Shown here: piece after piece, positions 1 through 64,000 of the stretch
Layout: the number at the start of each line of letters is the position of its first letter
Position numbering within the stretch: position 1 is the first letter of the stretch
Notes under the pieces: generated by a model
What the model saw: only the letters and a program-made list of their open reading frames with translations
The model's database searches: none
What the model was told of the DNA's origin: nothing
Translations under genes and position numbers: made by a program
Source: Chlamydiota bacterium
Lineage (GTDB): Bacteria; Auribacterota; JACPWU01
DNA length: 64,000 nt
Direction: 5' to 3'
Assembly: GCA_016196885.1 (NCBI GenBank)
Contig: JACPWU010000002.1
Coordinates: 22,358-86,357, forward strand

Positions 1-16
1 GCTTTTATCCTCATAG

Positions 17-430
17 TTATTCCGATTGAAGGAGTTTTTCTTTAAGGAAATGAATAATGTCTTCTGTCGAGGTGTCCGGGCCCCAAAGTTTATTCACCCC
101 TTTTTTCTCCAATTTTTCAATGTCTTCAGGTGGGATAATGCCGCCACCAATGAGGAGCATGTCTGTTAACTTTTTTCTCTTACGCAATTTTAAGAGTTCT
201 GAAAAAAGAGTCATGTGAGCCCCTGAAAGAATGCTAATCCCGATCGCATCCACGCCTTCTTGCAGAGCCGCATCCATAATGGCCTCTGGGGTTTGCTTAA
301 TGCCTGAATAAATCACGTCCATCCCTGCATCTCTGAGGGCACGGGCAATCACTTTAATCCCGCGATCGTGGCCGTCCAGACCCACCTTGGCGAGAAGAAT
401 CTTGATTGAACTCAAACCTTTTTGTGCCAT
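17..430 (-). CDS. Cobalamin (B12)-binding domain protein, resembles the methylmalonyl-CoA mutase C-terminal domain or small subunit
   Basis: Complete 137-aa ORF. Motif LAKVGLDGHDRGIKVIARALRDAGMDVIY is the classic DxHxxG B12-binding fold. Window starts just beyond its stop. Confidence 0.7.
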   Translation of the reverse strand: MAQKGLSSIKILLAKVGLDGHDRGIKVIARALRDAGMDVIYSGIKQTPEAIMDAALQEGVDAIGISILSGAHMTLFSELLKLRKRKKLTDMLLIGGGIIPPEDIEKLEKKGVNKLWGPDTSTEDIIHFLKEKLLQSE

Positions 431-461
431 TTAGACTCCTTGTGAAAGTGTCCGTTTGACC

Positions 462-1388
462 TTATCCACGAACTGATATGCCCACAGTTTTAAACGCCTT
501 TAAGTTTTTTCTTAAAGTTGCCGATTGAGAATTTTCCTTGATGAAGGAAAGGGCCTCTTCACAAGTTCGAATGGCATTCCCAAAATCCTTTCTCTCAAAA
601 AAAGAATTTGCAAAAATGAGGTAAAGGTCTGTTAAAAGTGCAGCCAGGTCCGGAAGATCGGGATCCAAGATATAGGCCTTGAGATAAAAGGGGAGGGCCT
701 GGAGGTATCTTTCCTCATGAATCCAATAAATTCCTTGATTGTAATAAATCACGGCAATCAGGGCGACCCCTTTCACAGTTCTTTTTCCTTTCCAGGTTTG
801 AAGATGACTGTTATAAATGAACTCGTTGCGCTGGACAACCCGTGTGCTCCCGGAAATCAAGCATCCATGGGGTGATGTGGTTTCTACTTCAATATTCTTT
901 CGCGAAATAGGATCCAAAAAAATCGAGAAGACATGGGTAGGAACTTCCCTTGCGGCGGTTGAAATGCCAAACCGCTCGCAAAGAATGTTAAAAAGCAAAG
1001 TCGCAGACACGCAATTGTAAAGTCCCTCCCTTAAGGTCTTTTGGATCTCTGTCGCTGTGGGATGATATTTTTTAAAAACACGCGCGTGCAAAAATAAAAG
1101 AATCACTTGGGCTTTTTGATTGGAGGAAAGTCTTTTCATGGGATACGCGAGAACCAATTGATTGTAAAATGAATCTATTTTCTGGATGTAGCGGGGAAGA
1201 TCTTTTTGGGAGACACCCGAGGCGATCAGCGCGGCCTGCTCTAGGCTCAGGCGGTCCAGACGCTTATCTTGAGCGTCTTCGAACAAAGCCTCTTCCAAGG
1301 AACCTCTGGGGAGTTTGAGAGGAGAGGCTGAGAGCAAAGGGGTACTCGTGAGGAAGACCAGTATGAGAAGAGTCGCCCAAATTTTCAT
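462..1388 (-). CDS. Secreted transglutaminase-like cysteine protease-fold protein with a C-terminal TPR-like region
   Basis: ORF track starts on TTG at 1433; ATG at 1388 gives signal peptide MKIWATLLILVFLTSTPLLSA. Cys...His arrangement (YNCVSATLLFNILCERFGI...THVFSIF) is typical of transglutaminase-like cores. Confidence 0.5.
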   Translation of the reverse strand: MKIWATLLILVFLTSTPLLSASPLKLPRGSLEEALFEDAQDKRLDRLSLEQAALIASGVSQKDLPRYIQKIDSFYNQLVLAYPMKRLSSNQKAQVILLFLHARVFKKYHPTATEIQKTLREGLYNCVSATLLFNILCERFGISTAAREVPTHVFSIFLDPISRKNIEVETTSPHGCLISGSTRVVQRNEFIYNSHLQTWKGKRTVKGVALIAVIYYNQGIYWIHEERYLQALPFYLKAYILDPDLPDLAALLTDLYLIFANSFFERKDFGNAIRTCEEALSFIKENSQSATLRKNLKAFKTVGISVRG

Positions 1389-1432
1389 GTATGTACTTTC
1401 ATTAGAATAAAACGAGCGGAAGTTGTCAAGCA

Positions 1433-2014
1433 ATGGTAGAGATCCTTTTAGATTATAAAGCGCTGGAAAGTTTTCAAGGATGGGAGGGCGTGTTTGGAAA
1501 AAAGGCCCCTCTCAAAGTGGACATGGGTTGCGGCAAGGATCCTTTCTTGATTCAATGTGCAATGAAGGATCCCAAATCTCATTTCATTGGGGTCGAGCAA
1601 GATTCTAAGATCGCCTACCGCTTCGAGAACAAGGTGAGAAAAAGCGGCCTTGAAAACATTCGCGTTCTTCATTTCGAAGGGCATTTCGCTTTGCAAAGAT
1701 TTTTTCTCCCTGAGAGCATTGACCATTTCTTTCTGCAGTTTCCGGATCCTTGGCCTAAAAAAAGGCATGTCAAAAGGAGAATTTTGAGTGTGGCATTTGT
1801 CAAAGAATTATGGCAGAAATTGAAACCTACCGGAGAATTTTTTATCGCAACGGATGTTCAAGAAATTGCGCAACTGGGACAAGAGGTGGTTGGACAGGCC
1901 GGAGGCTTCGAAAGAATGAGCGACGAAAAGCCTTATCCCTTTTTGACGCTTTACGAGGAAAAATTTTTAAAGCAGAAACTGCCGATTTATTATCAGAGGT
2001 ACAAGAAGGTTTAA
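1433..2014 (+). CDS. trmB: tRNA (guanine46-N7)-methyltransferase
   Basis: 193 aa. VDMGCGKDPFLIQCA SAM-binding motif and FPDPWPKKRHVKRR signature of TrmB. Confidence 0.85.
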   Translation: MVEILLDYKALESFQGWEGVFGKKAPLKVDMGCGKDPFLIQCAMKDPKSHFIGVEQDSKIAYRFENKVRKSGLENIRVLHFEGHFALQRFFLPESIDHFFLQFPDPWPKKRHVKRRILSVAFVKELWQKLKPTGEFFIATDVQEIAQLGQEVVGQAGGFERMSDEKPYPFLTLYEEKFLKQKLPIYYQRYKKV

Positions 2015-2019
2015 TCTCT

Positions 2020-2145
2020 AGTAGTTTGTCCGAAAACTCTGTTTTTCCCCTCCCTTGATGGGAGGGGTGAGGGGAGGGTGATCTTACATTCCCCCTCCCT
2101 GACCCTCCCCACAAGGGGGAGGGAAATGAGAGATAGAAGACTTTT
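2020..2145. repeat. Three consecutive G/C-rich hairpins built from the words CCCTCCC/GGGAGGG
   Basis: cccctccc-ttgat-gggagggg; tgaggggagggtga...ccccctccctga; ccctcccc-acaa-ggggggaggg. Lies between trmB stop and the next gene. Confidence 0.5.
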
Positions 2146-2169
2146 CGGGTAGCCTGGAAGGATGACAGG

Positions 2170-4236
2170 TTGATCTCTATGAAAATTGAAATTCGAAATC
2201 GCACAGTTTATGTAAATAATCAGGCCATCCCTCTTATCGGAGGCGAGGTTCATTATTGGCGCCTTCATCCTTCGGAGTGGGAGAAAATTCTCGATTCTGT
2301 GAAGGAATTAGGCCTCGAAATTATTTCCACCTATGTTCCTTGGGATTTTCACGAAACGGGACCCCGTCAATATGACTTTTTAGGTGAGACAGATGAAAGA
2401 AGAAATTTAAAAGCTTACTTAGAACTACTCGAGAAAAAAGGATTTTGGATTTTACTTCGACCGGGGCCCTATATTTACAGTGAATGGAAAAATTTAGGCG
2501 TGCCGGACCGCGTGATTCAGCATCACCGAACCCATCCAGAATTTGTTCAAGAATCTAGGCATTATCTCAAGAGCCTTTTCGAAACGGTCAAACCTCATCT
2601 GGCCAGTCGTGGTGGGCGCATTATTCTTGTTCAGCCGGACAATGAACTGGATCCCTTTCTTTACACTTATGAGGATCAGTTAGGTTTATGGCCCCAAAAA
2701 GGATCTGATAAAAATCTTGCCCCCTTTCAAGATTTTCTTAAGAAAAAATATCAGAATCTTTCTTCTTTGAATCGCTCTTGGGGGACCCATTTTAAGAATT
2801 TCAACGAAGCTCGTCCGACCTGTGATTTTCTTCATCTGGATTCTTTTCTTTGGAAAAGATTTTTGGATTTTAAAGAATTTATATATTACTGGGTCGAGAA
2901 AATGGGACAGCTTTGGCATGATGAATATCGTCAAATTGGTTTTGACGTTCCCCTCTATTTAAATCTCTATGGATTCCATGAAATTCAACCCTGGAAGGCT
3001 TTGGCTCAATGTGCCGATTTTTCAGCTCTGGATTTATATCCCTCTCAAGAATTCAAAAGCTCTGGCGACGAGCATCGCGATTTTTTGGAAAAGACAAGAG
3101 CCCTCAGAGTTGCAAGCAAAGTTCCTTTCATTGCTGAATTTCAATCGGGAACCTGGCATGGCTATCATGAAACCAGTGGTCTCTTGAGTCCCAACCATTA
3201 TCGCCTGAGTGCTGTGAGTGCTTGGTTGGGCGGAATCACAGGCTGGAGCTGGTACATGCTGGTCAACCGCGACAATTGGTATTTGTGTCCCATCGATGAA
3301 AGGGGGCAAATGAGGGAGGAGATTTGCTCTGTGTTTCGGGATCTGATTCGCGTTTTTAACGTTATCAAGCCGCATGCCTTAGAGAAAAAAACAAAAATAG
3401 GGGTCAGCTTTTTCCCTCTTCATTTTACCACTCGCTCTATTGCTCACAATGACCCGCTTCTCAAATCGCTTTATGAGGCCGACATCGATTATGATTTTGT
3501 AGATTTTGAAAATCAACCTTCTTCGAAATTCGTTTTTTATGCAGGCGCCTCCTGGCTCCCTCGATCTCTCCAGCAGAAAATGCTCCAATATGTGGAAGAG
3601 GGTGGCACGTTCATTTCTTTTCTTCAGCATCCTTGTCAGGACGAAAATTTAAAACCTCTGAATCTCCTAAAATTTCAAGAACCTTCCGCTATTCTCGGAG
3701 AAAGAGAAGGGCTCGGTTGTATCAAAAATTTAGAGCTTCTACTGGGAAAAGAAAAATTCCCTGTTCAAAGTCCCTTTTATGTTTATGAAAAAGTCCAAGG
3801 AGAGCCCATTTATGCTGCGGCTCCAGAATCTAAAAGCTTTGTCGGACAATGGAATTTGCTGCAAGGTCGACAATATAGTGTTGGCTATCGCCAAAGAAAA
3901 GGAAAAGGTGCGTTGATTCATCTCGGAGTTTCTCCAACTCCCGCTCTTCTGAAAGGCCTTCTCAAAAATTTAAAAATGATACCCTTTTGTCAATCCGACA
4001 CGCCCCTCATTCAAACAGCCGCCTATGAAAGTCCCCAAGAGGACTTTGTCTTTGTGACGCATTCAGGAAAAGAAAATAAATCAGTTCATCTCATCTTTCA
4101 TTCCAAGAAAATGTCCTGCGCTGATGCCCAAGACCTTTTCTCCGGAGAAAAATTCCCCCTCTATTCAGAAGGCCCACAAATGTCCCTTCATTTCCCAATT
4201 GCGAGGAAGAGTGGGACGGTGTTGAGGTTGGTGTAG
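2170..4236 (+). CDS. Glycoside hydrolase, beta-galactosidase-like (GH35/GH42-type TIM barrel)
   Basis: 688 aa. N-terminus IPLIGGEVHYWRLHPSEWEKILDSVKELGLEIISTYVPWDFHE matches the GH35-type YVxWNxHE catalytic-acid region. Family assignment is from motif memory only. Confidence 0.55.
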   Translation: MISMKIEIRNRTVYVNNQAIPLIGGEVHYWRLHPSEWEKILDSVKELGLEIISTYVPWDFHETGPRQYDFLGETDERRNLKAYLELLEKKGFWILLRPGPYIYSEWKNLGVPDRVIQHHRTHPEFVQESRHYLKSLFETVKPHLASRGGRIILVQPDNELDPFLYTYEDQLGLWPQKGSDKNLAPFQDFLKKKYQNLSSLNRSWGTHFKNFNEARPTCDFLHLDSFLWKRFLDFKEFIYYWVEKMGQLWHDEYRQIGFDVPLYLNLYGFHEIQPWKALAQCADFSALDLYPSQEFKSSGDEHRDFLEKTRALRVASKVPFIAEFQSGTWHGYHETSGLLSPNHYRLSAVSAWLGGITGWSWYMLVNRDNWYLCPIDERGQMREEICSVFRDLIRVFNVIKPHALEKKTKIGVSFFPLHFTTRSIAHNDPLLKSLYEADIDYDFVDFENQPSSKFVFYAGASWLPRSLQQKMLQYVEEGGTFISFLQHPCQDENLKPLNLLKFQEPSAILGEREGLGCIKNLELLLGKEKFPVQSPFYVYEKVQGEPIYAAAPESKSFVGQWNLLQGRQYSVGYRQRKGKGALIHLGVSPTPALLKGLLKNLKMIPFCQSDTPLIQTAAYESPQEDFVFVTHSGKENKSVHLIFHSKKMSCADAQDLFSGEKFPLYSEGPQMSLHFPIARKSGTVLRLV

Positions 4237-4379
4237 CTTTCACGTAATTTAAAGCGGAAGTTAAGGGGACATCTACTACCGCGGTCGGCCCTTGATCTGC
4301 CATTTAGGCAGCGGGCCTCCCTTGCTGAATTGGGGGGCAATGCAACGGGAGGGAGGCCCACTTACCTTTTGATATCTGG

Positions 4380-4490
4380 CTAATTTTTCTCTTTTTCGCT
4401 GACGCTCCATTCGCGGATTCGTTTGCCATCCACGATATTCAGAGCAGCGAATAAAAGTCCTGAGAACACAATCAAGTCTACCGGAATCAT
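4380..4490 (-). CDS. Candidate 36-aa single-TM peptide (MIPVDLIVFSGLLFAALNIVDGKRIREWSVSEKEKN)
   Basis: Strong SD (aaaggag) 7 nt upstream of ATG. Hydrophobic helix followed by a charged tail. Not in ORF track because it is under 60 aa. No homology claim. Confidence 0.3.
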   Translation of the reverse strand: MIPVDLIVFSGLLFAALNIVDGKRIREWSVSEKEKN

Positions 4491-4663
4491 AAGTGCTCCT
4501 TTGTTCTGATTTCTTAATGAGCATGTACTGTGCCAAAAATTAGTAGAACGGATTTTATTTTCTTAACTTATTCATTCGCAATTGGATATGAATAATCATT
4601 TAAAGGGTTTTCCCCCTCTTGAAAAAAAGAGATGGTATTTGAGTGATCCAAAATGAATCATGT

Positions 4664-4692
4664 TTGACATAAAATAAGTCGCTTGATATAGT
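4664..4692 (+). promoter_or_regulatory. Sigma70-like promoter: TTGACA, 17-nt spacer, TATAGT
   Basis: ttgaca (4664-4669), spacer taaaataagtcgcttga, tatagt (4687-4692). About 20 nt upstream of ATG at 4712. Confidence 0.45.
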
Positions 4693-4711
4693 GACTGACG
4701 AGGGCATTCGC

Positions 4712-4951
4712 ATGAAGAGAAAGTCGCTTCTTTTAGGATTAGGTTTTGATCATCGTGATCGGCATTTGAGAGTCACACGGGGTGAGAATTTTCATTTGGT
4801 TGGAGGTTCCGAGAAGACGCATTCCAAAATGCAGGAGAAAGCCATTTCTCTCAACGAAGAACTTTCCAAGCGCAAGAAGACCCTCGAAGACGTGAGCCGA
4901 GAGGAATTCATGGACATCGCTCGCGACATTGGGCTTGAAGAAATGCATTAA
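4712..4951 (+). CDS. Hypothetical small protein (79 aa)
   Basis: ORF track starts at GTG 4691, inside the predicted -10. ATG at 4712 with gaggg SD is more consistent with the promoter. No recognisable family. Confidence 0.5.
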   Translation: MKRKSLLLGLGFDHRDRHLRVTRGENFHLVGGSEKTHSKMQEKAISLNEELSKRKKTLEDVSREEFMDIARDIGLEEMH

Positions 4952-5042
4952 ACCCTAAATCCGCCGCTCTCTATTTCGCATTCTCCAGTTTTGCAAATGG
5001 CTTGAGTTTCTCTTGTTGAATGCCCCCCAGAAATTTTTCTAT

Positions 5043-5681
5043 TCACTTCATCAATTCCAAAATAACATGATAGGGGTCTTGGATACTTTTACATCTCTCG
5101 ATGAATATTTGAGCATGTTTTCCCCAGCTCATGCAAAGGGCAGGGTTTTGAGTGTGAGTCTTGACGGATAAATCTTCCAGGTTCCCGTGATCGCTGACAA
5201 TCAGAAATGTGGTAGATGAAAGATCAAGAGAAGATAAGGCGCTTTCTAAAAAGTCTTCTAAATGTTGAATGATTTTTTTGGATTGTTCCATGTTTTGTGC
5301 GTGCCCGGCGAAATCCGTTAAAAAATGTTCGAACATGAGAAAATTGGATCCCGAGGAGGCTTGAGCCATGATTTTTCCTGCTTCAGAAGGTGTGAAGAGG
5401 GGGGCTTCAAAACCTTGGGCCCTAAAAACTTCGTTTGTGAGGTCATGGCAAATGGATTTACGTTCCTGAAGATCTTTTTGACGATGCAGGGGAATTTCGG
5501 CGGCCAAGGCGGTGACCGTAGAGCAAGAAATCTTTTTCAGTTTGTTTTGTTGTTGGGCCTCGAAAAAAGAAGGACGATAGGTATTGAGAAAATCTACTTT
5601 TTTCCCTCTTTCTTTAAGCTTCTTGAGAATGGGCGAAGGGATTAAACTGAACGTCCTTCTTCCCAATTCCAACGCCGTCAA
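5043..5681 (-). CDS. Alkaline-phosphatase-superfamily metalloenzyme-domain protein (iPGM/phosphopentomutase-like C-terminal half), apparently truncated
   Basis: C-terminal TFLIVSDHGNLED motif typical of metalloenzyme-superfamily mutases. Only 212 aa; no N-terminal half in frame upstream. Upstream 5690-5740 is a repeat. Possible pseudogene. Confidence 0.4.
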   Translation of the reverse strand: MTALELGRRTFSLIPSPILKKLKERGKKVDFLNTYRPSFFEAQQQNKLKKISCSTVTALAAEIPLHRQKDLQERKSICHDLTNEVFRAQGFEAPLFTPSEAGKIMAQASSGSNFLMFEHFLTDFAGHAQNMEQSKKIIQHLEDFLESALSSLDLSSTTFLIVSDHGNLEDLSVKTHTQNPALCMSWGKHAQIFIERCKSIQDPYHVILELMK

Positions 5682-6041
5682 TGAAGAAGAGAATGATTTT
5701 GTTCACAAAGGTAGCGTACAGCACATAGCGTGGAGCGTACAGGAAAAACAGAAGAGATTACAAAATGTTTGCTTTTTAAAAGGACGCATGCTATATTGAG
5801 CCCAGTTTTAATAAAGGATGTCATCATAAATGAAAGCAGTTCGGTTTTCCATTCAAGACATGACGAAAAAGCCTCGCGTGGGCGTACGCTCTGCCGTATG
5901 CCTTCATGCGTGTGGGCTTTTGCCGTCATGGCTTTTGAAGGGAGAATAAGACGCTGCTTGTAAAATAGATTCAAACTTTAAAGCCCATGATTGCAAAAGC
6001 GATCATGGGCTTTTTTTTCAATTTTCTAAAGGAGGTGGACC

Positions 6042-6257
6042 ATGAAAGGGGAAATTCAGCGTCAGGGTGAGAAGAAGAAGGTGAACGCTTGGGTGATTCA
6101 TCCTGTGAAGCTCACAGCCCTCATGTATTTGAAAGAGGCGCTCTTGAAAGAGCGTTATGAAGAGTGCCACACCTTGATTCAAACAGCTGTGGAATTTGGT
6201 GCTTCGCCTTGGGAGATCAGGAATCTCTTGGAGGAACCGAGAAGGCCGGTGGGGTAA
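6042..6257 (+). CDS. Hypothetical small protein (71 aa)
   Basis: Strong SD aaaggagg, 7 nt, ATG. Followed by a word hairpin at 6255-6330. Confidence 0.4.
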   Translation: MKGEIQRQGEKKKVNAWVIHPVKLTALMYLKEALLKERYEECHTLIQTAVEFGASPWEIRNLLEEPRRPVG

Positions 6258-6329
6258 CATTGAATGTCCAATTCCCAATTTCCAATTGGACATTGAAGAA
6301 TTGGAAATTAATTTGTCATTGGTTATGGA

Positions 6330-6695
6330 TCATTGGGAATTTTTTCTGTCTTCATCGTAGATAATATTTTTTTCATCTGCGAAAGATAAAACCAGGTAAG
6401 GCCGCTGTTCTTGCTGAGGACTTTCAGGGTTCCAGTCCTCGGTAAGATTCGTAGGTTTGAGTAAAATTCCAGCATCCCCGCCATGAATGAGAATGGCTTG
6501 AGCGTCTCCTGAGTCTGTGATGCGTTGGGCGAAGGCAGATGCCGGTGAAGAAGGATTGCTCCATCCGGTGACATGGTAAAAAACTTCCTCACCTCTTTTC
6601 TCCAGAGGAATTTGCTTCACTTTCCGAGGAGGTGAGAGGTCTTGAAAAACAGCAGAGATTTCCTCTTCACCTATTTTGATGTAGAGCGTGATCAT
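6330..6695 (-). CDS. Hypothetical protein (121 aa), probably co-transcribed with the Rieske gene
   Basis: Same-strand ORF downstream of the Rieske gene. No confident family. Confidence 0.45.
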   Translation of the reverse strand: MITLYIKIGEEEISAVFQDLSPPRKVKQIPLEKRGEEVFYHVTGWSNPSSPASAFAQRITDSGDAQAILIHGGDAGILLKPTNLTEDWNPESPQQEQRPYLVLSFADEKNIIYDEDRKNSQ

Positions 6696-6715
6696 TCAGT
6701 TTTTTCTCTTTAATT

Positions 6716-6810
6716 TCTTAATGAAAATAACTGTGAGTTGTGAGGGGTGAGTTGTGAGTTTTGAAGGTATTTTTTTACTCACGACTCACCCCTCACTACC
6801 CACGACGGGT
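6716..6810. repeat. Word hairpin: GTGAGTTGTGAGGGGTGAG / CTCACGACTCACCCCTCAC
   Basis: Tandem-word imperfect inverted repeat between the two minus-strand genes. Confidence 0.5.
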
Positions 6811-6819
6811 TTATACGAA

Positions 6820-7167
6820 CTACGGTAACTCCACCCAGACTTCTTCTCCCTCAACTTTGACATTGTATTTCGCTTGAGAGATCGAAGGGCTGGTGGTGCA
6901 TTCGCCTGTTGTGACATTGTATTGCCACCCATGCCAGGGGCAAATGACTTCTTTTCCCTCTAAGCTTCCTTCGCCCAAGGGGCCGCCTCGGTGCTTGCAC
7001 GTATTTTCAATGGCATAAAAACTCCCCTCAACGTTAAATAGAGCAATGGATTTTCCCTCTACCTCAAGAGCTGTTCCCGTTCCCTCTGGGATGTCTTTTT
7101 TTTGAGCAACTTTAATAAAGTTTCCCATGTTCATTCTCCTTTTATCAAAAATGGGGTCAAGGGTCAT
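6820..7167 (-). CDS. Rieske [2Fe-2S] domain protein (NirD / small ferredoxin-like)
   Basis: CKHRGGPL...CPWHGWQY matches the CxH...CxxH Rieske ligand boxes. 115 aa. Confidence 0.8.
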   Translation of the reverse strand: MTLDPIFDKRRMNMGNFIKVAQKKDIPEGTGTALEVEGKSIALFNVEGSFYAIENTCKHRGGPLGEGSLEGKEVICPWHGWQYNVTTGECTTSPSISQAKYNVKVEGEEVWVELP

Positions 7168-7262
7168 GGGTCAAGGGGCAAGTAAAAGAAAAAGTGCTTT
7201 TATCCCTGTGTTGGTTTTTTGACCCTTGACTCTTGCAGCTTGACCCTTACATTTCGACCCTG
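7148..7262. repeat. Word repeat/hairpin built from TGACCCTTGAC / GGGTCAAGGGTCA
   Basis: gggtcaagggtcatgggtcaaggggcaag ... tgacccttgactcttgcagcttgaccctta. Lies immediately upstream of the Rieske start. A related string is at 40455-40500. Confidence 0.5.
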
Positions 7263-7470
7263 AAAGAATAACCCTTCAGCTTGGTCAAAGTCAATGTTCT
7301 CAAAATGAGGCCGATTTGATACAAAGTGGAGCGGAAAAGGGGGGCGCTCTGGAGCTTCAAAAAAGAGATTTTTTTCACAACTCCTTTTCTATTAAGAAGT
7401 TAATGATTTTTTATGAATTTGGCATGAAGCTTGCTCCTCTTAAGGCTAAAGAAGGGAGGAGGGGATTTTT

Positions 7471-7668
7471 ATGAAAAAGATTTTCTTGGTTATGGTGCTC
7501 ATGGTCGGTTGTCTTTTGGGGAGTCAGGTTCCGGCATCGGCTCATTCTTATTATTATCGCTCCCATGGATATCGGCCCTATTACACCTATCGTCCGGCTT
7601 ATTACTATGGTTATTACCGTCCTTATTGTTACGACGACGGGGCGGTTGTTTATTACAGTGGGTGTTAA
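7471..7668 (+). CDS. Secreted tyrosine/arginine/proline-rich small peptide
   Basis: Signal peptide MKKIFLVMVLMVGCLLGSQVPASA, then HSYYYRSHGYRPYYTYRPAYYYGYYRPYCYDDGAVVYYSGC, about 40% Tyr with 2 Cys. SD aaggaggag upstream; own terminator downstream. Confidence 0.55.
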   Translation: MKKIFLVMVLMVGCLLGSQVPASAHSYYYRSHGYRPYYTYRPAYYYGYYRPYCYDDGAVVYYSGC

Positions 7669-7694
7669 GCAAGAAAAGCTTTCAGCACTCAAGA

Positions 7695-7735
7695 GGCGCC
7701 TGGGATTTCGTTCAGAATCCCGGGCGCTTTTTTAT
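7695..7735 (+). terminator. Rho-independent terminator
   Basis: gcgcctggga-tttcgttcagaa-tcccgggcgc followed by tttttt. Confidence 0.6.
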
Positions 7736-7806
7736 TCTTCCATTGACCGGGGGATATTCATTTGATTAAATGACCCTGATCTATATCATAAATCATAAAG
7801 AGGCGT

Positions 7807-8832
7807 ATGTCTGTACCGATTCGTCAAGTTTTGAAGGTAGGTTCTTATGTTTTTCGCCAGCGCTTGAAAAAAAATAAGCGCTATCCTCTGGTCTTGATGT
7901 TGGAACCTCTTTTTCGTTGTAATCTCGCCTGCCCGGGCTGCGGTAAAATTCAATACCCGACAGACATTTTAAGAAGGCATCTTTCCCCTGAGCAATGTTT
8001 TAAGGCAGTGGAAGAATGTGGGGCGCCCGTGATTTCTGTTGCTGGAGGAGAGCCTTTACTGCATCCGCAAATTGAGGAAATTGTGAGTGGCCTGATTGGG
8101 CGCAAGAAATTTATTTATCTTTGTACCAATGCCATTTTGCTTGAAAGGAATTTACATAAATTTAAGCCGTCGGTTTATTTGACCTTGAGTATTCACATGG
8201 ATGGCCTAGAAGAATTGCATGACAAGGCTGTGGATCGCCGAGGGGTTTTTAGAGAGGCCGTAGGTGCGATTCAAAAGGCGAAGGAGTTGGGGTTTCGCGT
8301 GACTACCAACACCACCGTTTTTGATGGGGTGAATCCTCAAGAGATGATAGATCTTTTTGATGGTCTGACAGATTTAGGAGTAGACGGGATGATGGTGTCT
8401 CCCGGGTATGCGTATGAGAAAGCACCCGATCAAGAGCATTTTCTGAAGCGAAACAAGACGAAGACCCTTTTCTCCAAAATTTTAGGTGAGGATGGAAAGG
8501 GCAAAAAGAGGTGGAGATTTAATCATTCTCCTTTGTATCTGGAATTTTTGACAGGGCAGCATGATTATGATTGTACCCCTTGGGGCAATCCCAATTACAG
8601 CGTCTTAGGGTGGCAGCGTCCTTGTTATCTGATGGCGGAAGGGGGGCATGTTGAAAGTTTTAAAGAGTTAATAGAGGGGACCGATTGGTCCGGCTATGGA
8701 TGTAAAAGTGGCAACCCCAAATGCCAAGATTGTATGGTTCACTCCGGTTATGAGCCCACTGCGGTCAATGATTCCATGACCAGTGTTTCTAAAGCGCTGA
8801 AGTCTTTGGCGGGTGCTTTGGGGATTCGGTAA
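7807..8832 (+). CDS. Radical SAM protein, HpnH-like (adenosylhopane synthase family, C-terminal DUF3463-like)
   Basis: [16 protein letters not shown] CxxxCxxC cluster near the N-terminus. Cys-rich C-terminus ([12 protein letters not shown]...QRPCYLM). Identification as HpnH is from remembered similarity, not a search. Confidence 0.55.
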
Positions 8833-8834
8833 AA

Positions 8835-8908
8835 GATGGCGTACAGCGTGCAGAAAACAAACCTTCCTTTTTTACTGTCCGCTCCGCGCTGAACGCTATA
8901 CGCTTCTT
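8835..8908. repeat. CAGCGTACAGCG-family word hairpin, copy 2
   Basis: atggcgtacagcgtgcag...ctgtccgctccgcgctgaacgctatacgc. Placed after the radical SAM stop, so it is terminator-like. Confidence 0.5.
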
Positions 8909-9324
8909 TTCAACTTTTTCTCAAGAAAAACGCACAGTTTTGTACGAAATTTGCATGAGAACCCTTCAAGCAAAATAAATTGTATTAAATTCAAAAATAT
9001 TTTTTTACCTCTTCTATCTCAATCGTGTCTATCTCAATGGGTAGATGGTGTAACGAGCAAGCCTCAGGAGGCAGTGATGAAACCATTAAAAGTTTCACAA
9101 CATGCTGAAGGTGAGGTTATTGCGTATTCTAAAGCCTGTCCGGATTCTTCCTCTCTTCAGGATCAACTTCATCTCGAAAATCTTCGGTTTTTGAAATCTG
9201 AGGGTATTCTTTCTAAACATGATCTTTTGGATCTTTCTGTCGTCATTCTGCGGACAAATTCAGAAGAATTTAAAAAAGTTTAGTTAAAATTTGCCGGGGC
9301 GCGTTTTTTAGAAGGGGGCGAGAC

Positions 9325-9888
9325 ATGGAAGACTCACCGCGAGATCGGGAATTACTAAGGATTTTTCTCAAAGGAGGCGAAACGGGTTTCGATGAGTTGG
9401 TCTTGAAATATCGAAATCGTGTTTATAACACACTCTTCAGTCTTTTACGGAGTCGGGACTTGGCATGGGAAGGGGCGCAAGATGTTTTTTTAAAGGTGTA
9501 TCGCGAGCTAAAAGATCGAGAGGACGAATCCATTTTGGTGAAGGCATGGGTTTTTAGGATCACGTTAGATGAGGGCTTTGATCTTTTGAAAAGGGTTAGC
9601 AAACAGGTGAAAGTGGCTTTTGGCACAGGTGAAATGTTGGAGGCTGTCAACGGTTCGAAAGAATTAATTTTCTGGGATGAAGGTGAAGAATGGGATCGCG
9701 ACCAGTTTAGTCAAGCTTTGGGGAAGCTTTCTAAACTCCAAAAGGCGATTGTGGTCCTAAGACATTTCAGTGGGCTTTCTTTTGGAGAGGTTGCAGAGGT
9801 GCTGGCTCGAGACGAGGAGTCTGTGAAGGCCAATCATTATGATGCAGTTTCTCGCTTGAGGGAGATTTTGAAAAATGAAAGCACATAG
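9325..9888 (+). CDS. ECF-family RNA polymerase sigma factor (sigma-70 regions 2 and 4)
   Basis: 187 aa. Region-2-like DELVLKYRNRVYNTLFSLL...AQDVFLKVY and region-4 HTH LSKLQKAIVVLRHFSGLSFGEVAEVL. Confidence 0.85.
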   Translation: MEDSPRDRELLRIFLKGGETGFDELVLKYRNRVYNTLFSLLRSRDLAWEGAQDVFLKVYRELKDREDESILVKAWVFRITLDEGFDLLKRVSKQVKVAFGTGEMLEAVNGSKELIFWDEGEEWDRDQFSQALGKLSKLQKAIVVLRHFSGLSFGEVAEVLARDEESVKANHYDAVSRLREILKNEST

Positions 9889-11020
9889 TCTCGCACACAA
9901 ATGGGATGATGAGGGGTGGAAAAATCCTAGAGGGGGGCCTTCTCATGTTCATGAGTCCGGGAAGAATTGTGAAATTTGCACTTCCGAATACCAGGCAAAT
10001 CTTCAACTTGCGGATCAATTGAACAAGCGGGGCATTCATCAGGTGCGTTTCGGGAATGATCCGAACGATCCTTTCATGCTTACGCTTCGCAGGAGAATCA
10101 ATCAGGAAGTTCGAAGCGGTCAGAAAAAGCAATTGGCCTTGTGGATGCTTTTGGGAAAGGTGGAGGCAGCTGTCATTGGCCTTTTAATGGTAGGTCAGGT
10201 TTTGGCCTTGCAGAGCAGTCGGGCCGACCAGGCACGAATTGATTTTCTTTTGGGCAGGCAAACGATTTTAGAAAAAACCATCTCCTATTTGAAAGAACAA
10301 GTCTCCGTCGCCTCTACTACACTTTCTCAGACGATCGTTTCAAAAAGTGTAGTCGTTGAGGAAGGTGGAGTTGAAGAGTCGGATGAAGGAAAGGGGGAAG
10401 TACCTCCAGAGGTACGTTCTTCATCGCAGGAGGAAATCAAGTTGAATCCAATTCGAAAAGATATTCCACCCTTAAGATCGCCGCAGGTTTTAAAATCATC
10501 TTCATTCAATTTTATTTCTGATTTAAAAGGAAACCCTGTGATGCGTGTAGATTCTTTCAAGCCGGAGTTCATCAAGGATTTGAAAATGGGTTTGGGAAAA
10601 GACTTCAAATCTTTTATCCAGGACTCTATTTTTCCCATTGAAAACGTCGAAAATATTGAGAAAAACTTGAAGGTGCAAAATGCAAATTTAAGAGAAGGTC
10701 TTTCGAGGGAGAATGCCTCTTTGAGAAGTTCGTTGAATGTTCCACAGCCGAGTGTGGACACTTCGAAAAGTGACTTTCGAACTTCTCAATCTCAAGCCTT
10801 ACCTTCTGGAGGCAAGAAAAGTGAAAAGGATGGCCCTGCCGTTTCTCAAGTTCAGGATATTTCCAATATTCCTAGACCCCCCGGGTTGGCCAAGCCTGAT
10901 TCAGGTGATGTACGTCAGTCGGTTCTGGAGTCCAATCCCTCTGATAACCATCCTCGGTTGAATGAGTTAAAAGATAAGCTTTCTCCATCTCAAGGAACCT
11001 TAAAGGATCATCAATCCTGA
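9875..11020 (+). CDS. Putative anti-sigma factor: N-terminal HxxxxxCxxC zinc motif, one TM helix, Ser/Pro-rich periplasmic tail
   Basis: Overlaps the sigma gene by 14 nt. HVHESGKNCEIC motif; TM LALWMLLGKVEAAVIGLLMVGQVLAL; low-complexity C-terminus. Confidence 0.5.
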   Translation: MKAHSLAHKWDDEGWKNPRGGPSHVHESGKNCEICTSEYQANLQLADQLNKRGIHQVRFGNDPNDPFMLTLRRRINQEVRSGQKKQLALWMLLGKVEAAVIGLLMVGQVLALQSSRADQARIDFLLGRQTILEKTISYLKEQVSVASTTLSQTIVSKSVVVEEGGVEESDEGKGEVPPEVRSSSQEEIKLNPIRKDIPPLRSPQVLKSSSFNFISDLKGNPVMRVDSFKPEFIKDLKMGLGKDFKSFIQDSIFPIENVENIEKNLKVQNANLREGLSRENASLRSSLNVPQPSVDTSKSDFRTSQSQALPSGGKKSEKDGPAVSQVQDISNIPRPPGLAKPDSGDVRQSVLESNPSDNHPRLNELKDKLSPSQGTLKDHQS

Positions 11021-11105
11021 TCTTTTTTTTCTTCCTTTTTTATTTCATCTTTCCCCTTAAATCAGTTAGAATGCCCCCTTTAGTTCAAAAGGGAAAGGGG
11101 TTAGA

Positions 11106-13316
11106 ATGATGAAAATTTTATTTCGTATCTTGGTGGCTTTTTCCATTTTACTCATTGGGCTTTTTGTGACCGCCCAAGTGATTGTTAATCGTCCGTTCTT
11201 CCGTGAGAAAATCACACATGTCATTGCTGAGAAATTAAACCGAGAGGTGACTCTTTCAGGTTTAGGTTTGAGCTTTTTCCCCAACTTGGGATTGAATCTG
11301 AAGGGATTTACCATTCAAGAGAAGGACGGAAAAAGTTCCTTTCTCAGTTTAGAAAATCTTCAGATCCAGGCTAAAATCCTTCCCCTTCTCAAGAAAAAAG
11401 TGGTGGTCAGCGAGATTGTCCTCAGCACACCCAAGGTGAATGTGGTGAAAGATGCCCAGGGAAATTTTAATTTTTCGGATCTTGTATCAGCGTCATCCAC
11501 TCCTCCTAAAGTTGCAGATGTTCCTTCTCCAGCAGTCAGTTCAGGAGGCGCTCCCAATCTTGACATTCATTCTATTCAGGTCAGCAGGGCTGAATTTTCC
11601 TATACCGATCATTCATCCGAGCCCTCTGGGGCTTTTAAAATCGCTGGTTTGGATGTTGACATTGAGCATTTTTCCCTGGATCAGCCGATCACGATAAAGC
11701 TTTCTTGTGATTTGGGAAGCCGTTCGAAATTTTCTGTGAAGGGCGAGGTAGGTCCCCTCAATGCAGGGATGGAAAAGGGAGAGGCCAACGTCGAAGTCGC
11801 TTTGGAAAATTTGAATTCCAGTGATTTATCTCTCTTTATGGGAAAGGGAAAAGAGGCTCTTCATTTTGAAGATCTTTCAATTCAGGGATCTTTGAAAGGG
11901 AGTTTGGCGAAAGGGATTGCGGGCGACTTGGCCCTTTCTCTCAAGCCTTCATCGAGTCAGACCCTGGATTTGAAGGTTAAGCTTGAGGCAAACACTTTAG
12001 ACGATGTGGTGATCCAAGAAATGAATCTCAAGACGGGCGCTTCAGATTTATCACTTCATGGACAATTTCAAAATTTTTTCTCCGCTCTGAACAAATCTGA
12101 AAAGCTTCCCAAATTTCAGTTAGATCTTTCTTCTTCACAATTAAATGCAGATGACTTTGCTTTTGCAAAAGGGGCCTCCACAGAGTCTCAAGCCCCTCAG
12201 CCTTCAGCCCCTTCTGTTCAGGCCTCTACATCCGTGTCACAAAAGGGACTTGAAAATCCTCTTCGGACCCACAGCCTCTTTCAAAACACGCAAGGGTCTT
12301 TTTCGGCACAATTGAAAAAGGTGAAGGTTCAGGGGAATGAATTCAATGATATTCAAGTGAAGGCCCGATTGCAGGGGGGTATCCTTTCTATTGAAACGGC
12401 TGAGCTACAAGCCTATGACGGGAAGGTGAAGAGCGCTGGAGAAGTCAATTTCCAGGCTCAAAAAATAGGATATGATTTGAATTTTGATGTACAGGGTGTC
12501 GAGCTGGCAAAGGTTTCTTCTGCAAATACAGGTGAGGAAAAGATCGAAGGAACTTTGATGGGGCATGGCGCCTTTAAGGCAGTGGGGTATGCCCGACCTG
12601 ATTTGGAAAGAAATTTATCTGGGAATGCGCTTCTAGAGGTAAAGGAGGGAAAGATTTTGGGAAACGATATCAAATCTGAAGTTTTGATGAAAATGGACAA
12701 TCCTATTCTGATGCAATTTTTGCCGGGACTCTCTGCCATGCGTGATGAGGCTCAGCAATCTCCCAAGAAGGAAACTCCTTTTCATGATTTTGCCGTAGAT
12801 TTGGTTGTGGCCAATGGCAAGGCCCATCTTCAAAAAATGACGCTCCATACAGAGGATTTTCGTTTCAGGGCCAATGGCGTTGTGGATTTTGCATTGCAAG
12901 CGAATTTAGAAGCCCATGTGGTTTTTTCAAAAGAATTAACCGAGAAAATGACGCGGGGGCAGGATCTTTCCAATAAGCTTCCTTATGAAGACGGAGGGCT
13001 TCATATTCCAGTGAAAATCACAGGTCCTCTCACCAAACCTCGGGTGATGCCCGATTTGGCCACCCTTATTTCTGCTTTGACCCGTGGACAGCTTTCTGAT
13101 AAGGTAGGGGGCCTTTTAGGAGGTCAAAAAGGGGGGAGTAACCCTTTAGGCCAGATTTTGGGAGGTCAAAAATCCAGCAGTTCCGGGACATCTTCTAACT
13201 CAGGTTCTTCCAATACGTTAGGTAAAATTTTTGGAGGAGGAAGCCAAGATCAAGGGGGTTCTGAAGGGGGAGAAGAGAATAATAGCTCTAGTAAGTTGCC
13301 TTTCAAGTTATTTTAA
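11106..13316 (+). CDS. AsmA-family envelope protein with a Gly/Ser-rich C-terminal tail
   Basis: 736 aa. N-terminal TM anchor and AsmA-like start (KILFRILVAFSILLIGLFVTAQ...LSGLGLSFFPNLGLNLKGFTIQEKDG). Confidence 0.65.
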   Translation: MMKILFRILVAFSILLIGLFVTAQVIVNRPFFREKITHVIAEKLNREVTLSGLGLSFFPNLGLNLKGFTIQEKDGKSSFLSLENLQIQAKILPLLKKKVVVSEIVLSTPKVNVVKDAQGNFNFSDLVSASSTPPKVADVPSPAVSSGGAPNLDIHSIQVSRAEFSYTDHSSEPSGAFKIAGLDVDIEHFSLDQPITIKLSCDLGSRSKFSVKGEVGPLNAGMEKGEANVEVALENLNSSDLSLFMGKGKEALHFEDLSIQGSLKGSLAKGIAGDLALSLKPSSSQTLDLKVKLEANTLDDVVIQEMNLKTGASDLSLHGQFQNFFSALNKSEKLPKFQLDLSSSQLNADDFAFAKGASTESQAPQPSAPSVQASTSVSQKGLENPLRTHSLFQNTQGSFSAQLKKVKVQGNEFNDIQVKARLQGGILSIETAELQAYDGKVKSAGEVNFQAQKIGYDLNFDVQGVELAKVSSANTGEEKIEGTLMGHGAFKAVGYARPDLERNLSGNALLEVKEGKILGNDIKSEVLMKMDNPILMQFLPGLSAMRDEAQQSPKKETPFHDFAVDLVVANGKAHLQKMTLHTEDFRFRANGVVDFALQANLEAHVVFSKELTEKMTRGQDLSNKLPYEDGGLHIPVKITGPLTKPRVMPDLATLISALTRGQLSDKVGGLLGGQKGGSNPLGQILGGQKSSSSGTSSNSGSSNTLGKIFGGGSQDQGGSEGGEENNSSSKLPFKLF

Positions 13317-13421
13317 CTCATTCTTGTAAAGGAAGTTATAAATTTTTAACTTTTTTTTAACCCTTTTTGGCCTTTGAGGTGTCTCTTATATTAGGGGGGG
13401 ACCTTTGGAAGGAGGTTCTGA

Positions 13422-13859
13422 ATGCAGTTTTTAAGACGGTTTTTTCAGGGTCTTTTGGCTTTCCTTTTGCTTTCGTCTTGGGCTTTGGCAGGCAATACCA
13501 ATCTGAGCTTTGGGAGAAACAGTGCCGAGAGCCAGATGAGCAGCCCTGGTTTTGGTAAACTCAGTCTTCTGATTCAAGCATTTCTGGAAAGTTCTTTTGG
13601 AGATAAAATAGATCCTGATTCTCGTAAAAGGATGGGGGATCTTTTTGAATCTGAAGCCATTGAGATGAGGCTCTACAGAGATATTGTTCTCAATGAGCTG
13701 GATCTTTTTAAGAGTCGGGAAGAGCGATTGAAGAAAAGATATGTTTTATGTAAGAAGGTTCTTATTTCTTTGTGGAAAAAATCTCATCAAGATCCTAGAA
13801 TGAGAAAGTTGTTTAATCTTCTCAGGGATTCGAGGGATGAGACAAAACAAGCGTTTTAA
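13422..13859 (+). CDS. Hypothetical secreted protein (145 aa)
   Basis: Signal peptide LLAFLLLSSWALAGN. No family recognised. Confidence 0.4.
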   Translation: MQFLRRFFQGLLAFLLLSSWALAGNTNLSFGRNSAESQMSSPGFGKLSLLIQAFLESSFGDKIDPDSRKRMGDLFESEAIEMRLYRDIVLNELDLFKSREERLKKRYVLCKKVLISLWKKSHQDPRMRKLFNLLRDSRDETKQAF

Positions 13860-14961
13860 TTTTTTTCAACTCTGGATTTTTTTCTTTTTCATTCTCTTCC
13901 TCGGGTCGCATTTCTTTTCTTTTGCTTCTGAAACTCGAGGTCGGTCCTATCGCTATTACATCGTTCAGAAAGGCGATACCCTTTCTTCTATCGGCCGAAG
14001 ATTTCAGGTGAGTGTTCAAGATCTTGTCTCGGCCAATCATCTTCGAAATCAAAATCGCATTCGCGCGGGGCAGGCTTTGTTGATTCCTGCAGGACAAACC
14101 TCGTTTGTTCTTCCCAGAGAGGAGAAGACCTTGTCTATAAAAGAGTCTCCTTCCGAGATGAAACCAGAAGTGCCTGAAACCCTTGTGAAACCTCCCCCAG
14201 AGGGACCAAAACCTGAAGAGACATGGGTGGAGGCGCCTCCCGTTTTAGCTCAGGATGAAGAGGGTGTCGTGCGAAAAGAATCTCCTCCCATTGAAATGAT
14301 TTCTGATGAAGAAGAAAATTCTTCTGTGAGTCGCCGATATTTTGGCGTGGGCTTTGGCTGGTGGTTTGGTTTCATAGATGCGAAGGCCCAAATTTCTGTG
14401 GAGGGCCTGACGGGCACCGAAATTGATTTGGAAGATGATTTGGGTGTGGATGATTCGGTAGGGCTTCCGGTGGTCAATGTATGGCTTGCCCCTTTCTCCT
14501 GGCTTCGCCTTCAGGGGGAGTACATGAATTTGAGCGTGGAGGGACAGGCAGATATTGATCGGGATATTGTTTTTAATGGGATCACCTATCATATTTCAGA
14601 TCATGTCAGTGGGGAAGTAGATGTAGATCGCTTCAGTGGTTGGGTGGAGCTCAATCCTTTGAATGGCTCCTGGGGGTATTTGGGCGTCATGATCGGTGGG
14701 GAATATGTTCGATTGGATGCAGCGCTTTCTTCCGAATGGGTAGGAGAGACCCGTGCCAGTTTAGATGCAGGGACCGTCACTTTGGGTGCACAGGGGAGTT
14801 TAAATTTGACAGATCATTTTGAGTTACATGGCCGCTTGAGAGGGATGAAGTTTGAAATAAGGGATATTGATATTGCCGTTTTTGATTTAGGGGGGGGGGC
14901 TTTCTTATACCTTTTTAGATCATTTTCAATTGTCACTGGATTATCGCTATCTCACCTTTGA
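13837..14961 (+). CDS. LysM peptidoglycan-binding domain protein with a C-terminal beta-rich domain
   Basis: YYIVQKGDTLSSIGRRFQVSVQDLVSANHL...AGQALLIP is a canonical LysM. N-terminal hydrophobic segment. Confidence 0.65.
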   Translation: MRQNKRFNFFQLWIFFFFILFLGSHFFSFASETRGRSYRYYIVQKGDTLSSIGRRFQVSVQDLVSANHLRNQNRIRAGQALLIPAGQTSFVLPREEKTLSIKESPSEMKPEVPETLVKPPPEGPKPEETWVEAPPVLAQDEEGVVRKESPPIEMISDEEENSSVSRRYFGVGFGWWFGFIDAKAQISVEGLTGTEIDLEDDLGVDDSVGLPVVNVWLAPFSWLRLQGEYMNLSVEGQADIDRDIVFNGITYHISDHVSGEVDVDRFSGWVELNPLNGSWGYLGVMIGGEYVRLDAALSSEWVGETRASLDAGTVTLGAQGSLNLTDHFELHGRLRGMKFEIRDIDIAVFDLGGGAFLYLFRSFSIVTGLSLSHL

Positions 14962-15149
14962 TTTGGCAGAAAAAGAGGACTCAGGCGATTTGACTTTGCA
15001 AGGGCCAGTACTCAGTACACTTGTGAAGTTTTGATTTTCGTTATTCAGAAAGGTTTTGACAAGCTTGAGATGAAAAGGCTACGATTTGGGTGTTGATTTA
15101 GTTTTTTAGGTCAAGGTGTGTGAGGTTCTTAAAAAAGGGAGGCTATTTC

Positions 15150-15296
15150 ATGGAAGGCTATTGTGTAAAATGCAAGGCGAAGAGAGAAATGACCCAGACA
15201 AAAGAAGTTGAGATGAAGAATGGAAAAAGGGCCATGCAGGGGAAATGCCCTACCTGCGGTACAGGCATGTTTAAGATTTTAGGGGGAAAGAAATAA
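15150..15296 (+). CDS. Small zinc-ribbon protein (DUF5679-like, 48 aa)
   Basis: MEGYCVKCKAKREMTQTKEVEMKNGKRAMQGKCPTCGTGMFKILGGKK with two CxxC pairs. SD gggagg upstream; classic terminator downstream. Absent from ORF track because it is under 60 aa. Confidence 0.6.
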   Translation: MEGYCVKCKAKREMTQTKEVEMKNGKRAMQGKCPTCGTGMFKILGGKK

Positions 15297-15322
15297 TTTT
15301 AAGAGTTTTGTTTAAAATTTAA

Positions 15323-15357
15323 CAAGCAGCTTGTCCATCAAGCTGCTTGTTTTTTTA
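15323..15357 (+). terminator. Rho-independent terminator
   Basis: caagcagcttg-tccatc-aagctgcttg followed by ttttttt. Confidence 0.65.
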
Positions 15358-15430
15358 TTTAGTCTTCCTTCTCATTTGTTTTTTGATATAATCCGTGCCC
15401 TGTAAACTTTGAGAGAAAGTGGTGTGAATT

Positions 15431-16645
15431 ATGGCGAAGGAATTGGCTTACGTTTTAATCAATCCGTATACCATTTTGAAATCCAGAACGGGAGGGGTTA
15501 TTGCCCGATTGCTCGGTCGGACAGATCAAGAGTTGATCGGGGTGAGGCTCTTCTCCCCCAGTCAGAGGTTGGTTCAGGAATACGCCGAGCTCATTCGGAC
15601 TCAGGATGTGGAGGATGAAGTAGACATTCGAGATGGTAACAAAGAGGCGGTTCGGGATTTAGTCGCTCAATATGTGCTTGAAAATTATGGACCTGAACCG
15701 AGGACGGGACGGTGCCGGCGTGTTTTGATGCTTCTTTTTTATGGGGAAGATGCGGTTCATAAGTTGAGAGATGAGGTGGTGGGACATATTACCTCTCTTT
15801 CCATCAGTGGCGAAACCATCCGGGACACGTATGGTGATTGCGTCTTGGATAAAAGTGGGAAGGTCCGATATTTTGAGCCGGCTGTTTTGGTGATCCCCAA
15901 TCGAAAAGCGGCTCGAGAAAGTCTGGAGCTTTGGGCCAAATATTCCGATCAAGAGGCTGGGATTTTAGAAGATGTGATCAAGTATCCCAAGGGGGTGAAG
16001 CCCGAAAAGGTTTTGGTGCTCATTAAGCCAGAGAATTTTCAGAGGCCGACCAGTCGCGTCGGAAATATCATTGATATGTTTTCGAAGACGGGGCTTTACA
16101 TCATTGGAGCGAGAATTGTTCAGATGAGTGTAGCCCAGGCGATGGAATTTTATGGTCCTGTGAAGAAGGTGCTTCAGGAGAAAATGAAACCGGCGGTGGC
16201 AGATCGTTTGAAAGCAGCCATGCTAGAAAAATTTGATTTTCCGATGCCTGAGGGGGTGATTCAAAATGCGACTTCAGAGATTGCACCTCTTTTTGGCGCG
16301 CATGAATTTAATAAAATCATCAAATTTATGACAGGGAAAGATCCCACAGAGGTTTCTGAAAAGGAGCATGCACTTCAGGGTGAGCAAAAATGCCTCGCCT
16401 TGGTGTATCAAGGAAGAGATGCCGTTTCCAAGATTCGCGGCGTTTTGGGTCTCACGGATCCTAAGAAGGCGGCGCCGGCCACCGTTCGCCGAGAATATGG
16501 TCAGAATATTTTAGTGAATGCGGCTCATGCCTCTGATTCGGTGGAGAATGCCGAACGGGAGCTGAAGATTTTGGATATTGCAAAGAATGATATTCGGCCG
16601 ATCATTCAAAACTTTTTTTCTCAAAAGGTGGAGAGTTTAAGATGA
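15431..16645 (+). CDS. Tandem nucleoside-diphosphate-kinase-domain protein: N-terminal degenerate NDK-like domain plus C-terminal catalytic NDK domain
   Basis: 404 aa. Two NDK-like starts (AYVLINPYTILKSRTGGVIARLLGR and VLVLIKPENFQRPTSRVGNIIDMF). Catalytic-His motif NAAHASDSVENAERE only in the second domain. Confidence 0.6.
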   Translation: MAKELAYVLINPYTILKSRTGGVIARLLGRTDQELIGVRLFSPSQRLVQEYAELIRTQDVEDEVDIRDGNKEAVRDLVAQYVLENYGPEPRTGRCRRVLMLLFYGEDAVHKLRDEVVGHITSLSISGETIRDTYGDCVLDKSGKVRYFEPAVLVIPNRKAARESLELWAKYSDQEAGILEDVIKYPKGVKPEKVLVLIKPENFQRPTSRVGNIIDMFSKTGLYIIGARIVQMSVAQAMEFYGPVKKVLQEKMKPAVADRLKAAMLEKFDFPMPEGVIQNATSEIAPLFGAHEFNKIIKFMTGKDPTEVSEKEHALQGEQKCLALVYQGRDAVSKIRGVLGLTDPKKAAPATVRREYGQNILVNAAHASDSVENAERELKILDIAKNDIRPIIQNFFSQKVESLR

Positions 16646-17820
16646 ACACCCTGACCAAAACGCAAGTCGGTTTGTCGAAGCGGGTGGTGAGTATCAGCGA
16701 GTCTGAAACCTTGGCGATCAATGCCCGTTCGAATGAATTGAAGGCCCAGGGAATGGATGTGGTGAGCCTTGCGGCTGGGGAGCCTGATTTTGATACGCCA
16801 GAGCATATCAAGGCCGCCGCCAAAAAGGCGATTGATGAAGGTTTTACGAAATACACACCTTCGGGTGGAACGGTCGAACTGAAAAAAGCTATTTGTGAAA
16901 AATTGAAGCGGGATCAACATTTAGAATATGGTCCTGAAAATATCATCGTTTCTTGCGGGGCCAAGCACTCTTTGTTTAATGCGATTTTGACGCTTTGCGA
17001 CAAGGATGATGAGGTGGTGATCCCAGTTCCTTATTGGGTCACTTATCCGGAACTCGTGAGACTGGCCAATGCGACACCCGTTTTCTTGAAGACGCGGGAG
17101 GAAAATGGATTCAAGATTAATCCGGTAGATTTAAAAAAGGTGGTAAGTCGAAAAACAAAAATCATTATCATTAACAGTCCTTCAAATCCAACAGGAGCTG
17201 CCTATTCTGGGGATGAGCTGAGAGAGATTTCTAAAATTGCCTTTTCGGATGGCATTTATGTGATTTCGGATGAGATTTATGAAAAGGTGCTTTACGATGG
17301 GTTGACTCATGAAAGCATCGCCTCTTTTCAGAAGGATCAGACTTTAATTGTCAATGGAGTTTCTAAATCGTATGCCATGACGGGCTGGCGGATCGGTTAT
17401 TTGGCAGGGCCGGCACCTTTTGTGGCTGCAATGAATCGTCTTCAGAGTCACAGCACATCCAATCCGACCTCCATTTCTCAGAAGGCGGCCTTGGCGGCTT
17501 TAAAAGGCTCAGATGAATGCGTGACAAAAATGGTTCAGGCCTTTGAGGAAAGAAGGAATTATATCGTAGATCGCTTGAACAGCATTCCCAAAGTTCATGT
17601 TCGTAAGCCAGAAGGTGCTTTTTATGTTTTTCCCAATATTTCGAAATATGGAGTGGGATCCAACAAGCTTTCTCAACGTTTGCTCGAAGAGGCGCATGTG
17701 GCGGTGATTCCAGGCGCTCCTTTTGGAACAGATGATCACATTCGGCTTTCTTATGCGACTTCGATGGAAAACATCAAGAAGGGGATGGATAGAATAGAGG
17801 AATTTTTTAGAAAACTTTAA
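16642..17820 (+). CDS. aspC: Aspartate/aromatic aminotransferase (PLP fold type I, class I)
   Basis: SLAAGEPDFDTP, IINSPSNPTGAAYS, VSKSYAMTGWRIGY (PLP-Lys region). ATGA overlap with the upstream gene. Confidence 0.85.
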   Translation: MNTLTKTQVGLSKRVVSISESETLAINARSNELKAQGMDVVSLAAGEPDFDTPEHIKAAAKKAIDEGFTKYTPSGGTVELKKAICEKLKRDQHLEYGPENIIVSCGAKHSLFNAILTLCDKDDEVVIPVPYWVTYPELVRLANATPVFLKTREENGFKINPVDLKKVVSRKTKIIIINSPSNPTGAAYSGDELREISKIAFSDGIYVISDEIYEKVLYDGLTHESIASFQKDQTLIVNGVSKSYAMTGWRIGYLAGPAPFVAAMNRLQSHSTSNPTSISQKAALAALKGSDECVTKMVQAFEERRNYIVDRLNSIPKVHVRKPEGAFYVFPNISKYGVGSNKLSQRLLEEAHVAVIPGAPFGTDDHIRLSYATSMENIKKGMDRIEEFFRKL

Positions 17821-17828
17821 TTAGAAAT

Positions 17829-17880
17829 CCGTACTTCGAACATCGTACTTCGATGCTCGATGTTCGAAGTACGAATTACG
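17829..17880. repeat. GTACTTCG/CGAAGTAC-family word hairpin, copy 1
   Basis: ccgtacttcgaacatcgtacttcgatgctcgatgttcgaagtacgaattacgg, between aspC and icd. Confidence 0.55.
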
Positions 17881-17896
17881 GGGTTTAGAATAAAAT

Positions 17897-19132
17897 ATGA
17901 CACGTCACGAAGTTCTTGAGAAGGGTTCGCCTATCATTAAAGAGGGAGGTCGGCTTAAAGTTTCTGTGAAGCCGATTGTCCCTTATATTGAAGGCGATGG
18001 AGTGGGGCCCGATATTTGGGCAGCTTCGCGTCCTGTTTTTGATGCGGCCGTTCGCAAGGCTTATCAGGGCCAGAGAGAAATTCAATGGTGTGAGATTTTT
18101 GCCGGAGAAAAAGCTAAAGATAAAAAGGGCGAATGGCTGCCCAAAGAGACTTTAGATGCGCTTCGTGAATTTAGAGTGGGGATTAAAGGGCCTCTGACGA
18201 CACCGGTCGGTGGAGGAATCCGCAGCCTTAATGTGACGCTTCGCCAGGAGTTGGATCTTTACGCTTGTGTGAGGCCTGTGAGACATTTTGAGGGAGTTCC
18301 CTCGCCTGTGAAAAGGCCAGAGCTTGTAAACATGGTGATTTTTCGGGAGAACACTGAAGATGTTTATGCAGGGATTGAGTGGAAGGAAGGAACGCCTGAG
18401 GCTCAAAAGGTCATTCGATTTTTAAATGAAGAAATGAAATGCCATGTTCGATCAGATTCGGGTATTGGCGTCAAGCCGATGAGTGTGATGGGCTCGAAGC
18501 GCTTGGTTCGCATGGCTATTTTATATGCCCTTCAACATCATAAGCCCACGGTGACCTTGGTGCATAAAGGCAATATCATGAAGTATACCGAAGGTGCTTT
18601 TCGGGAGTGGGGATACGAACTGGCTCGCGATGAGTTCTCTGGGAAGGTCATGAATTGGGAAGAAGTTGAAAAGCATTTTAGCGGCAAGAGACCGCAAGGG
18701 GTCGTGCTCATCCATGATGTGATTGCGGACGCGATGTTTCAGCAGGTTTTGCTGAGGCCAGCGGATTACAGCGTATTAGCGCTTCCTAATTTAAATGGCG
18801 ATTATATATCCGATGCCTTGTTGGCTCAGGTAGGTGGTTTGGGACTGGGACCGGGGGCCAATATTGGAGATGATGTGGCCGTTTTTGAAGCGACGCACGG
18901 CACCGCTCCAAAATATGCGGGCCAGGACAAAGTTAATCCTAGCTCTCTGATTCTCTCTGGAGTGATGATGATGGAGCATCTGGGCTGGGATGAAGCGGCT
19001 CAATTAATTTTAAAGGGTCTTCAGAAAACTTTTAGAGAAAAACGTGTCACTTATGACTTGGAACGTCAGATGGAAGGCGCTAAACTCTTAAAATGCTCCG
19101 AATTTGGTCGAGCGATTATTGAAAATATGTAA
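17897..19132 (+). CDS. icd: Isocitrate dehydrogenase (NADP-dependent, prokaryotic homodimeric type)
   Basis: 411 aa. [32 protein letters not shown] and [10 protein letters not shown] motifs. Confidence 0.9.
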
Positions 19133-19134
19133 AG

Positions 19135-19217
19135 ACCGTACTTCGTGCTTCGTACATCGTACTTCGTAATAAACGAACGACGTACGAAGTACGATGAACA
19201 ATGTACGAAGTACAGCT
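19135..19217. repeat. GTACTTCG/CGAAGTAC-family word hairpin, copy 2
   Basis: ccgtacttcgtgcttcgtacatcgtacttcg...cgtacgaagtacgatgaacaatgtacgaagtac. After icd stop, before tRNA-Asp. Confidence 0.55.
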
Positions 19218-19223
19218 TTTCGG

Positions 19224-19300
19224 GGGGGTGTAGCTCAACCGGCTAGAGCGCTGCCCTGTCACGGCAGAGGTTGCGGGTTCGAGCCCCGTCACTCCCGCCA
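19224..19300 (+). tRNA. tRNA-Asp (anticodon GTC), CCA encoded
   Basis: Hand-folded cloverleaf. Acceptor gggggtg/cactccc; anticodon loop ctGTCac; T-loop ttcgagc; 3' gcca. The minus-strand ORF 19116-19343 over it is spurious. Confidence 0.85.
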
Positions 19301-19302
19301 GT

Positions 19303-19375
19303 TTGGATTTTAGATTGCGGATTTTGGAATAAAAAAATTTCAAAATTTCTAAATTCTAAAATCCAAAATCCAAAA
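19303..19375. repeat. Word hairpin GGATTTTAGATTGCGGATTTTGG / CCAAAATCCAAAATTG
   Basis: Inverted word repeat directly after tRNA-Asp, so it is terminator-like. Confidence 0.5.
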
Positions 19376-19392
19376 TTGAAAAGGGGGATACT

Positions 19393-19956
19393 ATGGTTCA
19401 AATTAATCATAAAGTCACGGATTTTGAGGTGGATGCGTTTCAGAATGAAGAAATTAAGAAGGTTAAATTTTCAGATTATCGTGGCAAATGGATGGTGCTT
19501 ATTTTCTATCCTGCGGATTTTACCTTTGTCTGTCCGACGGAATTAGAAGATGCAGCGAGGCATTATGATGAATTTAAAAAAGAAGGTGCTGAGGTTTTTG
19601 CGGTGAGTACGGATACCGTTTACGCTCATAAAGCTTGGCATGATACATCTCCTGCGATTAAGAATGTCCAATATCCCATGGTTGCGGATCCGACAGGGAA
19701 GGTTTGTAGAGAGTTTGGAACCTACATCGAAGAAGCAGGGCTTTCCTTGCGCGGGACTTTCATTATTGATCCCGATGGGATTTTGAAAACCATTGAGATT
19801 CATGACAACAGCATTGGCCGGAGTGCCAAGGAATTGCTGCGCCGGCTTCAGGCTGCAAAATTTGTGCGGGAGCACAAAGGCGAGGTTTGTCCCGCCAGTT
19901 GGGAACCTGGAGGTAAGACATTAAAGCCAGGGCTCAATCTTGTAGGAAAAATCTAG
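19393..19956 (+). CDS. ahpC: Peroxiredoxin (typical 2-Cys, AhpC/Tsa family)
   Basis: FYPADFTFVCPTEL peroxidatic Cys; C-terminal resolving Cys (GEVCPASWEPG). SD aaaggggga. Confidence 0.9.
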   Translation: MVQINHKVTDFEVDAFQNEEIKKVKFSDYRGKWMVLIFYPADFTFVCPTELEDAARHYDEFKKEGAEVFAVSTDTVYAHKAWHDTSPAIKNVQYPMVADPTGKVCREFGTYIEEAGLSLRGTFIIDPDGILKTIEIHDNSIGRSAKELLRRLQAAKFVREHKGEVCPASWEPGGKTLKPGLNLVGKI

Positions 19957-19980
19957 CGATTGATTCAATAGGGGGGAACC

Positions 19981-20661
19981 ATGAATTTCTTAAAGAGATT
20001 TTTTCTTCTTTCTTTGCTGTTTTCTATCATGAGTACTTCTCTTGTCTTTTCGGGGGAAGAATTGCGTCGTTGTGTGAATGAAAAATGCGGTCAATACGCC
20101 GTTTCGGAAACCTGGGCCTATTGCCCTTACTGCGGAACCCGGTTGCCTGAACTGGAAAAGAAGGAAATGGATTTTTCAGGAGAGAGCATCGTTTTGGGCA
20201 ATGTCTATAAGAATAAGACCTATCAATTCCAGATCGAGAAGCCAACAGAGGCATGGTCCTTTTTGACAGACGAGGCCTTGAATGAATTTAACAAAGAGGC
20301 GACGGTCGCCATGCGTTCAGAAAATGTTTACAGCATGGTCATCGTCGACAAGATGCCCAATGTCTCATTGAAAGATTATGAGGAAATTGTCTCTCCAGAT
20401 TTGGAAGGTCTTGAGAAAGTCTATGAACAGGAGACAGAGGTTTCAGGACAAAAGGGATTAAAAATCAAATGGTCTGGTAAATTTCACAAGCTACCTCTCT
20501 ATTATTATTATACCTTGGTAGAATCTGGAAACTTGAAATTCCAGATCATTGCTTGGTGTTACTCTGGAAATGATACGGATCAAACTCAAGCAGAGGTCCT
20601 GGGCATTGAAAACAGTTTTAAGATTTTAACTCCAGAGGAATCCTCTAAGGGAGAGAAGTAA
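19981..20661 (+). CDS. Hypothetical secreted protein with N-terminal zinc-ribbon-like CxxC...CxxC
   Basis: Signal peptide; CVNEKCGQYAVSETWAYCPYCGTRL. Confidence 0.45.
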   Translation: MNFLKRFFLLSLLFSIMSTSLVFSGEELRRCVNEKCGQYAVSETWAYCPYCGTRLPELEKKEMDFSGESIVLGNVYKNKTYQFQIEKPTEAWSFLTDEALNEFNKEATVAMRSENVYSMVIVDKMPNVSLKDYEEIVSPDLEGLEKVYEQETEVSGQKGLKIKWSGKFHKLPLYYYYTLVESGNLKFQIIAWCYSGNDTDQTQAEVLGIENSFKILTPEESSKGEK

Positions 20662-20670
20662 ATTTTTAAT

Positions 20671-20743
<73 letters not shown>

Positions 20744-20799
20744 TTTTTAAAAGCCGTTCTTCGTATTTCGTGCATCGTTGTTCGTTAAATCCTAACTAC

Positions 20800-22017
20800 T
20801 CATTTCTTTAATTGCATAAGTTCAATTCTTTCCCGAATATGCTCCTCAAAAGTTAAAGCCTGCATTTGCCCCAGGGGACGTAGAAAGACGGCCCCTGTTT
20901 TTCGAGCCATGTCTTGGAAGCGCTTTTTGTTTTTTGGATGAATCGAATAGCCAATCGCTTGAAGCGCATTTTCCCATCCTTTAAGAACAGAAACAAGACT
21001 TCCTAAACCTCCAAGGGGTTTTACGAAAATGGTGCGATTCAGACAAGAGGGATGAAAAGCAGAATCATTTTCGTAGAGGACTGTCCAGCTTGTATTCGGA
21101 TGACTGGAGAGAGAAAAAGCTTTTTTCTTAAATTGATAGCGGCCTCGTATTTGATGAATCTGAGAGGCTTCTCCCGCAGAGATTTTGCCTGGGGGAAAAA
21201 GATGAGAAATTTCTTTCATGGCTTCAGCCAGTATTTTGGCCCATTCGCGAGCCGAAATTTTTGATTCTTTCTCAACATAAATGGCATGGGGTGATACGCA
21301 ACCTTGTTGATCATAGAGGCAAATGTCATAAGCCGCGCGTCTAGCTAATTTCTTTGCGTTTTGAGAGCGGAGACTTTCTTTATCAATGACCGCGATACTG
21401 ACTTTGTGTCCAAAGGGTAAGAATTTCTTTCTGGAAGGAAGCCGTTTTTGAATTTCTAAAAGGGTCTCATCGTTTCCATAAACATGGATAAGATCAGATG
21501 CTTTAAAAATGGTTTTCTCAAAATTAAATTCTCCGCCTTTCCACCCACAACAAGAAATGCAGTTGCCTAGTTTAGGATCTACTTGACGAATAGATTCAGC
21601 CAAGAGCATGGGAAAGAAAGGTGCGCGGGAAGAACATTTCACGAAAACAGATGATTTGAGAAGAAGCGCCCAAAAAATATCAAACAACATGGGGGTGGGA
21701 ATAATGCCTGCGAAAATAAAACTGGAGAGTTTGGGATTTGAAAAGACGTGTTTTTTCTGAAGGGCCGTCTTTAAATGATGAGATTGAACTTCCCTAAAGG
21801 CGATATTGAGGCCTTCAGAAATAACTTTCCTTGAGCATCCTGTGCTTTCAGAGAGGATGGTTTCTGCCTCCCGACGGGTGGGACTTTTCGTATCTAGCCA
21901 GAGAAGGGTGACTTGATGGAGTTTTTGAATGAGGGCTTCGTTGGGGAGAGGACTTAAGTAGGATGCTTGTTTTTCTTTAAGTCTTTTTAAGATTTTTTTT
22001 AAGTTGTTTTGATTCAT
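20800..22017 (-). CDS. LuxC-family acyl-CoA (acyl-protein) reductase-like protein
   Basis: 405 aa, aldehyde-dehydrogenase-like fold with conserved Cys (DQQGCVSPH). Occurs in the same strand block as a LuxE-like gene. Confidence 0.55.
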   Translation of the reverse strand: MNQNNLKKILKRLKEKQASYLSPLPNEALIQKLHQVTLLWLDTKSPTRREAETILSESTGCSRKVISEGLNIAFREVQSHHLKTALQKKHVFSNPKLSSFIFAGIIPTPMLFDIFWALLLKSSVFVKCSSRAPFFPMLLAESIRQVDPKLGNCISCCGWKGGEFNFEKTIFKASDLIHVYGNDETLLEIQKRLPSRKKFLPFGHKVSIAVIDKESLRSQNAKKLARRAAYDICLYDQQGCVSPHAIYVEKESKISAREWAKILAEAMKEISHLFPPGKISAGEASQIHQIRGRYQFKKKAFSLSSHPNTSWTVLYENDSAFHPSCLNRTIFVKPLGGLGSLVSVLKGWENALQAIGYSIHPKNKKRFQDMARKTGAVFLRPLGQMQALTFEEHIRERIELMQLKK

Positions 22018-22082
22018 AAGACCTTGACAAAAGAAAACTAGTTTATTAAACTAGTTGTGTTGGAAAACTGCAAGGACTTTTT

Positions 22083-22355
22083 ATGATGGAAGAGTATGGA
22101 TATGGACAAGATGTAAGTGCCTTTGAGGCCAAAACCCATCTTTCGGAGCTTTTAAGGGAGACGGAGCAAGGAAGGTCTTTTGTGATTCGTCGCAGGGGGA
22201 AAATGGTTGCAAGGTTGGTTCCCCCTCTACGAGAAAATAAACATGCCGAGATGGATAAAATTCTGGCGTCGTTTCGAGAAATTCGTCGGCATGTTGCAGG
22301 TCGTGGGAAGCCCATCAAGATTAAGAATCTTATTGAAGAAGGAAGAAGGTTTTGA
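22083..22355 (+). CDS. Type II antitoxin, Phd/YefM family
   Basis: 90 aa; VSAFEAKTHLSELLRETEQGRSFVIRRRGKMVARLVPP is a canonical Phd N-terminus. ATGA overlap with the downstream PIN gene. Confidence 0.75.
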   Translation: MMEEYGYGQDVSAFEAKTHLSELLRETEQGRSFVIRRRGKMVARLVPPLRENKHAEMDKILASFREIRRHVAGRGKPIKIKNLIEEGRRF

Positions 22356-22780
22356 TGGATTGGGTTCTGGACTGTTCTTTTGCGCTCTCCTGGACTTTCC
22401 CTGATGAGCGTTCAGAGTCGTCAGAGCGGCTCCTTAAAAATCTATCACAAGAATCTTTACTTTGGGTCCCTTCCTTGTGGTGGGTGGAGCTATCCAATGC
22501 AATGAGGGTGGGTTTAAAGAAGAAGAGGTTGTCAGAAGCTGATTTGACACTGGCGATGGATCATTATGGGTCACTTCGGATTCAAACGGATTTTGCGGGT
22601 CAATCTGACTATGTGTGGCGTCTTCTGAGTTTGACCAGAGAATATGATTTGTCTGCCTATGATGCTTCTTATCTCGAGTTATCTCAGAGAAAGGGTTTGG
22701 GTCTTGCTACTCTGGATCGTGCCTTAGCTTCTGCTGCTCAAAAAGCAGGTGTTAAATTGGCTCTTCGTCACTTAAGTTAA
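22352..22780 (+). CDS. vapC: Type II toxin, VapC (PIN domain)
   Basis: 142 aa; VLDCSFALSW start (LDxS), YDASYLELSQRKGLGLATLDRAL C-terminal PIN signature. Confidence 0.75.
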   Translation: MMDWVLDCSFALSWTFPDERSESSERLLKNLSQESLLWVPSLWWVELSNAMRVGLKKKRLSEADLTLAMDHYGSLRIQTDFAGQSDYVWRLLSLTREYDLSAYDASYLELSQRKGLGLATLDRALASAAQKAGVKLALRHLS

Positions 22781-23863
22781 ATAATTCTGCATAACTAGAG
22801 AGCAACCTCTGGGTTCTGCGCGAGGAGCCCTTCCCAGAATTTCGAATCCATCTCCCATTTTCACACCCATGTCTTCCGTCAAAAGCCCCATGACACTGGA
22901 GCGATTGGCCAAATCATAATGTTGAAGAAGACCTATTTTACCTTTGGGTTGTTCCTCCAGTGTAGAGGGATTGAGCACACGTGTTCTTACCCAAGGAGGA
23001 ATGTTTTTGTAAATTTTTCTTTTTCGTTTCTGAATAAAATTTTGAAGGGTGTTGTCATAAAATTGGGAACCCATTTCGGTCATGCCGTATTCGTTTACAA
23101 TATGGGTGAGAGGAATATCCAATATTTGATGAATCATTTCATAAAGTTCTTTTTTCGCAAGCTCCCGGGATTTCCCTTTGGTGCCCCCTGTTTCCATCAC
23201 ACGTGAACCTGAAGGGAGTTTAAATTTCCACTTTTTCTCGACACAATGATCTAGAAAATGGACGAATGAGAAGGCTGTTCCTAAGATAATGACGGGTTGA
23301 TCGGACGAAGAAAATGATTCCAGTTTTTTCTGAAGGAATTCTGAAAGGAGTTTCCCTTTTTTTAAGAAATAATAGGTTTTACCTTTGATGCCTATTTCTT
23401 TTTCGAGAACACCCATCATGTGACACAGAGATGAATGGGGCATTTCTTGAGGAGTGGGCGTTAGGATGAGCAAGGGCCATCGCTTTTCATGGATGCAAAA
23501 GCTATTTTTAAAATGGATGAGAAGCGATTTTTCGTAGAACCTTAAATTTTCAAGATAGTGGCGACCCTTCTTTTGAAGGGTTGTTCCACTGGTGTGAAAG
23601 ACTTTTTGTGCCTTTCGAAATGGGAAACAGCATAGGATTTCTTCTTTGAAAACAGTTGTGGGTACAAAGGGGATCTCTTTCCAATGGGAAATTTTGCAAG
23701 GGATTCGGCCTAATTGAAGGCAGTATTTTTGAAAAGGGCGATTGTGAAGATATTGATATTTAAAAAGTTCAAGGGCGAGGGAATTAAATTTTTTTTCATT
23801 TGCTTGTGCCTCTTCCATAAAATCCAAAATAAGACAGTCTAATTTTTTTGTGCTGAGAGACAT
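22772..23863 (-). CDS. LuxE-family acyl-protein synthetase/adenylating enzyme-like protein
   Basis: 363 aa; N-terminal LELFKYQYLHNRPFQKYC and HTSGTT(LQKKG) adenylation-type motif. Confidence 0.6.
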   Translation of the reverse strand: MSLSTKKLDCLILDFMEEAQANEKKFNSLALELFKYQYLHNRPFQKYCLQLGRIPCKISHWKEIPFVPTTVFKEEILCCFPFRKAQKVFHTSGTTLQKKGRHYLENLRFYEKSLLIHFKNSFCIHEKRWPLLILTPTPQEMPHSSLCHMMGVLEKEIGIKGKTYYFLKKGKLLSEFLQKKLESFSSSDQPVIILGTAFSFVHFLDHCVEKKWKFKLPSGSRVMETGGTKGKSRELAKKELYEMIHQILDIPLTHIVNEYGMTEMGSQFYDNTLQNFIQKRKRKIYKNIPPWVRTRVLNPSTLEEQPKGKIGLLQHYDLANRSSVMGLLTEDMGVKMGDGFEILGRAPRAEPRGCSLVMQNYLT

Positions 23864-25179
23864 TTTTCAATCACTTTGTAAGCGTGTCCAAGTTGTTTTT
23901 CGGAAATGCTCAAGGGAGGTGTAAAGATGAGCACGTTGCCATCCATCCCATCTGAAAGGAAGATAACTCCTTCTCTCAAAGCTTGCGTAACCAAATCTCT
24001 TGCCCTGCGGGGATCCGCTCTTCTAGAATTTTTCTGAACAATTTCGACTCCGATCATGAGTCCTCTTCCTCGAATTTCGCCGATACAAGGATAGGTCCTT
24101 TGAAGCTTCCGGAGTTGTAAAATCCATTTTTCTCCCAAGATTCGTGCCCTTTCTATCAATTTAAGCTTTTGAATTTCTTGAAGATTCCTAAGGGCCATGG
24201 CACATCCCAAGGGACTTGCCATGAAAGTGCTGGTGTGAAGTGCCTCGTCGTGGTAGCGAGGCCAATGGGACATGACTTTGCGAGTACCGATGCAGGCGGA
24301 AATAGGAAAACCTCCAGAAAGGCCTTTACCAATGGTCATAATATCAGGAACAATGTCACTCGCTTGGAAGGCAAACCAAAATCCAGTTCTCCCCATCCCT
24401 GAATAAATTTCGTCAGCAATCAATAAAACATGATATTGATTGCACAGATGCCGCAGCCCTTTTATGAAGAGGGGAGGGGCCATTCGAATGCCGCCTCTTC
24501 CCTGAATGGGTTCAATCAGCACAGCGCCTATTTTATTTTTTTTGAAAAGCGTTCCCATTTTTTTGAACAAGTGATGGATTTGTTCGGAGGTGAAATTGTG
24601 AGGATAAGAAACTGAAATGCTTCGAAGGCCCAGTTGATTTTTAAAAGGTTGATGTAGATTAAGAAAATTTGTGGCTTTCAAGGCTCCGTAACTCATGCCG
24701 TGATAGCTGCCTTCGAAAGTGATAAGGCCTGATTTTCCCGTGGCCAAAAACGCTGTCTTAATAGCGATTTCAACTGCCTCTGCCCCTGACGATCCAAAAA
24801 TTATTTTTTCAAGAGGGGAGGGAAAAATTTTACTTAAGCGTTCAAGCAATTGGATTTTGGATTTGTCAGGATAGACATCACTCAAGGAATGAAGAAGTTT
24901 TTGGGCCTGTTTCATTAGGGCTTTCACGACGCTAGAATTTGTGTGGCCCGTTTGTGCTACACCAAATCCAGCTGTGAGATCAAGGTAGCGATTCCCATCC
25001 ACATCCCAGACGTTGGCTCCTTGGGCTTTTTCCCAAACAATGGGGGTGTTCTTATTGATAAGGGTGATGTTGGGGCATTCATGACGCAAAAGTTTTTTTG
25101 CCAGGGCCCTAGATTTTGGGCCTGGAATTGCGGTGCTTCTGATTTCAGGAAGAAATGTCCTAGAGGTATTTTTCATCAA
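23839..25179 (-). CDS. Class-III (PLP fold type I) aminotransferase
   Basis: 446 aa; GSSGAEAVEIAIKTA and LLIADEIYSGMGRTGFWFAF...TIGKGLSGGFP (PLP-Lys). Confidence 0.8.
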   Translation of the reverse strand: MMKNTSRTFLPEIRSTAIPGPKSRALAKKLLRHECPNITLINKNTPIVWEKAQGANVWDVDGNRYLDLTAGFGVAQTGHTNSSVVKALMKQAQKLLHSLSDVYPDKSKIQLLERLSKIFPSPLEKIIFGSSGAEAVEIAIKTAFLATGKSGLITFEGSYHGMSYGALKATNFLNLHQPFKNQLGLRSISVSYPHNFTSEQIHHLFKKMGTLFKKNKIGAVLIEPIQGRGGIRMAPPLFIKGLRHLCNQYHVLLIADEIYSGMGRTGFWFAFQASDIVPDIMTIGKGLSGGFPISACIGTRKVMSHWPRYHDEALHTSTFMASPLGCAMALRNLQEIQKLKLIERARILGEKWILQLRKLQRTYPCIGEIRGRGLMIGVEIVQKNSRRADPRRARDLVTQALREGVIFLSDGMDGNVLIFTPPLSISEKQLGHAYKVIEKCLSAQKN

Positions 25180-25281
25180 GACGAATTTACCGTGTCTGTT
25201 AGAGGAAGATCAAGAAAATCCGAAAAGTATTTAATCCCTTTCAGATATCTTTAGAAACCTCTGGACAAATACACTTTTTTG

Positions 25282-25313
25282 GAATAATATGCGATTATAA
25301 TCGCATATTATTC
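25282..25313. promoter_or_regulatory. Perfect 32-bp palindrome GAATAATATGCGATTA|TAATCGCATATTATTC in a divergent intergenic region
   Basis: 16+16 nt exact reverse complement, flanked by T-runs. Lies between the divergent starts at 25179 (-) and 25349 (+). Confidence 0.5.
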
Positions 25314-25348
25314 TTTTTTTATCTTAACCATCTTATTACAAATAGGTT

Positions 25349-26632
25349 ATGGACTCTAAAATTCCGAAATATCAGAATCCTTGGTGGGAAAACCCACAGG
25401 CCATGCTTGATGACCAGCATCTTCTTGCCATTCGAGGGAAACCCTACGAATATACCCCATCGCTGGTTTGTGAGACGCCATTTGCTCCAGGGGACATTTT
25501 TGTCTTGAGAGGTCCTAGACAGGTTGGGAAGACAACAACCCTTAAAATGTTTATTCACCGTTTGCTCCAAAAAGAATGTGTCGACCCACACTCTGTTTTT
25601 TACTTGAGTTGTGAGGCGATCATTGATTTTAGAGAGTTGATAGAAGTTCTTTCAGAATATTTTGCGGACCGGAAAGGAAAAAGAACTTACCTCTTCCTGG
25701 ATGAAATTTCTTTTGTTTCAAAGTGGCAAAGGGCGATTCTTGCAATTGCAAATCAAGGCTTGATAAATTCTTCAACCCTTGTGTTGACAGGATCCAATGC
25801 AAGAGATTTGAGAGAGAGCAGTGAGCGTCTTCCCGGAAGAAGAGGGAAGGGAAAAGATCTGGAACTTTTTCCGCTGTCTATTCCACAATTGAAAACATTA
25901 CCCTGTTTTCAAGAGTGTTCGTTCAAGAGGCTTTTAGAGATTTATATGCTTGTGGGAGGGTTTCCCAGGGCAATTGCAGACTTTGTCACGCTGGGGGCTG
26001 TTACTGACAATACTTATGATATCTATCGTAATTGGATTGTGGGGGATGCCAGTCGCTATGATTTAAGACAGGAGACATTAAAGCAGATTCTCTTTCGGAT
26101 TGCCCAAACCATGGGAAGTCGTATCACCTGGCCTAAACTGATTGAGAATAGCCCTGTCAAAAGCCATGAAACAGCGCTTGAATATGTTGAACATTTGAAA
26201 GATGCTTTTCTCTGTCATGTCCATTACTGTTATGACCCCGATCTAAACGGCCCCTCTTTTCATAAGGCGAGAAAAATCTATTTTATGGATCCTCTTCTTT
26301 ATGGGGTTGCTGTATGTTGGCGTGAGGGCAGGGTCAATATAGCCCAGTGGATGAAAGAAACGCTTCAGGATGATTCAGAATACGGCCACATGTTTGAGTC
26401 TACTGTGATCAATCACGCGGCAAGAATTTATCCTGAAATTTTCTTTTGGTACTCTGCCAAAGAGCAAAAAGAGATTGACCTCGTTCTCAAATATTCAGGT
26501 GAAACAAGCCTTTATGAAGTCAAGCGATCAGAAGATTCAACGGTGCTTCGCGCCTTGGGTAGAAACGTCTCTATTCTTCATCCGCAATCGTTCGAGAAAT
26601 TTCTAACAAATTGTTCAGTGCCTCGTTCTTGA
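25349..26632 (+). CDS. AAA+ ATPase with C-terminal DUF4143-type (PD-(D/E)xK-like) domain
   Basis: 427 aa; Walker A LRGPRQVGKTTTL; architecture of the AAA_14+DUF4143 family. Confidence 0.7.
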   Translation: MDSKIPKYQNPWWENPQAMLDDQHLLAIRGKPYEYTPSLVCETPFAPGDIFVLRGPRQVGKTTTLKMFIHRLLQKECVDPHSVFYLSCEAIIDFRELIEVLSEYFADRKGKRTYLFLDEISFVSKWQRAILAIANQGLINSSTLVLTGSNARDLRESSERLPGRRGKGKDLELFPLSIPQLKTLPCFQECSFKRLLEIYMLVGGFPRAIADFVTLGAVTDNTYDIYRNWIVGDASRYDLRQETLKQILFRIAQTMGSRITWPKLIENSPVKSHETALEYVEHLKDAFLCHVHYCYDPDLNGPSFHKARKIYFMDPLLYGVAVCWREGRVNIAQWMKETLQDDSEYGHMFESTVINHAARIYPEIFFWYSAKEQKEIDLVLKYSGETSLYEVKRSEDSTVLRALGRNVSILHPQSFEKFLTNCSVPRS

Positions 26633-28078
26633 AGAAAGTTTTTTAGTTTGCTTAATATCGAACTCATTTTCCGAAATCAAAATGGCGGTCATCCCTCCTT
26701 GCTGGGCGACGTTGACGATTTCTCTCTGGGAGGCTCGGCCTAAAATGCCCAATCCATAAGGAGAATAAATGAAGCCGCAGACGACATTCAAGTTTTTCTC
26801 AGTGACTCTTCCTTTTTCATCTAGGATGGGAAATTTTTTCTTTCTTGTCGCGCATCGTTTTTGAAGAACATAAGAACCTGGATCTCGAATGGCCTTCTCG
26901 AGGGCCTTCTCCCAAGTTATTTTTGGAGTCTCGTCCCCCATCAAAATGCCCATGCCTCCGTAACCGCGATTGGGTTTGAGAACCCATTCATTTCGATGGT
27001 GAATCGCATGGGAGATCAGGTCAACCCTTTTTCCATCGGGGTCTGTCGTTTTTGTCTCTCGCACGAGCCGTGTCCACAAAACATGTTTCTTGAAAATTTT
27101 CCTTTCCTCTAAATTGAAGTGGTGTTCAAACTCTGGGTTGCTGAAAATTTCAAAGGCGCTTTTATGATCGAGTTCTCCGGAGAGTCCTGAAACCACGACA
27201 TTTTCTTGAAAGGCTTTTCGAATGGCTTTAAGAGGCTTTCCCTCTTCTTTTTCCATTTCGATGAATTCTTCGAGGGTGCTGTCACGGTAAAGAATGTCTA
27301 GGGGCAAATCCTTATACACGATTTCTCCCTTTTTGATTTTGAGGTCTCGTGGATCTGCAACCACGGCTTCGATTCCTTGGGATTGAAAAAGTTGGGCGAG
27401 GTAAAAAAAATCGAGAGGTCCGCCTTTGGTTCGGTCATCTAGGATGAGTCCGATGTTACATCGACGCTTGCCCAACATTTTTAAATGGGCTTGAAGTTCC
27501 CATAGAAGAATGGAGCGAATGTCATCATTGGGCCGGACTTGAAGGTTTGGGGCGAGGGGACGTAAGGAGTGGATCACCGTTTCTAAAATAATTCTTTCAG
27601 CCGTCGGCGTGTAATGAAGGCCGCCCACCCCTACGCCATTAACCTCCAGAAAATGAAAGGCCGCCCGCCAATCTTGTCCACTGAAGTTGGCATTTGCGTC
27701 CCAGCGGGTGATGGCGGTACGGGGAGCCTCTCGATTTTGGGGGAAGTATTGGAGGAACCATTCCTCTTCTTTTTTCTGAAAGGGGAAGAGTTTTTTCACT
27801 TTAGGATTTTTGAGATAAAGCCATGACAATTTTTGATAGGCCTGGTTCATGTGGTAGCATGTCTTTAGAAAAAAGGTGCGTTGGAGAGGTGTGATCAAGC
27901 GAGGCCTCATCAGAAGTGGGATCAGGCGGGTAGAGCCGTTTTCCTCTTCGTACACCATGCCTTTTTTGCGGCTTTCTTTTTGAATTTCTCGAAAAAGTTT
28001 TTGAATCTCGTGTTTGTCCAACTTCATGAAGAGCTGATGAATGGAGTTAGAGAGGGAATAATCGGGCCAAGGACTCAT
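26615..28078 (-). CDS. Circularly permuted ATP-grasp (type 2)-like ligase
   Basis: About 487 aa from ATG at 28078 (ORF track start 28120 runs into an upstream hairpin repeat). Gly-rich ATP-grasp-like segments PNRGYGGMGILMG and VAQQGGMTAIL. Family call is tentative. Confidence 0.5.
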   Translation of the reverse strand: MSPWPDYSLSNSIHQLFMKLDKHEIQKLFREIQKESRKKGMVYEEENGSTRLIPLLMRPRLITPLQRTFFLKTCYHMNQAYQKLSWLYLKNPKVKKLFPFQKKEEEWFLQYFPQNREAPRTAITRWDANANFSGQDWRAAFHFLEVNGVGVGGLHYTPTAERIILETVIHSLRPLAPNLQVRPNDDIRSILLWELQAHLKMLGKRRCNIGLILDDRTKGGPLDFFYLAQLFQSQGIEAVVADPRDLKIKKGEIVYKDLPLDILYRDSTLEEFIEMEKEEGKPLKAIRKAFQENVVVSGLSGELDHKSAFEIFSNPEFEHHFNLEERKIFKKHVLWTRLVRETKTTDPDGKRVDLISHAIHHRNEWVLKPNRGYGGMGILMGDETPKITWEKALEKAIRDPGSYVLQKRCATRKKKFPILDEKGRVTEKNLNVVCGFIYSPYGLGILGRASQREIVNVAQQGGMTAILISENEFDIKQTKKLSSRTRH

Positions 28079-28093
28079 GAAGCACCTTTTATG

Positions 28094-28168
28094 ACCAGCG
28101 GTCAGCGTACAGTTTTGCAAGGAATTGATTTTTTTTCCTGACTGCTAAACGCTGACCGCTGACCGCTT
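28094..28168. repeat. CAGCGTACAGCG-family word hairpin, copy 3
   Basis: accagcggtcagcgtacag...ctgctaaacgctgaccgctgaccgc in the divergent intergenic region. Confidence 0.5.
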
Positions 28169-28245
28169 CTTTATTTATGATATTAAAATAAGTCATCAGT
28201 TGCTATGATTAAAGGGGAGTCCTTGGGTTAAAGAAAGGAGAAATC

Positions 28246-28479
28246 ATGGTTGATACAGATTTGAAAGATGTGAAGGAGATCGTTTCTACTGTGAAAGAGT
28301 TGCAGGGAAATATTAAGGATTTAGTGGAGATTTTTTCAAAATTGCCTTCGGGGAAGCACCGCGGTGTTTCTGGAGATTTAGAATTGACCACGAAAGAAAA
28401 AGAAGTCTTGAAATTAATTCAGCGGGAACAAGAGAGGGCAGATCAGGTCGTCAATGCCTTGACGCAGGCGATTCGTTAG
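28246..28479 (+). CDS. Hypothetical small protein (77 aa)
   Basis: SD aaaggag; charged helical protein; no family. Confidence 0.4.
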   Translation: MVDTDLKDVKEIVSTVKELQGNIKDLVEIFSKLPSGKHRGVSGDLELTTKEKEVLKLIQREQERADQVVNALTQAIR

Positions 28480-28482
28480 ACA

Positions 28483-28600
28483 ATGGCCTATTCCCAATGA
28501 CAAATGACAAATCAATATCCAATGCCCAATGACCTATGGGACATTCGTTGTGGGTCATTCATTTGGCATTGGGGATTGGAAATTTGCCATTTTTTAATTA
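28483..28600. repeat. CCAATGACC...GGGTCATTCATTTG element, copy 1
   Basis: cccaatgacctatgggacattcgttgtgggtcattcatttggcattggggattggaaatt. Near-identical core recurs at 47835-47940. Confidence 0.55.
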
Positions 28601-28700
28601 CAAATGAGAAAGGGTCTGATATTCTTAGTTTGAGTGGGCGTTAAATGATGAGTTTAATGAAGGCCATTTAAAGGAGAGGAAGGATCGTACTTACACGATC

Positions 28701-29726
28701 ATGCGAGTCGGGCTGACATACAATCTCAAAGAAAATGCCAGTCTAGCAGATGAACATTCTGCAGAATGGGACTTACCTGAAACCATTGACGCCATCGCGA
28801 ATGCTCTTTCCCGCGAGCATGAGGTCATTTGGGTTTTGGCGGATGCCGATGCCTATGAGAAGTTGAGACATTCTCGGGCAGACATCGTGTTCAATGTTGC
28901 GGAAGGAAAAGACGGCCCCAATCGAGAAGCACATTTACCTGCCATTTTAGAATTCTTGAGAATTCCATACACAGGTTCTGACTCTTTGACTTTGAGTCTT
29001 TGTCTCAACAAGGCTCGGACCAAGGAAATTCTTTTCTATCACGGGATTCCCACACCTGATTTCCAAGTTTTTCACGCCTCCAATGAACCTCTCGTCTTGA
29101 CCGATTATCCAATGCTGGTGAAGCCGTTATGGGAAGGTTCGAGCATTGGAATTCATGACAATGTCTGGGTTGAAAATGAGAAGGAACTTCGTTCAAAAAT
29201 GAAGGGGATCATTGTTCAACATCATCAACCTGCGATTGTTGAAGAAGCCTTGACGGGAAGAGAGTTCACCGTGGCTCTTTTGGGAAATGGAACTCAGTTG
29301 AAGGTGTTGCCTTTGGTTGAAGTGATGTTGGATGCATTGCCCCATGAGGCCCATCCGCTTTATTCTTATGAGGCGAAATGGATTTGGGACACCCCTGAAA
29401 AGCCTTTGGATATTTTTCATTGTCCGGCCCAGGTGGAGGATGTTTTAAAGGGAAAAATAGAAGGAATTGCCAAGGCCGCTTTTAGAGCCTTGGGGTGCCG
29501 TGATTGGTGCCGGATCGATGTTCGGTTGGACCGAGAGGGAAATCCCTCCATCCTAGAGGTGAACCCGCTCCCGGGCATTTTACCCAATCCTCGTCAAAAT
29601 TCTTGTTTTCCAAAAGCGGCTCGGGCGGCTGGGATGGATTATCCCGAAATGGTTCTTTCCATTTTGGGGGCGGCGCTGGAGCGCTGTGGAATGTTAGAAT
29701 CTGTGGGGAGTTCGAAAAGGCGTTAG
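28701..29726 (+). CDS. D-alanine--D-alanine ligase-family ATP-grasp enzyme (paralog A)
   Basis: 341 aa; ADIVFNVAEGKDGPNREAHLPAILEFLRIPYTGSDSLTLSLCLNKARTKEIL matches the Ddl N-terminal/central-domain consensus. Confidence 0.7.
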   Translation: MRVGLTYNLKENASLADEHSAEWDLPETIDAIANALSREHEVIWVLADADAYEKLRHSRADIVFNVAEGKDGPNREAHLPAILEFLRIPYTGSDSLTLSLCLNKARTKEILFYHGIPTPDFQVFHASNEPLVLTDYPMLVKPLWEGSSIGIHDNVWVENEKELRSKMKGIIVQHHQPAIVEEALTGREFTVALLGNGTQLKVLPLVEVMLDALPHEAHPLYSYEAKWIWDTPEKPLDIFHCPAQVEDVLKGKIEGIAKAAFRALGCRDWCRIDVRLDREGNPSILEVNPLPGILPNPRQNSCFPKAARAAGMDYPEMVLSILGAALERCGMLESVGSSKRR

Positions 29727-29896
29727 CCCGCATTTCTCATCAGATTTCGTCGCGAGAGCGTCGAGTCTGCCTTGGATGCGAGGAAGACGCTCCGTGCCAT
29801 GCGAGGCATACTTTACAGTATGTTGAGCGTGGCCGACCGAGTCTGCACGGAGAGACGAGGCGGAATCGGAGAAGAGCAGCAGAAATGTGATGAGAA

Positions 29897-30952
29897 ATGT
29901 GGGCTAGCATGAAAAAAATTATCATTCTTTATGATGCCACTCCAGGCTTCCAGCTAGATCCGGAGGCAAAAAAGGCCTTGGATGTTTTTAGGGATGTTGA
30001 AAAAATAGGATGTATTTTGAAAAAACAGGGCTTTCAAATTCAAACCTTGGGGTTGGACTTTCCGATCATTCGTAAGATTCAAGAATTGGTAAACACCGAT
30101 GTGGATTTGGTTTTTAACCTTTGTGAGGGATTGGGGGATGAGAGTGCCTATGAAATTCATGTGGCCTCTTTGTTAGAATTGATGAAAGTTCCCTTTACAG
30201 GATCGGGTTCTCTCAGCCTCGCCTTCTGTCACAACAAGGCGATTGCGAAGGCCCTCTTGAATATGCATGGCATGCCGACGCCGAATTATATTTTAGTTGA
30301 AGCAGGGGATCCCATCTCTAAACAAGGATTGGAATATCCTTTGATTGTGAAGCCAGTACATGAGGACGGGAGTTTTGGAATTGATGAAGATTCAGTGGTG
30401 CACCATGATGGGCCCCTGAAGAAAAAGGTTTCTTTTATTCATGAATTTTTTCGGCAGCCCGCTATTGTGGAAGAATTCATTGATGGCCGAGAGTTTAACG
30501 TTTCGATTTTGGGAAATGATCCTTTGGAAATGGTGAAGGTTCGTGAAATTTGTTTTTCCTCAAGGTACGAGCCTCGCATTGTGAGTTTTGATGCAAAGTG
30601 GAAAAAATCAAGCCGTGCCTTTCGCGCCACGAGGCCTTGTCGGGTGGAGGATCTTCCACAAGGGGTTAAGGAAAAGATGATACAGGTTGCGATTCGATGC
30701 CACGAGATTTTTAAAATGAAGGATTATGGACGAATTGATTTTCGATTGGGGAAAAGCGAGATTCCTTATGTCATTGATTTAAATCCCAATCCCTGTATTT
30801 CAGCTGATTCGGGAATGGCCTTGGCAGCCGTTGAGGATGGGATTTTATATGAAGAACTTATCGGAAAAATCGCAAGCCTTGCCTTGTCTCGAGAAAATGG
30901 GAAAGGTCTTCAGGGTTCGGGAAGCAACTCCATCGGATCGAGAGAGGATTGA
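29897..30952 (+). CDS. D-alanine--D-alanine ligase-family ATP-grasp enzyme (paralog B)
   Basis: 351 aa; VDLVFNLCEGLGDESAYEIHVASLLELMKVPFTGSGSLSLAFCHNKAIAKALL. Confidence 0.7.
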   Translation: MWASMKKIIILYDATPGFQLDPEAKKALDVFRDVEKIGCILKKQGFQIQTLGLDFPIIRKIQELVNTDVDLVFNLCEGLGDESAYEIHVASLLELMKVPFTGSGSLSLAFCHNKAIAKALLNMHGMPTPNYILVEAGDPISKQGLEYPLIVKPVHEDGSFGIDEDSVVHHDGPLKKKVSFIHEFFRQPAIVEEFIDGREFNVSILGNDPLEMVKVREICFSSRYEPRIVSFDAKWKKSSRAFRATRPCRVEDLPQGVKEKMIQVAIRCHEIFKMKDYGRIDFRLGKSEIPYVIDLNPNPCISADSGMALAAVEDGILYEELIGKIASLALSRENGKGLQGSGSNSIGSRED

Positions 30953-31385
30953 GGAGATTCTCAAGGCGTCAAAAGTTTTTAGCCAAGCCGAGGTTGCTTG
31001 TGCCCTTTCTCTTTTCGAGATTTATCTGGAGAGAGGAGGAGCGGATGAGTATGTTTTTTGCTGTGCCTGCGATGAGGCAGATGTTGTTCAGGGATTGATT
31101 TGCTATGGGAAGGCTTCTCTGACGGATGCAGTTTATGATCTTTATTGGGTGGTGACGCATCCAGTCCATCAGGGAAGAGGGATCGGGAGCTTGCTCATGG
31201 AAGAACTGGACCATCGCCTGAAAATTTTAGAGGCTAGAATGATTTTAGCTGAGACTTCTTCGAGGGCTGATTACGAGAAGTCTCGGGCGTTCTACCGTGC
31301 CCATGGGTATGAGCTTGTTTCGACGATTCAAGATTATTATGCGTTGGGAGAAGATTTGGTTGTTTTTGGGAAAAGATATCCTTAA
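30897..31385 (+). CDS. GNAT-family N-acetyltransferase (possible beta-lysine N-acetyltransferase, AblB-like)
   Basis: GNAT motif A HPVHQGRGIGSLLMEEL. Start at ATG 30897 (ORF track 30831) overlaps the previous gene by about 56 nt in another frame. Confidence 0.65.
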   Translation: MGKVFRVREATPSDRERIEEILKASKVFSQAEVACALSLFEIYLERGGADEYVFCCACDEADVVQGLICYGKASLTDAVYDLYWVVTHPVHQGRGIGSLLMEELDHRLKILEARMILAETSSRADYEKSRAFYRAHGYELVSTIQDYYALGEDLVVFGKRYP

Positions 31386-31430
31386 GACTGTTATTCGTAC
31401 TTCGTTTTAAAAGAAATAAAGGAGGATTTT

Positions 31431-32678
31431 TTGAACAATCGCGTTCAAGAAATTTTAAAGGCGACATCTCAAGAATGGAACGATTGGCATTGGCAGATGC
31501 GTCATCGCATCTTGAGCGTGGACGATTTAGAAAAATTGATTCAACTATCTGAAGAAGAAGAAAAAGGAATTGAGTGGGCTTCTCATCAGAGAAGCCTCCC
31601 CTTGGCCGTCACCCCTTTTTTTGTCTCTCTGATGGATCCTGAGAACTTCGATTGCCCGGTTCGAAAACAGGTCATTTGTAGGCAAGAGGAATCCCTGGAT
31701 GCCCTTTTTGACATGCAGGATCCTTGCGGGGAAGATTCTCACAGCCCTGTTCCCAATTTGGTGCATCGTTATCCAGACCGGGTGCTTCTGATTGCAACGG
31801 ATCGTTGTCTTTCTTATTGCAGGTATTGTACGCGCAAGAGAATTGTGGGAAGTGGAGAGGTGGGTCTCTCCACAGAGAAATTGGACAAGATTTGCGATTA
31901 TTTGGAGTGCACACCGCAGGTGAGAGATGTTCTCATTTCAGGGGGGGATCCTTTGATTCTTTCAGATGAAAGAATTGATTATCTCTTGGGGCGTCTTCGG
32001 AAAATCAAGCACTTGGAAATTTTAAGAATTGGAACGCGAGGCCCTGTTTTTCTTCCGCAGAGGATTACTCCGGACTTGGTCTCTATCTTAAGAAAATACC
32101 ATCCTTTTATGATGAGCATTCATGTGAATCATCCAAAGGAATTGGCGCCTGAGGTGTCGCGTGCCTTAGAAATGCTGGCGGATGGAGGGATTCCCTTGGG
32201 GAGCCAAACCGTTTTGCTCAAGGGCGTGAATGATGACCCAGACGTTGTGATGAAATTGTGCCATGAACTTTTAAAGGTCAGGGTGCGGCCTTATTATCTT
32301 TACCAGTGCGATCCTGTCTTTGGGACAGAGCATTTTCGGACCTCTGTGGATGTGGGGGTGAAGATCATCGAGAAGATGAGGGGCCATACCACTGGTTATG
32401 CCGTTCCCACTTTTGTGGTGGATGCCCCCGGAGGGGGAGGGAAAATTCCTATCTCTCCCAATTATCTGGTTTCCAATGTTCGAGGGAAAACCATTTTGCG
32501 CAATTACGAGAATAAAATTTTTGAATATCATGATCCTTTGGAAATTGGGGCTAAAAAGAGACGGTCGAGGGCGAAGACATGGACTTCTTTACAAATGACA
32601 TTGCCTCTTAAAGTAGAATCTTTCACTCCTTCCGAGCCCTTTGTTCAGCCTAAAAAGGCCAAGAGCGCCATTCGTTAA
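31431..32678 (+). CDS. kamA: Lysine 2,3-aminomutase (radical SAM, KamA/AblA family, full-length type)
   Basis: 415 aa; HRYPDRVLLIATDRCLSYCRYCTRKR (CxxxCxxC), plus SGGDPL and C-terminal domain. Length matches KamA rather than short EpmB. Confidence 0.85.
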   Translation: MNNRVQEILKATSQEWNDWHWQMRHRILSVDDLEKLIQLSEEEEKGIEWASHQRSLPLAVTPFFVSLMDPENFDCPVRKQVICRQEESLDALFDMQDPCGEDSHSPVPNLVHRYPDRVLLIATDRCLSYCRYCTRKRIVGSGEVGLSTEKLDKICDYLECTPQVRDVLISGGDPLILSDERIDYLLGRLRKIKHLEILRIGTRGPVFLPQRITPDLVSILRKYHPFMMSIHVNHPKELAPEVSRALEMLADGGIPLGSQTVLLKGVNDDPDVVMKLCHELLKVRVRPYYLYQCDPVFGTEHFRTSVDVGVKIIEKMRGHTTGYAVPTFVVDAPGGGGKIPISPNYLVSNVRGKTILRNYENKIFEYHDPLEIGAKKRRSRAKTWTSLQMTLPLKVESFTPSEPFVQPKKAKSAIR

Positions 32679-32711
32679 ACATTTTCTTCTCGACCTTACC
32701 TTCGGATCATC

Positions 32712-33629
32712 TTGAAAGGGGGGTTTTCTGTGCAAAAAATAGACTTTGGTATTGCCTGGGAGTGGGAATACGATGGAGATTTTATTCGGCTTTTAGAGGC
32801 CGAGTGTGAAAGGCAAGGTTTGAGTGTTTGGGTCGTCCATCCCAAGAATTTTGATGCGGTTCATGAAAAGATAGAGAGAAAAGAAATTTCTTTGAGTGCC
32901 TATTTGGATCGCGCGGGCGATGTCTTGGAGCGCTTTGCCCGATTTGCGGAAGGCCTCAGGGCTCAAGGCGCCTGGGTTCTCAATCCATTCTCGCATGTTG
33001 AAAGGTCGAGAGACAAGGCCACGATGCATTTAGAATTTCTCACCAAGGGTCTTCAAGTTCCTTTTACAGTGATTCTTTCCCCTTATGACAAAGACCCCGA
33101 ACTGAGGTTCAGCGAACTTGAGAAATTGGGCCGTCCTTTTATCATCAAACCTGCTTGTGGGGGAGGAGGCTTGGGCGTGGTGATGGGTGCTGAAAATTTG
33201 TTGGATGTAATTGAGGCCCGGAAGGAATACCGCGCCGATAAATATTTGCTTCAGAAGAAGATTATTCCAAAGTGTTTTGGGCTCCGGCGAGCTTGGTTTC
33301 GCTCCTTTTATGTGTGTGGGAAGGTCATTTCCTGCTGGTGGAATGATGAGACGCATCTCTACGACGTTTTGACGGATGAAGAAAAAGAACTTTATCACTT
33401 GGTAAAATTAAAAAATGTGACCCGCTCTATTGCAGAGGTATGCGAGTTAAATTTTTTTTCAACCGAGATCGCTATTGACGAGGAGGAAAAATTCGTGGTG
33501 GTGGATTATGTGAATGAGCCTTGTGACATGAGAATGAAGTCTGTTCATCGGGATGGTGTTCCAGATGAAGTGGTTCAAGAGATTGTGCAAGCCTTGGTAG
33601 AAGGGGTCAAAAAGACAGTTATAAGTTGA
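32712..33629 (+). CDS. ATP-grasp domain protein (RimK/GSH-synthetase-like)
   Basis: 305 aa; FIIKPACGGGGLGVVMG ATP-grasp glycine-rich loop. Confidence 0.6.
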   Translation: MKGGFSVQKIDFGIAWEWEYDGDFIRLLEAECERQGLSVWVVHPKNFDAVHEKIERKEISLSAYLDRAGDVLERFARFAEGLRAQGAWVLNPFSHVERSRDKATMHLEFLTKGLQVPFTVILSPYDKDPELRFSELEKLGRPFIIKPACGGGGLGVVMGAENLLDVIEARKEYRADKYLLQKKIIPKCFGLRRAWFRSFYVCGKVISCWWNDETHLYDVLTDEEKELYHLVKLKNVTRSIAEVCELNFFSTEIAIDEEEKFVVVDYVNEPCDMRMKSVHRDGVPDEVVQEIVQALVEGVKKTVIS

Positions 33630-33752
33630 GACCTCTGAAAAAGGTCCATCTGCTGCGTTGCCTGCTTCGCTCAGTCGTGCGGCGTACCGGAAAACGTACG
33701 CCTCCTCCTTCGCTTGCAGGCGCCTTGCATCTGGGACCTTTTTGAGAGGTCT
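33628..33752. repeat. Long GC-rich imperfect hairpin flanked by a 20-nt perfect inverted repeat (gagacctctgaaaaaggtcc / ggacctttttgagaggtctc)
   Basis: Sits between convergent gene ends (ATP-grasp + strand, ftsB - strand). Candidate bidirectional terminator or MITE-like. Confidence 0.5.
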
Positions 33753-33832
33753 CTAGAAGTTGGGGTTTTTCAGAGGTTTCAAGTTGTAAGTTTTAAGTTT
33801 AAAGGAGTTTATTTTCACTTAAAATTTACAAC

Positions 33833-34126
33833 CTATAACTGGTTTTTCTCTTTCTCCTCATCAAATTTGTATATGATTTCCTTCGGTTTAGACATCCCGA
33901 GTTCTTCTCTCGCGACTTTTTCAACGTAAAGGGGGTTGTTTTTTAATTTGAAAATTTCTTCTTGAAGGTTTTGGTTTCTAACTTGAAGTTGTTTAACCTC
34001 TTCATCCAACGCCTTCATCTGACGGTAGATTTGGGTCAGATGAAGAAAATTGGGTGAAAAAAGATAAATGAGGACAGAAAGAAGAGCGACAGAGAGAACA
34101 ATGGTTTTCCAACGATCAAGTCTCAT
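33833..34126 (-). CDS. ftsB: Septum formation initiator (FtsB/DivIC family)
   Basis: 97 aa; N-terminal TM then coiled coil (LDEEVKQLQVRNQNLQEEIFKLKNNPLYVEKVAREELGM). Confidence 0.65.
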   Translation of the reverse strand: MRLDRWKTIVLSVALLSVLIYLFSPNFLHLTQIYRQMKALDEEVKQLQVRNQNLQEEIFKLKNNPLYVEKVAREELGMSKPKEIIYKFDEEKEKNQL

Positions 34127-34132
34127 AGAAAA

Positions 34133-34220
34133 TAGCGTTCAGCGTACAGCGCTCAGCGGTCAGAAAAAAACTTGTTCTGTATAAACTGTACGCTATACGC
34201 TAAACGCTGTACGCTGTGTT
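34133..34220. repeat. CAGCGTACAGCG-family word hairpin, copy 4
   Basis: agcgttcagcgtacagcgctcagcggtcag...ctgtacgctatacgctaaacgctgtacgctg, between eno stop and ftsB start (minus strand). Confidence 0.55.
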
Positions 34221-34223
34221 TGA

Positions 34224-35561
<1,338 letters not shown>

Positions 35562-35580
35562 TTAAAAAAGTGGAGGTTGT

Positions 35581-37512
35581 TTGTACAATGGGTGCATGAA
35601 GAAAAATGCTAGAGAATATGGGACGTGGATAGGTCTTTCTTTTTTAATATTTCTCTATCTTACTTTTTATGGAATGATTTGTTTTCTCAAATACCATTCC
35701 TTTTCTTATCACGATTTTGATCTGGCCCATCACGCCCAAACGTTGTGGAATCTTTGCCATGGCTCGTGGCAATGTTCTATCTTGGGAATCCCGTTTTTGG
35801 GGAATCACGCCCACTGGATTCTATTTTTACTGGTTCCTTTTTATAAGGTCTGGTCTTCGCCTTTGCTACTTCTCTTTTTACAAACAGGGGCTCTCGGATT
35901 GGGTGCCTGGCCTTTTTTTCTCGTGGCACAAAAGTGGGTGGGGAACAGGGCCTCACTTTTCTTTGTCGCAATGTATCTTCTTTATCCCGCATTAGGTTAC
36001 GCCAATCTTTTTGAATTTCATCCGCCCGTTTTTGCAACGTTTTTTATATTTTGGACGGCTTGGGCCTATTTTGAAAAAAAGTTTTGGATTTATCATCTCT
36101 TTTTAATTTTGGCCTGTCTTTGTCAGGAAAATATCCTCTTGGGTTCTATCCTGTGGGGGCTGTACGCCCTTTTTCAAAAAAGGGGATGGCGATGGTTTGT
36201 TTTTTCAGTTTTATGGGGTGTCTTAGGCTTTTGGATTTCGACACAGGGGGTCATGACTTCTTTAAATGGAGGAAAGGTAGGTTTTGAAAATCTTTATCTT
36301 CATCTGGGACGAAATTTAGCAGAGGTTCTGTCAGCTTTTTTTCTCAAACCGAATGAGGTCTTAAAATTTTTTTTCCAGACAGATCATTTGAAATTCCTTG
36401 TTCAGCTTTTCGCCCCTCTTTTCTTTCTCTCTTTCCTGAGTCCGTCCATTTTATTCTTGGCCTTACCCTTTTTTCTCCAGCATCTCTTATCGGCGAGGAT
36501 TCAAGAACATTCCATTTACTATCATTACACCTTGGAAGTGATACCGTTCATTTTTTTATCTGCGGTGGCTGGTTTTTCCAAAATTCAACGACTGAATTTT
36601 TTTAAGAAGAAATGGGTTTTATTTATTTTGGGAGGGATGGGGGCCTTGTTCTATGAAAGTGTTTCGGGTCCTCTTCTTCCTACCCTCAGTCAAGCCCATC
36701 TCCTGAAAAGAGACGAGTTGGATCAAGTCAGAGAATCTCTTGTGAGTCAGGTGAAAAATCAATCCGTGATGGCGACATTTGAGTTTCTTTCGCATTTGGC
36801 GAATCGGCGAGAGCTTTATTCTTTTCATCATTTGTATTCTGGAAAATACACCTTGAGTGATCACGCTTATGAAATTCCATCTCATTTGGATGCCCTTTTA
36901 GTGGATTTTACCGATCCCTTGACCTTTGGCTCTTTTGATTCTCCTCAAGGGGGACGCCGACTGAGAAGCTTTTTGAAAGGGGGGGGATGGCAGGCAGATA
37001 GGGTGATTGAAAATATGGTTCTTTTTCGGCCGCATGTGATTCACCCTATCAACCTTTTCCGAGAGTGGCCTAAAGTAGAAATTTCTGAAAAACCGATTGC
37101 AATTTTTAATCGAAATTTAGAGTGTCTTCGCGTGGAATTTGAGAAAAATGTTGTTGCCAGGGGAGAAACGCTTCAGATTTCTTTCCTCTGGCGAGCGTTA
37201 AAGAAAATTCCAGAAGACGATTATCTTTGTCTTTTCTTGTCCGATGCCTCGGGACATGAAATTTGGCAGGTGATTCATCCCTTTTGCTATCGCATGGATC
37301 CTACCTTTGATTGGAGTGAGGGAGAGATTGTTCAGGAAAATTTATTTCTTTTGATTCCTCAAGGGGCTTTGCCGGGTCGCTACGTTTTGACAGGTTTTGT
37401 TTTTGATCGGAGGGATCGAAAAATTTTGAAAGTGGAAGCAGAACCTAGAAGAAAGAAGAAAGGAAACAGGGTTTTTTGGGGAACCTTTTCCATTGATCGA
37501 TCGTGTATTTAA
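35581..37512 (+). CDS. Polytopic integral membrane protein (DUF2079-like; N-terminal multi-TM domain plus C-terminal soluble domain)
   Basis: 643 aa, at least 10 predicted TM helices by eye. Family label tentative. Confidence 0.45.
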   Translation: MYNGCMKKNAREYGTWIGLSFLIFLYLTFYGMICFLKYHSFSYHDFDLAHHAQTLWNLCHGSWQCSILGIPFLGNHAHWILFLLVPFYKVWSSPLLLLFLQTGALGLGAWPFFLVAQKWVGNRASLFFVAMYLLYPALGYANLFEFHPPVFATFFIFWTAWAYFEKKFWIYHLFLILACLCQENILLGSILWGLYALFQKRGWRWFVFSVLWGVLGFWISTQGVMTSLNGGKVGFENLYLHLGRNLAEVLSAFFLKPNEVLKFFFQTDHLKFLVQLFAPLFFLSFLSPSILFLALPFFLQHLLSARIQEHSIYYHYTLEVIPFIFLSAVAGFSKIQRLNFFKKKWVLFILGGMGALFYESVSGPLLPTLSQAHLLKRDELDQVRESLVSQVKNQSVMATFEFLSHLANRRELYSFHHLYSGKYTLSDHAYEIPSHLDALLVDFTDPLTFGSFDSPQGGRRLRSFLKGGGWQADRVIENMVLFRPHVIHPINLFREWPKVEISEKPIAIFNRNLECLRVEFEKNVVARGETLQISFLWRALKKIPEDDYLCLFLSDASGHEIWQVIHPFCYRMDPTFDWSEGEIVQENLFLLIPQGALPGRYVLTGFVFDRRDRKILKVEAEPRRKKKGNRVFWGTFSIDRSCI

Positions 37513-37676
37513 AAGTGTGTCCTTTTAAGAGGAGGCGGGTCCTGTCCCTCCTCACCCCCGCTGACGGCATCGGTCTCGGTTTGGTTCTTGAAGAGTCATT
37601 TTCAAGTCTCGACCTGCTGGCGATCAGCGGGAGGCCCCCAGTCGGGCCACCCGCATCAATAAAAGGACACACTTTT
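37511..37676. repeat. R1 repeat element, copy A (MITE-like; TIR aaaagtgtgtcctttt / aaaaggacacactttt)
   Basis: Begins at the stop codon of the upstream gene. Conserved ends CCTGyCCCTCCTCACCC ... CCTGCTGGCG ... GGGrGrCCCCCAGTCGGGyCACCC shared with copies at 38.6 and 43.5 kb. Confidence 0.6.
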
Positions 37677-37741
37677 AAATACAGCATCCATTGATCTAGC
37701 CGTGTAGATTTAATTGACGCAAGGGCAAAAAGTTATGTAAA

Positions 37742-38536
37742 ATGATATCTGTCGAGATCTTCAATGAAAGGAGGCCTTTCGTGAATCTCCAACTTGCTTT
37801 AAGTTTTCCCTTTAAGGATTCAAATTGGGTGTTGAAGTTGTTGATCGGGGGTGTCTTGTCTTTGATTGGACTCTTGCCCATGGCGTTTGGGATTTTAGGG
37901 GTCGAGAGTGTTTTTTTCAGACTTCTCACTTATGTTTTATTTTTCGGGCTTTTTGTTCTTTTCTTAGGGCCGTTGGGATACGGTTTTTCCATTCTTAAAA
38001 GTGCCGAAGAGGGACAATCCCCTTCTCTTCCAGAGTGGAAGGATTGGGGAGTTATTTTTAAAAATGGTTTGATGGTCTTGGGTGTTTGCTTGGCTTATGG
38101 TGTCATTATCTGGGTTTTGGCCTGGCTGGTGGGAATTTTGAGTACACGCATCCCTGTCTTTGGCTCGATTCTCTCGCTCTTGCAAATTGTGATAGGTTTT
38201 CTAACGCTTCTCATCGGGCCTGTGATTGCAATTGCGCTTTGCAAATTGGCTCAAACGGGTCAAATTGCTGCTTCTTTTAAATTTATGGAAGTGCTTTCCG
38301 AATTAAAATCCAAAGCGGCAGAATACATCAGTGTTTCTTTGATTCTGATCGGGATCAAAGAGGTGGTCAAGACTTGCTTGGGACTGAATCTTTATCAATA
38401 CATGATGGCCGCCCGCGTCTTTTGGAAACCTGCGGCGATGACTTTTCCCTTGGTGGCGTGGCTGACCCCCTTTGCCCTGTTTTGGATTCTGATTGTTTCG
38501 TTTCGGATGTATGGGGAGATTTACGGGAAAAAGTAG
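37742..38536 (+). CDS. Integral membrane protein (DUF4013-like)
   Basis: 264 aa, 5-6 TM helices; N-terminal FPFKDSNWVLKLLIGGVLSLIG. Tentative family. Confidence 0.45.
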   Translation: MISVEIFNERRPFVNLQLALSFPFKDSNWVLKLLIGGVLSLIGLLPMAFGILGVESVFFRLLTYVLFFGLFVLFLGPLGYGFSILKSAEEGQSPSLPEWKDWGVIFKNGLMVLGVCLAYGVIIWVLAWLVGILSTRIPVFGSILSLLQIVIGFLTLLIGPVIAIALCKLAQTGQIAASFKFMEVLSELKSKAAEYISVSLILIGIKEVVKTCLGLNLYQYMMAARVFWKPAAMTFPLVAWLTPFALFWILIVSFRMYGEIYGKK

Positions 38537-38599
38537 AGGGGTAAGAGAAAATTTATATTAGCAAGCGAGAACGATAGAATTGAGTTATTGAACGTCGCG

Positions 38600-38748
38600 G
38601 GGCCTGCCCCTCCTCACCCCCCCACCGGCGGCACAGAGGTTATAGCCCCTGTGGGGTCGGTGTCGGGAAAGTTTTGAGAATAAATATTTAGAGTCGGGGG
38701 CTCCACCTGCTGGCGTCCGGTGGGGGACCCCCAGTCGGGTCACCCGCT
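38600..38748. repeat. R1 repeat element, copy B
   Basis: ggcctgcccctcctcaccccc ... cacctgctggcgtccggtgggggacccccagtcgggtcacccgctcc. Immediately upstream of the nucleotide-sugar dehydrogenase start. Confidence 0.6.
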
Positions 38749-38751
38749 CCT

Positions 38752-40095
38752 ATGACCCATTTGAGTTCTATTTTTCCGTTTAGAGGGGTGGGTGTGAATT
38801 TCAAAGATCGAGTTAAAGAACGTGATATTTGTGTGGGTGTGATTGGTTTGGGCTATGTGGGTCTTCCTTTGGCGGTGGCTTTTGCCGAAGCTGGATTTCA
38901 TACCTTGGGATTTGATCTTCTCAAAGAGAAAGTAGCCAAGATCAATCAAGGCCTTTCTTATATTCCGGATGTTGCAAAAAATCGTTTGAGGCCTCTCGTC
39001 AAAAAGGGTCTTCTCGAGGCCACTTCTGACTTTTCCCGTCTTCGAGAAGTGGATGCCATCAGCATTTGTGTTCCGACCCCTTTGAGGAAAACCAAAGATC
39101 CTGATATCTCTCATATCATTCAGTCTGTCGAGGCTGTGGCTCAATATTTAAGGAAAGGGCAATTGGTTGTTCTGGAAAGCACGACTTATCCGGGAACGAC
39201 AGAGGAGGTGGTTTTGCCAATTCTAGAGGGAAAAGGCAAAAAGGTAGGAAAAGATTTTTTTCTGGCTTTTTCTCCTGAGCGAATTGATCCTGGCAATGCG
39301 CATTATGAGACGCGAAATATTCCAAAGATTATCGGGGGTATGACACCCCTTTGTACAGAGCGGGCAAAGACTTTGTATGAGAGCATCGTTGTTCAAGTCG
39401 TAAGTGTTTCTTCCACCCAAGTCGCAGAGATGGTAAAGCTTCTTGAGAATACCTTTCGTGCGGTGAACATTGGTCTTGTGAATGAGATGGCCATTCTGTG
39501 CCATAAAATGCGTATTGATATGTGGGAGGTGATTGAAGGGGCACGGACGAAACCCTTTGGATTCATGGCTTTTTATCCAGGCCCTGGCTTGGGGGGACAT
39601 TGCATTCCGGTGGATCCCATTTATCTTTCCTGGAAGGCAAAACTCATTAATTCTGAAGCCCGGTTCATTGATTTGGCTGCGCAAGTGAATGGCCAAATGC
39701 CTCATCATGTGAGGGATTTGGTGGTGGAGGGTTTGAATCGGGAGAAAAAGGCGCTTAATGGCGCCAAGATTTTGATTTTGGGCGTCACCTACAAAAAAGA
39801 TGTGGATGATGTCAGAGAATCTCCTGCGCTTGATATTTGGAAATTGCTGTCAGAGGGAGGAGGGGACGTGTCTTATCACGATCCTTATGTTCCTCAACTT
39901 CGAATTGAACTGAAAACTTTTAAGTGTCAACCTCTGACGTCTAAAGTCTTAAAACAGGCAGACGCCGTTGTCATTATTTCCGATCACAGCGTGTTTAATT
40001 ATGCAAAAATTGTGAAAGAAGCCCGTCTTGTTGTAGATACCCGCCATGCGACTCGGAATGTGAAGAGTGGGCGAGATAAGATTGTGAAAATATAG
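38752..40095 (+). CDS. Nucleotide-sugar dehydrogenase (UDP-glucose/GDP-mannose dehydrogenase family)
   Basis: Rossmann GVIGLGYVGLPLAVAFAEAG; catalytic-Cys region GPGLGGHCIPVDP. True start may be the GTG about 40 nt downstream of 38752. Confidence 0.8.
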   Translation: MTHLSSIFPFRGVGVNFKDRVKERDICVGVIGLGYVGLPLAVAFAEAGFHTLGFDLLKEKVAKINQGLSYIPDVAKNRLRPLVKKGLLEATSDFSRLREVDAISICVPTPLRKTKDPDISHIIQSVEAVAQYLRKGQLVVLESTTYPGTTEEVVLPILEGKGKKVGKDFFLAFSPERIDPGNAHYETRNIPKIIGGMTPLCTERAKTLYESIVVQVVSVSSTQVAEMVKLLENTFRAVNIGLVNEMAILCHKMRIDMWEVIEGARTKPFGFMAFYPGPGLGGHCIPVDPIYLSWKAKLINSEARFIDLAAQVNGQMPHHVRDLVVEGLNREKKALNGAKILILGVTYKKDVDDVRESPALDIWKLLSEGGGDVSYHDPYVPQLRIELKTFKCQPLTSKVLKQADAVVIISDHSVFNYAKIVKEARLVVDTRHATRNVKSGRDKIVKI

Positions 40096-40118
40096 ATTAT
40101 TTTAAGTGCCCAGGCTTG

Positions 40119-40236
40119 TGCATTTGACTCAAATGTCGTCTATTTGTAGTCGCCCCATTCATGGGGCAATGTGTGGATTGCCCGATAAATCGGGCGACTA
40201 CGCTTGACGGATCAAGGATACTTGAGTCAAGTGTAT
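40119..40236. repeat. R2 repeat element, copy 1 (MITE-like; TIR ...ttgactcaa / ttgagtcaa...)
   Basis: Core gtcgtctatttgtagtcgccccattcatgggg...attgcccgataaatcgggcgactacgcttgacggatcaaggatacttgag. 10-bp stem gtagtcgccc/gggcgactac. About 90% identical to the copy at 59287-59425. Confidence 0.6.
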
Positions 40237-40243
40237 AAGCATA

Positions 40244-40600
40244 TTAAGTGTGAATCAACAGTTTTAATTCGCTCGCATGTGCAAATCGTTTGAAGTCCTG
40301 ATCTCTTGTAATTAAAGGAATTCCGTGGGCTAGGCAACTTTGGGCGATGAGTGTATCTGCCAGACGGGCCTTTTCTCCTTTGGCGAGTAGATGAGATCTT
40401 AAGAAACCGGCTCTTTCCCAATAACCTTGGTCAGAGACTAAGAAATATATTTTTTTCTTGCCCCTTGCCGCTTGCTGCTTGACCCTTGCCTTATGACCCT
40501 GTATTGTCATTCGTTTGGGGTGTTTGCCAGCTTTCGGAATCATTGGTATGATGATGCCCATCGGGGCATTTCTTTTTGCGGTGTTTGTGGCAGATCCCAT
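40244..40600 (-). pseudogene. Degraded PIN-domain (VapC-like) toxin remnant
   Basis: Only the C-terminal about 60 aa (ADTLIAQSCLAHGIPLITRDQDFKRFA) looks PIN-like. N-terminal part is low-complexity and runs through a word repeat (ttgccccttgccgcttgctgcttgaccc). No partner antitoxin. Confidence 0.45.
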
Positions 40601-40617
40601 ACAAGAGAAAACTAAAT

Positions 40618-41361
40618 ATGAACGAGCTTAAAAAAATTTTTCAAGAAATTTACAATCGCCTGATTTTGGAAAAACAGTCAGGGAAGAAAACCCTTTTTCT
40701 TCCGACCTTTTCAGAAAATTCTAAACTTTTTGCTGAAGGGGAGAAAGTTGAAAGGGTAACCGCTTCTGGGAAAGTAGAAATGTTGGGACATCGGCCTGTG
40801 GTTCAGATTGCATCGTCTTTTCGAGAGTTTCGTGAAAAGGTTTTGAAATGTGAGCGTTGTGCTTTAGCCGGGGGCAGAACCCAGGTTGTTTTTGGCACGG
40901 GCAATGAAAAGGCCTCTTTGCTTTTTGTAGGGGAGGCGCCTGGATTTGATGAAGACCGTCTGGGAGAGCCTTTTGTGGGTAAGGCGGGACAGCTTCTGAC
41001 AAAGATGATTGAGGCGATGGGGCTTAAAAGAGAGGATGTTTACATTGCCAATATTATTAAATGTCGTCCGCCTAACAACCGTACACCAGAGCCTTCAGAA
41101 ATTGAGCAGTGTTATCCCTATCTTTTGGAACAGATTCGGCGTATTTCTCCAAAGGTGATTTGTGCCTTGGGGAATGTCGCTGCGCAGACCCTGCTCGGAA
41201 CAGAAAAGACGATTACGAGATTAAGGGGCCTTTTTCAGGATTGGAATGGAATTAAATTAATGCCCACTTTTCATCCCTCTTATCTCCTTAGAAATCCGGA
41301 GTACAAACGCGAGGTTTGGAGAGATTTACAGTGGGTGATGAAGGAGTTAGTAAGCGCGTAA
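40618..41361 (+). CDS. Uracil-DNA glycosylase, family 4
   Basis: Start at ATG 40618 (MNELKK). CERCALAGGRTQVVFGTGN...LFVGEAPG...GEPFVGKAG...HPSYLLRNP are family-4 UDG motifs. Confidence 0.8.
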   Translation: MNELKKIFQEIYNRLILEKQSGKKTLFLPTFSENSKLFAEGEKVERVTASGKVEMLGHRPVVQIASSFREFREKVLKCERCALAGGRTQVVFGTGNEKASLLFVGEAPGFDEDRLGEPFVGKAGQLLTKMIEAMGLKREDVYIANIIKCRPPNNRTPEPSEIEQCYPYLLEQIRRISPKVICALGNVAAQTLLGTEKTITRLRGLFQDWNGIKLMPTFHPSYLLRNPEYKREVWRDLQWVMKELVSA

Positions 41362-41458
41362 GTGTCTAAGTGCTTAGGTGCTTAAGTTGAAAAGGAAATA
41401 AATTTATTCCTTATTAACTTAAGCACTTAGACACTTATCAACTTAAGCACTCACATGT
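41362..41458. repeat. Word hairpin (GTGCTTAAGTTG / CTTAAGCACTTAGACAC)
   Basis: gcgtaagtgtctaagtgcttaggtgcttaagttg...caacttaagcacttagacacttatcaacttaagcactcac, after the UDG stop. Confidence 0.5.
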
Positions 41459-41464
41459 ATTCTT

Positions 41465-43462
41465 ATGAACTACGCCCGTCTTTTTTTTGAAGTTCCATTA
41501 AAGCAAGGTTTTGATTACCTCATTCCTGAACACTTGCGATCCCAGGTGGTGGAAGGTTCTCGCGTCTTGGCCCCTTTCGGTCGCGCGAGGAAGTGGGGTT
41601 ATGTGAAGGAACTTTTAGTCAAGCCGGATGTATCTGAAGTGAAAGAAATTTTAGAAATTGCAGAAGGCCCTCCCGTTTTTACGCCTGCCCTTTTTCAATT
41701 GGCCCAGTGGATGAGCGATTATTACCTTTCTCCTCTGGGCATGGTTTTGAGAACGATGTTGCCCGGTCCATTTCGAAAATTTCGTTCAGCGACATCGAGA
41801 GTGAAGGAGACTCTTTTCGAAGAAGAAAATGAAATGGAGTCCCCTCATCTCTTGAATGAAGAACAGAAAAAGGCCCAAGGGCTTATTTTTAAAAGATTAG
41901 ATGAAGCCATTTTTTCCGTGGTTCTCATTCATGGTGTGACGGGCAGTGGAAAAACGGAGCTCTATCTTTCGAGTATTGAAAAAGTCTTGGCCCAAGGAAA
42001 AGATGTGATTGTGCTGGTGCCTGAAATTTCTTTGACGCCACAAACAGTAGAGCGGGTAAAAAATCGCTTTGGTAAAATTGTGGCCTTGATGCACAGCCGC
42101 ATGAGCGAGGGGGAGCGCGTTAAGGAATGGGAGAGAATTCAAAGGGGTGAGGCCCGCATTGGGGTAGGGCCTCGTTCTGCGGTGTTTGCGCCTTTTCGGA
42201 ATTTAGGTCTGATCATTGTGGATGAAGAGCATGAGCGTACCTATAAACAAGAAGAAATGCCGCGTTATCAGGGTCGGGATGTCGCGATCATGCGGGCCAA
42301 GTTCGAAAGGGCCGTGGTGCTTTTGGGATCGGCGACTCCGGCTTTGGAGTCCTATTTTAACGCAGAACAGGGAAAATACGATCTTGTGACTCTTTTGAAG
42401 CGCGTGATGAACCGGCCCATGCCGGAGGTGCGAGTTGTGGACATGCGCAAAGAATCAGAAGCTTATGGACGACTTATTTCTTTTTCCAAAACGTTAAGTG
42501 ATGAGATCAATGAACGGCTGAAGCGTCGGGAGCAAGTGATTCTATTTTTAAATCGTCGCGGCTATGCCCCCATGGTTTTATGTCCCAAATGTGGTCATGT
42601 CATTATTTGCGTGGAGTGCGATCAGGCAATGACCTATCATCGGAACAGAGAATACATGCTTTGCCATCTATGTGAATCTCAAATTCCCATTCCTCAAAAG
42701 TGTCCGAAATGCGAGCATCCTAGGCTTCATCGCTTGGGGGTGGGAACGCAGCGCATTGAAACCCATTTGGAAAAAATTTTGCCTCATGCGACGCTTCGCC
42801 GCATGGATACGGACTCGACACGGACTAAAGATGCGCATGAAAAAATTCTACAGTCTTTTCGATCAGGGGAGGTTCAAATCCTGGTGGGAACCCAGATGAT
42901 TGCGAAGGGGCTAGATTTCCCAAATGTCACTTTGGTGGGGGTGATGAGTGCAGATGTGGCCATGAGTCTTCCGGATTTCAGAATGGGCGAGCATACGTTT
43001 CAGTTGTTAACCCAGGTGGCAGGCCGCTCAGGAAGGGGAGACAAAAAGGGGGTGGTGTTGATTCAGACGCTCACGCCCTTTCATCCTGTGATTCGAGCGG
43101 CGATGGCGCAAGATTATTTACAATTTTATAAAAGCGAATTGGTTTATCGCAAACAGTTGGTCTATCCTCCTTTTTCGCGCATTGTCTCCATGGAATTTGA
43201 AGGCAAGCCTGAGCCCAAGGTCATTCAGGTGGCGAAAGAAATGAGCGTCTTAGTCAAAAAACATCTTCCCTCCTCAACTCGCGTTTTCGGTCCTCATCAA
43301 GCGCCCATTTCCAAGATCAAAGGAAAATTCCGCTGGCAAATCATTCTTTTTTATCCGCGTGGCCAATCCATTCATGAACCTTTGAGACGGGTTCTGGATG
43401 ATTTTAATCAGGATAGATTAGTGAAGGTGATGATCGACGTGGATCCGGTGAGTTTGATTTAG
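41465..43462 (+). CDS. priA: Primosomal protein N' (replication restart helicase)
   Basis: 665 aa; Walker A HGVTGSGKTELY, DExH IVDEEHE, Cys4 zinc fingers (CPKCGH...CVECD...CHLCES...CPKC). Confidence 0.9.
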   Translation: MNYARLFFEVPLKQGFDYLIPEHLRSQVVEGSRVLAPFGRARKWGYVKELLVKPDVSEVKEILEIAEGPPVFTPALFQLAQWMSDYYLSPLGMVLRTMLPGPFRKFRSATSRVKETLFEEENEMESPHLLNEEQKKAQGLIFKRLDEAIFSVVLIHGVTGSGKTELYLSSIEKVLAQGKDVIVLVPEISLTPQTVERVKNRFGKIVALMHSRMSEGERVKEWERIQRGEARIGVGPRSAVFAPFRNLGLIIVDEEHERTYKQEEMPRYQGRDVAIMRAKFERAVVLLGSATPALESYFNAEQGKYDLVTLLKRVMNRPMPEVRVVDMRKESEAYGRLISFSKTLSDEINERLKRREQVILFLNRRGYAPMVLCPKCGHVIICVECDQAMTYHRNREYMLCHLCESQIPIPQKCPKCEHPRLHRLGVGTQRIETHLEKILPHATLRRMDTDSTRTKDAHEKILQSFRSGEVQILVGTQMIAKGLDFPNVTLVGVMSADVAMSLPDFRMGEHTFQLLTQVAGRSGRGDKKGVVLIQTLTPFHPVIRAAMAQDYLQFYKSELVYRKQLVYPPFSRIVSMEFEGKPEPKVIQVAKEMSVLVKKHLPSSTRVFGPHQAPISKIKGKFRWQIILFYPRGQSIHEPLRRVLDDFNQDRLVKVMIDVDPVSLI

Positions 43463-43472
43463 ATTTTTATCC

Positions 43473-43672
43473 CATTGTGAGTCCTGCCCCTCCTCATCCA
43501 GCAAAGGAGGTTTTTCTGCCAGTGGCAGAAAAAAGCCGACTGCGGTAGTAAATGTTCTTTTTCCTCTGTCCCCATCGATGGCATCGGCTTCGTTAATGGT
43601 TTTTTGTTTAAGTCTTATGTCTCAGCCTGCTGGCACTCGATGGGGGACCCCCAGTCGGGTCACCCACAATGT
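43473..43672. repeat. R1 repeat element, copy C (TIR cattgtgagt / acccacaatg)
   Basis: gtcctgcccctcctcatcc ... cagcctgctggcactcgatgggggacccccagtcgggtcaccc. Starts 10 nt after the priA stop. Confidence 0.6.
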
Positions 43673-43763
43673 GATAAAAAAGGGGTGGTGTGGTAAAAAA
43701 AATCATCTCAAAATTAATAATCATACTATGATTGTATGATAAATAATGACGTATGAGAGGTGA

Positions 43764-43964
43764 ATGATGAAGATTACAACATATATTGATGGAGATCTCT
43801 TGAAGCGGGCTTTAAAGGAAACAGGATCTCATTCTCAGCGTGAGGTGATTGAGACAGGTCTCAGAAATCTCTTAGCTGATTTTAAAAGAAAGCGTTTTGT
43901 GAAGGATTTTAATAACCTGCGCCTCAATCTTTCTCTGGAAACCCTTAAAAAAGAGCGTTCATGA
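43764..43964 (+). CDS. VapB-like type II antitoxin (DUF2191-like), orphan
   Basis: 66 aa; MMKITTYIDGDLLKRALKETGSHSQREVIETGLRNLL. Its stop overlaps an ATG (tcATGa) that opens only a 23-codon ORF, which looks like a decayed toxin. Confidence 0.5.
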   Translation: MMKITTYIDGDLLKRALKETGSHSQREVIETGLRNLLADFKRKRFVKDFNNLRLNLSLETLKKERS

Positions 43965-44075
43965 CAAAGCTATCTTTCTTCATGCAGACATCGATTTTGA
44001 CCGAATTGCTAAAATTTGCTCTCCACAGGTAGAGAGCTGTGTCAAAGAAACACGAGAGTAATAGGTTGAGTAAAT

Positions 44076-45470
44076 TTATTTCTGATACGCCTTCTGAACC
44101 CTCTGTGAGACGTCTTTGTAGGCGATGTCGACTTCGAAGATTTTTTTGTATTCCATGACGGCTTTGGGGATTTGATTCATGGCTTCGTAGACGAGGCCTA
44201 GATGGTAGAGGACGTCTTTTTTGAAGGCGTCCATGTCTGTGAGTTCTTCGGAAACTTTTAACAGTTGTTTTTCGGCCAGGTCATAAAATTTTTTCTCAAG
44301 GAAGCACAGACCCAGATAATAAAGGGCTTTGAGCCTTTTCTGAGGATCCTTCGCAGCTTGCTGAAATTCCTGGATGGCATGATCGAACTGCCCTGCTCCA
44401 TAGTAAAGACTCCCCAGTTCGTAACGGTAAGGCAGTTGGTTAGGGTAGCGTTCGACCCGCTTTTTGCATTCTAAAAGGGCCATTTCACTTTTTTGCTTTT
44501 CGAGTTCTTGAATTTGTTGGGTGAGGGACGCATCCGTTGATTTTTTCGCGAATTCATTGCGGAGTCTAAAAAGTTTTTCTTCTGTTTTTCTGAGTGTCAA
44601 AATCGAGACTTGTTGAGCAAATCCGCCATCTGAAGGAAGAAGCTTGGCCAATTTTTCATAAGTGGCGATGGCGTGATCGTATTCTTTCCCTTGTTCATAG
44701 AACTTGGCCAATTCGCGTAATAAAGAAGTGTTATCCGGTTGATTCTGCAATTTTTTCTGAAGATCAGCCACCAAGAGTGTCAAATCCTCTTCGCTTTTCA
44801 CAACCCGGCCCTGGGTTTCCAGAAGGTTTGCCTCTTTCTCATCCCTGATTTTGTTCCGATAAGTCGAGGTGTCCGACCATTGTCCCTGTTGAATGGTGCG
44901 CATGGCCTCAATGTCCTTGAATCCTTTGGCGGCCACTGGATCGGATGAATTTTTCTTGAGCGCTTCTTGAAAATATTTTTTGGACTTTTCAAAATTTCCT
45001 TCCTTAAGATGGAGCTGAGCCAGTTGGTTTAAGACAGAGGTGTCTTGGGGGCAGAGTTTTCTCAAAATTTCAAAGGTGTCTTGCGCCGTTTGCGTCCAGC
45101 CTAAGAGAAGGGCGGTGAGGGCCAGTTTTTTTAAGGCATAGATGTTTGTCGGATCAATTTTCAAAATAAGTTCCAGTGTTTGGGTTATGGCCAAATCTCT
45201 TTTTCTCATTTCTTGAATAAAAAGAAGACCCCATAAGGGAAGGGTAAAAATCCATTGAAAAACTTTTTTTGGGAGGAGAAATTTTCCGCTTTCCGCTTTT
45301 TGAAGCTGAAGCGTTCTAAGAAGAGCCCTCGCCTTGTGAAAATCAGGGTAAGAGAGGAGAAGATTCTTGAGCAGCGTGGAGGCATATTTGAAATGGCCCA
45401 TGTTGTAGGCCTCTTTCGCCTTCTCATAGAAATCAGTCGCTCTTTGAGATATTTCGTGCTGAGATCCCAT
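44076..45470 (-). CDS. TPR-repeat protein
   Basis: 464 aa; multiple 34-aa TPR-like units with W/LG/Y/A/F/A/P periodicity, e.g. AIATYEKLAKLLP and AIQEFQQAAKDPQ. Confidence 0.7.
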   Translation of the reverse strand: MGSQHEISQRATDFYEKAKEAYNMGHFKYASTLLKNLLLSYPDFHKARALLRTLQLQKAESGKFLLPKKVFQWIFTLPLWGLLFIQEMRKRDLAITQTLELILKIDPTNIYALKKLALTALLLGWTQTAQDTFEILRKLCPQDTSVLNQLAQLHLKEGNFEKSKKYFQEALKKNSSDPVAAKGFKDIEAMRTIQQGQWSDTSTYRNKIRDEKEANLLETQGRVVKSEEDLTLLVADLQKKLQNQPDNTSLLRELAKFYEQGKEYDHAIATYEKLAKLLPSDGGFAQQVSILTLRKTEEKLFRLRNEFAKKSTDASLTQQIQELEKQKSEMALLECKKRVERYPNQLPYRYELGSLYYGAGQFDHAIQEFQQAAKDPQKRLKALYYLGLCFLEKKFYDLAEKQLLKVSEELTDMDAFKKDVLYHLGLVYEAMNQIPKAVMEYKKIFEVDIAYKDVSQRVQKAYQK

Positions 45471-45561
45471 TCCCTATCCTTTGCGATAAGTTTGTGTCAA
45501 TGAATATTTTCTCTAAATTCTAAAAGACGAGTCTAGAGAAGGTATGATATCATAAAGCCCT

Positions 45562-46107
45562 ATGATTCGAGAAATTCGTTTATACGGGGATCCTGTTTTG
45601 AGGCGCAAGGCTGAAGAGGTGAAGGCCTTTGATGCGCGGCTCAAGGCCCTCGTCCAGGATATGTTTGAGACCATGGAGGATGCGGGTGGAGTCGGGCTTG
45701 CGGCTCCACAGATTGGGATTTCCCAAAGGATTTTTGTGATTGATTTAAAGGGTCCCGCGACGCGTTTAGGGGTGATCAATCCTCATCTAAAAATATCGGG
45801 TCCTTTGATCAAGGGATCAGAGGGGTGCCTTTCCATCCCTGGAATTTCTGCTCAGGTGGCCAGGCCAGCGCATGTGCATCTTCAGGCGATGGATGAGGAG
45901 GGAAGGCCTTTTGAACTCGAGGCCGAGGGGCTCATGAGCCGGGCCCTGCAGCATGAATTGGATCATTTGGACGGCATTTTCTTTCTGGACCGCCTCAGTT
46001 TAACGCAGAGATCTCTCCTTTTAACAAAGGTCAAGCGGCTGGAGAAAGAGGTCGCTGCGGGTCACAAGGTGGAGAGGCCCCGGGAAAACGCCGAGAGTGT
46101 TCTTTAA
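45562..46107 (+). CDS. def: Peptide deformylase
   Basis: GVGLAAPQIG, EGCLSIPG and HELDHLDG motifs. Confidence 0.9.
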   Translation: MIREIRLYGDPVLRRKAEEVKAFDARLKALVQDMFETMEDAGGVGLAAPQIGISQRIFVIDLKGPATRLGVINPHLKISGPLIKGSEGCLSIPGISAQVARPAHVHLQAMDEEGRPFELEAEGLMSRALQHELDHLDGIFFLDRLSLTQRSLLLTKVKRLEKEVAAGHKVERPRENAESVL

Positions 46108-46899
46108 ATGCGAGACACCTTCCTTTGCGTCTTTCTTCATTCCCTGAGAGGTTTTCGCTATGTCTCTCTTGTGGTTCCATGGTCCGGCAAGCGGATCTTT
46201 GGATACTTATGCTTTCTGGGGTTGTGTTTTTCGCTGGTGTTTCTTTTTTTTCAACTTTCTCCTTTGATCAAGGGTCTAAACTCAACGACAGAATGGGCGA
46301 TTCATGAACTTCCGACGTTCAGAATTGAAAATGGGCATCTTCGAATTTTAGAAGAATCCTCTCCTAAAAAAGAATCAGAGTCCAAAAAAGTTTATCGTCC
46401 GGTATGGAATCAATCCTTTGCCCTTTGGTTGGATGAGAATGCTCAAGGTTCAGATTTAGCTCCTTACCCCTTTGGCATGATTTTGAAATCGGGCGAGATG
46501 ATTGTCAAAAGGGGACTCATGATTCAAAACGTTCACTATGGCCAGGATTTTTCTATCACCATTTCCCCGTATACCCTTCGGGAGGCTAGAGACATCCTCT
46601 TGTGGGTGTCTCCTCTTTTTCTCCTAGGGGCAGGCTGGTTCAATTTGGTTTTGATCAAGGGCCTGGAGGCCATTTTCTTAGGGACGTTGGCCTGTGTGGG
46701 GAGCCGGCTCTTTGGAAGAAAAATTTCCTGGAAATCCTCTTTTACCCTGGCTGTGGTGGCCTTAGCACCTGCTCTTCTTTTCTCATCGGTGCTGGGGATT
46801 TTTGGAATTTCCCTTCATTGGGGGAATCATTTTTATGATGGTCTTTATCTTCTCTTTTTTGGTGGGGCTTGTATTCAATGGGTGCGAGAGGTGAGATGA
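46108..46899 (+). CDS. Hypothetical integral membrane protein (possibly DUF1189-like) encoded between def and fmt
   Basis: 263 aa, several TM helices; wedged into the def-fmt operon. Confidence 0.45.
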   Translation: MRDTFLCVFLHSLRGFRYVSLVVPWSGKRIFGYLCFLGLCFSLVFLFFQLSPLIKGLNSTTEWAIHELPTFRIENGHLRILEESSPKKESESKKVYRPVWNQSFALWLDENAQGSDLAPYPFGMILKSGEMIVKRGLMIQNVHYGQDFSITISPYTLREARDILLWVSPLFLLGAGWFNLVLIKGLEAIFLGTLACVGSRLFGRKISWKSSFTLAVVALAPALLFSSVLGIFGISLHWGNHFYDGLYLLFFGGACIQWVREVR

Positions 46900-47834
46900 A
46901 AATTGTTTTTATGGGGACGCCGCACGTAGCGGCCCTGGCCTTGGAGGGGGTGGCAAGGCATTTTCCAATCACGGGGGTGGTGACTCAACCCGATCGGCCT
47001 CGAGGACGTGGGCTTCATGTTTTTCCCTCTCCTGTGAAGGAAATGGCCATTCGTTTGGGTCTTGCGGTTTTGGAACCCGTGAAAACAAGGGATCCCGTTT
47101 TTCTCGCAAATTTAAAAAGTTGGGCCCCTGATTTGATCGTGGTGGTGGCCTATGGTGGACTCTTGCCGCGCTCGGTTCTTGAAATTCCTTCCCTAGGTTG
47201 TGTGAACCTTCATTCTTCGCTTTTACCCAAATACCGCGGAGCGGCCCCGGTTCAATGGGCTTTTTTAAATGTGGAAAAGGAAACAGGATGGACCACTTTT
47301 TATCTTTCAGAGGGGATGGATTCTGGGGACATGATTCTTCAGAAAAAAATGTGGGTGCAACCTGAGGATGATGCCGCTTCTTTTTTTGAAAGGATGATTC
47401 CGTCAGGAATTGAATTGTTAAAAGAAACGATTCAGCAGGTTTTAAATGGAAGGGCGCCGCGCATCCCCCAAAATCATAGGGAGGCGACCCTCGCGCCTAA
47501 ATTAAGCAAGGCCGACGGAAAAATAGATTGGAATCAGTCGGCTGTTTCCCTTTGGAATCGGGTTCGCGGGCTTCTCCCCTGGCCTGTGGCCTTTACCTCC
47601 TTTGAATGGAAAGGGAAGTTGCATGAGTTACGCATTTTTAAGGCATCTGTCGAAACGGGAAAATCACCTGCGCCGGGTAAGATCTTAGAAATTCGTTTGG
47701 ATGGATTTTTGGTAGGGACGGGTCGGGATGCTTTATGGATTCAAGAAGTTCAGAAAGAAGGTTCTCGCCGGATGAGCGCGGAAGAATTTTTGAGAGGGCA
47801 TGCGATTGCGGTCGGGACTGTTTTAGGGAAATAA
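46899..47834 (+). CDS. fmt: Methionyl-tRNA formyltransferase
   Basis: Start at ATG 46899, overlapping the upstream TGA (MKIVFMGTP). HSSLLPKYRGAAPVQWA signature. Confidence 0.9.
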   Translation, partial: KIVFMGTPHVAALALEGVARHFPITGVVTQPDRPRGRGLHVFPSPVKEMAIRLGLAVLEPVKTRDPVFLANLKSWAPDLIVVVAYGGLLPRSVLEIPSLGCVNLHSSLLPKYRGAAPVQWAFLNVEKETGWTTFYLSEGMDSGDMILQKKMWVQPEDDAASFFERMIPSGIELLKETIQQVLNGRAPRIPQNHREATLAPKLSKADGKIDWNQSAVSLWNRVRGLLPWPVAFTSFEWKGKLHELRIFKASVETGKSPAPGKILEIRLDGFLVGTGRDALWIQEVQKEGSRRMSAEEFLRGHAIAVGTVLGK

Positions 47835-47940
47835 AACAAATTTCCAATAACAAATGTCAAATTAATTTCCAATTCTCCAATGACCCATTGGGGATTGGAG
47901 CATGGGTCATTCATTTGATATTTGTTATTGGAAATTGGTT
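47835..47940. repeat. CCAATGACC...GGGTCATTCATTTG element, copy 2
   Basis: tccaatgacccattggggattggagcatgggtcattcatttgatatttgttattggaaattgg, after the fmt stop. Confidence 0.55.
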
Positions 47941-47946
47941 ATTTCT

Positions 47947-48487
47947 ATGAGTCCTCGTGACGCTGCCTTTCACGCCCTTCAAAATTGGGAAAAGAAATCT
48001 TTGCCTATCTCTTACACCCTCGAGCCCTATTTTTTAAAGGCGAGTGAAGAAGATTTTTGAGAACATGAGGCGGTTGGGAATCAAAATGATTCTACCGATG
48101 GTGGCGGATGCGACGAAGATCAAAAATCTTTTTAAAATTCCTTTTGACCGCATTTTGGTAGATGTCCCGTGTTCTAATTGCGGAGTTTTTGCTAAAAGGG
48201 TCGAGGCCCGCTGACGGTTTTCTATGAAAGAAGTCAAGCGCTTGGCTGCGTTACAGATTCAAATTTTAAAAGAGGCGCTTCGGCTTCTAAAGTCAGGGGG
48301 GATTTTGGTGTATTCTACGTGCAGCATTGATCCTATCGAAAATGAGGAAGTGGTTCGAGCTTCCTTGAAAGACCAAGCTCAATTCCAGCTCACCGATGAA
48401 AAAACAATATTTCAAACTCTTCAGCAGGCGGGGGGCTATTGGGCAAAGATAAGACTTTCCCTTGACAAGGGCGCTTTCCTAATTTAG
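47947..48487 (+). pseudogene. rsmB: 16S rRNA m5C967 methyltransferase remnant with large internal deletions, a frame break and an in-frame TGA
   Basis: Pieces in order: NusB-like N-terminus MSPRDAAFHALQNWEK; FDRILVDVPCSNCGVFAKRVEAR-TGA-RFSM...; C-terminal GGILVYSTCSIDPIENEEVV. The TGA aligns with the conserved Trp of DAPCSxTGVxRRHPDIKW. Canonical def-fmt-rsmB synteny. Confidence 0.6.
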
Positions 48488-48518
48488 ATTGAGTCTCAAT
48501 TAAACCCAGGAGTGTCAG

Positions 48519-49925
48519 ATGTTTGAATCGTTCATTATTACCTTGAGAGAAGGGATTGAGGCCTCCCTGGTGATCGGCATCCTTTTGGGGATTTTGAAAA
48601 AAATCTCGAGGGAGGACCTCGTTCGCTTCGTTTACGGGGGTGTGGGGGCCGCGGTCGTGGCCAGTGGCCTGGGGGCTCTTTTCCTCCAATCCTTTGTCAT
48701 CAATGAAGAGGTGTATGAAGGGACCCTTTACCTTGTCGCCGCTTTTTTTGTGATCACCATGCTTTGTTGGATGCGCCGGCATGCCAGAACATTAAAGGGA
48801 GAAATTGAAACGGCTGTTCATCACATGACAGGTGGAGCCCAGAAAAAAGGAGAGGCCTGGGGAATTTTTGCCTTCACCTTTTTCATGGTTTTTCGGGAAG
48901 GGGTTGAGACGGTTCTTTTTTTAAGTGCCGTGGGTCTTACCACGCAAAAGCTTTTGTCTTTTATCGCAGGACTGTTGGGTCTGGTGCTGGCCGTTCTTTT
49001 CTGCGTGGCTTTTGTGAAGGGGACCCTGCGGATTGATTTGGGGAGATTTTTCCGGGTGAGCACCGCCGTTTTATGGATTTTTGTTTTTCAATTGTGGGTC
49101 AATGGTTTTCACGAATTGTCCGAAGCTCAAATTTTACCTGCCAGTCAAAGGGAGATGGCCCTTGTAGGACCTTTGGTTAGAAACAATGCCTTTTTTATTT
49201 TGGCCATTCTGGCGATTCCCATTTTTATTTTTTTATTCTCTGCTCGGAAAAGGGAAAATTTACCCGATGAAATGTCAGGCCCTGAACGCAGACTGGCGTT
49301 GTCCAAGGCGAAAAGTGAAAGGCGCTGGCGTTTCAGTTGGTCGGCTGTCTCTTTTTTGATTCTTCTGTCTTTGGGGGCGCATACCGTTTATTCCAATCGG
49401 TCTGAAAAAATAGACCCTCCCCTTCTCGTAGAAAGCCAAGGCGGCTCGATTAAAATTCCTCTTTCTGAAGTAAATGATGGAAGGCTTCATCGGTTTGGCT
49501 TGAATGTTGGGGAAGGCATGGTTCGTTTTCTTGTCATTAAAACCAGCGATGATCGTTATCGAACAGCCTTTGATCTTTGCGAAATCTGTGGAGATTATGG
49601 CTATCGCCAAGAAGGTGAGAATATTATTTGTCTCAATTGTACGGCGGCCATCCATCCTCCGACAATGGGTGTGGCAGGGGGATGCAATCCCATTCCTTTA
49701 CAATCGTGGGTCGAGGGAGGGGAGCTTTTGGTTAAAGAGACAGATTTAAAAGTGTTTCAAGATCATTTCAAAATGAAGGTGCTACCGGAAGTGACGTGCA
49801 CCCTTTGTCACATGAAATTACATTTTGAAGAGGCAAAAGAAATAAAGGCGAAGGGAAAAACTTTTTATCTTTGTCCGATGGAATCTTGCCAAAAAGAATT
49901 TGAGAAACGGTATTTGAATTATTAA
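48519..49925 (+). CDS. FTR1/EfeU-family iron permease fused to a C-terminal Cys-rich (DUF2318-like) domain
   Basis: Two REGxE motifs (TLREGIEASL, VFREGVETVL) in the TM helices. C-terminal 200 aa with CEICGDYGY...CLNCTAAIHPP...GGCNPIP...CTLCHMKLH...CPMESC. Confidence 0.7.
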   Translation: MFESFIITLREGIEASLVIGILLGILKKISREDLVRFVYGGVGAAVVASGLGALFLQSFVINEEVYEGTLYLVAAFFVITMLCWMRRHARTLKGEIETAVHHMTGGAQKKGEAWGIFAFTFFMVFREGVETVLFLSAVGLTTQKLLSFIAGLLGLVLAVLFCVAFVKGTLRIDLGRFFRVSTAVLWIFVFQLWVNGFHELSEAQILPASQREMALVGPLVRNNAFFILAILAIPIFIFLFSARKRENLPDEMSGPERRLALSKAKSERRWRFSWSAVSFLILLSLGAHTVYSNRSEKIDPPLLVESQGGSIKIPLSEVNDGRLHRFGLNVGEGMVRFLVIKTSDDRYRTAFDLCEICGDYGYRQEGENIICLNCTAAIHPPTMGVAGGCNPIPLQSWVEGGELLVKETDLKVFQDHFKMKVLPEVTCTLCHMKLHFEEAKEIKAKGKTFYLCPMESCQKEFEKRYLNY

Positions 49926-49964
49926 AAACTAATTTGGACGAAATTATTTTTAGAGACTTTTCCT

Positions 49965-51227
49965 ATGCTCTTACGAATCCTCAGTGAATCTTTCATGCGT
50001 CGCAAGCGGCGCAAAATACTGGGTGTTTTTGCCGTTTCCCTGGGCGCCAGCCTGGCGACGGCGGTGATTGGGATTTCCTTGGAAGTGGGAGATAAGGTGA
50101 GTCGTGAATTGAATGTTTATGGCTCGAATATCGTGGTTCATCCTTCGGATATTGTAGATGAAGAAGAGGGCCCCGTTCTGGGACAGCCCAGGCTCGACGA
50201 ATCGGACCTTCCCAAAATGAAAACGATTTTCTGGGGCAATAACATCATGGATTTTGCCCCTTTTCTTTTGAGCGAGGTTACCCTCAAGGGCGAGACAATT
50301 TCTATTGAAGGAACATGGTTCTCTAAAGAAATGAGTGTCCCAGATGGCCCATCCGTTAGAACGGGAGTCGAAACCCTTTTCCCTACCTGGCATGTGGAAG
50401 GGTCTTGGCCTCGAGATGATCAGGCCTTGAGAGAGGTGCTCGTAGGAAAAGAGATCGCGGCCCAGTTTAATATTCATCCTTCTCAAAAAATCACGATTGA
50501 GAAAAACGGAAAACCACTTGAGGTTTTAGCAACAGGAATTTTAAATTCGGGAGAGCAATACGATTCGAAAATTTTGGTGGATTTAGATTTGGCCCAAGGG
50601 CTCACTGGACTTCCTAAGGGAGTGGACCAAGTTTTCGTTCGAGCGCTCACCATTCCAGAAGATGATTTTCTGAAGCTTTACGCGCGTCATCCGCAGTCTC
50701 TTTCTCCTCAAGAGTATGAACGGTGGTCATGTTCCCCTTATGTCAGTACCGTTGCGGCTCAGCTTCAGGAGGCGATTGCGCATGCGGTTGCAGAGCCCAT
50801 TCTTGAAGTTTCTCAAAGAGAAGGGGTTTTGCTTAAAAAGCTCAAAGGACTTTTTATTTTTATTTGTGCAGTTGCTTTATTAGCCGCTGGAGTTGCTTTA
50901 ACCACTGTTTTAATGGCCACGGTGGTAGAAAGGCGTCAGGAGGTCGGGCTTTTAAGGGCTTTAGGCGCAGGCTCCAAAGATGTGGTTTTAATTTTTCTAT
51001 CTGAATTGGCTGTCATGGCCATCCTCGGATCTTTTTTGGGGGGGGCCTTAGGCTATGGATTGGGACAATGGATATCCTTTCATTTGTTTCACTCTTTTAT
51101 TCAACCTAATCCGATGGTTCTCTTTATTGTTGCGGGAGTGACATTGACCATCTCTCTTATGGGAGGCCTTTTCCCTATACGATTTGCCCTCAAAGTAGAC
51201 CCTGTGAGAGTCTTGCATGAAATTTAA
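49965..51227 (+). CDS. ABC transporter permease, FtsX/MacB-type (N-terminal TM, periplasmic domain, C-terminal FtsX 3-TM)
   Basis: C-terminal LRALGAGSKDVVLIFLSELAVMAILGSFLG FtsX-domain signature. Confidence 0.75.
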   Translation: MLLRILSESFMRRKRRKILGVFAVSLGASLATAVIGISLEVGDKVSRELNVYGSNIVVHPSDIVDEEEGPVLGQPRLDESDLPKMKTIFWGNNIMDFAPFLLSEVTLKGETISIEGTWFSKEMSVPDGPSVRTGVETLFPTWHVEGSWPRDDQALREVLVGKEIAAQFNIHPSQKITIEKNGKPLEVLATGILNSGEQYDSKILVDLDLAQGLTGLPKGVDQVFVRALTIPEDDFLKLYARHPQSLSPQEYERWSCSPYVSTVAAQLQEAIAHAVAEPILEVSQREGVLLKKLKGLFIFICAVALLAAGVALTTVLMATVVERRQEVGLLRALGAGSKDVVLIFLSELAVMAILGSFLGGALGYGLGQWISFHLFHSFIQPNPMVLFIVAGVTLTISLMGGLFPIRFALKVDPVRVLHEI

Positions 51228-52332
51228 AATGTTTTTAAAACTTTGTTTTGCTTCGATTTCTCATCAAAAGGGTAAATCAGCTTTGATGATGATTGTTTCT
51301 GTTATGGCCGTTGCGGTGACCACCAGTCTCTTGGGATTGATTTATGATGTTCGGCTTCAAATGCAAAAGGAACTCATGGCCTTTGGCCCTAATTTTAAAG
51401 TCCAACCTCAATGGAATACCATTGGCAACATGATTTCGTGGGCCCAGTACGACGAAATTGAAAAAATGTTTTTCAGGCCAGATGCAATTATTTGCCCTGT
51501 TTTAGCGGGTGTGGTGTTGTGGAAAGATCGCTCTCAATTAATAGAAGGCGTTTTATTAGATGCTTACCAAAAGATTTCCAAGCATTGGATAGTGGAAGGT
51601 ACATGGCCAAATAAGCCAGGAGAAGTTTTAGTGGGAGAAAAAGTCGCTCAGAAATTTCATTTAAAGTTGGGAGAGACTTTGACTTTTGATCAGTCCTCTC
51701 AAGCTTTTTTGATTCGAGGTTTTTTTCGATCAGGGACCCGAGAAGAAGAAAAAATAGTTTTCTCAATGAAAGGCGCGCAAAAAATTTTAAAAGAGGAAAA
51801 AAACTTTTCATTTGTTTTTGCCAGATTAAACAATTCTCTTCAGGAATTAGAAAATTTAAGCGAAAATATTGAAAAACATTTTCCTGATTTAAAGGCGGTT
51901 CCTATTCGAAGGGTTTCTTTGGCGGAGGGAGCGATTCTAGATCGTATTGGCAGTTTAGTGGGATGGGTGAATATCCTGATTTTGATGGTTGCTGCGTTGG
52001 CTTTGATGGCGACTTCAACAGTTTTGGTGGATGAGCGCCGTGAAGAGTTTGGCTTGCAGCGGGCCTTGGGAGCAAGTCCCGCTCAATTGATGCGGCTTTT
52101 TTACATGGAAACTTTTTTGAGTGCCTTCATCGTTTCACCCCTTGGTTTTTTACTAGGATTCTGGGGGCTAAAAATATTGGCTTATGAGGTTTTTTCGGCT
52201 CAAGCGACTTTTCGGTGGGAAATGGTTCCTGTGATTTTGATTGTTTTAATGGTTGTCATTCTTCTAGGAGAGAGTGTGGCTGTGAGAAGAATTGCGACCC
52301 TTGAGCCGGCGATGGTTTTAAAAGGGGAGTAA
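51217..52332 (+). CDS. ABC transporter permease, FtsX/MacB-type (second copy)
   Basis: C-terminal QRALGASPAQLMRLFYMETFLSAFIVSPLGF. Overlaps the upstream gene by 11 nt. Confidence 0.75.
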   Translation: MKFKMFLKLCFASISHQKGKSALMMIVSVMAVAVTTSLLGLIYDVRLQMQKELMAFGPNFKVQPQWNTIGNMISWAQYDEIEKMFFRPDAIICPVLAGVVLWKDRSQLIEGVLLDAYQKISKHWIVEGTWPNKPGEVLVGEKVAQKFHLKLGETLTFDQSSQAFLIRGFFRSGTREEEKIVFSMKGAQKILKEEKNFSFVFARLNNSLQELENLSENIEKHFPDLKAVPIRRVSLAEGAILDRIGSLVGWVNILILMVAALALMATSTVLVDERREEFGLQRALGASPAQLMRLFYMETFLSAFIVSPLGFLLGFWGLKILAYEVFSAQATFRWEMVPVILIVLMVVILLGESVAVRRIATLEPAMVLKGE

Positions 52333-52370
52333 ATGAGTAAAGGACGATGGACGATGGAAGATGGACGAAG

Positions 52371-53444
52371 ATGAGCAGCCTTATTCAAGCAAAAAATTTA
52401 ACGCGTCGTTATAGTGACCATGTCATGGCCCTCGATCATGTAGATTTAACAGTTGAACGAGGTGAATGGCTTGCCATGATGGGGCCTTCTGGGTCTGGGA
52501 AGACGACCTTGCTGAATTTATTGGGTTGTTTGGATCGTCCCACGGAGGGAGAAATTTTCTTTGAAAATCGTTTGATCAGTACTTTCAGTGCTCAAGAGTT
52601 GAATCGCTTTCGCCGCGAAAATGTAGGGATCGTTTTTCAGCAATTTCATTTGATTGGTTATTTGACGGCCCTGGAAAATGTAATGTTGGCTCAGTATTAT
52701 CACAGCATGGTCGATCGTGAGGAGGCAAAGCGTGCCCTAGAGGATGTCGGATTGGGTGAGCGGATTCATCATTATCCGTCACAACTTTCGGGAGGGGAGC
52801 AACAGCGGGTTTGCGTGGCCCGGGCCTTGATTAATCAGCCTAAATTGATTTTGGCAGATGAACCTACAGGAAATTTGGACGAGAAAAGCGAAGAGACGGT
52901 GCTGGATCTTTTTCGGCGTTTGCACGCAAAGGGACACACTATTTTAATGGTCACGCATGACGTGACCGTTGGAAAAATGGCGGATCGTCAACTGCAATTG
53001 GAACACGGAAGAATAGCAGGATCTTATTTAAGTCCCCTTCAAGCAGAGGAGGATATTGAGAATTTTCTCAAGCGCTTATGGGAATTACGTGAAGAGGGTA
53101 AGCTTTCGTATGACTATTTGCAGAAAAATAATTTTTTGGATCATGCGGGTGTTTTGAAATACATGCAGGCCAAAGAACTTTTGGAAGTGAAAGATCGAAA
53201 AATCTATTTTACTTCAGCAGGTGAGCTTCGTATGAGAGATATCATTCGTCGCCACCGGCTGGCCGAAATACTTTTTTCTAAAGCTTTACACATGGATAAA
53301 GAAGAGTCGGCTGTTGAGGCCTGTCAATTTGAGCACATGCTCAATCCCGATATCACAGAAAGAATCTGTACTTTTTTTCATCATCCAAAGAAATGTCCTC
53401 ATGGGAAGGAAATTCCTGGAGGGAAATGCTGTGAAAGACCGTAG
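52371..53444 (+). CDS. ABC ATPase (LolD/MacB-like) fused in frame to a C-terminal DtxR/MntR-like metalloregulator module
   Basis: Walker A GPSGSGKTTL, signature LSGGEQQRV, Walker B ILADEPT. Then LWELREEGK...RRHRLAEILF...EACQFEHMLNPDITERICTFFHHPKKCPHGKEIP, matching DtxR-family dimerisation/metal-site motifs (RRHRL, EH, CPHGxxIP). Confidence 0.7.
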   Translation: MSSLIQAKNLTRRYSDHVMALDHVDLTVERGEWLAMMGPSGSGKTTLLNLLGCLDRPTEGEIFFENRLISTFSAQELNRFRRENVGIVFQQFHLIGYLTALENVMLAQYYHSMVDREEAKRALEDVGLGERIHHYPSQLSGGEQQRVCVARALINQPKLILADEPTGNLDEKSEETVLDLFRRLHAKGHTILMVTHDVTVGKMADRQLQLEHGRIAGSYLSPLQAEEDIENFLKRLWELREEGKLSYDYLQKNNFLDHAGVLKYMQAKELLEVKDRKIYFTSAGELRMRDIIRRHRLAEILFSKALHMDKEESAVEACQFEHMLNPDITERICTFFHHPKKCPHGKEIPGGKCCERP

Positions 53445-53449
53445 CTCGT

Positions 53450-53528
53450 CTTTCGTCGTTCGTCTTCCGTTTATAAGCAAGAAGTTAGTAACGGACGACG
53501 AACAACTAACGAAGAACGACGAACAAAA
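53450..53528. repeat. Word hairpin CGTCGTTCG / CGAACGACG (related to the GTACTTCG family)
   Basis: gtagctcgtctttcgtcgttcgtcttccg...cggacgacgaacaactaacgaagaacgacgaac, between the ABC gene and hemL. Confidence 0.5.
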
Positions 53529-53554
53529 ATTGTTCAAAAGAAAAACAGGTTGTT

Positions 53555-54832
53555 ATGAACCCCTATCATGGCTTATGGCTTAAGGCTCAAGAATTAATGC
53601 CCGGCGGTGTCAACAGTCCCGTACGGGCTTTTAAGTCTGTGGGGCTTGATCCGCTGATTGTTTCCAAAGCCAAGGGTTCCAAAATTTATGATGTTCGAGG
53701 CAAGGCCTATTTGGATTTGGTCATGTCCTGGGGACCTTTGATTTTAGGGCATGCGCATCCTGAGATTTTGAAAGCAGTAAAAGAGGCTTTGGAGGAGGGG
53801 TCTAGCTTTGGTGCCTTGTCTCATCGCGAAATTCTCTTGGCTGAGGCGATTTGTAACGCGCTGCCTTCCCTTGAAAAAATCCGTTTTGTCAGTTCGGGAA
53901 CAGAAGCGGCCATGACAGCCATTCGTTTGGCGCGGGCTTTTACTGGAAGGGATAAAATGATCAAGTTCGAAGGTTGCTATCACGGCCATTCCGATTTTCT
54001 TTTGGCCAAGGCGGGCTCTGGCCTTGCGACTTACAGTCTCGCAGGAAGCGCGGGGATTCCTAAAGAGGTTTTGAAATCTACGCTTGTTCTGCCATTCAAT
54101 GATTGGGTGGCTCTTGAAAAAACAATGAATCGCTTCGGTCGTGAAATCGCCTGTATTTTGGTAGAACCCATTCCCGCCAACATGGGCTTGGTGTTTCCCG
54201 AAAAGGATATGCTTAAGACCTTAAGAAAAATGTGTACGCAAAAAGGAATCCTTTTAATCTTTGACGAAGTGATCACAGGTTTTCGAGTCGGATACGGAGG
54301 CGCACAAGAGCTTTATCACGTTCAACCTGATTTAACTATTTTAGGGAAAATCATTGGCGGCGGATTTCCCGTGGGTGCTGTCGGTGGGCGTAAAGAAATC
54401 ATGGATCAATTGGCACCTTTGGGACCCGTGTATCAAGCAGGAACCCTTTCTGGAAATCCGGTGGCCATGGCTGCGGGATTAAAAACTTTGGAAATTCTGA
54501 AGAGAAAAGGCGCTTATGAAAAACTTGAAAAGCTGGGCGCAACTCTTGCTGGTGGTCTCGAAGAAATATTAAAGAAGAAAAAAATTTCCTTTCAGCTCCA
54601 TCGCATCGGCTCCATGATGACTCTCTTTTTTAATGATCGGCCGATTGAGAATTATCAGGATGTATTACAATGTAATACAGAAAAATTTAATCAATTCTTT
54701 AGAGAGATGTTTCGAAAAAGAATTTTCCTTCCTCCCTCTGCCTTTGAAACCTGGTTTTTGAGCTTGAGCCACTCTGCTCAAGACATCGAGAGCTTCTTAA
54801 AGGCAGCTGACCAGACGTTCAAGGCTTATTAA
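53555..54832 (+). CDS. hemL: Glutamate-1-semialdehyde 2,1-aminomutase
   Basis: LMPGGVNSPVRAF, FDEVITGFRVGYGGAQE, GKIIGGGFPVGA (PLP-Lys). Confidence 0.9.
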   Translation: MNPYHGLWLKAQELMPGGVNSPVRAFKSVGLDPLIVSKAKGSKIYDVRGKAYLDLVMSWGPLILGHAHPEILKAVKEALEEGSSFGALSHREILLAEAICNALPSLEKIRFVSSGTEAAMTAIRLARAFTGRDKMIKFEGCYHGHSDFLLAKAGSGLATYSLAGSAGIPKEVLKSTLVLPFNDWVALEKTMNRFGREIACILVEPIPANMGLVFPEKDMLKTLRKMCTQKGILLIFDEVITGFRVGYGGAQELYHVQPDLTILGKIIGGGFPVGAVGGRKEIMDQLAPLGPVYQAGTLSGNPVAMAAGLKTLEILKRKGAYEKLEKLGATLAGGLEEILKKKKISFQLHRIGSMMTLFFNDRPIENYQDVLQCNTEKFNQFFREMFRKRIFLPPSAFETWFLSLSHSAQDIESFLKAADQTFKAY

Positions 54833-55427
54833 GAGCTCTTTTCCAACCCATTGTACAAGAAGGAGTAAGATTTTGTTCATTTTTGTTTAACTTAACTCAT
54901 TCTTTAGCAAGGAGTTAAGTTCTGAAATATTAAATTATTCTTTTAATCTTTCTGAAATGAACAGTGTCTATATATATGGGTGGGGAGATAGGACGAGGAA
55001 GCCATGTCAACGAGAGAGTATATTTTGAATCAAGTGGAGCTGATCAAGAGAGATTGTGCAAAGTTGAAGATTACGCCAGAAGAATGGGTTTCAAGATTTG
55101 CCAAGAAGTACCATGATGAACATGCTTTGCAGGTGGTTGTGGCTTAATATCAAATCAGACTTTCTGCCCAATTTAACCTTACCTAGAGATCCAGGACTTT
55201 CTTCAGAACTCAGTTCATCCCAGTTAAACTCAGATTTTGCAATAGACGCGTGGACTCAAGAGCAAGAGCTTGAGCCAGACAGGCCTTTGCAGTCCCTGTG
55301 GGATTGGCCTGAAGAAAACAAACAAATCAGGCAAACTTGTGCCAGTGGCACAAGGCAAACTGACGCGTTAGTAAATGAGTTCCTCTTTATAGCATGCAAA
55401 AATTTGCCTGTCGAGTATTTCTGAAGG

Positions 55428-56261
55428 TCAAGTGCCTTCGCATACGGTAACGCCGGCTGCTTTGAGAGCTTCTATCTTAGAAACTGCTGTTCCTGAACCT
55501 CCTGAAACAATAGCTCCGGCATGGCCCATTCTTTTGCCGGAGGGGGCGGTTGTGCCGCTGATAAAGGCGACCACGGGTTTAGTGAATTTTTCCCGAATGT
55601 ATTCAGCGGCAATTTCTTCTTGGCTTCCTCCAATTTCTCCGATGAGAATGACCGCTTCTGTTTGAGGATCTTTTTCGAAGAGTTCGAGAAGTTCAATGTA
55701 GCCGGTTCCAATAATAGGATCACCGCCAATTCCAATACAAGTAGATTGGCCCAAGCCTAAAGAGGTCAATTGCCAAACGGCTTCGTAAGTCAATGTTCCA
55801 CTTCTTGAAATAACACCGATAGAGCCGGGTTTATGAATGTAGCCGGGCATAATGCCTATTTTACATTCACCCGGGGTGATAATGCCTGGGCAATTGGGCC
55901 CGATCAATGTAGTGTCTGTTCCCTGTAAAACCCTTTTGACTTTGGCCATGTCGAGCGTAGGGATCCCTTCAGTAATACAGGCAATCAGTTTGATGCCAGC
56001 CGCATGGGCTTCTAAAATGGCATCCGCGGCAAAAGGGGCTGGAACATAAATCACAGACGCATTGGCCTGGGTTTTCTGAACAGCTTCCTGAACCGTGTCA
56101 AAAATGGGAATCTTTTCGAAATTTGTTCCGCCTTTGCCAGGGGTAACACCTGCTACCATTTTTGTCCCGTATTCCACCATTTGACGGGTATGGAAAGAGC
56201 CGGCTGAACCGGTGATGCCTTGGCAAATGACGCGGGTATTTTTGTCGACCAGAATAGACAT
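55428..56261 (-). CDS. sucD: Succinyl-CoA ligase, alpha subunit
   Basis: [15 protein letters not shown] CoA-binding; SRSGTLTYE; catalytic His region [10 protein letters not shown]. Confidence 0.9.
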
Positions 56262-56395
56262 AATAGACTCTTTCTCTTAAAATTCGAAATACGAAACACA
56301 GAGTAAAAGCAGGCACGAAATACCAAGCACTAATTTTGAATTTGGGTATTAGAATTTGTTTCGAATTTTGTGCTTCGTTCTTCGAATTTTATTCG

Positions 56396-57553
56396 TCATA
56401 CCCTCTTCACGATTTCCTCTGCTGCTTGTGCCATGGTCTCAGCCGTTACAATCGGTAATCCTGATTCTTTTAATATTTTTCGTCCGGCCTCTACATTCGT
56501 TCCTTCGAGACGCACAACCAGGGGAATCTGGATTTTGACACCCCGAGCCGCCTCTACAATGCCGTTCGCAATCACATCGCATTTCATGATGCCGCCAAAA
56601 ATGTTGACTAGGATTCCTTTCACTTCTGTGTGGGCTAATAAAATTTTAAAAGCAGCCGTGACCATTTCGGTTGAAGCCCCACCTCCCACATCCAGAAAAT
56701 TGGCAGGGGATCCACCGTGGAACTTAATAATATCCATCGTGGCCATGGCAAGACCCGCACCATTGACCATGCAGCCGATGTTTCCGTCTAGGCTGATGTA
56801 ATTCAAGTTGTGTTCACCTGCTTGTACCTCGAGAGGATCTTCCTGGGTGATATCTCTAAAATTTTTGATATCGGCATGACGAAAAAGGGCGTTGTCGTCA
56901 AAATTGATTTTGGCATCGAGGGCCAAGACTTTCCCGTCTTGAGAAAGGACAAAGGGATTGATTTCCACCAGAGAGCAGTCTTTTTCAAGAAAAAGGCGAC
57001 CGAGGGCAAGAAGGATTTGAGAGACTTCATTTGCCCATTTTTCTTTGAAACCGAGGGCATAGGCCACGAGTCGAGCCTGATAAGGTTGAAGTCCCATCAC
57101 AGGATCCATCCATAATTTACAAATTTTTTCAGGTGTTTTTTTTGCGACTTCTTCGATTTCAACACCCCCTTCTATAGATGCGAGAATCACGGGCGCATTT
57201 TTTTGGCGGTCGAGTGCGATGCCAATGTAGTATTCATGGGCAATGTCTGTACTTACCTCCACCCACACCTTTTCAACGGGAATGCCCTCAGGACCCGTTT
57301 GATGGGTGACGAGTCTCTTGCCCAAAATGGTTTCAGCAGCCTTTTGGGCATGAGCGGGAGAGGTTACGATTTTGACGCCGCCCGCCTTCCCTCGCCCCCC
57401 CGCATGAATCTGGGCCTTCACTGCCCATTTTTTGGCAGAGATACCTTTCGCAATTTCAAAGGCGTCTTTAGGGGAAAAGGCAATTTTCCCTTCTACCACA
57501 GGAATTCCGTATTGTTTGAGCAATGCCTTCGCTTGATATTCGTGAATTTTCAT
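56396..57553 (-). CDS. sucC: Succinyl-CoA ligase, beta subunit
   Basis: MKIHEYQAKALLKQYGIPV start; ATP-grasp and CoA-ligase domains. Confidence 0.9.
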   Translation of the reverse strand: MKIHEYQAKALLKQYGIPVVEGKIAFSPKDAFEIAKGISAKKWAVKAQIHAGGRGKAGGVKIVTSPAHAQKAAETILGKRLVTHQTGPEGIPVEKVWVEVSTDIAHEYYIGIALDRQKNAPVILASIEGGVEIEEVAKKTPEKICKLWMDPVMGLQPYQARLVAYALGFKEKWANEVSQILLALGRLFLEKDCSLVEINPFVLSQDGKVLALDAKINFDDNALFRHADIKNFRDITQEDPLEVQAGEHNLNYISLDGNIGCMVNGAGLAMATMDIIKFHGGSPANFLDVGGGASTEMVTAAFKILLAHTEVKGILVNIFGGIMKCDVIANGIVEAARGVKIQIPLVVRLEGTNVEAGRKILKESGLPIVTAETMAQAAEEIVKRV

Positions 57554-57709
57554 ATTGTGAGCGCTAATTTACCTGAAAAGGTTTGGATTTGCAAATGTTG
57601 AGTGAGGAGTGCTTTAGACGGATATTCTATTTAAAAAGGTCTGAGTGCGTTCCCGTTCTTTCAAAGATAATTTGGTTTTCAGTTTGTCGTGTGTAGACAG
57701 GAATTAACA

Positions 57710-57970
57710 TCAGATGCCCAATCGTTTGAACATATCATTTGTATCACGACAGACAATTAAATCTCTCTTTGCATCTGTGTTTGTAAAAGTTTTGAGCGTA
57801 TTCCTGTTGGGAATACTGACATCGAAGGGAAGTCCTCTTCTGAGGGTGATTTGTTTGTAAAATATTGTGACGGCTTGGGAGACTGAAAGTCCAAGCCGGT
57901 GCAGTAATCCTTCTGCCTCATTCTTAAGATGAGGCTCTATTCGCGCATGAATCGTAGCCGTTTTATTCAT
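57710..57970 (-). CDS. RelB/DinJ-family type II antitoxin, orphan
   Basis: Start at internal ATG 57970 (MNKTATIHARIEPHLKNEAEGLLHRLGLSVSQAVTIFYKQITLRRGLPF matches the DinJ consensus). No YafQ/RelE partner fits in the 150 nt before sucC. Confidence 0.55.
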   Translation of the reverse strand: MNKTATIHARIEPHLKNEAEGLLHRLGLSVSQAVTIFYKQITLRRGLPFDVSIPNRNTLKTFTNTDAKRDLIVCRDTNDMFKRLGI

Positions 57971-58071
57971 AGCATATCTCCTTGTTTGCCTTAGGGGAGA
58001 TGTAGCACAACCAGTACACATATGCAAGTGTTTTTGTGCTTTTCCATTGTTGAGACAGGAACCCGAGAATT

Positions 58072-59205
58072 TTATCCTCCCCACATGCGTCGAAAGAATC
58101 CGGCTTTTTTCACTTCCTCTTTTGCTTCTATATTGACACGGGCCAGGGTTTCTTCATCCAGGGTCGCAATATATTGGGCAATGATTTGGCCTTGGGTGAT
58201 GGGGGCTTCGAGTGAAGGGGGGATGAAAATGGAAAGTTTGACTTGGGAGGCCTTGTCTTTGGGGACCATGAAGAAAAGATTGTCACTTGCGATACCCTGA
58301 TCAGAAGAAGGTTTGCCATGATGAATCGGAATGTCGAATACTTGGCCTTTACAGGGAACAACCACATTGGTGAAGCGGTTGAAGCCATCATTCAGAAGTT
58401 GTCTCGTATATTCGGAACGTTCTTTGTTGGTGAGGGCTCCCAAGAGAACAGAAATCAATCTCATGTTTCCCTGTTTGGCTACACCCACCAAGCAATAGAG
58501 GGCCTCGTCGGTATAACCTGTTTTAAGTCCGAGCATGCCAGGATATTTTCCAATCAATTTATTCGTGTTGATGAAACGGTATTTTCCCTGCCGAATAAAG
58601 ATTTGTTTTTGCGATGAATATTGAAAAACTTCTGGGTAATCTCTCCATATGGCCAATGTCAGGCGTACCAGATCACAGGCTGTTGTCGTATCTTTGGGGG
58701 TATCTAGAGCTGGGGGAAGTCCATGGGGGCTTCTGAAAACCGTTTGTTTGAGACCTAAGGTCTTGGCTTTTTCATTCATGAGCTGGACAAAATTTTCCTG
58801 AGAGCCAGAGATCATTTCGGCCAGGGCAGCCGCTGCGTCATTGGCGCTTCCGACAGCGGTTGCTTTCACAAGGTCACGGGCAGAAATTTTTTCACCCTGC
58901 CACATTTTGGCTTCGGATCCGCGAATGGCTGCAATTCTGAGCGGAACGGTGTAAAGGCTGTCCCAGTGAATTTTGCCCTGATGGACGGCTTCGAAGGTGA
59001 GGTAAAGGGTCATGATTTTGGTGAGGCTAGCCGGGGCATGCGGCGCGTCTTTATTTTTTTGGGTTAGAATGTCGCCTGTGTCTGCATTTACGACCAGATA
59101 GGAACTGACAGGAATGTCTGTGCCTTTAGGTTTTAACTCTTTTGCTTGCAAGGAAAAGGGAATGATGCTCAGTAAAAAAAAGATCGAAAGTGTTTGTTTT
59201 TTCAT
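58072..59205 (-). CDS. D-alanyl-D-alanine carboxypeptidase (peptidase S11, PBP5/6-like)
   Basis: Signal peptide; SxxK (ASLTKIMT), SxN (SANDAA), KTG (LKTGYTD). Confidence 0.8.
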   Translation of the reverse strand: MKKQTLSIFFLLSIIPFSLQAKELKPKGTDIPVSSYLVVNADTGDILTQKNKDAPHAPASLTKIMTLYLTFEAVHQGKIHWDSLYTVPLRIAAIRGSEAKMWQGEKISARDLVKATAVGSANDAAAALAEMISGSQENFVQLMNEKAKTLGLKQTVFRSPHGLPPALDTPKDTTTACDLVRLTLAIWRDYPEVFQYSSQKQIFIRQGKYRFINTNKLIGKYPGMLGLKTGYTDEALYCLVGVAKQGNMRLISVLLGALTNKERSEYTRQLLNDGFNRFTNVVVPCKGQVFDIPIHHGKPSSDQGIASDNLFFMVPKDKASQVKLSIFIPPSLEAPITQGQIIAQYIATLDEETLARVNIEAKEEVKKAGFFRRMWGG

Positions 59206-59286
59206 AAATGCACAGTCCTATTTTTGAGGACAGATTCTAACATTTCTTAAAAAAAAGGAAATGATTTTGGGTTTATTTTTTTTATA

Positions 59287-59425
59287 GGCATATGCACTTG
59301 ACTTAAAGATGTCGTCCATTTGTAGTCGCCCCATTTATGGGGCCGTGCCCCTTGCATGGATTGCCCGATAAATCGGGCGACTACGCTTGACGGATCAAGA
59401 ATACTTGAGCCAAGTGCATATGCCT
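59287..59425. repeat. R2 repeat element, copy 2 (TIR ggcatatgcacttg / caagtgcatatgcc) followed by T-run
   Basis: Core as copy 1 with a 13-nt insertion (ccgtgccccttgc). Perfect 14-bp terminal inverted repeat then tttttttttatttttt. Confidence 0.6.
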
Positions 59426-59466
59426 TTTTTTTATTTTTTAAGGGGTTCATATGATATAATGAAAGA

Positions 59467-59862
59467 ATGAGAATGAAGCTGGTTCCTGTTTTGATTCTCG
59501 TAGTGGCGTTAATAGGCTCTTGTAGTCTTTTCTCGGGCCGCTGTTGTGCTGCCCAACAAGAGAAGGGCAATCATCACTCCTGTCATTCTTCTCCTGGTTC
59601 TGAATCTTCTGGAAAATCTAATTTGAGCCCTTGTTGCTGTACCCTTTTTTCTGATCTTCCCAAAATTCCAGAACAAATATTAAGCTCTTTTCATTCAGGG
59701 TTTCTTTCCTTTTTTCAAGGAGAAGTTTTGGTTGAGAGCTTCCAAGGTTTTAAGAATATTTTCTGGGATTCTTTTTCAGATCCTCCACCCTGGGGTGATC
59801 TTCATTTCTACGATCTTGTTTTTTCCTCTCAAGCGCCTCCACAAGCAGCGTTCAGCGTATAG
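59467..59862 (+). CDS. Cys/His-rich lipoprotein (candidate metal-binding) heading the efflux operon
   Basis: Lipobox LIGSC; CCAAQQEKGNHHSCHSS...SPCCC. Confidence 0.45.
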   Translation: MRMKLVPVLILVVALIGSCSLFSGRCCAAQQEKGNHHSCHSSPGSESSGKSNLSPCCCTLFSDLPKIPEQILSSFHSGFLSFFQGEVLVESFQGFKNIFWDSFSDPPPWGDLHFYDLVFSSQAPPQAAFSV

Positions 59863-59930
59863 CGTACAGCGGACAGTAAGAAGGGGTACTTGTTTTTCCT
59901 GTCCGCTGAACGCTGTACGCTGTGCGCTGT
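59846..59930. repeat. CAGCGTACAGCG-family word hairpin, copy 5
   Basis: agcgttcagcgtatagcgtacagcggacag...ctgtccgctgaacgctgtacgctgtgcgctg, overlapping the lipoprotein stop. Confidence 0.55.
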
Positions 59931-59941
59931 GAGTTCTTTTT

Positions 59942-61222
59942 ATGGAGGTATTCTCAATGAAATTTATATTCGTCGTTTTTTTATCATCTCTCTATTTTTC
60001 ATGCGCCTTTGCCGAAGAGAGAGAGAGGCTTTCTTTACCCGCTCTTATCGAGGAAGTTCTTCAAAAGAATCCTGACTTGAAGATGGCCGAGAAAAAATGG
60101 GAGGCTGCCCATGCCCAAATTCTTCAGGCGGGTGTTCTGGAAGATCCGATGTTGGGAGTCGAAGTTGAAGGAATTCCCACCGATACGGTAGATGTGGGAC
60201 GTTACAACGATATTGAATGGAGTTTCTCCCAGAATTTTCCTTTTCCTGGGAAGCTTTCACTCAAGAAAAAAATTGCTTGGGAAGAAGCAGAGAAGGCGCA
60301 TCTTGAATATTTTGAAAAGAAAAATCAAATTGTTGCCGATGTCAAAATGGCATATGTGGATTATGATTTGATGTTTAGAACGATTCAAATCTTGGAAGAC
60401 GATGAGCGGATTTTGAGTCAATTTGAAGAGAGTGCCCGAAGTAAGTATGAAGTAGGCAAAGTCTCTCAACAGGATGTTCTCAAGGCACAGGTTGAGTGGA
60501 CGAAGATTAAAAATCAAATTCTGATTAAGAATCAAGAAAAAGAGACCTTGGCTGCAAGAATCAATATGTTACTCTCCCAGTCGCCTGGAGAATTATTGGG
60601 AGATCCGGAACCTTTGTCTGAAGAGACTTCAGAGTTGGATCTGGATTCACTCCTTTCAAGCGCCTTGGAGGGTCGTCCAGAACTGAAGATGAAAGAAGCT
60701 GAAATAAAAGGGATGGAATGGGCGCTTCGGTTGGCCCGGCGGCAGTATGAACCTGATTTTTTTACAAAACTTGAGAGCCGACAATTTCAAGGAGCAGGAT
60801 TGGAAGAGTATGACGTCATGCTTGGGATGAGCATTCCGTGGCTGTGGACGCGTTCTCGCGTGGAGGGTGCAGTCCAAGAGGCCCGGGCCAATTTAGAGGC
60901 TGCACGAAATGAATACGAAGCAAAAAAATGGGCGATTTTATTTGAGGTTAAAGAATCGTGGGTGAAGGTTCATACCTCTGTCAGTCTGGTTAATCTTTAT
61001 CGGTCCAATATTCTTCCGAAGGCGGATCAAATGATCAAAGTTTCTCAAATAAATTACGAGACGGATAAAATTGATTTTTTAATGCTTTTGGACAGCCTTA
61101 GAACTTTGGTGGCATTTCAATTGGAATATCGAGAGGCGATTGCGGATTATCATAAAAATTCTGCGCAGTTGGAGAGGAGAGTGGGAAAGCAGAATACAGA
61201 ATTCAGAATTCAGAATAAATAA
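59942..61222 (+). CDS. Outer-membrane efflux protein (TolC/CusC/CzcC family)
   Basis: Signal peptide; two-repeat OEP architecture (LSLPALIEEVLQKNPDLK...). Start may be the ATG at 59957. Confidence 0.75.
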   Translation: MEVFSMKFIFVVFLSSLYFSCAFAEERERLSLPALIEEVLQKNPDLKMAEKKWEAAHAQILQAGVLEDPMLGVEVEGIPTDTVDVGRYNDIEWSFSQNFPFPGKLSLKKKIAWEEAEKAHLEYFEKKNQIVADVKMAYVDYDLMFRTIQILEDDERILSQFEESARSKYEVGKVSQQDVLKAQVEWTKIKNQILIKNQEKETLAARINMLLSQSPGELLGDPEPLSEETSELDLDSLLSSALEGRPELKMKEAEIKGMEWALRLARRQYEPDFFTKLESRQFQGAGLEEYDVMLGMSIPWLWTRSRVEGAVQEARANLEAARNEYEAKKWAILFEVKESWVKVHTSVSLVNLYRSNILPKADQMIKVSQINYETDKIDFLMLLDSLRTLVAFQLEYREAIADYHKNSAQLERRVGKQNTEFRIQNK

Positions 61223-61282
61223 GGAGGGGGTTGTTTTTATTCTGAATTCTGGATTCCGACTTCTGAATTCTAAAAAAGGATC
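61196..61282. repeat. Word hairpin CAGAATTCAGAAT / ATTCTGAATTCTG
   Basis: Between the outer-membrane gene and the adaptor gene. Confidence 0.5.
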
Positions 61283-61285
61283 TTT

Positions 61286-62839
61286 ATGAAAACACGTATC
61301 TTTATCATATTGATAGTAGTTTTAGGACTCACGTCTTTTCTTTTGATTTATCGCCATTCTGTTTCTGGTAGGAAGCAGGATTCTTCTGAGAAAGTAGAGA
61401 GTGCGACGTATTACTGTCCCATGCATCCGACCTACACGAGTGATCGGCCGGGGAACTGTCCGATTTGCAACATGACATTGGAGAAGAGAGAAGAAGTTCA
61501 GCCGTCTCCCTCGCAGTCTTTGAATTCAAAAGATATTTGCTTCATGCACAATTGTCCCATGATGAAAGAGGGGGAAACATGCCCCATGATGGTGGTGGCG
61601 AAAGTTGGGGAGAAGGTTACCTGTCCTGTGTGTGGGTCTCATGTTGCACAGGAATCAAAGCAGGGCCCAGAAAAGAAAATTCTTTATTGGACGGATCCGA
61701 TGATGCCGGATTTTCGTTCGGATAAACCCGGCAAGTCGCCTATGGGCATGGACTGGGTCCCTGTTTATGAAGAAGAGGCAGTTGCTGGAGGGGATCATGC
61801 GGCTTCTCCATCAGGATATACCCCCATTCTGGTAAGTCCTCAAAAGATACAGTTGATTGGCGTTAAGACTGTTCTTGCCAAGAAGCAAAATTTAACAAAG
61901 CAAATTCGTACGGTAGGGCGAGTGACAGTGGATGAAACCCGCATCGTTCGTGTTCATCCCAAAGTAGAGGGTTGGGTTGAGGAGATTTTTGCGAAGTATG
62001 AAGGGGATCGGGTGAATAAAGGTCAGCCGCTTTTTTCATTTTACAGCCCTGATTTTGTCTCTGCCCAGGAAGAATATCTTTCGGCTTTGAAAATGCAAAG
62101 TGGGCTTCCCTCGGATGTGTCTAGCGATGCCCGAAGAGATGCCCAGGCCAATGTGGATTCTGCACAGAAGCGTCTTCAATGGTGGGATGTGACGGATGAA
62201 CAAATTGAGGAGTTGAGAAAGCGTCAAGCCCCTCAAAAGACGCTTGTTTTGACGTCTCCTATCGATGGAGTCATTCTCAAGAAAAATGTTTTTGCGGGCC
62301 AGTTTATGGAAAGAGGTGCAGGCTTTTTTGAATTGGCGGATCTTTCGAGCGTGTGGGTGGATGCAGATTTATATGAGTATGATTTGCCTTGGGTCAAGGT
62401 GGGAGAAGAGGGGCGTGTCACATTGCCCAATGATTCCAAGAATGAATGGAGCGGAAAGGTGATTTATGTGGCCCCTCTCTTAAAGGCGGAAACGCGAACC
62501 GCCGTGGCTCGTTTGGAGTTGTCGAATGCGGACAACGTTCTAAAGCCCGAGATGTACGTGACAGTCGAAATCTCTATTGATTTGGGAGAGCGGCTTGTTG
62601 TACCTGCGGAGGCTCTCTTGGATACGGGAGAGCGTAAAATTGTTTTTGTCAGCAAGGAGAATGGAATTTTTGAACCTCGAGAGGTGGTGATGGGGGCAAA
62701 GACGAATAAATCCGTCGAGATTGAAAAAGGGATTGATGAAGGGGAAGTCGTGGTGATCAATGGAAATTTTCTCATTGATTCTGAGAGCAGGTTGAAAGCG
62801 GCGATGGAGGGGATGGGAAGTGGAGAACATCAACATTGA
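61286..62839 (+). CDS. RND efflux periplasmic adaptor (CusB/CzcB-like) with N-terminal repeated metal-binding motifs
   Basis: YYCPMHPTYTSDRPGNCPICNM (the YxCPMHP...CPxCxM heavy-metal-binding-domain motif) plus two further Cys/Met-rich repeats, then MFP beta-barrel/lipoyl regions. Confidence 0.8.
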   Translation: MKTRIFIILIVVLGLTSFLLIYRHSVSGRKQDSSEKVESATYYCPMHPTYTSDRPGNCPICNMTLEKREEVQPSPSQSLNSKDICFMHNCPMMKEGETCPMMVVAKVGEKVTCPVCGSHVAQESKQGPEKKILYWTDPMMPDFRSDKPGKSPMGMDWVPVYEEEAVAGGDHAASPSGYTPILVSPQKIQLIGVKTVLAKKQNLTKQIRTVGRVTVDETRIVRVHPKVEGWVEEIFAKYEGDRVNKGQPLFSFYSPDFVSAQEEYLSALKMQSGLPSDVSSDARRDAQANVDSAQKRLQWWDVTDEQIEELRKRQAPQKTLVLTSPIDGVILKKNVFAGQFMERGAGFFELADLSSVWVDADLYEYDLPWVKVGEEGRVTLPNDSKNEWSGKVIYVAPLLKAETRTAVARLELSNADNVLKPEMYVTVEISIDLGERLVVPAEALLDTGERKIVFVSKENGIFEPREVVMGAKTNKSVEIEKGIDEGEVVVINGNFLIDSESRLKAAMEGMGSGEHQH

Positions 62840-62840
62840 C

Positions 62841-62944
62841 TTCGCGTACTTCGTACATCGTACGTCGTACCTAGAACATCGAACATCGTTTCTTGCGTAG
62901 ATTGTTTTACGAAGTCCGATGTCCGAAGTACGAAGTACCAGGGT
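62841..62944. repeat. GTACTTCG/CGAAGTAC-family word hairpin, copy 3
   Basis: cttcgcgtacttcgtacatcgtacgtcgtacc...cgaagtccgatgtccgaagtacgaagtacc, between the adaptor and RND pump genes. Confidence 0.55.
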
Positions 62945-62951
62945 TAAGCTC

Positions 62952-64000
62952 ATGAATGAATACAAAAAAGAAGGTTTCATCGAGAGACTGATCGAATTTT
63001 CTGCTCGTAATAAATTTCTTATTCTTGCCCTTATTCTTGCGGCGGCAATCGGGGCGGGTTATACCCTTAAAAATATTCCTTTGGATGCGATTCCGGATCT
63101 TTCGGATACCCAGGTGATTGTTTACTCTCGCTGGGATCAGAGCCCCGATATTATTGAAGATCAAGTGACCTATCCCATTGTCACGGCTCTTTTGGGTGCA
63201 CCCAATGTCAAGGCCATTCGGGGGTTCTCTGATTTTGGATTTTCTTATGTCTATGTGATTTTTAAAGATGGAACGGATATTTATTGGGCCCGGAGCCGGG
63301 TTCTCGAATACTTAAGCAAAATTACTGCGAAACTTCCTGAGGGAGTGAAGACCGAGTTGGGTCCGGATGCGACAGGGGTGGGATGGGTGTTTCAATATGC
63401 CTTGGTGGATACTTCTGGGAAACACGATCTCCAGGAGTTGAGGTCGTTTCAGGACTGGTATCTTAGGTACCATCTTCAAAGTGTGCAGGGAGTTTCTGAA
63501 GTGGCGTCCCTGGGGGGATTTGTGAAGCAATATCAGATCACCCTTGATCCCAATAAGCTTTTGGCCTATCACATTCCCATTTCGAAGGTCGTGGAGGCCA
63601 TCCGCAGTGGAAATCAAGAAGTGGGCGGGCGGCTTCTTGAATTTTCCGGGGCAGAGTATATGGTGAGGAGCCGCGGATATGCGAAGTCTATAGAGGATCT
63701 TGAAAAAATTGTAGTGGGGGTTGACTCAAAAGGAACGCCCATTTTGGTGAAGCATGTTGCGAATGTGGCCATGGGGCCGGAGATTCGAAGAGGGCTGGCG
63801 GATTTAGATGGAGAAGGGGACGTAGTAACGGGGACTGTGATTATGAGGTATGGGGAAAATGCCTTAAGGGTGATTGATCGGGTGAAGGGAAAATTAAAAG
63901 AGATGGAGTCTTCTTTTCCGTCAGGGGTCACCTGGAAAGTGACTTATGACCGTTCAGAGCTGATTAAGAAATCCATAGAGACTTTGAAACATCAGTTGAT
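62952..64000 (+). CDS. Heavy-metal efflux RND pump (CusA/CzcA family), 5' part only; continues past the window
   Basis: MNEYKKEGFIERLIEFSARNKFLILALILAAAIGAGYTLKNIPLDAIPDLSDTQVIVY is a canonical HME-RND start. No stop before position 64000. Confidence 0.85.
   Translation, partial: MNEYKKEGFIERLIEFSARNKFLILALILAAAIGAGYTLKNIPLDAIPDLSDTQVIVYSRWDQSPDIIEDQVTYPIVTALLGAPNVKAIRGFSDFGFSYVYVIFKDGTDIYWARSRVLEYLSKITAKLPEGVKTELGPDATGVGWVFQYALVDTSGKHDLQELRSFQDWYLRYHLQSVQGVSEVASLGGFVKQYQITLDPNKLLAYHIPISKVVEAIRSGNQEVGGRLLEFSGAEYMVRSRGYAKSIEDLEKIVVGVDSKGTPILVKHVANVAMGPEIRRGLADLDGEGDVVTGTVIMRYGENALRVIDRVKGKLKEMESSFPSGVTWKVTYDRSELIKKSIETLKHQL

Follow-up and report, generated by a model that had tools for sequence, protein, structure and literature searches.

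How does a stretch of bacterial DNA come to carry, in spacer after spacer, hairpins that share one plan and differ in sequence? We analysed a window (the whole stretch of DNA under study) of 64 kb, ~2% of a genome, in which about twenty gene junctions are filled by heptamer hairpins: about four imperfect 7-nt units, followed by a 5–36-nt spacer that is A/T-rich by eye and then by the reverse-complement array. A sequence-only reading had described spacers in which a word is followed by its reverse complement, on a uniform plan with differing words, and had placed them past stop codons, within operons and in divergent promoter regions. All the strong loci that it named are present, and tabulation of the loci bears out the plan and these settings, with further hairpins beside tRNA genes.

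Heptamer arrays across the window

Arrays were detected with TRF and a lag scan, using Markov shuffles as controls. Nearly all arrays have period 7 in TRF, and the lag scan of the window returned 21 arrays of period 7 (Markov shuffles gave 0.23), three of period 8 and none of periods 4–6 or 9–13; period 14 is a harmonic of 7. The word length first given as 7–12 nt is therefore 7 nt, with one octamer locus (41350–41454), and words read as 12–16 nt are two heptamers taken together. The arrays are mostly intergenic (16 of 21, in a window that is 11.3% non-coding; binomial P = 9e-12), and 17 of the 21 (81%) have a reverse-complement partner ≤ 110 nt away. The window exceeds shuffled intergenic sequence by far: when only the intergenic DNA was dinucleotide-shuffled, no arrays arose against 16 observed, and a long hairpin occurs in 18 of the 47 real spacers of ≥ 40 nt against 0.18 spacers in these shuffles.

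The elements take up nearly all of the space from the stop codon to the next ribosome-binding site, many hairpins begin 0–6 nt past a stop codon, and some arrays provide the stop codon and C-terminal residues of the upstream gene. Loops have a median length of 19 nt, and the arms can pair in more than one register, shifted by 7 nt or a multiple of it (±7, 14, 21). Fold z-scores lie between −3 and −10 in 15 of 18 hairpins, the weaker folds being those at 6258–6322, 28487–28592 and 56310–56390. Stem mismatches carry no RNA-strand signature, with neither a G·U bias nor an effect of the transcribed strand: G·U-type mismatches number 17 on the sense and 15 on the antisense strand, and stand to the 53 transversion-type ones in a near-random 1:2 ratio. 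In-register covariation of the arms was not found, as permuting the right-arm units left complementarity the same (z = 0.9, P = 0.17), which fits arms diversifying as arrays and not as a fixed stem.

Two other elements lie in the window. CCCTCCC at 2020–2145, earlier offered as an example of the hairpins, does not have period 7. It is a distinct, nested element of G/C tracts, and loci in two Planctomycetota MAGs match its core at 95% identity. A GTAG-tagged REP-like element, also separate from the heptamer hairpins, occurs at 40146–40201 and 59322–59384.

Word families and individual loci

At least eight distinct, unrelated cores occur in the 64 kb, and each family combines an invariant 4-nt core with three variable positions (chi-square P about 1e-7); the variable positions pair at about the chance rate. 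The AGCG family (AGCG followed by NNN) deviates in three of its 128 core cells and in 35 of its 96 variable ones. Its hairpins, which tend to precede T-rich tails, lie 5 nt past the radical-SAM stop (H3, 8838–8905; z = −3.2), in a divergent region with the hyp487(−) start 15 nt downstream (H7, 28094–28167; 13/13 pairs, second register at +7, z = −5.6), between enolase(−) and DivIC(−) (H10, 34134–34217; four near-equal registers at 0, −7, −14 and −21, z = −6.8) and at 59846–59930 (H14; 31/37 pairs, −59.8 kcal/mol, z = −10.3), where the left arm contains the hyp129 stop codon. The CGTACTT family occupies the aminotransferase/ICDH junction (H4, 17829–17877; 19/20 pairs, z = −6.8), takes up the ICDH/tRNA-Asp spacer (H5, 19137–19213; z = −7.4) and separates MFP from the RND pump gene (H16, 62845–62938; z = −4.6).

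The two recurring families of the sequence-only reading do recur, but a third, CCAATnn/CAAATGA, had been overlooked, with loci at 6260, 28487 and 47835. H8 (28487–28592; z = −2.4) and H12 (47835–47940; z = −8.0), the latter beginning right after the Fmt stop with arms of 47 nt each that are 85% complementary, align over their full length, through the loop, and the weak hairpin H17 (CCAATTn, 6260–6322; convergent junction, z = −1.5) aligns with both. H12 had itself escaped notice, as had H9 (AAGTTTT, 33776–33840; z = −3.9), at a convergent junction where it overlaps the DivIC(−) stop. All 11 family members agree in polarity (P = 0.004), while loops and unit order are not conserved within the two main families.

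Other words fill further junctions. TGTGAGT and ACTCACn (~4 copies each) form H1 in the Rieske(−)/hyp121(−) spacer (6732–6806; TRF period 7, 24/27 Watson–Crick pairs, registers ±7 and ±14, z = −9.2), and GGGTCAA and TTGACCC (~4 copies each) form H2 in a divergent region, with the Rieske(−) start 25 nt downstream of the hairpin (7154–7248; z = −4.0). GGATTTT/AAAATCC lies between tRNA-Asp and AhpC (H6, 19303–19377; z = −6.0), TCGTCTT/ACGAACG between an ABC ATPase and an aminotransferase (H13, 53446–53524; z = −4.0), and CAGAATT/AATTCTG between OEP and MFP, where the left arm codes for the final ~9 aa and stop of OEP (H15, 61190–61271; z = −6.1). The octamer word GTGCTTAA builds H11 at the UDG/PriA junction, overlapping the UDG stop and pairing in registers ±8, 16 and 24 (41350–41454; z = −7.4), and a weak hairpin of partial period 7 (p7 = 0.58) lies between sucC(−) and sucD(−) (H18, 56316–56384; z = −2.3).

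Solo arrays occur as well. At 5700–5735 and 20750–20790, first described as hairpins, arrays are present without an inverted partner: four AGCG-family units in a divergent region (5708–5740) and five CGTnnTT units between tRNA-Phe(+) and LuxC(−) (20752–20786). The supposed weaker version at 31385–31410 amounts to 2–3 weak units. Further solo arrays are GGACGAT across the ABC ATPase gene start (52342–52368; ~4 units, TRF 90% matches), a short ATGGCTT array just within the aminotransferase gene start (53568–53587; ~3 units) and CTTGCCC within a weakly supported PIN ORF(−) (40457–40490; ~5 units).

Orthologous junctions and known repeat systems

At the junctions compared, the hairpins are added material where the genes of relatives adjoin closely or overlap. 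The aminotransferase/ICDH spacer measures 24 nt in two syntenic relatives (L003 and L004) against 76 nt with the hairpin here, and the MFP and RND genes overlap in four genomes (L208, L211, L212 and L213). All four genomes that have an MFP/RND spacer carry a heptamer hairpin there, with four different words. A distant relative (L086, 56% protein identity) has a hairpin at the same OEP/MFP position with CAAAATT/AATTTTG in place of CAGAATT/AATTCTG, a complementary change that marks concerted evolution of both arms.

Hairpin density is lineage-specific (as at the 24-nt spacer of L003 and L004). The earlier phrase "genome-specific mechanism" overstates the case: period-7 arrays occurred in 19 of 80 unrelated species sampled, about half of the arrays in inverted pairs, and the same architecture is on record in Geobacter metallireducens and Xanthomonas. 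The paired sites of G. metallireducens likewise consist of 3–5 tandem 7–9-nt units and come in opposite-strand pairs at variable spacing. That genome has several classes of them, with 24, 21 and 8 pairs, as well as 49 elements made up of four heptanucleotide repeats; proB and proA are separated by a class 3 pair, other sites adjoin genes such as trpB2, and G. sulfurreducens, the sister species, lacks the sites (Aklujkar et al. 2009, PMC2700814). They differ in belonging to another phylum, in their unrelated words (GTTGCTYN, TCTCCGTS, MTYCTGA, GGACCGG) and in being read as protein-binding sites, not as folding hairpins (PMC2700814).

The Xanthomonas GGGAATC and Nostoc GGGGA(C/T)T repeats are also heptamers, mostly ~4 per array, with conserved core positions and variable ones between, a strong intergenic bias, and junctions common to related species at variable length and sequence; 70–75 cases of two convergent arrays could form stem-loops, and the repeats are mostly transcribed, with no function found (Rehm et al. 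2015, PMC4692102). There, a single G-rich word per genome was interpreted through G-quadruplexes (PMC4692102), whereas only GGGTCAA (H2) among the words here has G-tracts, so G-quadruplexes cannot explain the ~4-unit preference in this genome. The STRR heptanucleotides of heterocystous cyanobacteria and, more broadly, heptameric long simple sequence repeats, as summarised from Mazel 1990 and Mrazek 2007 in PMC4692102 and PMC4679880, share the imperfect 7-nt tandem copies, several families, intergenic location and phylogenetic scatter. Unlike the predominantly inverted arrays here, however, STRR arrays and the TAACTGA repeats of Beggiatoaceae mostly run direct, with 169 direct sets and one indirect repeat counted in PMC4679880.

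REP/BIME/REPIN elements, too, are abundant outside genes and form more than one family in a genome; they lie mainly between co-directional and convergent genes, are thought to work as RNA stem-loops, and form inverted doublets that make ~100-nt hairpins. A REP unit, however, is a 20–40-bp palindrome with a GTAG or CGTC tag (PMC3733652). The arms here are untagged tandem heptamer arrays that are not self-complementary and fall into several families, which agrees with the earlier view that they are not ordinary REP elements of one family.

Origin of the hairpins and the alternatives

The account that we favour, though tentatively, is that the elements are dispersed, hairpin-capable heptanucleotide tandem repeats of DNA-level origin, in the class of the STRR, Geobacter and Xanthomonas repeats. 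Arrays would arise and stay homogeneous at the DNA level by slipped-strand gain and loss in 7-nt steps on each arm, with word complementarity kept either through template-switch (fold-back) correction or because the ability to fold back is selected. Now and then a whole hairpin may be copied to another junction, which would give families of constant polarity. Hairpins would persist only where coding is undisturbed, sometimes rewriting the last few codons and supplying the stop. This origin is supported by the period-7 specificity, intergenic restriction, frequency of inverted partners and multi-register pairing, by the lack of in-register covariation and of an RNA-strand signature, and by the separateness from canonical terminators. 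The junction additions, the concerted OEP/MFP change, the dispersal of H8/H12, the constant polarity and the arrays supplying stops also speak for it, as do the same class in other organisms and a published proposal that polymerase slippage is biased to 7 nt (Mrazek et al. 2007, as cited in PMC4679880 and PMC4692102). Against it count the step of exactly 7 nt, for which it does not account, and the invariant core with its variable positions, which uniform slippage plus decay does not predict and which points to a constraint of unnamed kind. The two assemblies, being identical, revealed no event of slippage or of fold-back correction. Since loops are unconserved in the two main families, whole-element copying is supported for one family only, and the MFP/RND hairpin in all spacer-bearing genomes could instead reflect selection for RNA function.

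Such selection on intercistronic or 3'-UTR stem-loops is a possible but rather unlikely origin for the elements as a whole. In that role they would stabilise mRNA against 3'-exonucleases, provide RNase III processing sites or, as leaky attenuators, set neighbour-cistron ratios, with tandem words as the easiest evolutionary path to a long stem. The REP/BIME elements of the E. coli malEFG operon are an example of such action. The stable folds, the tight fit between stop codon and ribosome-binding site, the recurrence at MFP/RND, the conserved position and complementary change at OEP/MFP and the T-rich tails of the AGCG family agree with this role, but the unbiased mismatches, the lack of in-register compensation and the chance-level pairing of variable positions do not, nor do hairpins in divergent promoter regions and beside tRNA genes, hairpin-free orthologous junctions in close relatives, or solo arrays.

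It is improbable that the hairpins are REPIN- or MITE-like miniature elements moved in trans by a transposase encoded elsewhere in the genome. H8 and H12 are full-length copies of one element, and the constant within-family polarity, extragenic location, several families and empty orthologous junctions would fit; REPINs, as far as PMC3116915 describes them, are inverted doublets of about 100 nt too, and Geobacter insertion sequences lie at a fixed distance from class 1 sites (PMC2700814). Yet the GTAG/CGTC tag and palindromic REP unit are absent, target-site duplications and conserved termini are not apparent, the two main families conserve neither loops nor unit order, the 64 kb encode no transposase, the OEP/MFP hairpin is fixed in place across deep divergence, and the 7-nt periodicity is left unexplained.

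Quite improbable, too, are arrays of 4-nt cores contacted in a 7-nt register by oligomeric nucleic-acid-binding proteins, whether nucleoid or global-regulator proteins on DNA, as proposed for Geobacter, or HutP-type RNA-binding rings (UAG-N4). Repeats spaced by 7 nt are bound by the omega repressor and HutP. The core-plus-variable pattern and the ~4 units per arm (3–5 in Geobacter, mostly 4 in Xanthomonas) would suit such binding, and the Geobacter pairs were read as global-regulator or IHF/HU sites (Aklujkar et al., PMC2700814). However, at least eight unrelated cores would need equally many proteins, a fixed dimer bound to duplex DNA would not accommodate the range of 5–36 nt between arrays, the window holds no binding-protein candidate linked to them, and words turn over at one junction between relatives.

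That the hairpins are ordinary intrinsic (Rho-independent) terminators, or chance or assembly artefacts, is very improbable: many begin just past stop codons, and T-rich tails follow H3, H5, H10 and H14, but the earlier statement that many "behave like terminators" is not supported, as a T-run follows only about a third of them, their loops far exceed the 3–8 nt of terminators, several lie between likely co-expressed genes (sucC/sucD; OEP/MFP/RND), and a consensus scan misses them yet finds three textbook GC-rich, short-loop, T-tailed terminators elsewhere (7691–7732, 5980–6013 and 15321–15351); chance is excluded by the shuffles, and artefact is countered by NCBI and Logan assemblies identical across 11.4 kb including three hairpins and by the same architecture in many other genomes. 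As this genome's ordinary terminators, the hairpins were rejected.

The hairpins belong to a class already known, of which they are a new member that is unusually dense, varied and multi-family. Being co-transcribed, they would necessarily fold into long, bulged stem-loops within polycistronic RNA. Most probably these would protect the upstream cistron or cause partial attenuation between the genes, with efficient termination or specific regulation less likely.

Heptamer arrays and hairpin anatomy

Genes were called and Pfam matches made across the entire window. A lag scan against second-order Markov shuffles found 21 period-7 arrays in the window vs 0.23 expected, with none at periods 4–6 and 9–13 and three at period 8 (period 14 being a harmonic); TRF also assigned period 7 to nearly all arrays. 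The sequences quoted by the sequence-only reading are present, and its architecture of a repeated word facing its reverse complement stands, with the unit, given there as 7–12 nt, corrected to a heptamer by both methods. Arrays are mostly intergenic (16 of 21, with non-coding DNA making up 11.3% of the window; P = 9e-12), and 17 of the 21 are partnered by a reverse-complement array no more than 110 nt away. Frequency relative to shuffled intergenic sequence had been chosen beforehand as the test on which the claim could fail. In intergenic DNA only, dinucleotide shuffles yielded 0 arrays vs 16 in the real sequence, and a long hairpin was found in 18 of 47 real spacers of ≥40 nt (∼38%) vs 0.18 spacers after shuffling, the majority of these hairpins being heptamer-built. 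The statistics are overwhelming, and the heptamer hairpins are real.

Arms of the 18 hairpins measure ∼29–31 nt, or roughly 4.1–4.4 units, and are separated by spacers of 5–36 nt (median 19) that are A/T-rich as judged by eye. Fold z-scores lie between −3 and −10 in 15 of the 18, and nearly all have their next-best registers at exactly ±7, 14 or 21 nt; the sole octamer case, at 41350–41454, has alternative registers at ±8. At least eight words occur, three of them as recurrent families (AGCG|NNN, CGTACTT, and CCAATnn/CAAATGA). The third, at 6260, 28487 and 47835, had been missed in the sequence-only reading, two of whose hairpin examples (5700–5735 and 20750–20790) proved to be solo arrays and a third of which (2020–2145, CCCTCCC) is not period-7 but a separate nested G/C-tract element. 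The CCCCTCCCTTGATGGGAGGGGTGAGGGGAGGGTGAT core of that element (2044–2083) is 95% identical to segments of two Planctomycetota MAGs (L006 5492–5531 and L012 8605–8643), and it is a separate, widely shared element and no heptamer hairpin.

Within families, the unit consists of an invariant 4-nt core and three variable positions. With the frame set by the conserved core, a single frame being valid across each whole array, deviations at positions 1–7 numbered 1, 0, 0, 2, 12, 15 and 8 in the 32 units of AGCG|NNN and 5, 0, 8, 18, 12, 23 and 4 in the 43 units of CG(T)NNN(T). This positional bias is strong when units are pooled per family (chi-square P ∼1e-7 for each) and marginal when conservation is tested array by array (P = 0.07). 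Arm order is identical in all 11 hairpins of the three recurrent families (P = 0.004). Two CCAATnn/CAAATGA members, H8 (28487–28592) and H12 (47835–47940), align over their full length, loop included, so this family represents dispersed copies of one element; at least one family spreads as whole copies. No loop conservation was found in the two larger families, AGCG|NNN and CGTACTT.

Permuting heptamer order in the right arm left arm complementarity the same (summed z = 0.9, P = 0.17): arms match word-wise, not unit against unit. Stem mismatches comprise 17 of G·U type on the sense RNA vs 15 on the antisense, together with 53 of transversion type, and show neither wobble enrichment nor a strand signal.

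Gene context and known element classes

Thirteen of the 18 hairpins lie between co-directional genes, two at convergent junctions and two in divergent regions (H2, 7154–7248, and H7, 28094–28167); H12 is left unplaced in this count, its right arm overlapping a doubtful 52-aa ORF. This ORF is the first fragment of an RsmB-type methyltransferase gene that is split directly downstream of H12 into ORFs of 52, 56 and 87 aa (47902–48487). Solo arrays add a convergent junction at 20752 and a divergent region at 5708. A typical hairpin starts 0–6 nt past a stop codon, or includes it, and ends 10–30 nt ahead of the next start codon; OEP and hyp129 each have their stop codon inside an array. Hairpins occupy the sucC/sucD junction (H18, 56316–56384) and both junctions of the OEP-MFP-RND pump operon (H15, 61190–61271, and H16, 62845–62938). 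At 55436|55437 the window lacks 148 nt found in the GenBank record (L085 11883–12030), which takes away the 3′ end of sucD (minus strand); the motif AGTCCCTGTGGGAT occurs both in the absent segment and in the window at ∼55290.

We find that the heptamer hairpins belong to a known but unexplained repeat class. Head-to-tail 7-nt units above chance are the mark of STRRs, or long simple sequence repeats, and the bias towards non-coding DNA is that of heptameric tandem repeats. Close opposite-strand pairs of the same word at variable spacing recall the paired sites of Geobacter and Xanthomonas, and the variety of words, with arrays scarce or missing in relatives, recalls the multiple classes of Geobacter. 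Xanthomonas carries ∼185 GGGAATC arrays, most with four units, of which 70–75 convergent pairs could form stem-loops, with no function found for the arrays (PMC4692102). In Geobacter metallireducens, opposite-strand paired sites with 3–5 tandem 7–9-nt repeats fall into three classes (24, 21 and 8 pairs), alongside 49 four-heptanucleotide elements; G. sulfurreducens lacks these elements, and the authors' guess was that they are sites for global regulators or IHF/HU (PMC2700814). Direct TAACTGA arrays are reported from Beggiatoaceae (PMC4679880). A slippage bias based on the polymerase footprint has been proposed for such repeats (Mrazek 2007, as relayed in PMC4679880 and PMC4692102).

The sequence-only reading had many of the hairpins behave as terminators, and they do often follow stop codons. 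Intrinsic terminators have a GC-rich stem, a 3–8-nt loop and an adjoining U-tract at an operon end, whereas the hairpins have a median loop of 19 nt and lie inside sucCD and OEP-MFP-RND. A terminator scan of the window called none of them and called three canonical terminators (7691–7732, 5980–6013, and 15321–15351), each with a GC-rich 13–18-bp stem, a 4–6-nt loop and a T-run. The hairpins are thus a class apart from the organism's own terminators, and reading them as such is for the most part mistaken.

What defines REP elements is a palindromic unit bearing a GTAG or CGTC tag (PMC3733652). In contrast to REP/REPIN, with their 20–40-bp imperfect palindrome and unpaired tag, the arms here are tandem arrays with untagged ends. 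The genes called in these 64 kb include no RAYT (Y1) transposase. Of the marks of MITEs, neither target-site duplications nor conserved termini were seen in family alignments A1, A2 and A5, each family having only 3–5 copies in the window. As for G-quadruplex repeats of the Xanthomonas/Nostoc kind, an array with at least four G3 tracts occurs only at 7154–7182 (GGGTCAA), and the other words have no G-tracts. Rfam 15 at gathering score matched nothing in the entire window beyond two tRNAs, and a permissive search of 29700–44000 gave no more than plant and animal miRNA-precursor matches below threshold, all on the 41350 hairpin.

The window also holds structured elements of other kinds. A ∼135-nt element in two copies (40112–40245 and 59286–59428; 85–94% identical) has as its core a REP-like double hairpin that carries a GTAG tag (GTAGTCGCCCCATT.ATGGGGC ... 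GCCCGATAAATCGGGCGACTAC). A GC-rich element with very stable folds is present three times (37520–37670, 38600–38751, and 43480–43680), and its copies have in common a conserved 47-nt 3′ part, CTC.ACCTGCTGGC...GGGGGACCCCCAGTCGGGTCACCC, at 77–83%. Another GC-rich structured element of ∼110 nt (33630–33760; ∼−80 kcal/mol including flanks) has no Rfam match and has counterparts, 73–79% identical, at unrelated loci of an Auribacterota-like MAG (L004 12008–12117) and a Desulfobacteria MAG (L031 152–256). Finally, the 182-nt spacer between two D-Ala-D-Ala-ligase-like genes (29727–29908) forms a long non-periodic hairpin (−92 kcal/mol), with no copies among the other fetched loci.

Relatives and distribution across bacteria

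Judged by ICDH, the nearest relatives are MAGs of Candidatus Auribacterota (78% identity). Because the best non-self MFP match in the protein collection reaches only 63% identity, spacers were compared with distant syntenic relatives (L086, L003, L004, and L208–L213). Over the 11.4 kb compared, three hairpins included, the Logan assembly does not differ from the NCBI one and thus shows no strain variation.

Around ICDH, L003 and L004 share with the window the order NDK, aminotransferase, ICDH, tRNA-Asp, AhpC, tRNA-Phe, with an aminotransferase|ICDH spacer of 24 nt vs 76 nt in the window, where it contains H4 (17829–17877, CGTACTT). The idea that H4 was seeded by a local ancestral 'ATACGG' was dropped: only 4–5 nt support it, and five loci carry the same word. 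Period-7 arrays number 0–1 per 20 kb in L003, L004 and L013. The array-poor L004 has one heptamer hairpin (7059–7140, AGAGTTA/AGGGCTA ... TAGCCCT/TAGCTCT), 3′ of a LysM-like gene; ∼300 nt downstream, the word AAGGGCTAAG is found again in a hairpin resembling a terminator.

L086 (GCA_016196915.1) shares the window's gene order between sucD and the RND pump and equals it in array richness. Both have a positionally homologous hairpin at OEP|MFP, whose left arm codes the last residues and stop of OEP in each, the proteins being 56% identical. The words are CAGAATT/AATTCTG in the window vs CAAAATT/AATTTTG in L086, a change that is complementary on both arms and in every unit. Hairpins can be retained and have their two arms switch word together; unit order within the arms does not co-vary (P = 0.17). 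The MFP and RND genes overlap in L208, L211, L212 and L213, and where an MFP|RND spacer is present it contains a heptamer hairpin (4/4 genomes), with words differing by genome (CGTACTT, GCTCGAA, TAGTCCG, and TAGTCCA). Two of these hairpins are in high-GC pump-operon relatives (L209 4070–4141 and L210 3537–3615), and their TAGTCCG and TAGTCCA words contain GTAG; in L210 a further array, of GTCAC(C/T)A, lies within the coding sequence of MFP (2177–2223).

Across 80 other species, sampled via their ICDH loci (1.18 Mb), there were 50 period-7 arrays vs 2–19 at each other tested period, and 48% had an inverted partner. Sixty-one loci had no array and nine had two or more; array-rich loci include Acidobacteriota, Dissulfuribacterales, Brocadiia, and one 'Heliobacteriaceae' MAG. 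The genome-specific mechanism suggested earlier holds only in part: array density in the window is ∼8 times the sample average, with a higher paired fraction, but arrays occur in other sampled species. In metagenomes, four-fold CAGCGNN was found at at least 120 loci; among the matches listed, most are high-GC direct arrays in unrelated organisms, 21% are paired, and none adds a family member for the lineage of the window.

Origin and significance

The window contains a population of heptamer-array hairpins that is enriched in this lineage and has been added to gene junctions which are tight otherwise. Our best explanation, held tentatively and at slightly below even confidence, is that they are DNA-level repeat elements whose RNA effects are secondary. 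They would arise and be maintained at the DNA level through 7-nt slippage, their arms would be kept word-matched by fold-back correction or by selection for fold-back, and they would occasionally be copied to other sites. RNA-level effects are probably secondary because the stems show no wobble bias or in-register compensation, and because the elements are indifferent to transcriptional context and relatives manage without them. Functional readings are kept alive by the invariant 4-nt cores and by the repeated occurrence of a hairpin at MFP|RND, which hold our confidence in the DNA-level explanation at that tentative grade.

A bolder and, in our view, unlikely proposal is that the 7-nt step, the 4+3 unit, the ∼4 units per arm and the word matching of arms are together the footprint of one unrecognised machine or process, structure-specific and sequence-independent, that exists in scattered lineages of many phyla and repeatedly creates or keeps hairpins at junctions such as MFP|RND. 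Candidates might be an activity in replication or repair through which fold-back DNA is expanded and corrected 7 nt at a time, or an oligomeric binder with a 7-nt ruler.

The excess of heptamer repeats in bacteria, recorded since 1990–2007, has never been explained, and the phenomenon is now seen in an uncultured lineage near Candidatus Auribacterota MAGs. Since most words here are incapable of forming G-quadruplexes, the main explanation offered for Xanthomonas is removed. The window also adds arms that switch word together between species while unit order does not co-vary, and one operon junction with hairpins of differing words in four genomes. Together, these observations provide handles on the 7-nt step and on a possible role of the hairpins in adjusting expression inside operons.

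What the first reader, a model, noticed from the sequence alone, without database searches (positions are those of the whole stretch)
20800..25179. LuxC-like reductase, LuxE-like acyl-protein synthetase and class-III aminotransferase on one strand, interrupted by an opposite-strand Phd-VapC module
Acyl activation (LuxE-like), acyl reduction to an aldehyde (LuxC-like) and a PLP aminotransferase together suggest conversion of a fatty or other acid to a primary amine through an aldehyde. The TA pair 22083-22780 sits exactly between the reductase and the synthetase genes on the other strand. It overlaps the LuxE-like gene's 3' end by 9 nt, which looks like a secondary insertion into a former operon. 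The perfect 32-bp palindrome at 25282-25313 lies in the promoter region of this cluster.
Basis: partly seen in the sequence, partly recalled or inferred. Interest (0 to 1): 0.55.

Follow-up and report, generated by a model that had tools for sequence, protein, structure and literature searches.

The report
Split acid-to-amine operon with old toxin-antitoxin insert
An uncultured Chlamydiae-like bacterium carries a four-gene pathway, so far unstudied, that probably turns a carboxylic acid into an amine and joins it to something else; in this lineage it has been split by a long-retained toxin-antitoxin pair and a candidate defence gene.

Summary
All the described genes are present. They are a LuxC-like reductase (20800-22017, -), Phd-VapC (22083-22780, +), a LuxE-like synthetase (22772-23863, -) and a class-III aminotransferase (23839-25179, -). 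The 9-nt overlap and the 32-bp palindrome are also real.

Both acyl-carrying cysteines of the solved LuxC-LuxE complex are conserved.

The cluster is wider than reported. The closest relative (L096) has one uninterrupted operon: glutathione-synthetase-fold ATP-grasp ligase, aminotransferase, LuxE, LuxC. In the window that ligase is at 26615-28078. It is cut off from the aminotransferase by a lineage-specific AAA_14/DUF4143 gene, a PADLOC candidate.

In 61 of 73 species loci LuxC directly follows LuxE, and 30 of 80 also have a class-III aminotransferase next to the pair. So the TA pair is a secondary insertion, but an old one. A relative at 50-69% identity (L002) has the same pair at the same place, diverged as much as its flanks and with a conserved operator.

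Other relatives carry unrelated genes at the same junction.

The palindrome lies in sequence created by the AAA_14 insertion, not at the ancestral operon promoter.

The substrate is unknown, and "fatty" is not shown.

This is a new variant of a known chemical logic, of moderate interest.

The parts
20800..22017 (-). LuxC-like acyl-thioester reductase, 405 aa. It is the last gene of the ancestral operon and is now separated from LuxE.
   Evidence: Matches PF05893 with E=2.6e-56. Matches PDB 7xc6_A with E=3.5e-14, or 3.1e-29 with a profile; 'YDQQGC' C240 aligns with the catalytic Cys296. All invariant residues are kept. The N-terminus is about 15-45 aa shorter than in relatives.
22024..22061 (+). 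phd-vapC promoter-like site (TTGACA-17-TAAACT) overlapping the inverted/direct repeat AAACTAGTTTAtTAAACTAGTT. It begins 7 nt from the LuxC start codon.
   Evidence: See (I12). The same repeat and the TTGACA hexamer are conserved in L002 although the proteins are only about 50-60% identical.
22083..22355 (+). Phd/YefM-family antitoxin
   Evidence: Matches PF02604 at 35.7 bits, above the cutoff. It overlaps vapC by 4 nt. It is 62% identical to the L002 copy at the same site.
22352..22780 (+). PIN-domain (VapC-type) toxin
   Evidence: Matches PF01850 at 35.8 bits. Acidic residues D7, E46, D104 and D123 can be read in the sequence. It is 51% identical to the L002 copy. It overlaps the LuxE 3' end convergently by 9 nt.
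22772..23863 (-). LuxE-like acyl-protein synthetase, an adenylating enzyme that acylates itself
   Evidence: Matches PF04443 with E=2.9e-26 over its full length. Matches PDB 7xc6_E with E=2.9e-18. 'RGCSL' C354 aligns with LuxE Cys364, and R345 with Arg355. Both are invariant in alignment A2.
23839..25179 (-). Class-III (omega-type) aminotransferase of a distinct subtype. It overlaps the LuxE start by 25 nt.
   Evidence: Matches PF00202 with E=5.9e-102. The closest PDB entries are the archaeal racemase 9wrf and GABA aminotransferases. Signature relative to PuuE/GabT: R141 to M/L, E211 to R (invariant), Q242 to Y/F, the PLP lysine kept, and R398 lost.
25282..25313 (.). Perfect 32-bp palindrome followed by T7 on the + strand. 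It lies in the 169-nt divergent spacer between the aminotransferase and the AAA_14 gene.
   Evidence: The RNA hairpin has a free energy of -18.2 kcal/mol, z = -8.7. It scores as terminator-like on the + strand and overlaps a + strand promoter-like site at 25262-25290.
25349..26632 (+). Inserted AAA_14/DUF4143 ATPase, a candidate phage-defence gene, lying between the ligase and the aminotransferase
   Evidence: Matches PF13173 and PF13635. Matches PADLOC PDC-S01 with E=3.1e-34. It is absent from L096, L004, L009 and L014. The L002 copy is only 22.5% identical and has the opposite orientation relative to the operon.
26615..28078 (-). Circularly permuted ATP-grasp carboxylate-amine ligase with a eukaryotic glutathione-synthetase fold. 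It is the first gene of the ancestral operon.
   Evidence: AlphaFold2 gives pLDDT 92.5 and pTM 0.91. Foldseek matches are glutathione synthetases (E about 1e-19 to 1e-15, TM 0.6-0.7), Cp1B, GspS, and YjfC/YgiC. A profile search matches 3n6x with E=2e-8 and 9cjn with E=3e-6. In L096 it overlaps the aminotransferase start by 10 nt.
28246..28479 (+). Conserved 77-aa ORF transcribed divergently from the ligase; function unknown
   Evidence: It has no Pfam or PADLOC hit. It is 74% identical in L002 and is also present in L096 at the same position.

Best explanation
The region is the remnant of a four-gene operon: ATP-grasp ligase, class-III aminotransferase, LuxE-like, LuxC-like.

Inferred chemistry:
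1. LuxE adenylates a free carboxylic acid and moves the acyl group onto its own C-terminal Cys354.
2. The acyl group passes to Cys240 of LuxC and is reduced with NAD(P)H to an aldehyde.
3. The aminotransferase converts the aldehyde to a primary amine.
4. The glutathione-synthetase-fold ligase then uses ATP to join an amine and a carboxylate into an amide. Most simply it conjugates the new amine.

The acid is unknown. The aminotransferase has a hydrophobic residue where GABA-type enzymes have the arginine that binds the substrate carboxylate. This argues for a tail with no carboxylate, but not specifically a fatty one.

History in this lineage, shown by comparison: the operon was broken twice by accessory genes. 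A Phd-VapC module entered the LuxE|LuxC junction before the window genome and L002 split, and it has been inherited vertically since. An AAA_14/DUF4143 gene entered the ligase|aminotransferase junction independently.

LuxC now starts 7 nt from the -35 element of the TA promoter. It must be expressed either from a promoter inside the TA region or by read-through antisense to the TA genes.
For: Shown:
- Family membership and conserved catalytic residues.
- An intact, overlapping ligase-AT-LuxE-LuxC operon in L096, and a contiguous AT-LuxE-LuxC in L010.
- In 61 of 73 species loci LuxC lies directly downstream of LuxE.
- An aminotransferase lies next to LuxE-LuxC in 30 of 80 loci across Verrucomicrobiia, Planctomycetota, UBP4, Geobacter, Nitrospirota and Methylomirabilota. 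It comes in two sequence types, so it was recruited at least twice.
- The ligase fold.
- TA divergence equals that of the flanking genes, and the operator is conserved.
- A quick NJ tree groups the window with L002, with L096 outside.
- The AAA_14 copies are only 22.5% identical.

Precedent: a LuxC-like reductase (TabE) and an omega-transaminase (TabA) make dodecylamine (bioRxiv 10.1101/2025.08.11.669332).
Against: - No biochemistry exists for any member of this operon.
- The NCBIfam equivalog scores are far below cutoff: LuxC 82 against 750, LuxE 72 against 550. These are therefore not the luminescence enzymes, and their substrate range cannot be carried over.
- The aminotransferase lacks the canonical arginine (GabT R398) that binds the amino donor's carboxylate. 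Its best PDB match is a racemase, so transamination is plausible but unproven.
- In other phyla the ligase family sits beside lysine 2,3-aminomutase, Ddl-like ligases and TldD/PmbA, not beside LuxE/LuxC. The same kinds of genes flank it on the other side in the window. It may therefore serve another pathway.
- The window-plus-L002 grouping rests on small identity differences, and LuxC alone contradicts it.
- No promoter-like site for LuxC was found on the - strand between LuxC and the middle of the TA region. This was a consensus scan only.
Confidence: 0.55

Rival explanations
1. Ligase-first route, analogous to LysW/ArgW-type amino-group-carrier pathways. The ATP-grasp enzyme first masks the amino group of an amino-dicarboxylic acid by forming an amide. 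LuxE and LuxC then reduce the free carboxylate to a semialdehyde, and the aminotransferase makes a diamino compound.
For: The ligase comes first in the gene order, as in L096. The sequence activation, reduction, class-III transamination matches LysZ/LysY/LysJ and ArgB/ArgC/ArgD (established knowledge). LysX/ArgX appears among the weak fold matches. Acetylornithine and LysJ-type models score well with the aminotransferase.
Against: The aminotransferase lacks the arginine (GabT R141 position) that in ArgD/LysJ-type enzymes binds the substrate's alpha-carboxylate. No carrier protein with an acidic C-terminus is present, and the 77-aa ORF does not look like LysW. Most AT-LuxE-LuxC operons in other phyla have no ligase at all.
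Confidence: 0.12
2. The aminotransferase does not act on the LuxC aldehyde. It supplies or modifies the acid substrate, for example by amino acid/keto acid interconversion or racemisation. The product of the cluster is then an aldehyde or a derived alcohol, as in the ADH-LuxE-LuxC operons.
For: The best PDB match is a broad-specificity amino-acid racemase. The canonical donor-binding arginine is missing. Some LuxE-LuxC pairs are coupled to a Zn alcohol dehydrogenase instead, as in L011.
Against: Two unrelated class-III aminotransferase types were recruited independently next to LuxE-LuxC. This is most simply explained by a shared aldehyde substrate. The racemases keep R398 and have D at the 211 position, unlike this subtype. 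The AT and LuxE genes overlap by 25 nt.
Confidence: 0.15
3. The ligase is only a syntenic neighbour. It belongs with the adjacent lysine-2,3-aminomutase / GNAT / Ddl-like module, a beta-lysine-derived product. The LuxE/LuxC/AT triad is a separate three-gene pathway.
For: Ligase homologues in two other contexts lie divergently beside TldD/PmbA, LAM and Ddl-like genes (L013; L095). The window has Ddl-like x2, GNAT and LAM on the ligase's other side. Triads in other phyla lack the ligase.
Against: All six complete loci of this clade keep the ligase directly upstream of the aminotransferase, apart from the AAA_14 inserts in the window and L002. These are the window, L002, L004, L009, L014 and L096. 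In L096 the two genes overlap by 10 nt. Four of these loci have no LAM or Ddl genes nearby.
Confidence: 0.2
4. The 32-bp palindrome is the operator of the aminotransferase-LuxE promoter.
For: It lies 103 nt upstream of the aminotransferase start in a divergent spacer. It is a perfect dyad of the kind dimeric repressors bind, and it is unique in the window.
Against: The spacer exists only because of the lineage-specific AAA_14 insertion; L096, L004 and L009 have no such spacer. The palindrome is 36 nt from the AAA_14 start and overlaps a + strand promoter-like site. With its T7 tail it also scores as a + strand intrinsic terminator. No regulator gene is adjacent, and it does not resemble the TA operator.
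Confidence: 0.2

Closest known systems
LuxC-LuxE fatty acid reductase of luminous bacteria (Photobacterium phosphoreum, PDB 7xc6)
   Same: Both proteins match the two chains of this complex. The acyl-accepting Cys364 and Arg355 of LuxE and the catalytic Cys296 of LuxC are conserved. The genes are normally adjacent in the order LuxE then LuxC.
   Different: There is no luxA, luxB or luxD within 10 kb. The equivalog scores are far below cutoff. LuxC is about 70 aa shorter. The pair is coupled to an aminotransferase and a ligase, and the substrate is unknown.
Reduction-transamination routes to alkylamines: TabE/TabA (tambjamine BE-18591), TamH, PigE, and carboxylic-acid-reductase plus omega-transaminase cascades
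   Same: The logic is the same: activated acyl to aldehyde to primary amine. TabE groups with LuxC in the ALDH superfamily and TabA is an omega-transaminase. The PigE model and structure match the aminotransferase.
   Different: TabE works on an acyl-ACP or acyl-CoA without ATP. Here a LuxE-type self-acylating synthetase activates a free acid. There is no pyrrole or polyketide context. The aminotransferase has a different active-site signature.
LuxC/LuxE homologues in flagellin-glycosylation and O-antigen islands (Aeromonas, Enterobacteriaceae)
   Same: These are LuxE/LuxC pairs embedded among glycosyltransferases, with untested roles in decorating glycans. The relatives L004, L009 and L014 place the operon directly after GT1, Wzx-like flippase and GT2 genes.
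   Different: Those islands carry an ACP, FabG and an acyl-CoA ligase, and they have no class-III aminotransferase or GS-fold ligase partner. The window itself has no glycosyltransferases next to the operon.
Glutathione synthetase / glutathionylspermidine synthetase / Cp1B family of circularly permuted ATP-grasp C-N ligases
   Same: The fold matches over the whole length, TM 0.6-0.7, and a profile search matches 3n6x and Cp1B. All of these enzymes join a carboxylate to an amine using ATP. GspS and trypanothione synthetase acylate a polyamine's primary amine.
   Different: Identity is only 10-17%. The Pfam CP_ATPgrasp_2 score is below the gathering cutoff, 17 against 32 bits. The substrates are unknown.
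Type II Phd/YefM-VapC toxin-antitoxin modules
   Same: The antitoxin gene comes first with a 4-nt overlap, the PIN acidic residues are present, and repeats overlap the promoter.
   Different: The pair is embedded convergently inside a biosynthetic operon and has been kept there across about 40-50% protein divergence. Its promoter abuts the LuxC start codon.

Membership tests
LuxC acyl-CoA/acyl-protein reductase family (PF05893) | Sequence match above the family threshold | tested here: met
   191.7 bits against a cutoff of 21, E=2.6e-56. Matches 7xc6_A with E=3.5e-14, or 3.1e-29 with a profile.
LuxC acyl-CoA/acyl-protein reductase family (PF05893) | Catalytic cysteine (P. phosphoreum Cys296) in the DQQxC motif | tested here: met
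   C240 in YDQQGCVSP aligns with YDQQACFST.
LuxC of the lux operon (NCBIfam NF052251 equivalog) | Equivalog score, and a lux operon context (luxA/B/D) | tested here: not met
   82.1 bits against a cutoff of 750. The neighbouring genes are not lux genes.
LuxE acyl-protein synthetase family (PF04443) | Full-length sequence match above threshold | tested here: met
   92.7 bits against 24.9, covering residues 18-363. Matches 7xc6_E with E=2.9e-18.
LuxE acyl-protein synthetase family (PF04443) | Self-acylated cysteine about 10 residues from the C-terminus (Cys364), and Arg355 | tested here: met
   C354 (RGCSL) and R345 align with these residues and are invariant in six relatives.
LuxE of the lux operon (NCBIfam NF052244 equivalog) | Equivalog score | tested here: not met
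   72.5 bits against a cutoff of 550.
Class-III (fold type I) aminotransferases (PF00202) | Sequence match, and the PLP-binding lysine | tested here: met
   341.8 bits. K285 (TIGKGLS) aligns with the Schiff-base lysine of PuuE.
GABA / acetylornithine-type 2-oxoglutarate-dependent aminotransferases | The Glu211-Arg398 pair, and Arg141 for the substrate carboxylate (E. coli GabT numbering, from established knowledge) | tested here: not met
   R141 to M, E211 to R, R398 to I. The same pattern holds in 17 operon-linked relatives. All NCBIfam equivalog cutoffs are missed.
Transaminase activity on the LuxC aldehyde | Measured amination of an aldehyde | not testable with these tools
   Only gene context supports it.
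Circularly permuted ATP-grasp C-N ligases (GS/GspS/CP_ATPgrasp_2) | Fold | tested here: met
   The model has pLDDT 92.5. Foldseek gives E about 1e-19 to 1e-15 to glutathione synthetases, and also matches Cp1B, GspS, and YjfC/YgiC.
Circularly permuted ATP-grasp C-N ligases (GS/GspS/CP_ATPgrasp_2) | Pfam PF14403 gathering score | tested here: not met
   17.1 bits against 32. A family profile does reach 3n6x, with E=2.1e-8.
Type II toxin-antitoxin, Phd/YefM-VapC | Both domains above threshold, antitoxin upstream with overlapping stop and start, PIN acidic residues, and a repeat at the promoter | tested here: met
   Toxicity and neutralisation were not tested.
PADLOC PDC-S01 candidate defence gene (AAA_14/DUF4143) | Match to the PADLOC model | tested here: met
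   E=3.1e-34. The family is itself only a candidate, and its function is untested.

The most novel reading that the evidence does not exclude
The ligase-AT-LuxE-LuxC operon encodes an undescribed route from a free acid to an N-substituted amide, possibly a decoration of a surface glycan, in Auribacterota- and Chlamydiae-like bacteria.

Its aminotransferase would represent a new aldehyde-aminating subtype in which the carboxylate-binding arginine has moved from position 398 to position 211.

In the window lineage the embedded Phd-VapC module has been kept because its promoter/operator, which abuts LuxC, now gates aldehyde production.
Probability: 0.15. Interest if true: 0.65.

Novelty: new variant of a known kind. 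Interest (0 to 1): 0.42.

Why it matters
LuxE-LuxC pairs are widespread outside luminous bacteria: the genome scan returned 578 confirmed relatives, a lower bound. Almost none has a known role. This locus and its relatives define a recurrent aminotransferase-LuxE-LuxC module. It is a natural counterpart of the carboxylic-acid-reductase plus transaminase cascades used in biocatalysis. In one clade it is tied to an amide-forming ligase.

The aminotransferase subtype has a rearranged active site that could be useful for aldehyde amination.

The locus is also a clean natural example of accessory genes repeatedly landing at the same gene junctions of a biosynthetic operon. These are a TA pair, a candidate defence ATPase, a glycosyltransferase and a giant AAA/VWA protein. 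One of these inserts has stayed stably fixed.

Tried and rejected
- I looked for direct repeats or target-site duplications around the TA pair and the AAA_14 gene and found nothing convincing.
- I searched for the palindrome and its half-site elsewhere in the window and found no other copy. It is therefore not a dispersed repeat.
- I annotated conserved neighbours of the Verrucomicrobiia triads. They are QueE-like, Gfo/Idh/MocA-like and membrane proteins that look like lineage synteny, and they say nothing about the substrate.
- PADLOC gave no hit for the TA proteins, the ligase or the 77-aa ORF.
- A literature search found no paper describing a LuxE/LuxC/class-III aminotransferase operon, and nothing for Chlamydiae.
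- I rejected a recent TA insertion because TA divergence equals that of the flanking genes.
- I rejected a TA pair ancestral to the whole family because the junction is contiguous in L096, L010 and 61 of 73 loci.
- I rejected GABA or acetylornithine aminotransferase, because both substrate arginines are missing.
- The large genes inserted in L004 and L014, and the giant gene downstream of LuxC in L010, are not related to one another.
- Not attempted: substrate-pocket modelling of LuxE and LuxC.

Full report
SOURCE
The window comes from contig JACOUD010000070.1 of MAG GCA_016178005.1. NCBI labels it "Chlamydiae bacterium". The nearest species representative in the GTDB-based collection is labelled Candidatus Auribacterota.

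OBSERVATION
- LuxC-like, 20800-22017 (-), PF05893, E=2.6e-56.
- Phd, 22083-22355 (+).
- PIN/VapC, 22352-22780 (+).
- LuxE-like, 22772-23863 (-), PF04443, E=2.9e-26.
- Class-III aminotransferase, 23839-25179 (-), PF00202, E=5.9e-102.

The convergent 9-nt overlap of vapC with luxE is real. The perfect 32-bp palindrome at 25282-25313 is real and unique in the window.

ARE THESE REALLY LuxC AND LuxE TYPE ENZYMES?
Both proteins match the two chains of the one solved LuxC-LuxE complex, 7xc6.
- The alignments place LuxE C354 (RGCSL, tenth residue from the C-terminus) on Cys364, the residue that takes the acyl group from acyl-AMP. R345 aligns with Arg355.
- LuxC C240 (YDQQGC) aligns with the catalytic Cys296. 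The residue roles are taken from PMC9157457.
- These residues are invariant among relatives.
- The NCBIfam equivalog scores are far below cutoff, 82 against 750 and 72 against 550.

So these are family members, not the luminescence enzymes. Their substrate cannot be assumed to be myristate. The window's LuxC lacks about 15-45 N-terminal residues that relatives have.

THE OPERON IS LARGER THAN REPORTED
Context look-ups for LuxC relatives show a conserved protein of about 470 aa directly upstream of the aminotransferase.

In the window it lies at 26615-28078 (-). It is separated from the aminotransferase by an opposite-strand AAA_14/DUF4143 gene at 25349-26632.

In L096, the relative with the highest LuxC identity (55%), the four genes are contiguous and overlapping:
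- ligase, 621-2048
- aminotransferase, 2039-3379
- LuxE, 3355-4473
- LuxC, 4473-5825

The 470-aa family has no Pfam assignment above threshold. Other evidence identifies it:
- A 58-sequence alignment gave an AlphaFold2 model with pLDDT 92.5.
- Its best PDB neighbours are eukaryotic glutathione synthetases (E about 1e-19 to 1e-15, TM 0.6-0.7).
- Next come the E-64 amide ligase Cp1B, glutathionylspermidine and trypanothione synthetases, and YjfC/YgiC.
- A sequence profile also reaches 3n6x (E=2e-8) and Cp1B (E=3e-6).

All of these are ATP-dependent carboxylate-amine ligases (for Cp1B).

HOW GENERAL IS THE MODULE?
A scan of one genome per species found at least 578 LuxE relatives. Among the 80 best loci:
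- 61 of the 73 with enough downstream sequence have LuxC directly after LuxE on the same strand.
- 23 have a class-III aminotransferase upstream and 7 have one downstream.

The upstream aminotransferases are 43-57% identical to the window's. They occur in Verrucomicrobiia, Planctomycetota, UBP4, Geobacter and others. They share a signature relative to PuuE/GabT:
- the arginine at the R141 position is L or M;
- E211 is an invariant R;
- Q242 is Y, F or W;
- the PLP lysine is kept;
- the otherwise near-universal R398 is a small or variable residue.

The aminotransferases of Nitrospirota and Methylomirabilota loci, downstream of LuxC in the former and upstream of LuxE in the latter, are a different type with D141, E211, Q242 and R398. 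LuxE-LuxC has therefore recruited a class-III aminotransferase at least twice. This is the best contextual evidence that the aldehyde is the aminotransferase's substrate. Elsewhere a Zn alcohol dehydrogenase takes that place (L011).

The hydrophobic residue at position 141 argues against a GABA-like or ornithine-like substrate carrying a carboxylate. It does not establish a long alkyl chain.

THE TA PAIR
L002 is a relative from a different MAG. Its ligase, aminotransferase, LuxE and LuxC are 50-69% identical to the window's. It carries a Phd-PIN pair at exactly the same junction and also overlaps the LuxE 3' end.

Its Phd and PIN are 62% and 51% identical to the window's, the same range as the flanking genes. 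The promoter-like TTGACA and the repeat AAACTAGTTTAnTAAACTAGTT are conserved in both.

A quick NJ tree of the four concatenated proteins groups the window with L002 and places L096, which has the intact operon, outside them. The margin is small, and LuxC alone disagrees.

The simplest reading is one insertion in the common ancestor of the window and L002, retained since.

The same junction holds unrelated genes in other relatives:
- a 1123-aa glycosyltransferase on the opposite strand (L004);
- a GlpD-like dehydrogenase and an epimerase on the same strand (L009);
- a 2149-aa AAA/VWA protein (L014 and L007).

The ligase|aminotransferase junction was also hit twice, by AAA_14/DUF4143 genes that are only 22.5% identical and differently oriented. 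The window's copy matches the PADLOC candidate PDC-S01 with E=3e-34.

CONSEQUENCES FOR EXPRESSION (INFERENCE)
The LuxC start codon is 7 nt from the -35 hexamer of the TA promoter and 65 nt from the phd start. The consensus scan found no - strand promoter-like site between LuxC and the LuxE 3' end.

LuxC is therefore transcribed either from an unrecognised promoter that overlaps the TA operator, or by read-through from LuxE antisense to phd-vapC. Neither could be tested here.

THE PALINDROME
It lies in the 169-nt spacer between the aminotransferase and the AAA_14 gene, 103 nt from the former's start and 36 nt from the latter's.

This spacer does not exist in relatives without the insertion. The palindrome is therefore not part of the ancestral operon's control region. 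That region should lie upstream of the ligase, around 28.08-28.25 kb, opposite a conserved 77-aa ORF.

The palindrome overlaps a + strand promoter-like site at 25262-25290. With its T7 tail it also scores as a + strand intrinsic terminator, at -18.2 kcal/mol and z = -8.7. Its role is unresolved.

CAVEAT ON THE LIGASE
The ligase family is large, with 562 hits in many phyla. In two sampled contexts elsewhere it lies divergently beside a TldD/PmbA pair, a lysine 2,3-aminomutase and a Ddl-like ligase.

In the window, two Ddl-like ligases, a GNAT, a lysine 2,3-aminomutase and another faint ATP-grasp sit on its other side. Its link to the triad rests on one clade: six loci, one of them with overlapping genes.

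COMPARISON WITH KNOWN SYSTEMS
The chemistry resembles reduction-transamination routes to alkylamines, namely TabE/TabA, PigE and TamH, and engineered CAR plus transaminase cascades.

LuxC/LuxE pairs are also known, untested, in glycan-decoration islands. Three relatives put this operon directly after glycosyltransferase and flippase genes.

I found no paper describing a LuxE/LuxC/class-III aminotransferase operon or this ligase association.

VERDICT
The cluster is a split four-gene operon. The TA insertion is secondary but old. The palindrome belongs to a second insertion. The substrate is unknown.

This is a new variant of a known kind, of moderate interest.

Noticed in passing
window 28701-33629 (+): This is an operon-like run: two Ddl-like ATP-grasp ligases (28701-29726, 29897-30952), a GNAT acetyltransferase (30831-31385), a KamA-type lysine 2,3-aminomutase (31431-32678) and a 305-aa protein with a faint ATPgrasp_ST match (32712-33629). 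It is transcribed divergently from the GS-fold ligase. In L013 and L095, homologues of that ligase sit beside LAM, Ddl-like and TldD/PmbA genes. This suggests a separate conserved system, possibly a beta-lysine-derived peptide, of unknown function.
   Followed up: partly
window 28246-28479 (+): This is a 77-aa ORF with no family match. It is 74% identical in L002 and also present in L096, always divergent from the ligase. Its C-terminal half (LTTKEKEVLKLIQREQ) is reminiscent of an HTH start, so it could be a small regulator.
   Followed up: partly
window 25349-26632 (+): This AAA_14/DUF4143 ATPase matches the PADLOC candidate defence family PDC-S01 (E=3e-34). It is inserted between the ligase and the aminotransferase, and its 3' end overlaps the ligase 3' end by 18 nt. 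L002 has an unrelated copy plus a DUF4143 fragment at the same junction in the other orientation.
   Followed up: partly
L014:10126-16575 (-) and L007:1-5511 (-): In the Auribacterota MAG GCA_041906865.1 the LuxE|LuxC junction holds a giant protein of more than 2100 aa on the opposite strand. It begins with repeated units of about 40-50 aa containing the motif KWYLVNS-D-MS-EGK. By eye it contains AAA (MoxR/dynein-like) and VWA-like regions; I did not run it against Pfam.
   Followed up: no
L009:7212-9862 (+): In one relative the LuxE|LuxC junction carries same-strand genes for a GlpD-like FAD dehydrogenase (DAO + DAO_C) and an NAD-dependent epimerase/dehydratase. These may be true pathway additions rather than mobile cargo.
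   Followed up: no
window 19116-19343 (-): An ORF translation here (…GVTGLEPATSAVTGQRSSRLSYTP…) looks like the antisense or sense reading of a tRNA gene region between icd and ahpC. I did not check it with the tRNA finder.
   Followed up: no
window 16642-19956 and L004, L007: The block ndk-like, aspartate aminotransferase, isocitrate dehydrogenase, ahpC downstream of LuxC is syntenic across the clade. LuxC therefore sits at a stable chromosomal boundary while the genes upstream of it vary.
   Followed up: partly

Follow-up and report, generated by a model that had tools for sequence, protein, structure and literature searches.

A recurrent bacterial operon pairing Ddl-like ATP-grasp ligases with a lysine 2,3-aminomutase, a candidate source of an acetylated beta-lysine-containing amide

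The closest described route from lysine 2,3-aminomutase to a small metabolite is the AblA/AblB pathway for N-epsilon-acetyl-beta-lysine in methanogens (Pfluger et al. 2003, cited in PMC3543383). D-Ala-D-Ala ligase and the Van ligases (Ddl, VanA) form amide bonds through an acyl-phosphate mechanism, and in Enterococcus faecium an aspartate racemase is reported to make D-Asp that the adjacent ATP-grasp ligase Aslfm adds to the stem peptide of a peptidoglycan precursor (Bellais et al. 2006). Circularly permuted (CP) ATP-grasp enzymes, including glutathione synthetase, glutathionylspermidine synthetase (GspS), the peptidyl-polyamine synthetases YgiC/YjfC and fungal Cp1B (PMC12568646), join a carboxylate, often a peptide C-terminus, to an amino acid or a polyamine. 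In the Ngg/AsnO pathway a GNAT and an ATP-grasp ligase, reportedly fused in one protein using glutamine, make N-acetylglutaminylglutamine amide, a small N-acetylated dipeptide solute (Sagot et al. 2010), without an aminomutase or a Ddl-like pair. The LysX/ArgX amino-group carrier protein pathways and ArgA-E operate on N-protected substrates. Here we describe a locus of a Chlamydiae genome (assembly GCA_016196885.1, contig JACPWU010000002.1) that shares elements with each of these systems. Its four-gene core recurs in at least 578 species-representative genomes of more than ten bacterial phyla, and no paper describing it was found.

The locus lies in a 64,000-nt stretch of DNA (the window), and all seven of its reading frames proposed in a first-pass annotation are present, the five plus-strand genes being co-directional and closely spaced (Table 1); thus the original observation was confirmed. 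By the ORF list, the four successive intervals between these five genes are a gap of 170 nt, an overlap, and gaps of 45 and 33 nt. No mur, ddl or fts cell-wall synthesis genes were found nearby.

Table 1. Features of the locus and its flank, in window coordinates
Feature	Open reading frame	Strand	Length by ORF (aa)	NCBI start	Length by NCBI start (aa)
LuxC-type reductase (possible lineage-specific extension, 20800-25179)	20800-22017	-			
PhD/PIN pair (insertion)	22083-22780				
LuxE-type acyl-protein synthetase (same extension)	22772-23863	-			
Class-III aminotransferase (same extension)	23839-25179	-			
AAA_14/DUF4143 (insertion)	25349-26632				
Divergent CP-ATP-grasp ligase, predicted glutathione synthetase / GspS fold	26615-28120	-	501	28078	487
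Conserved ORF of unknown role	28246-28479	+	77		
DdlA-like ATP-grasp ligase	28701-29726	+	341		
DdlB-like ATP-grasp ligase	29897-30952	+	351	29909	347
Small GNAT N-acetyltransferase	30831-31385	+		30897	162
Lysine 2,3-aminomutase (KamA)	31431-32678	+	415	31416	
Accessory classical ATP-grasp ligase, predicted LysX/ArgX/RimK/Ddl fold	32712-33629	+	305	32730	299

The core order DdlA-like, DdlB-like, small GNAT, KamA is syntenic, on one strand, in Chlamydiae, Desulfuromonadales, Acidobacteriota, Kryptoniota, Bacteroidota, Ignavibacteria, Chlorobiaceae, Planctomycetota, Nitrospinota and Auribacterota. The same gene order recurs in most of 76 related genome loci, with median gaps of −4, −17 and +14 nt, indicative of translational coupling and far beyond chance. 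DdlB follows DdlA in 69 loci, and the GNAT occupies the third position in 59. Of 47 loci with at least 4 kb on both sides, 43 have DdlB and 33 have KamA within 6 kb. In one Pirellulales locus DdlB is fused to the GNAT. No transporter or regulator is conserved with the cassette, and a search for riboswitches gave none.

The DdlA-like protein, the signature gene of the cassette, matches PF07478 with 129 bits and its DdlB-like paralogue (31% identical to it) with 86 bits, but their scores with the NCBIfam Ddl model (188 and 136, respectively) fall below its cut-off of 243. Both share with Ddl the fold and the ATP/Mg residues (EGSS, Arg255/Asp257, Glu270/Asn272), and therefore probably the acyl-phosphate mechanism. 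On the other hand, DdlA is only about 30% identical to solved Ddl structures, K215-Y216 becomes K-W, His63 becomes Glu, an insertion is present in the omega-loop, and the N-terminal substrate region does not align. The two genes also differ from Ddl and VanA in occurring as an A/B paralogue pair without cell-wall gene context. DdlA is 52-66% identical across more than 10 phyla, which is far stronger conservation than is usual for small-molecule ligases.

The KamA protein (PF04055 + PF12544; 354 bits with TIGR00238 against a cut-off of 199) contains the motifs HRYPDRVLL and CLSYCRYC and aligns with clostridial LAM (PDB 2A5H, 468 bits over residues 3-371). The CxxxCxxC motif, Arg134, Lys337 and the lysine-binding pair Asp293 and Asp330 are conserved, while Cys268 is Asp and the C-terminal Cys cluster and domain are absent. 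The same pattern holds in 54 + 14 cassette KamAs examined, in which the conserved residues are invariant and which form a distinct clade without the zinc site. The protein is of the LAM type rather than the EpmB type (492 bits with the AblA model against 236 with EpmB), albeit below the AblA equivalog cut-off of 525, as were the cassette KamAs of every lineage tested. The GNAT (PF13508 and PF00583) gave no hit to the AblB model even at E <= 1, its best NCBIfam hit being rimI with 35 bits. Compared with the AblA/AblB system, the locus has in common a lysine-type aminomutase beside a GNAT in one operon, making acetylated beta-lysine a plausible intermediate, but the GNAT is of a generic type and two to four amide ligases are co-inherited.

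A second architecture, Ddl-like < KamA < PmbA < TldD divergent to the CP-ATP-grasp gene, occurs in 13 or more distant metagenome loci. Its Ddl-like protein belongs to a separate deep clade, 40% identical to DdlA, so that KamA neighbors a Ddl-like ligase in two separate clades and the minimal recurring pair is KamA with a Ddl-like gene, without any GNAT. Residues E22, D24, H40, E68, R75 and E76 are conserved across both KamA-linked clades, whereas those at the second-substrate site differ between them.

The product of the divergent gene scores only 17 bits with PF14403, below its cut-off, although many of its homologs carry this domain. Its AlphaFold model (pLDDT 86.6) matched over its full length circularly permuted ATP-grasp enzymes in a Foldseek search (TM 0.65-0.74), with human glutathione synthetase on top (E 1e-19, TM 0.65) followed by Cp1B, YjfC/YgiC, TryS and GspS. 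Sequence identity to these enzymes is only 10-15%, the substrates are not known, and the gene is linked to KamA/Ddl-like and TldD/PmbA genes rather than to glutathione genes. It also lies divergent to the KamA/Ddl-like operon in a related Chlamydiae locus (L091), where it is followed by Aminotran_3, LuxE and LuxC genes with 4-nt overlaps or short gaps. In the window these genes are separated from it by the insertions listed in Table 1. This linkage was seen only in this Chlamydiae lineage. The LuxE/LuxC/aminotransferase set would perform carboxylate to aldehyde to amine chemistry, as LysZYJ and ArgBCD do, but no LysW-like carrier gene was found. The 77-aa ORF between the divergent operons has a strong GGAG ribosome-binding site and no family hits. 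Its homologs are located at the same position in L091 (85 bits) and 7 kb upstream in another Chlamydiae locus, L009 (109 bits).

The fifth plus-strand gene scores 39 bits with rimK_fam (E 5e-10), below the family cut-off and, as with LysX, far below it. The Foldseek top hits of its AlphaFold model (pLDDT 87.4) are Ddl, ArgX, LysX and RimK (TM 0.65-0.76). It adjoins the cassette in Chlamydiae (three loci, L009 and L091 among them), Auribacterota (one locus) and some Deltaproteobacteria (three loci), but stands alone in most lineages, and we consider it an accessory.

An unexpected link emerged from the loci that lack KamA (14 of the 47). In 11 of these 14, the homospermidine module SpeY-SpeB-pyruvoyl ADC (its function taken from PMC13625781 and PMC10981699) lies directly upstream of DdlA. 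In one Nitrospinae locus PvlArgDC overlaps the start of DdlB, and GNAT-Hist_deacetyl fusions are adjacent in 7 loci. This polyamine linkage is concentrated in two lineages, Thermodesulfobacteriota/Deltaproteobacteria and Nitrospinota, and could partly reflect inherited synteny. DdlA, DdlB and GNAT show essentially no residue switch between KamA-linked and KamA-less loci (0/131, 1/85 and 1/52 conserved columns, respectively). Hence, beta-lysine may not be the substrate of the ligases, or KamA is simply unlinked in those genomes, which was not examined here.

The interpretation offered by the first-pass annotation was partly supported. It identified the genes correctly, and it had specified in advance that the cluster would be dismissed if the Ddl-like genes scored as genuine Ddl and the locus were not conserved as a unit in relatives, or if KamA were the short EpmB type; the scores, residues and synteny described above came out in its favor on both counts. 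The divergent CP-ATP-grasp that it noted is also recurrently linked to KamA and Ddl-like genes in distant lineages. In contrast, KamA and the GNAT, which is not AblB-type, are not the known AblA/AblB pair that it took them for, only two of its "three extra ligases" are core, and nothing supports a cyanophycin-like polymer. Neither the polyamine linkage, the strongest functional clue, nor the possible continuation of the divergent operon into aminotransferase, LuxE and LuxC genes was visible from the sequence alone.

Of the alternatives considered, a cell-envelope role appears unlikely but is the strongest. In this view DdlA/DdlB would attach beta-lysine or a polyamine to a peptidoglycan precursor, paralleling the Aslfm operon, in which one enzyme likewise makes an unusual amino acid for an adjacent ATP-grasp ligase, or the covalent polyamination of peptidoglycan in Negativicutes. 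The homology to Ddl and the high conservation of DdlA, which would fit a universal large substrate, are consistent with it, as are a YkuD L,D-transpeptidase downstream in Nitrospinota, Amidase_2 + LysM directly after the Ddl-like gene in several KamA/TldD loci and an SLT transglycosylase upstream in Deltaproteobacteria. However, these neighbors vary and are absent from most loci, the window included (in the KamA/TldD loci the downstream gene can instead be TerC or baeRF), and no Mur ligase, MraY or flippase is linked. Nothing shows a peptidoglycan precursor as the target here, Aslfm belongs to a different ATP-grasp subfamily and has no GNAT, the role of a GNAT and of deacetylase fusions would be unclear, and we found no paper linking an ATP-grasp enzyme to peptidoglycan polyamination.

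A plain N-epsilon-acetyl-beta-lysine osmolyte pathway, with KamA and the GNAT as functional AblA/AblB analogs and the Ddl-like genes unrelated or merely regulatory, is somewhat less likely still. The lysine-type active site of KamA and the GNAT immediately upstream would fit it, the Pelobacter carbinolicus genome paper annotates an adjacent ablA/ablB pair as an osmolyte pathway (PMC3543383), and acetyl-beta-lysine is reported in green sulfur bacteria, a Chlorobiaceae MAG carrying the cassette. Against it stand the AblA and AblB model scores, the translational coupling of DdlA/DdlB to GNAT/KamA across phyla, the DdlB-GNAT fusion, the GNAT-free minimal pair and the origin of many hosts from groundwater, soil and freshwater. 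Ligation of beta-lysine onto a protein such as EF-P or a ribosomal protein, analogous to EpmA/EpmB or RimK, is also improbable. It could be suggested by the homology of KamA to EpmB, the RimI and RimK/LysX best hits, the TldD/PmbA peptidases of one architecture and a deoxyhypusine-synthase homolog next to some loci. Yet this homolog, SpeY, is now shown to make homospermidine (PMC13625781), EF-P lies within 10 kb in only 1 of about 150 loci, organisms such as Desulfuromonas acetoxidans and Syntrophus have a separate yjeK-efp pair in addition to ablA-ablB (PMC2821294), the RimI and RimK hits are far below the family cut-offs, and Ddl-type ligases normally act on small molecules. Finally, the notion of unrelated neighbors including a housekeeping ddl, favored only by the many database entries naming the homologs D-alanine--D-alanine ligase, is refuted by the sub-threshold scores, the changed D-Ala site residues and the synteny with overlapping stop and start codons across more than 10 phyla.

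The explanation we favor, held with about even confidence, is that the operon makes beta-lysine and incorporates it into a small amide or peptide by means of ATP-grasp ligases. KamA would isomerize L-lysine to beta-lysine, as inferred from its fully conserved catalytic and lysine-binding residues. DdlA, the candidate beta-lysine ligase, would then form an acyl-phosphate and the first amide bond with beta-lysine as one substrate, as inferred from the obligate pairing of KamA with a Ddl-like ligase in two separate Ddl-like clades and from extra conserved acidic residues where Ddl binds the ammonium group of its first substrate. DdlB would add a second amide bond, and the GNAT would N-acetylate a remaining free amine, the DdlB-GNAT fusion arguing for consecutive steps on one intermediate. 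While the gene identities, residues, folds, synteny, fusions and linkage come directly from the analysis, every substrate, the order of steps and the physiological role are deductions from them; no product is known and no enzyme of the cassette has been assayed. The strong conservation of DdlA would also fit a large conserved substrate such as a peptidoglycan precursor or a protein.

Overall, the product would be a soluble, N-acetylated beta-lysyl di- or tri-amide, which in this Chlamydiae lineage is probably extended, or coupled to an amine, by the two further ligases. The recurrent homospermidine module and GNAT-deacetylase fusions suggest that it belongs to the polyamine and organic-cation economy of the cell, either as a polyamine conjugate or as a polyamine-like molecule, rather than being a plain osmolyte.

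Every ORF reported in the first-pass annotation is present in the window, which belongs to contig JACOUD010000070.1 of a groundwater Chlamydiae MAG (GCA_016178005.1), and the observation of a co-directional gene set with short gaps or overlaps stands. Pfam and NCBIfam profile searches assigned two Ddl-like ATP-grasp proteins, DdlA and DdlB (PF07478, 129 and 86 bits), a small GNAT, a KamA-family radical-SAM enzyme (TIGR00238, 354 bits against a cut-off of 199) and a weak RimK/LysX-like ATP-grasp (39 bits, E 5e-10), while the protein encoded on the opposite strand showed only a sub-threshold hit to PF14403 (17 bits). No mur, ddl or fts synthesis genes are located nearby. The interpretation offered together with this observation (a known AblA/AblB pair supplemented with three ligases that attach beta-lysine, or its acetylated form, to other amino acids) was only partly supported, as detailed below.

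Whether the Ddl-like genes would score as genuine Ddl with its D-Ala specificity residues had been named at the outset as a possible refutation of the cluster, and the outcome was clearly negative. Both proteins fall below the NCBIfam/TIGR01205 cut-offs of 243/246 bits (188/167 for DdlA and 136/117 for DdlB). In the alignments with solved Ddl structures (8EVY/4ZQI) the ATP-grasp catalytic core, comprising the EGSS loop, Arg255, Asp257, Glu270 and Asn272, is conserved (and is invariant in the group labelled A1). In contrast, the D-Ala-site residues (Glu15 region, His63, Lys215-Tyr216, Ser281-Leu282) are not retained: Lys215-Tyr216 is Lys-Trp (invariant in both DdlA and DdlB), His63 is Glu, Leu282 is Cys with only Ser281 kept, the first 46 or so residues do not align, and the omega loop carries a 5-residue insertion. 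These changes are invariant in a 12-sequence cross-phylum alignment. DdlA and DdlB are paralogues sharing 31% identity. A housekeeping ddl role was therefore rejected on family cut-offs, residue changes and genomic context.

KamA is a lysine-type aminomutase of a distinct clade. Aligned to the C. subterminale LAM (2A5H, 468 bits), the window protein keeps the radical-SAM CxxxCxxC cysteines, Arg134, the PLP-binding Lys337, and both aspartates that bind the lysine epsilon-ammonium group, Asp293 and Asp330, and the same pattern holds in all 54 cassette KamAs from genomes and 14 from metagenome loci (360 to 447 aa long). None of them keeps the zinc ligand Cys268 or the clostridial C-terminal domain: the inter-subunit zinc site of the 2A5H type (Cys268 plus Cys375/377/380) is missing, as Cys268 is replaced by Asp in the window and by D, N, K, S, Q or E in all 54 genomic copies, and the C-terminal tails are unrelated. 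On the AblA equivalog model (TIGR03820, cut-off 525.4 bits) the window protein scores 491.7 bits, and its orthologues in L033 (Desulfuromusa kysingii DSM 7343), L046 (a Chlorobiaceae MAG) and L012 (Nitrospinae) score 471, 479 and 521, respectively, i.e. always under the cut-off, the match of the window protein ending at about model position 367 of 417 due to the missing C-terminal domain. The possibility of a short EpmB-type enzyme (EF-P beta-lysylation), likewise listed in advance as grounds for dismissal, was ruled out by a TIGR03821 score of 236.5 bits against a cut-off of 369 (about 230–250 bits in the copies scored) and by the lack of genomic linkage, an EF-P homologue being found within 10 kb in only 1 of about 150 loci. 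Glutamate and arginine 2,3-aminomutase activities were rejected based on Asp293/Asp330 and model scores; glutamate 2,3-aminomutase is reported to carry Lys/Asn in place of the two aspartates (Ruzicka & Frey 2007), and its model (TIGR04368, cut-off 650 bits) gives 440 bits. Thus, the product of KamA, the stereochemistry of which is open, is almost certainly beta-lysine.

On the other hand, the GNAT is not an AblB-type beta-lysine N-acetyltransferase (TIGR03827; about 270 aa). The window protein is 162 aa long, and the 13 NCBIfam families matched at E <= 1, among them rimI (35 bits), EctA (15 bits) and similar generic hits, do not include AblB (the presence of this model in the NCBIfam release used was not independently confirmed). 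The suggestion of a cyanophycin-like oligomer is also not borne out, as no cassette protein contains the Mur-ligase-like domain that is fused to ATP-grasp in cyanophycin synthetase, and the corresponding model (TIGR02068) appears only at E 0.007 (14 bits) for a RimK-like orthologue.

Conservation of the locus as a unit in relatives, the remaining condition set beforehand, was assessed by genome context analysis. DdlA has very close relatives (52–66% identity) in many phyla. A scan of one genome per GTDB species with two DdlA-specific peptide motifs yielded at least 578 confirmed relatives. In the best 80 loci, combined with loci retrieved by protein identity, the order DdlA > DdlB > GNAT > KamA dominates. 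Of 47 loci with at least 4 kb on both sides, 43 have DdlB and 33 have KamA within 6 kb, with median intergenic distances of -4, -17 and +14 nt, typical of translational coupling. Among the variants, Nitrospinae display the order DdlB > GNAT > KamA > DdlA (L012), an Auribacterota MAG has DdlA > GNAT > KamA > RimK-like (L017), and in a Pirellulales MAG (L062) DdlB is fused to the GNAT. The closest relatives of the window locus (L005, L009 and L091) have all five genes, followed by the same DivIC and enolase genes as in the window. No riboswitch or leader RNA was found in the window or in 16 related loci, and the two riboswitches detected in related loci (L017 and L108) are not positioned to control the cassette. 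In Kryptoniota/Bacteroidota loci (L007, L019, L020, L021 and L027) a NusG paralogue (174–179 aa) directly upstream of DdlA, preceded by a Wzz/GNVR chain-length regulator, may be a dedicated antiterminator for the operon. Genes of Mg2+ transporters are adjacent to the cassette in two lineages, MgtE upstream of DdlA in the Desulfuromusa group (L003, L004, L033 and L040) and CorA downstream in Auribacterota (L017), which may be due to chance or relate to cation balance. A search against PADLOC models of anti-phage defence systems gave no hit for any of the seven locus proteins.

Coordinates of flanking and variant features in the window and in related loci
Locus	Position	Strand	Feature
Window	7807-8832	+	Radical-SAM protein with a DUF3463 domain
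Window	20800-25179	-	Class-III aminotransferase, LuxE-type acyl-protein synthetase and LuxC-type reductase
Window	22083-22780	+	PhD/YefM antitoxin and PIN toxin pair
Window	25349-26632	+	AAA_14/DUF4143 ATPase, PADLOC candidate family PDC-S01 (117 bits)
L007	7234-7758		NusG paralogue (same position in L019, L020, L021 and L027)
L017	13739-14830		CorA Mg2+ transporter
L017	15539-15686	-	c-di-GMP-I riboswitch
L062	11031-12770	-	DdlB-like ATP-grasp fused to a GNAT (579 aa)
L062	5493-7193	+	Second DdlB-like protein with an N-terminal DUF3109-like region (566 aa), directly upstream of KamA
L108	597-727	+	c-di-AMP riboswitch
L155	9484-10398	-	Arginase/agmatinase-family gene

The fifth gene, counted in the first-pass annotation as one of three ligases of the operon, is an ATP-grasp but not a demonstrable RimK/LysX member, its scores (39 and 30 bits) being far below the cut-offs of TIGR00768 (143 bits) and TIGR02144 (276 bits). 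Its AlphaFold model (pLDDT 87) matches Ddl, ArgX/LysX, RimK and RiPP ATP-grasp ligases about equally well. The family has about 2,500 detectable homologues at roughly 50% identity across phyla; it is adjacent to the cassette in Chlamydiae, Auribacterota and three deltaproteobacterial loci but stands alone in the Nitrospinae, Ignavibacteriales and other contigs inspected (in one such Nitrospinae contig, L155, an arginase/agmatinase-family gene lies 1.5 kb away). It is an accessory rather than a core component.

The divergent gene, encoding a putative circularly permuted (CP) ATP-grasp, and the 77-aa ORF were originally considered unrelated to the cassette as both are absent upstream in L005 and L009. 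This view was reversed by three observations. Although the window protein scores only 17.1 bits on PF14403 (gathering score 32 bits), many of its 562 homologues, including many at 40–69% identity, carry this domain. Its AlphaFold model (pLDDT 86.6, pTM 0.87) superposes over its full length on circularly permuted ATP-grasp ligases, including human, plant and yeast glutathione synthetase, fungal Cp1B, E. coli YjfC/YgiC, trypanothione synthetase and glutathionylspermidine synthetase (Foldseek: 2HGS at E 1e-19 and TM 0.65–0.74, followed by 9CJN, 7UK6/7UK8, 2VPS and 2IOB), of which YgiC/YjfC are described as peptidyl-polyamine synthetases (PMC12568646). Finally, its linkage recurs: in L091 it is again divergent to the five-gene operon, and in the locus of a 42%-identical homologue and in at least 12 further metagenome loci it is divergent to an operon TldD-PmbA-KamA-Ddl-like (as in L092). 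The Ddl-like protein of the latter architecture forms a separate deep clade, 40% identical to DdlA, with Trp227 replaced by Arg and a changed second-substrate loop, but shares with DdlA a set of conserved N-terminal-domain acidic and basic residues (E22, D24, H40, E68, R75 and E76). The pairing of two different Ddl-like clades with KamA is the strongest argument that beta-lysine is a ligase substrate. That these clades share N-terminal-domain residues while differing at the second-substrate site suggests that beta-lysine occupies the first, acyl-phosphate site, although, unlike the alignments and linkage it rests on, this last point is an inference.

In L091 the CP-ATP-grasp heads a tight operon with a class-III aminotransferase, LuxE and LuxC. 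The same genes are present in the window, part of a non-luminous Chlamydiae genome, where the operon appears to be interrupted by insertions: an AAA_14/DUF4143 gene, the 3' end of which overlaps the end of the CP-ATP-grasp gene convergently by 18 nt, and a toxin-antitoxin pair between LuxE and LuxC on the opposite strand. LuxE/LuxC plus a transaminase would convert a carboxylate (the actual substrate is not known) via an aldehyde into an amine, which again fits the manufacture of basic amines, but this linkage is lineage-specific and is given low weight. Elsewhere in the window, in a region with a Rieske protein and an ECF-type sigma factor, lies a radical-SAM gene with the DUF3463 domain, a combination that occurs in hopanoid-associated HpnH-type enzymes.

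A link to polyamines emerged from the loci lacking KamA. In 11 of the 14 such well-covered loci three co-directional genes lie immediately upstream, encoding a deoxyhypusine-synthase homologue, an agmatinase-family enzyme and a pyruvoyl arginine decarboxylase. This trio is the recently established SpeY/SpeB/ADC route from agmatine to homospermidine (PMC10981699, PMC13625781); these papers do not mention ATP-grasp neighbours. In Nitrospinae (L012) the decarboxylase gene overlaps the start of DdlB in a KamA-containing cassette, and seven Desulfuromonadales loci carry, next to the cassette, a GNAT fused to a histone-deacetylase/acetylpolyamine-amidohydrolase-type domain. Together with the GspS-like predicted fold of the divergent ligase, this is a consistent theme of amide chemistry on basic amines. 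One result remains puzzling. A search for a residue switch between KamA-linked and polyamine-linked cassettes, aimed to reveal which ligase binds the variable substrate, found essentially none, with 0 of 131 conserved columns switching in DdlA, 1 of 85 in DdlB and 1 of 52 in the GNAT. The chemistry is probably the same in both; either KamA is unlinked in the genomes with KamA-less loci (whole genomes were not examined), or beta-lysine is not what the core ligases bind.

Our preferred explanation, held at about even confidence, is that the locus encodes an ATP-grasp assembly line for an N-acetylated beta-lysine-containing amide or peptide, functionally tied to polyamines. Modification of a peptidoglycan precursor appears unlikely; it is supported by the Ddl ancestry, the high conservation of DdlA and scattered peptidoglycan-enzyme neighbours, such as a LysM + Amidase_2 (N-acetylmuramoyl-L-alanine amidase) gene following the Ddl-like gene in several TldD-PmbA-KamA-Ddl-like operons (L092, L105, L113, L117, L118, L148 and L149). 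However, these neighbours are inconsistent, other loci having TerC or a baeRF-family gene at that position, and the theme was not followed further in the KamA/TldD loci. A plain acetyl-beta-lysine osmolyte pathway, still less likely, is contradicted by the non-AblB GNAT, by its coupling and fusion with the ligases and by the GNAT-less KamA + ligase architecture. The least favored of these alternatives is protein modification, as EF-P is not linked and some hosts have a separate yjeK-efp pair (PMC2821294), whereas chance adjacency is excluded. A more far-reaching possibility, which we consider doubtful but do not rule out, is that the cassette makes a previously unrecognised class of bacterial organic polycations, in which ATP-grasp ligases would assemble beta-lysyl amides (either oligo-beta-lysine or beta-lysine joined to agmatine, putrescine or homospermidine) subject to reversible N-acetylation by the GNAT and GNAT-deacetylase fusions. 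Such a pathway would be present in more than ten phyla and would act as a parallel or supplement to classical polyamines.

No curated family covers DdlA, DdlB, the fifth ligase or the CP-ATP-grasp clade. Full-text literature searches on ATP-grasp enzymes in conjunction with aminomutases, beta-lysine or deoxyhypusine synthase found no description of the cassette, although a prior in silico mention, most likely in the 2009 comparative-genomics survey of amidoligases (Iyer et al. 2009, Mol Biosyst 5:1636; PMC3268129), is not excluded. An adjacent ablA/ablB pair was annotated in the Pelobacter carbinolicus genome without mention of ligases (PMC3543383); its membership in the same cassette was not confirmed. 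The locus, in which an ATP-grasp amide-ligase pathway is combined with beta-lysine formation, is experimentally uncharacterised, widely distributed and readily testable.

The signature ligase is carried by at least 578 species-representative genomes from Chlamydiota, Acidobacteriota, Nitrospinota, Planctomycetota, Bacteroidota/Chlorobi/Ignavibacteria, Kryptoniota, Desulfuromonadales and others, where databases mostly call it "D-alanine--D-alanine ligase" or "ATP-grasp domain-containing protein", and correcting this misannotation is useful in itself. The cassette is small enough for heterologous expression and is present in at least one cultured strain, Desulfuromusa kysingii DSM 7343. Its repeated physical linkage to the SpeY/SpeB/ADC homospermidine pathway and to glutathionylspermidine-synthetase-like ligases makes it a testable question whether many environmental bacteria make peptide-polyamine or polyamine-like conjugates. 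If the product is indeed a beta-lysine amide or peptide, it adds a third fate for bacterial beta-lysine, after the acetyl-beta-lysine osmolyte and EF-P modification, and would also be a new non-NRPS route to beta-amino-acid peptides.
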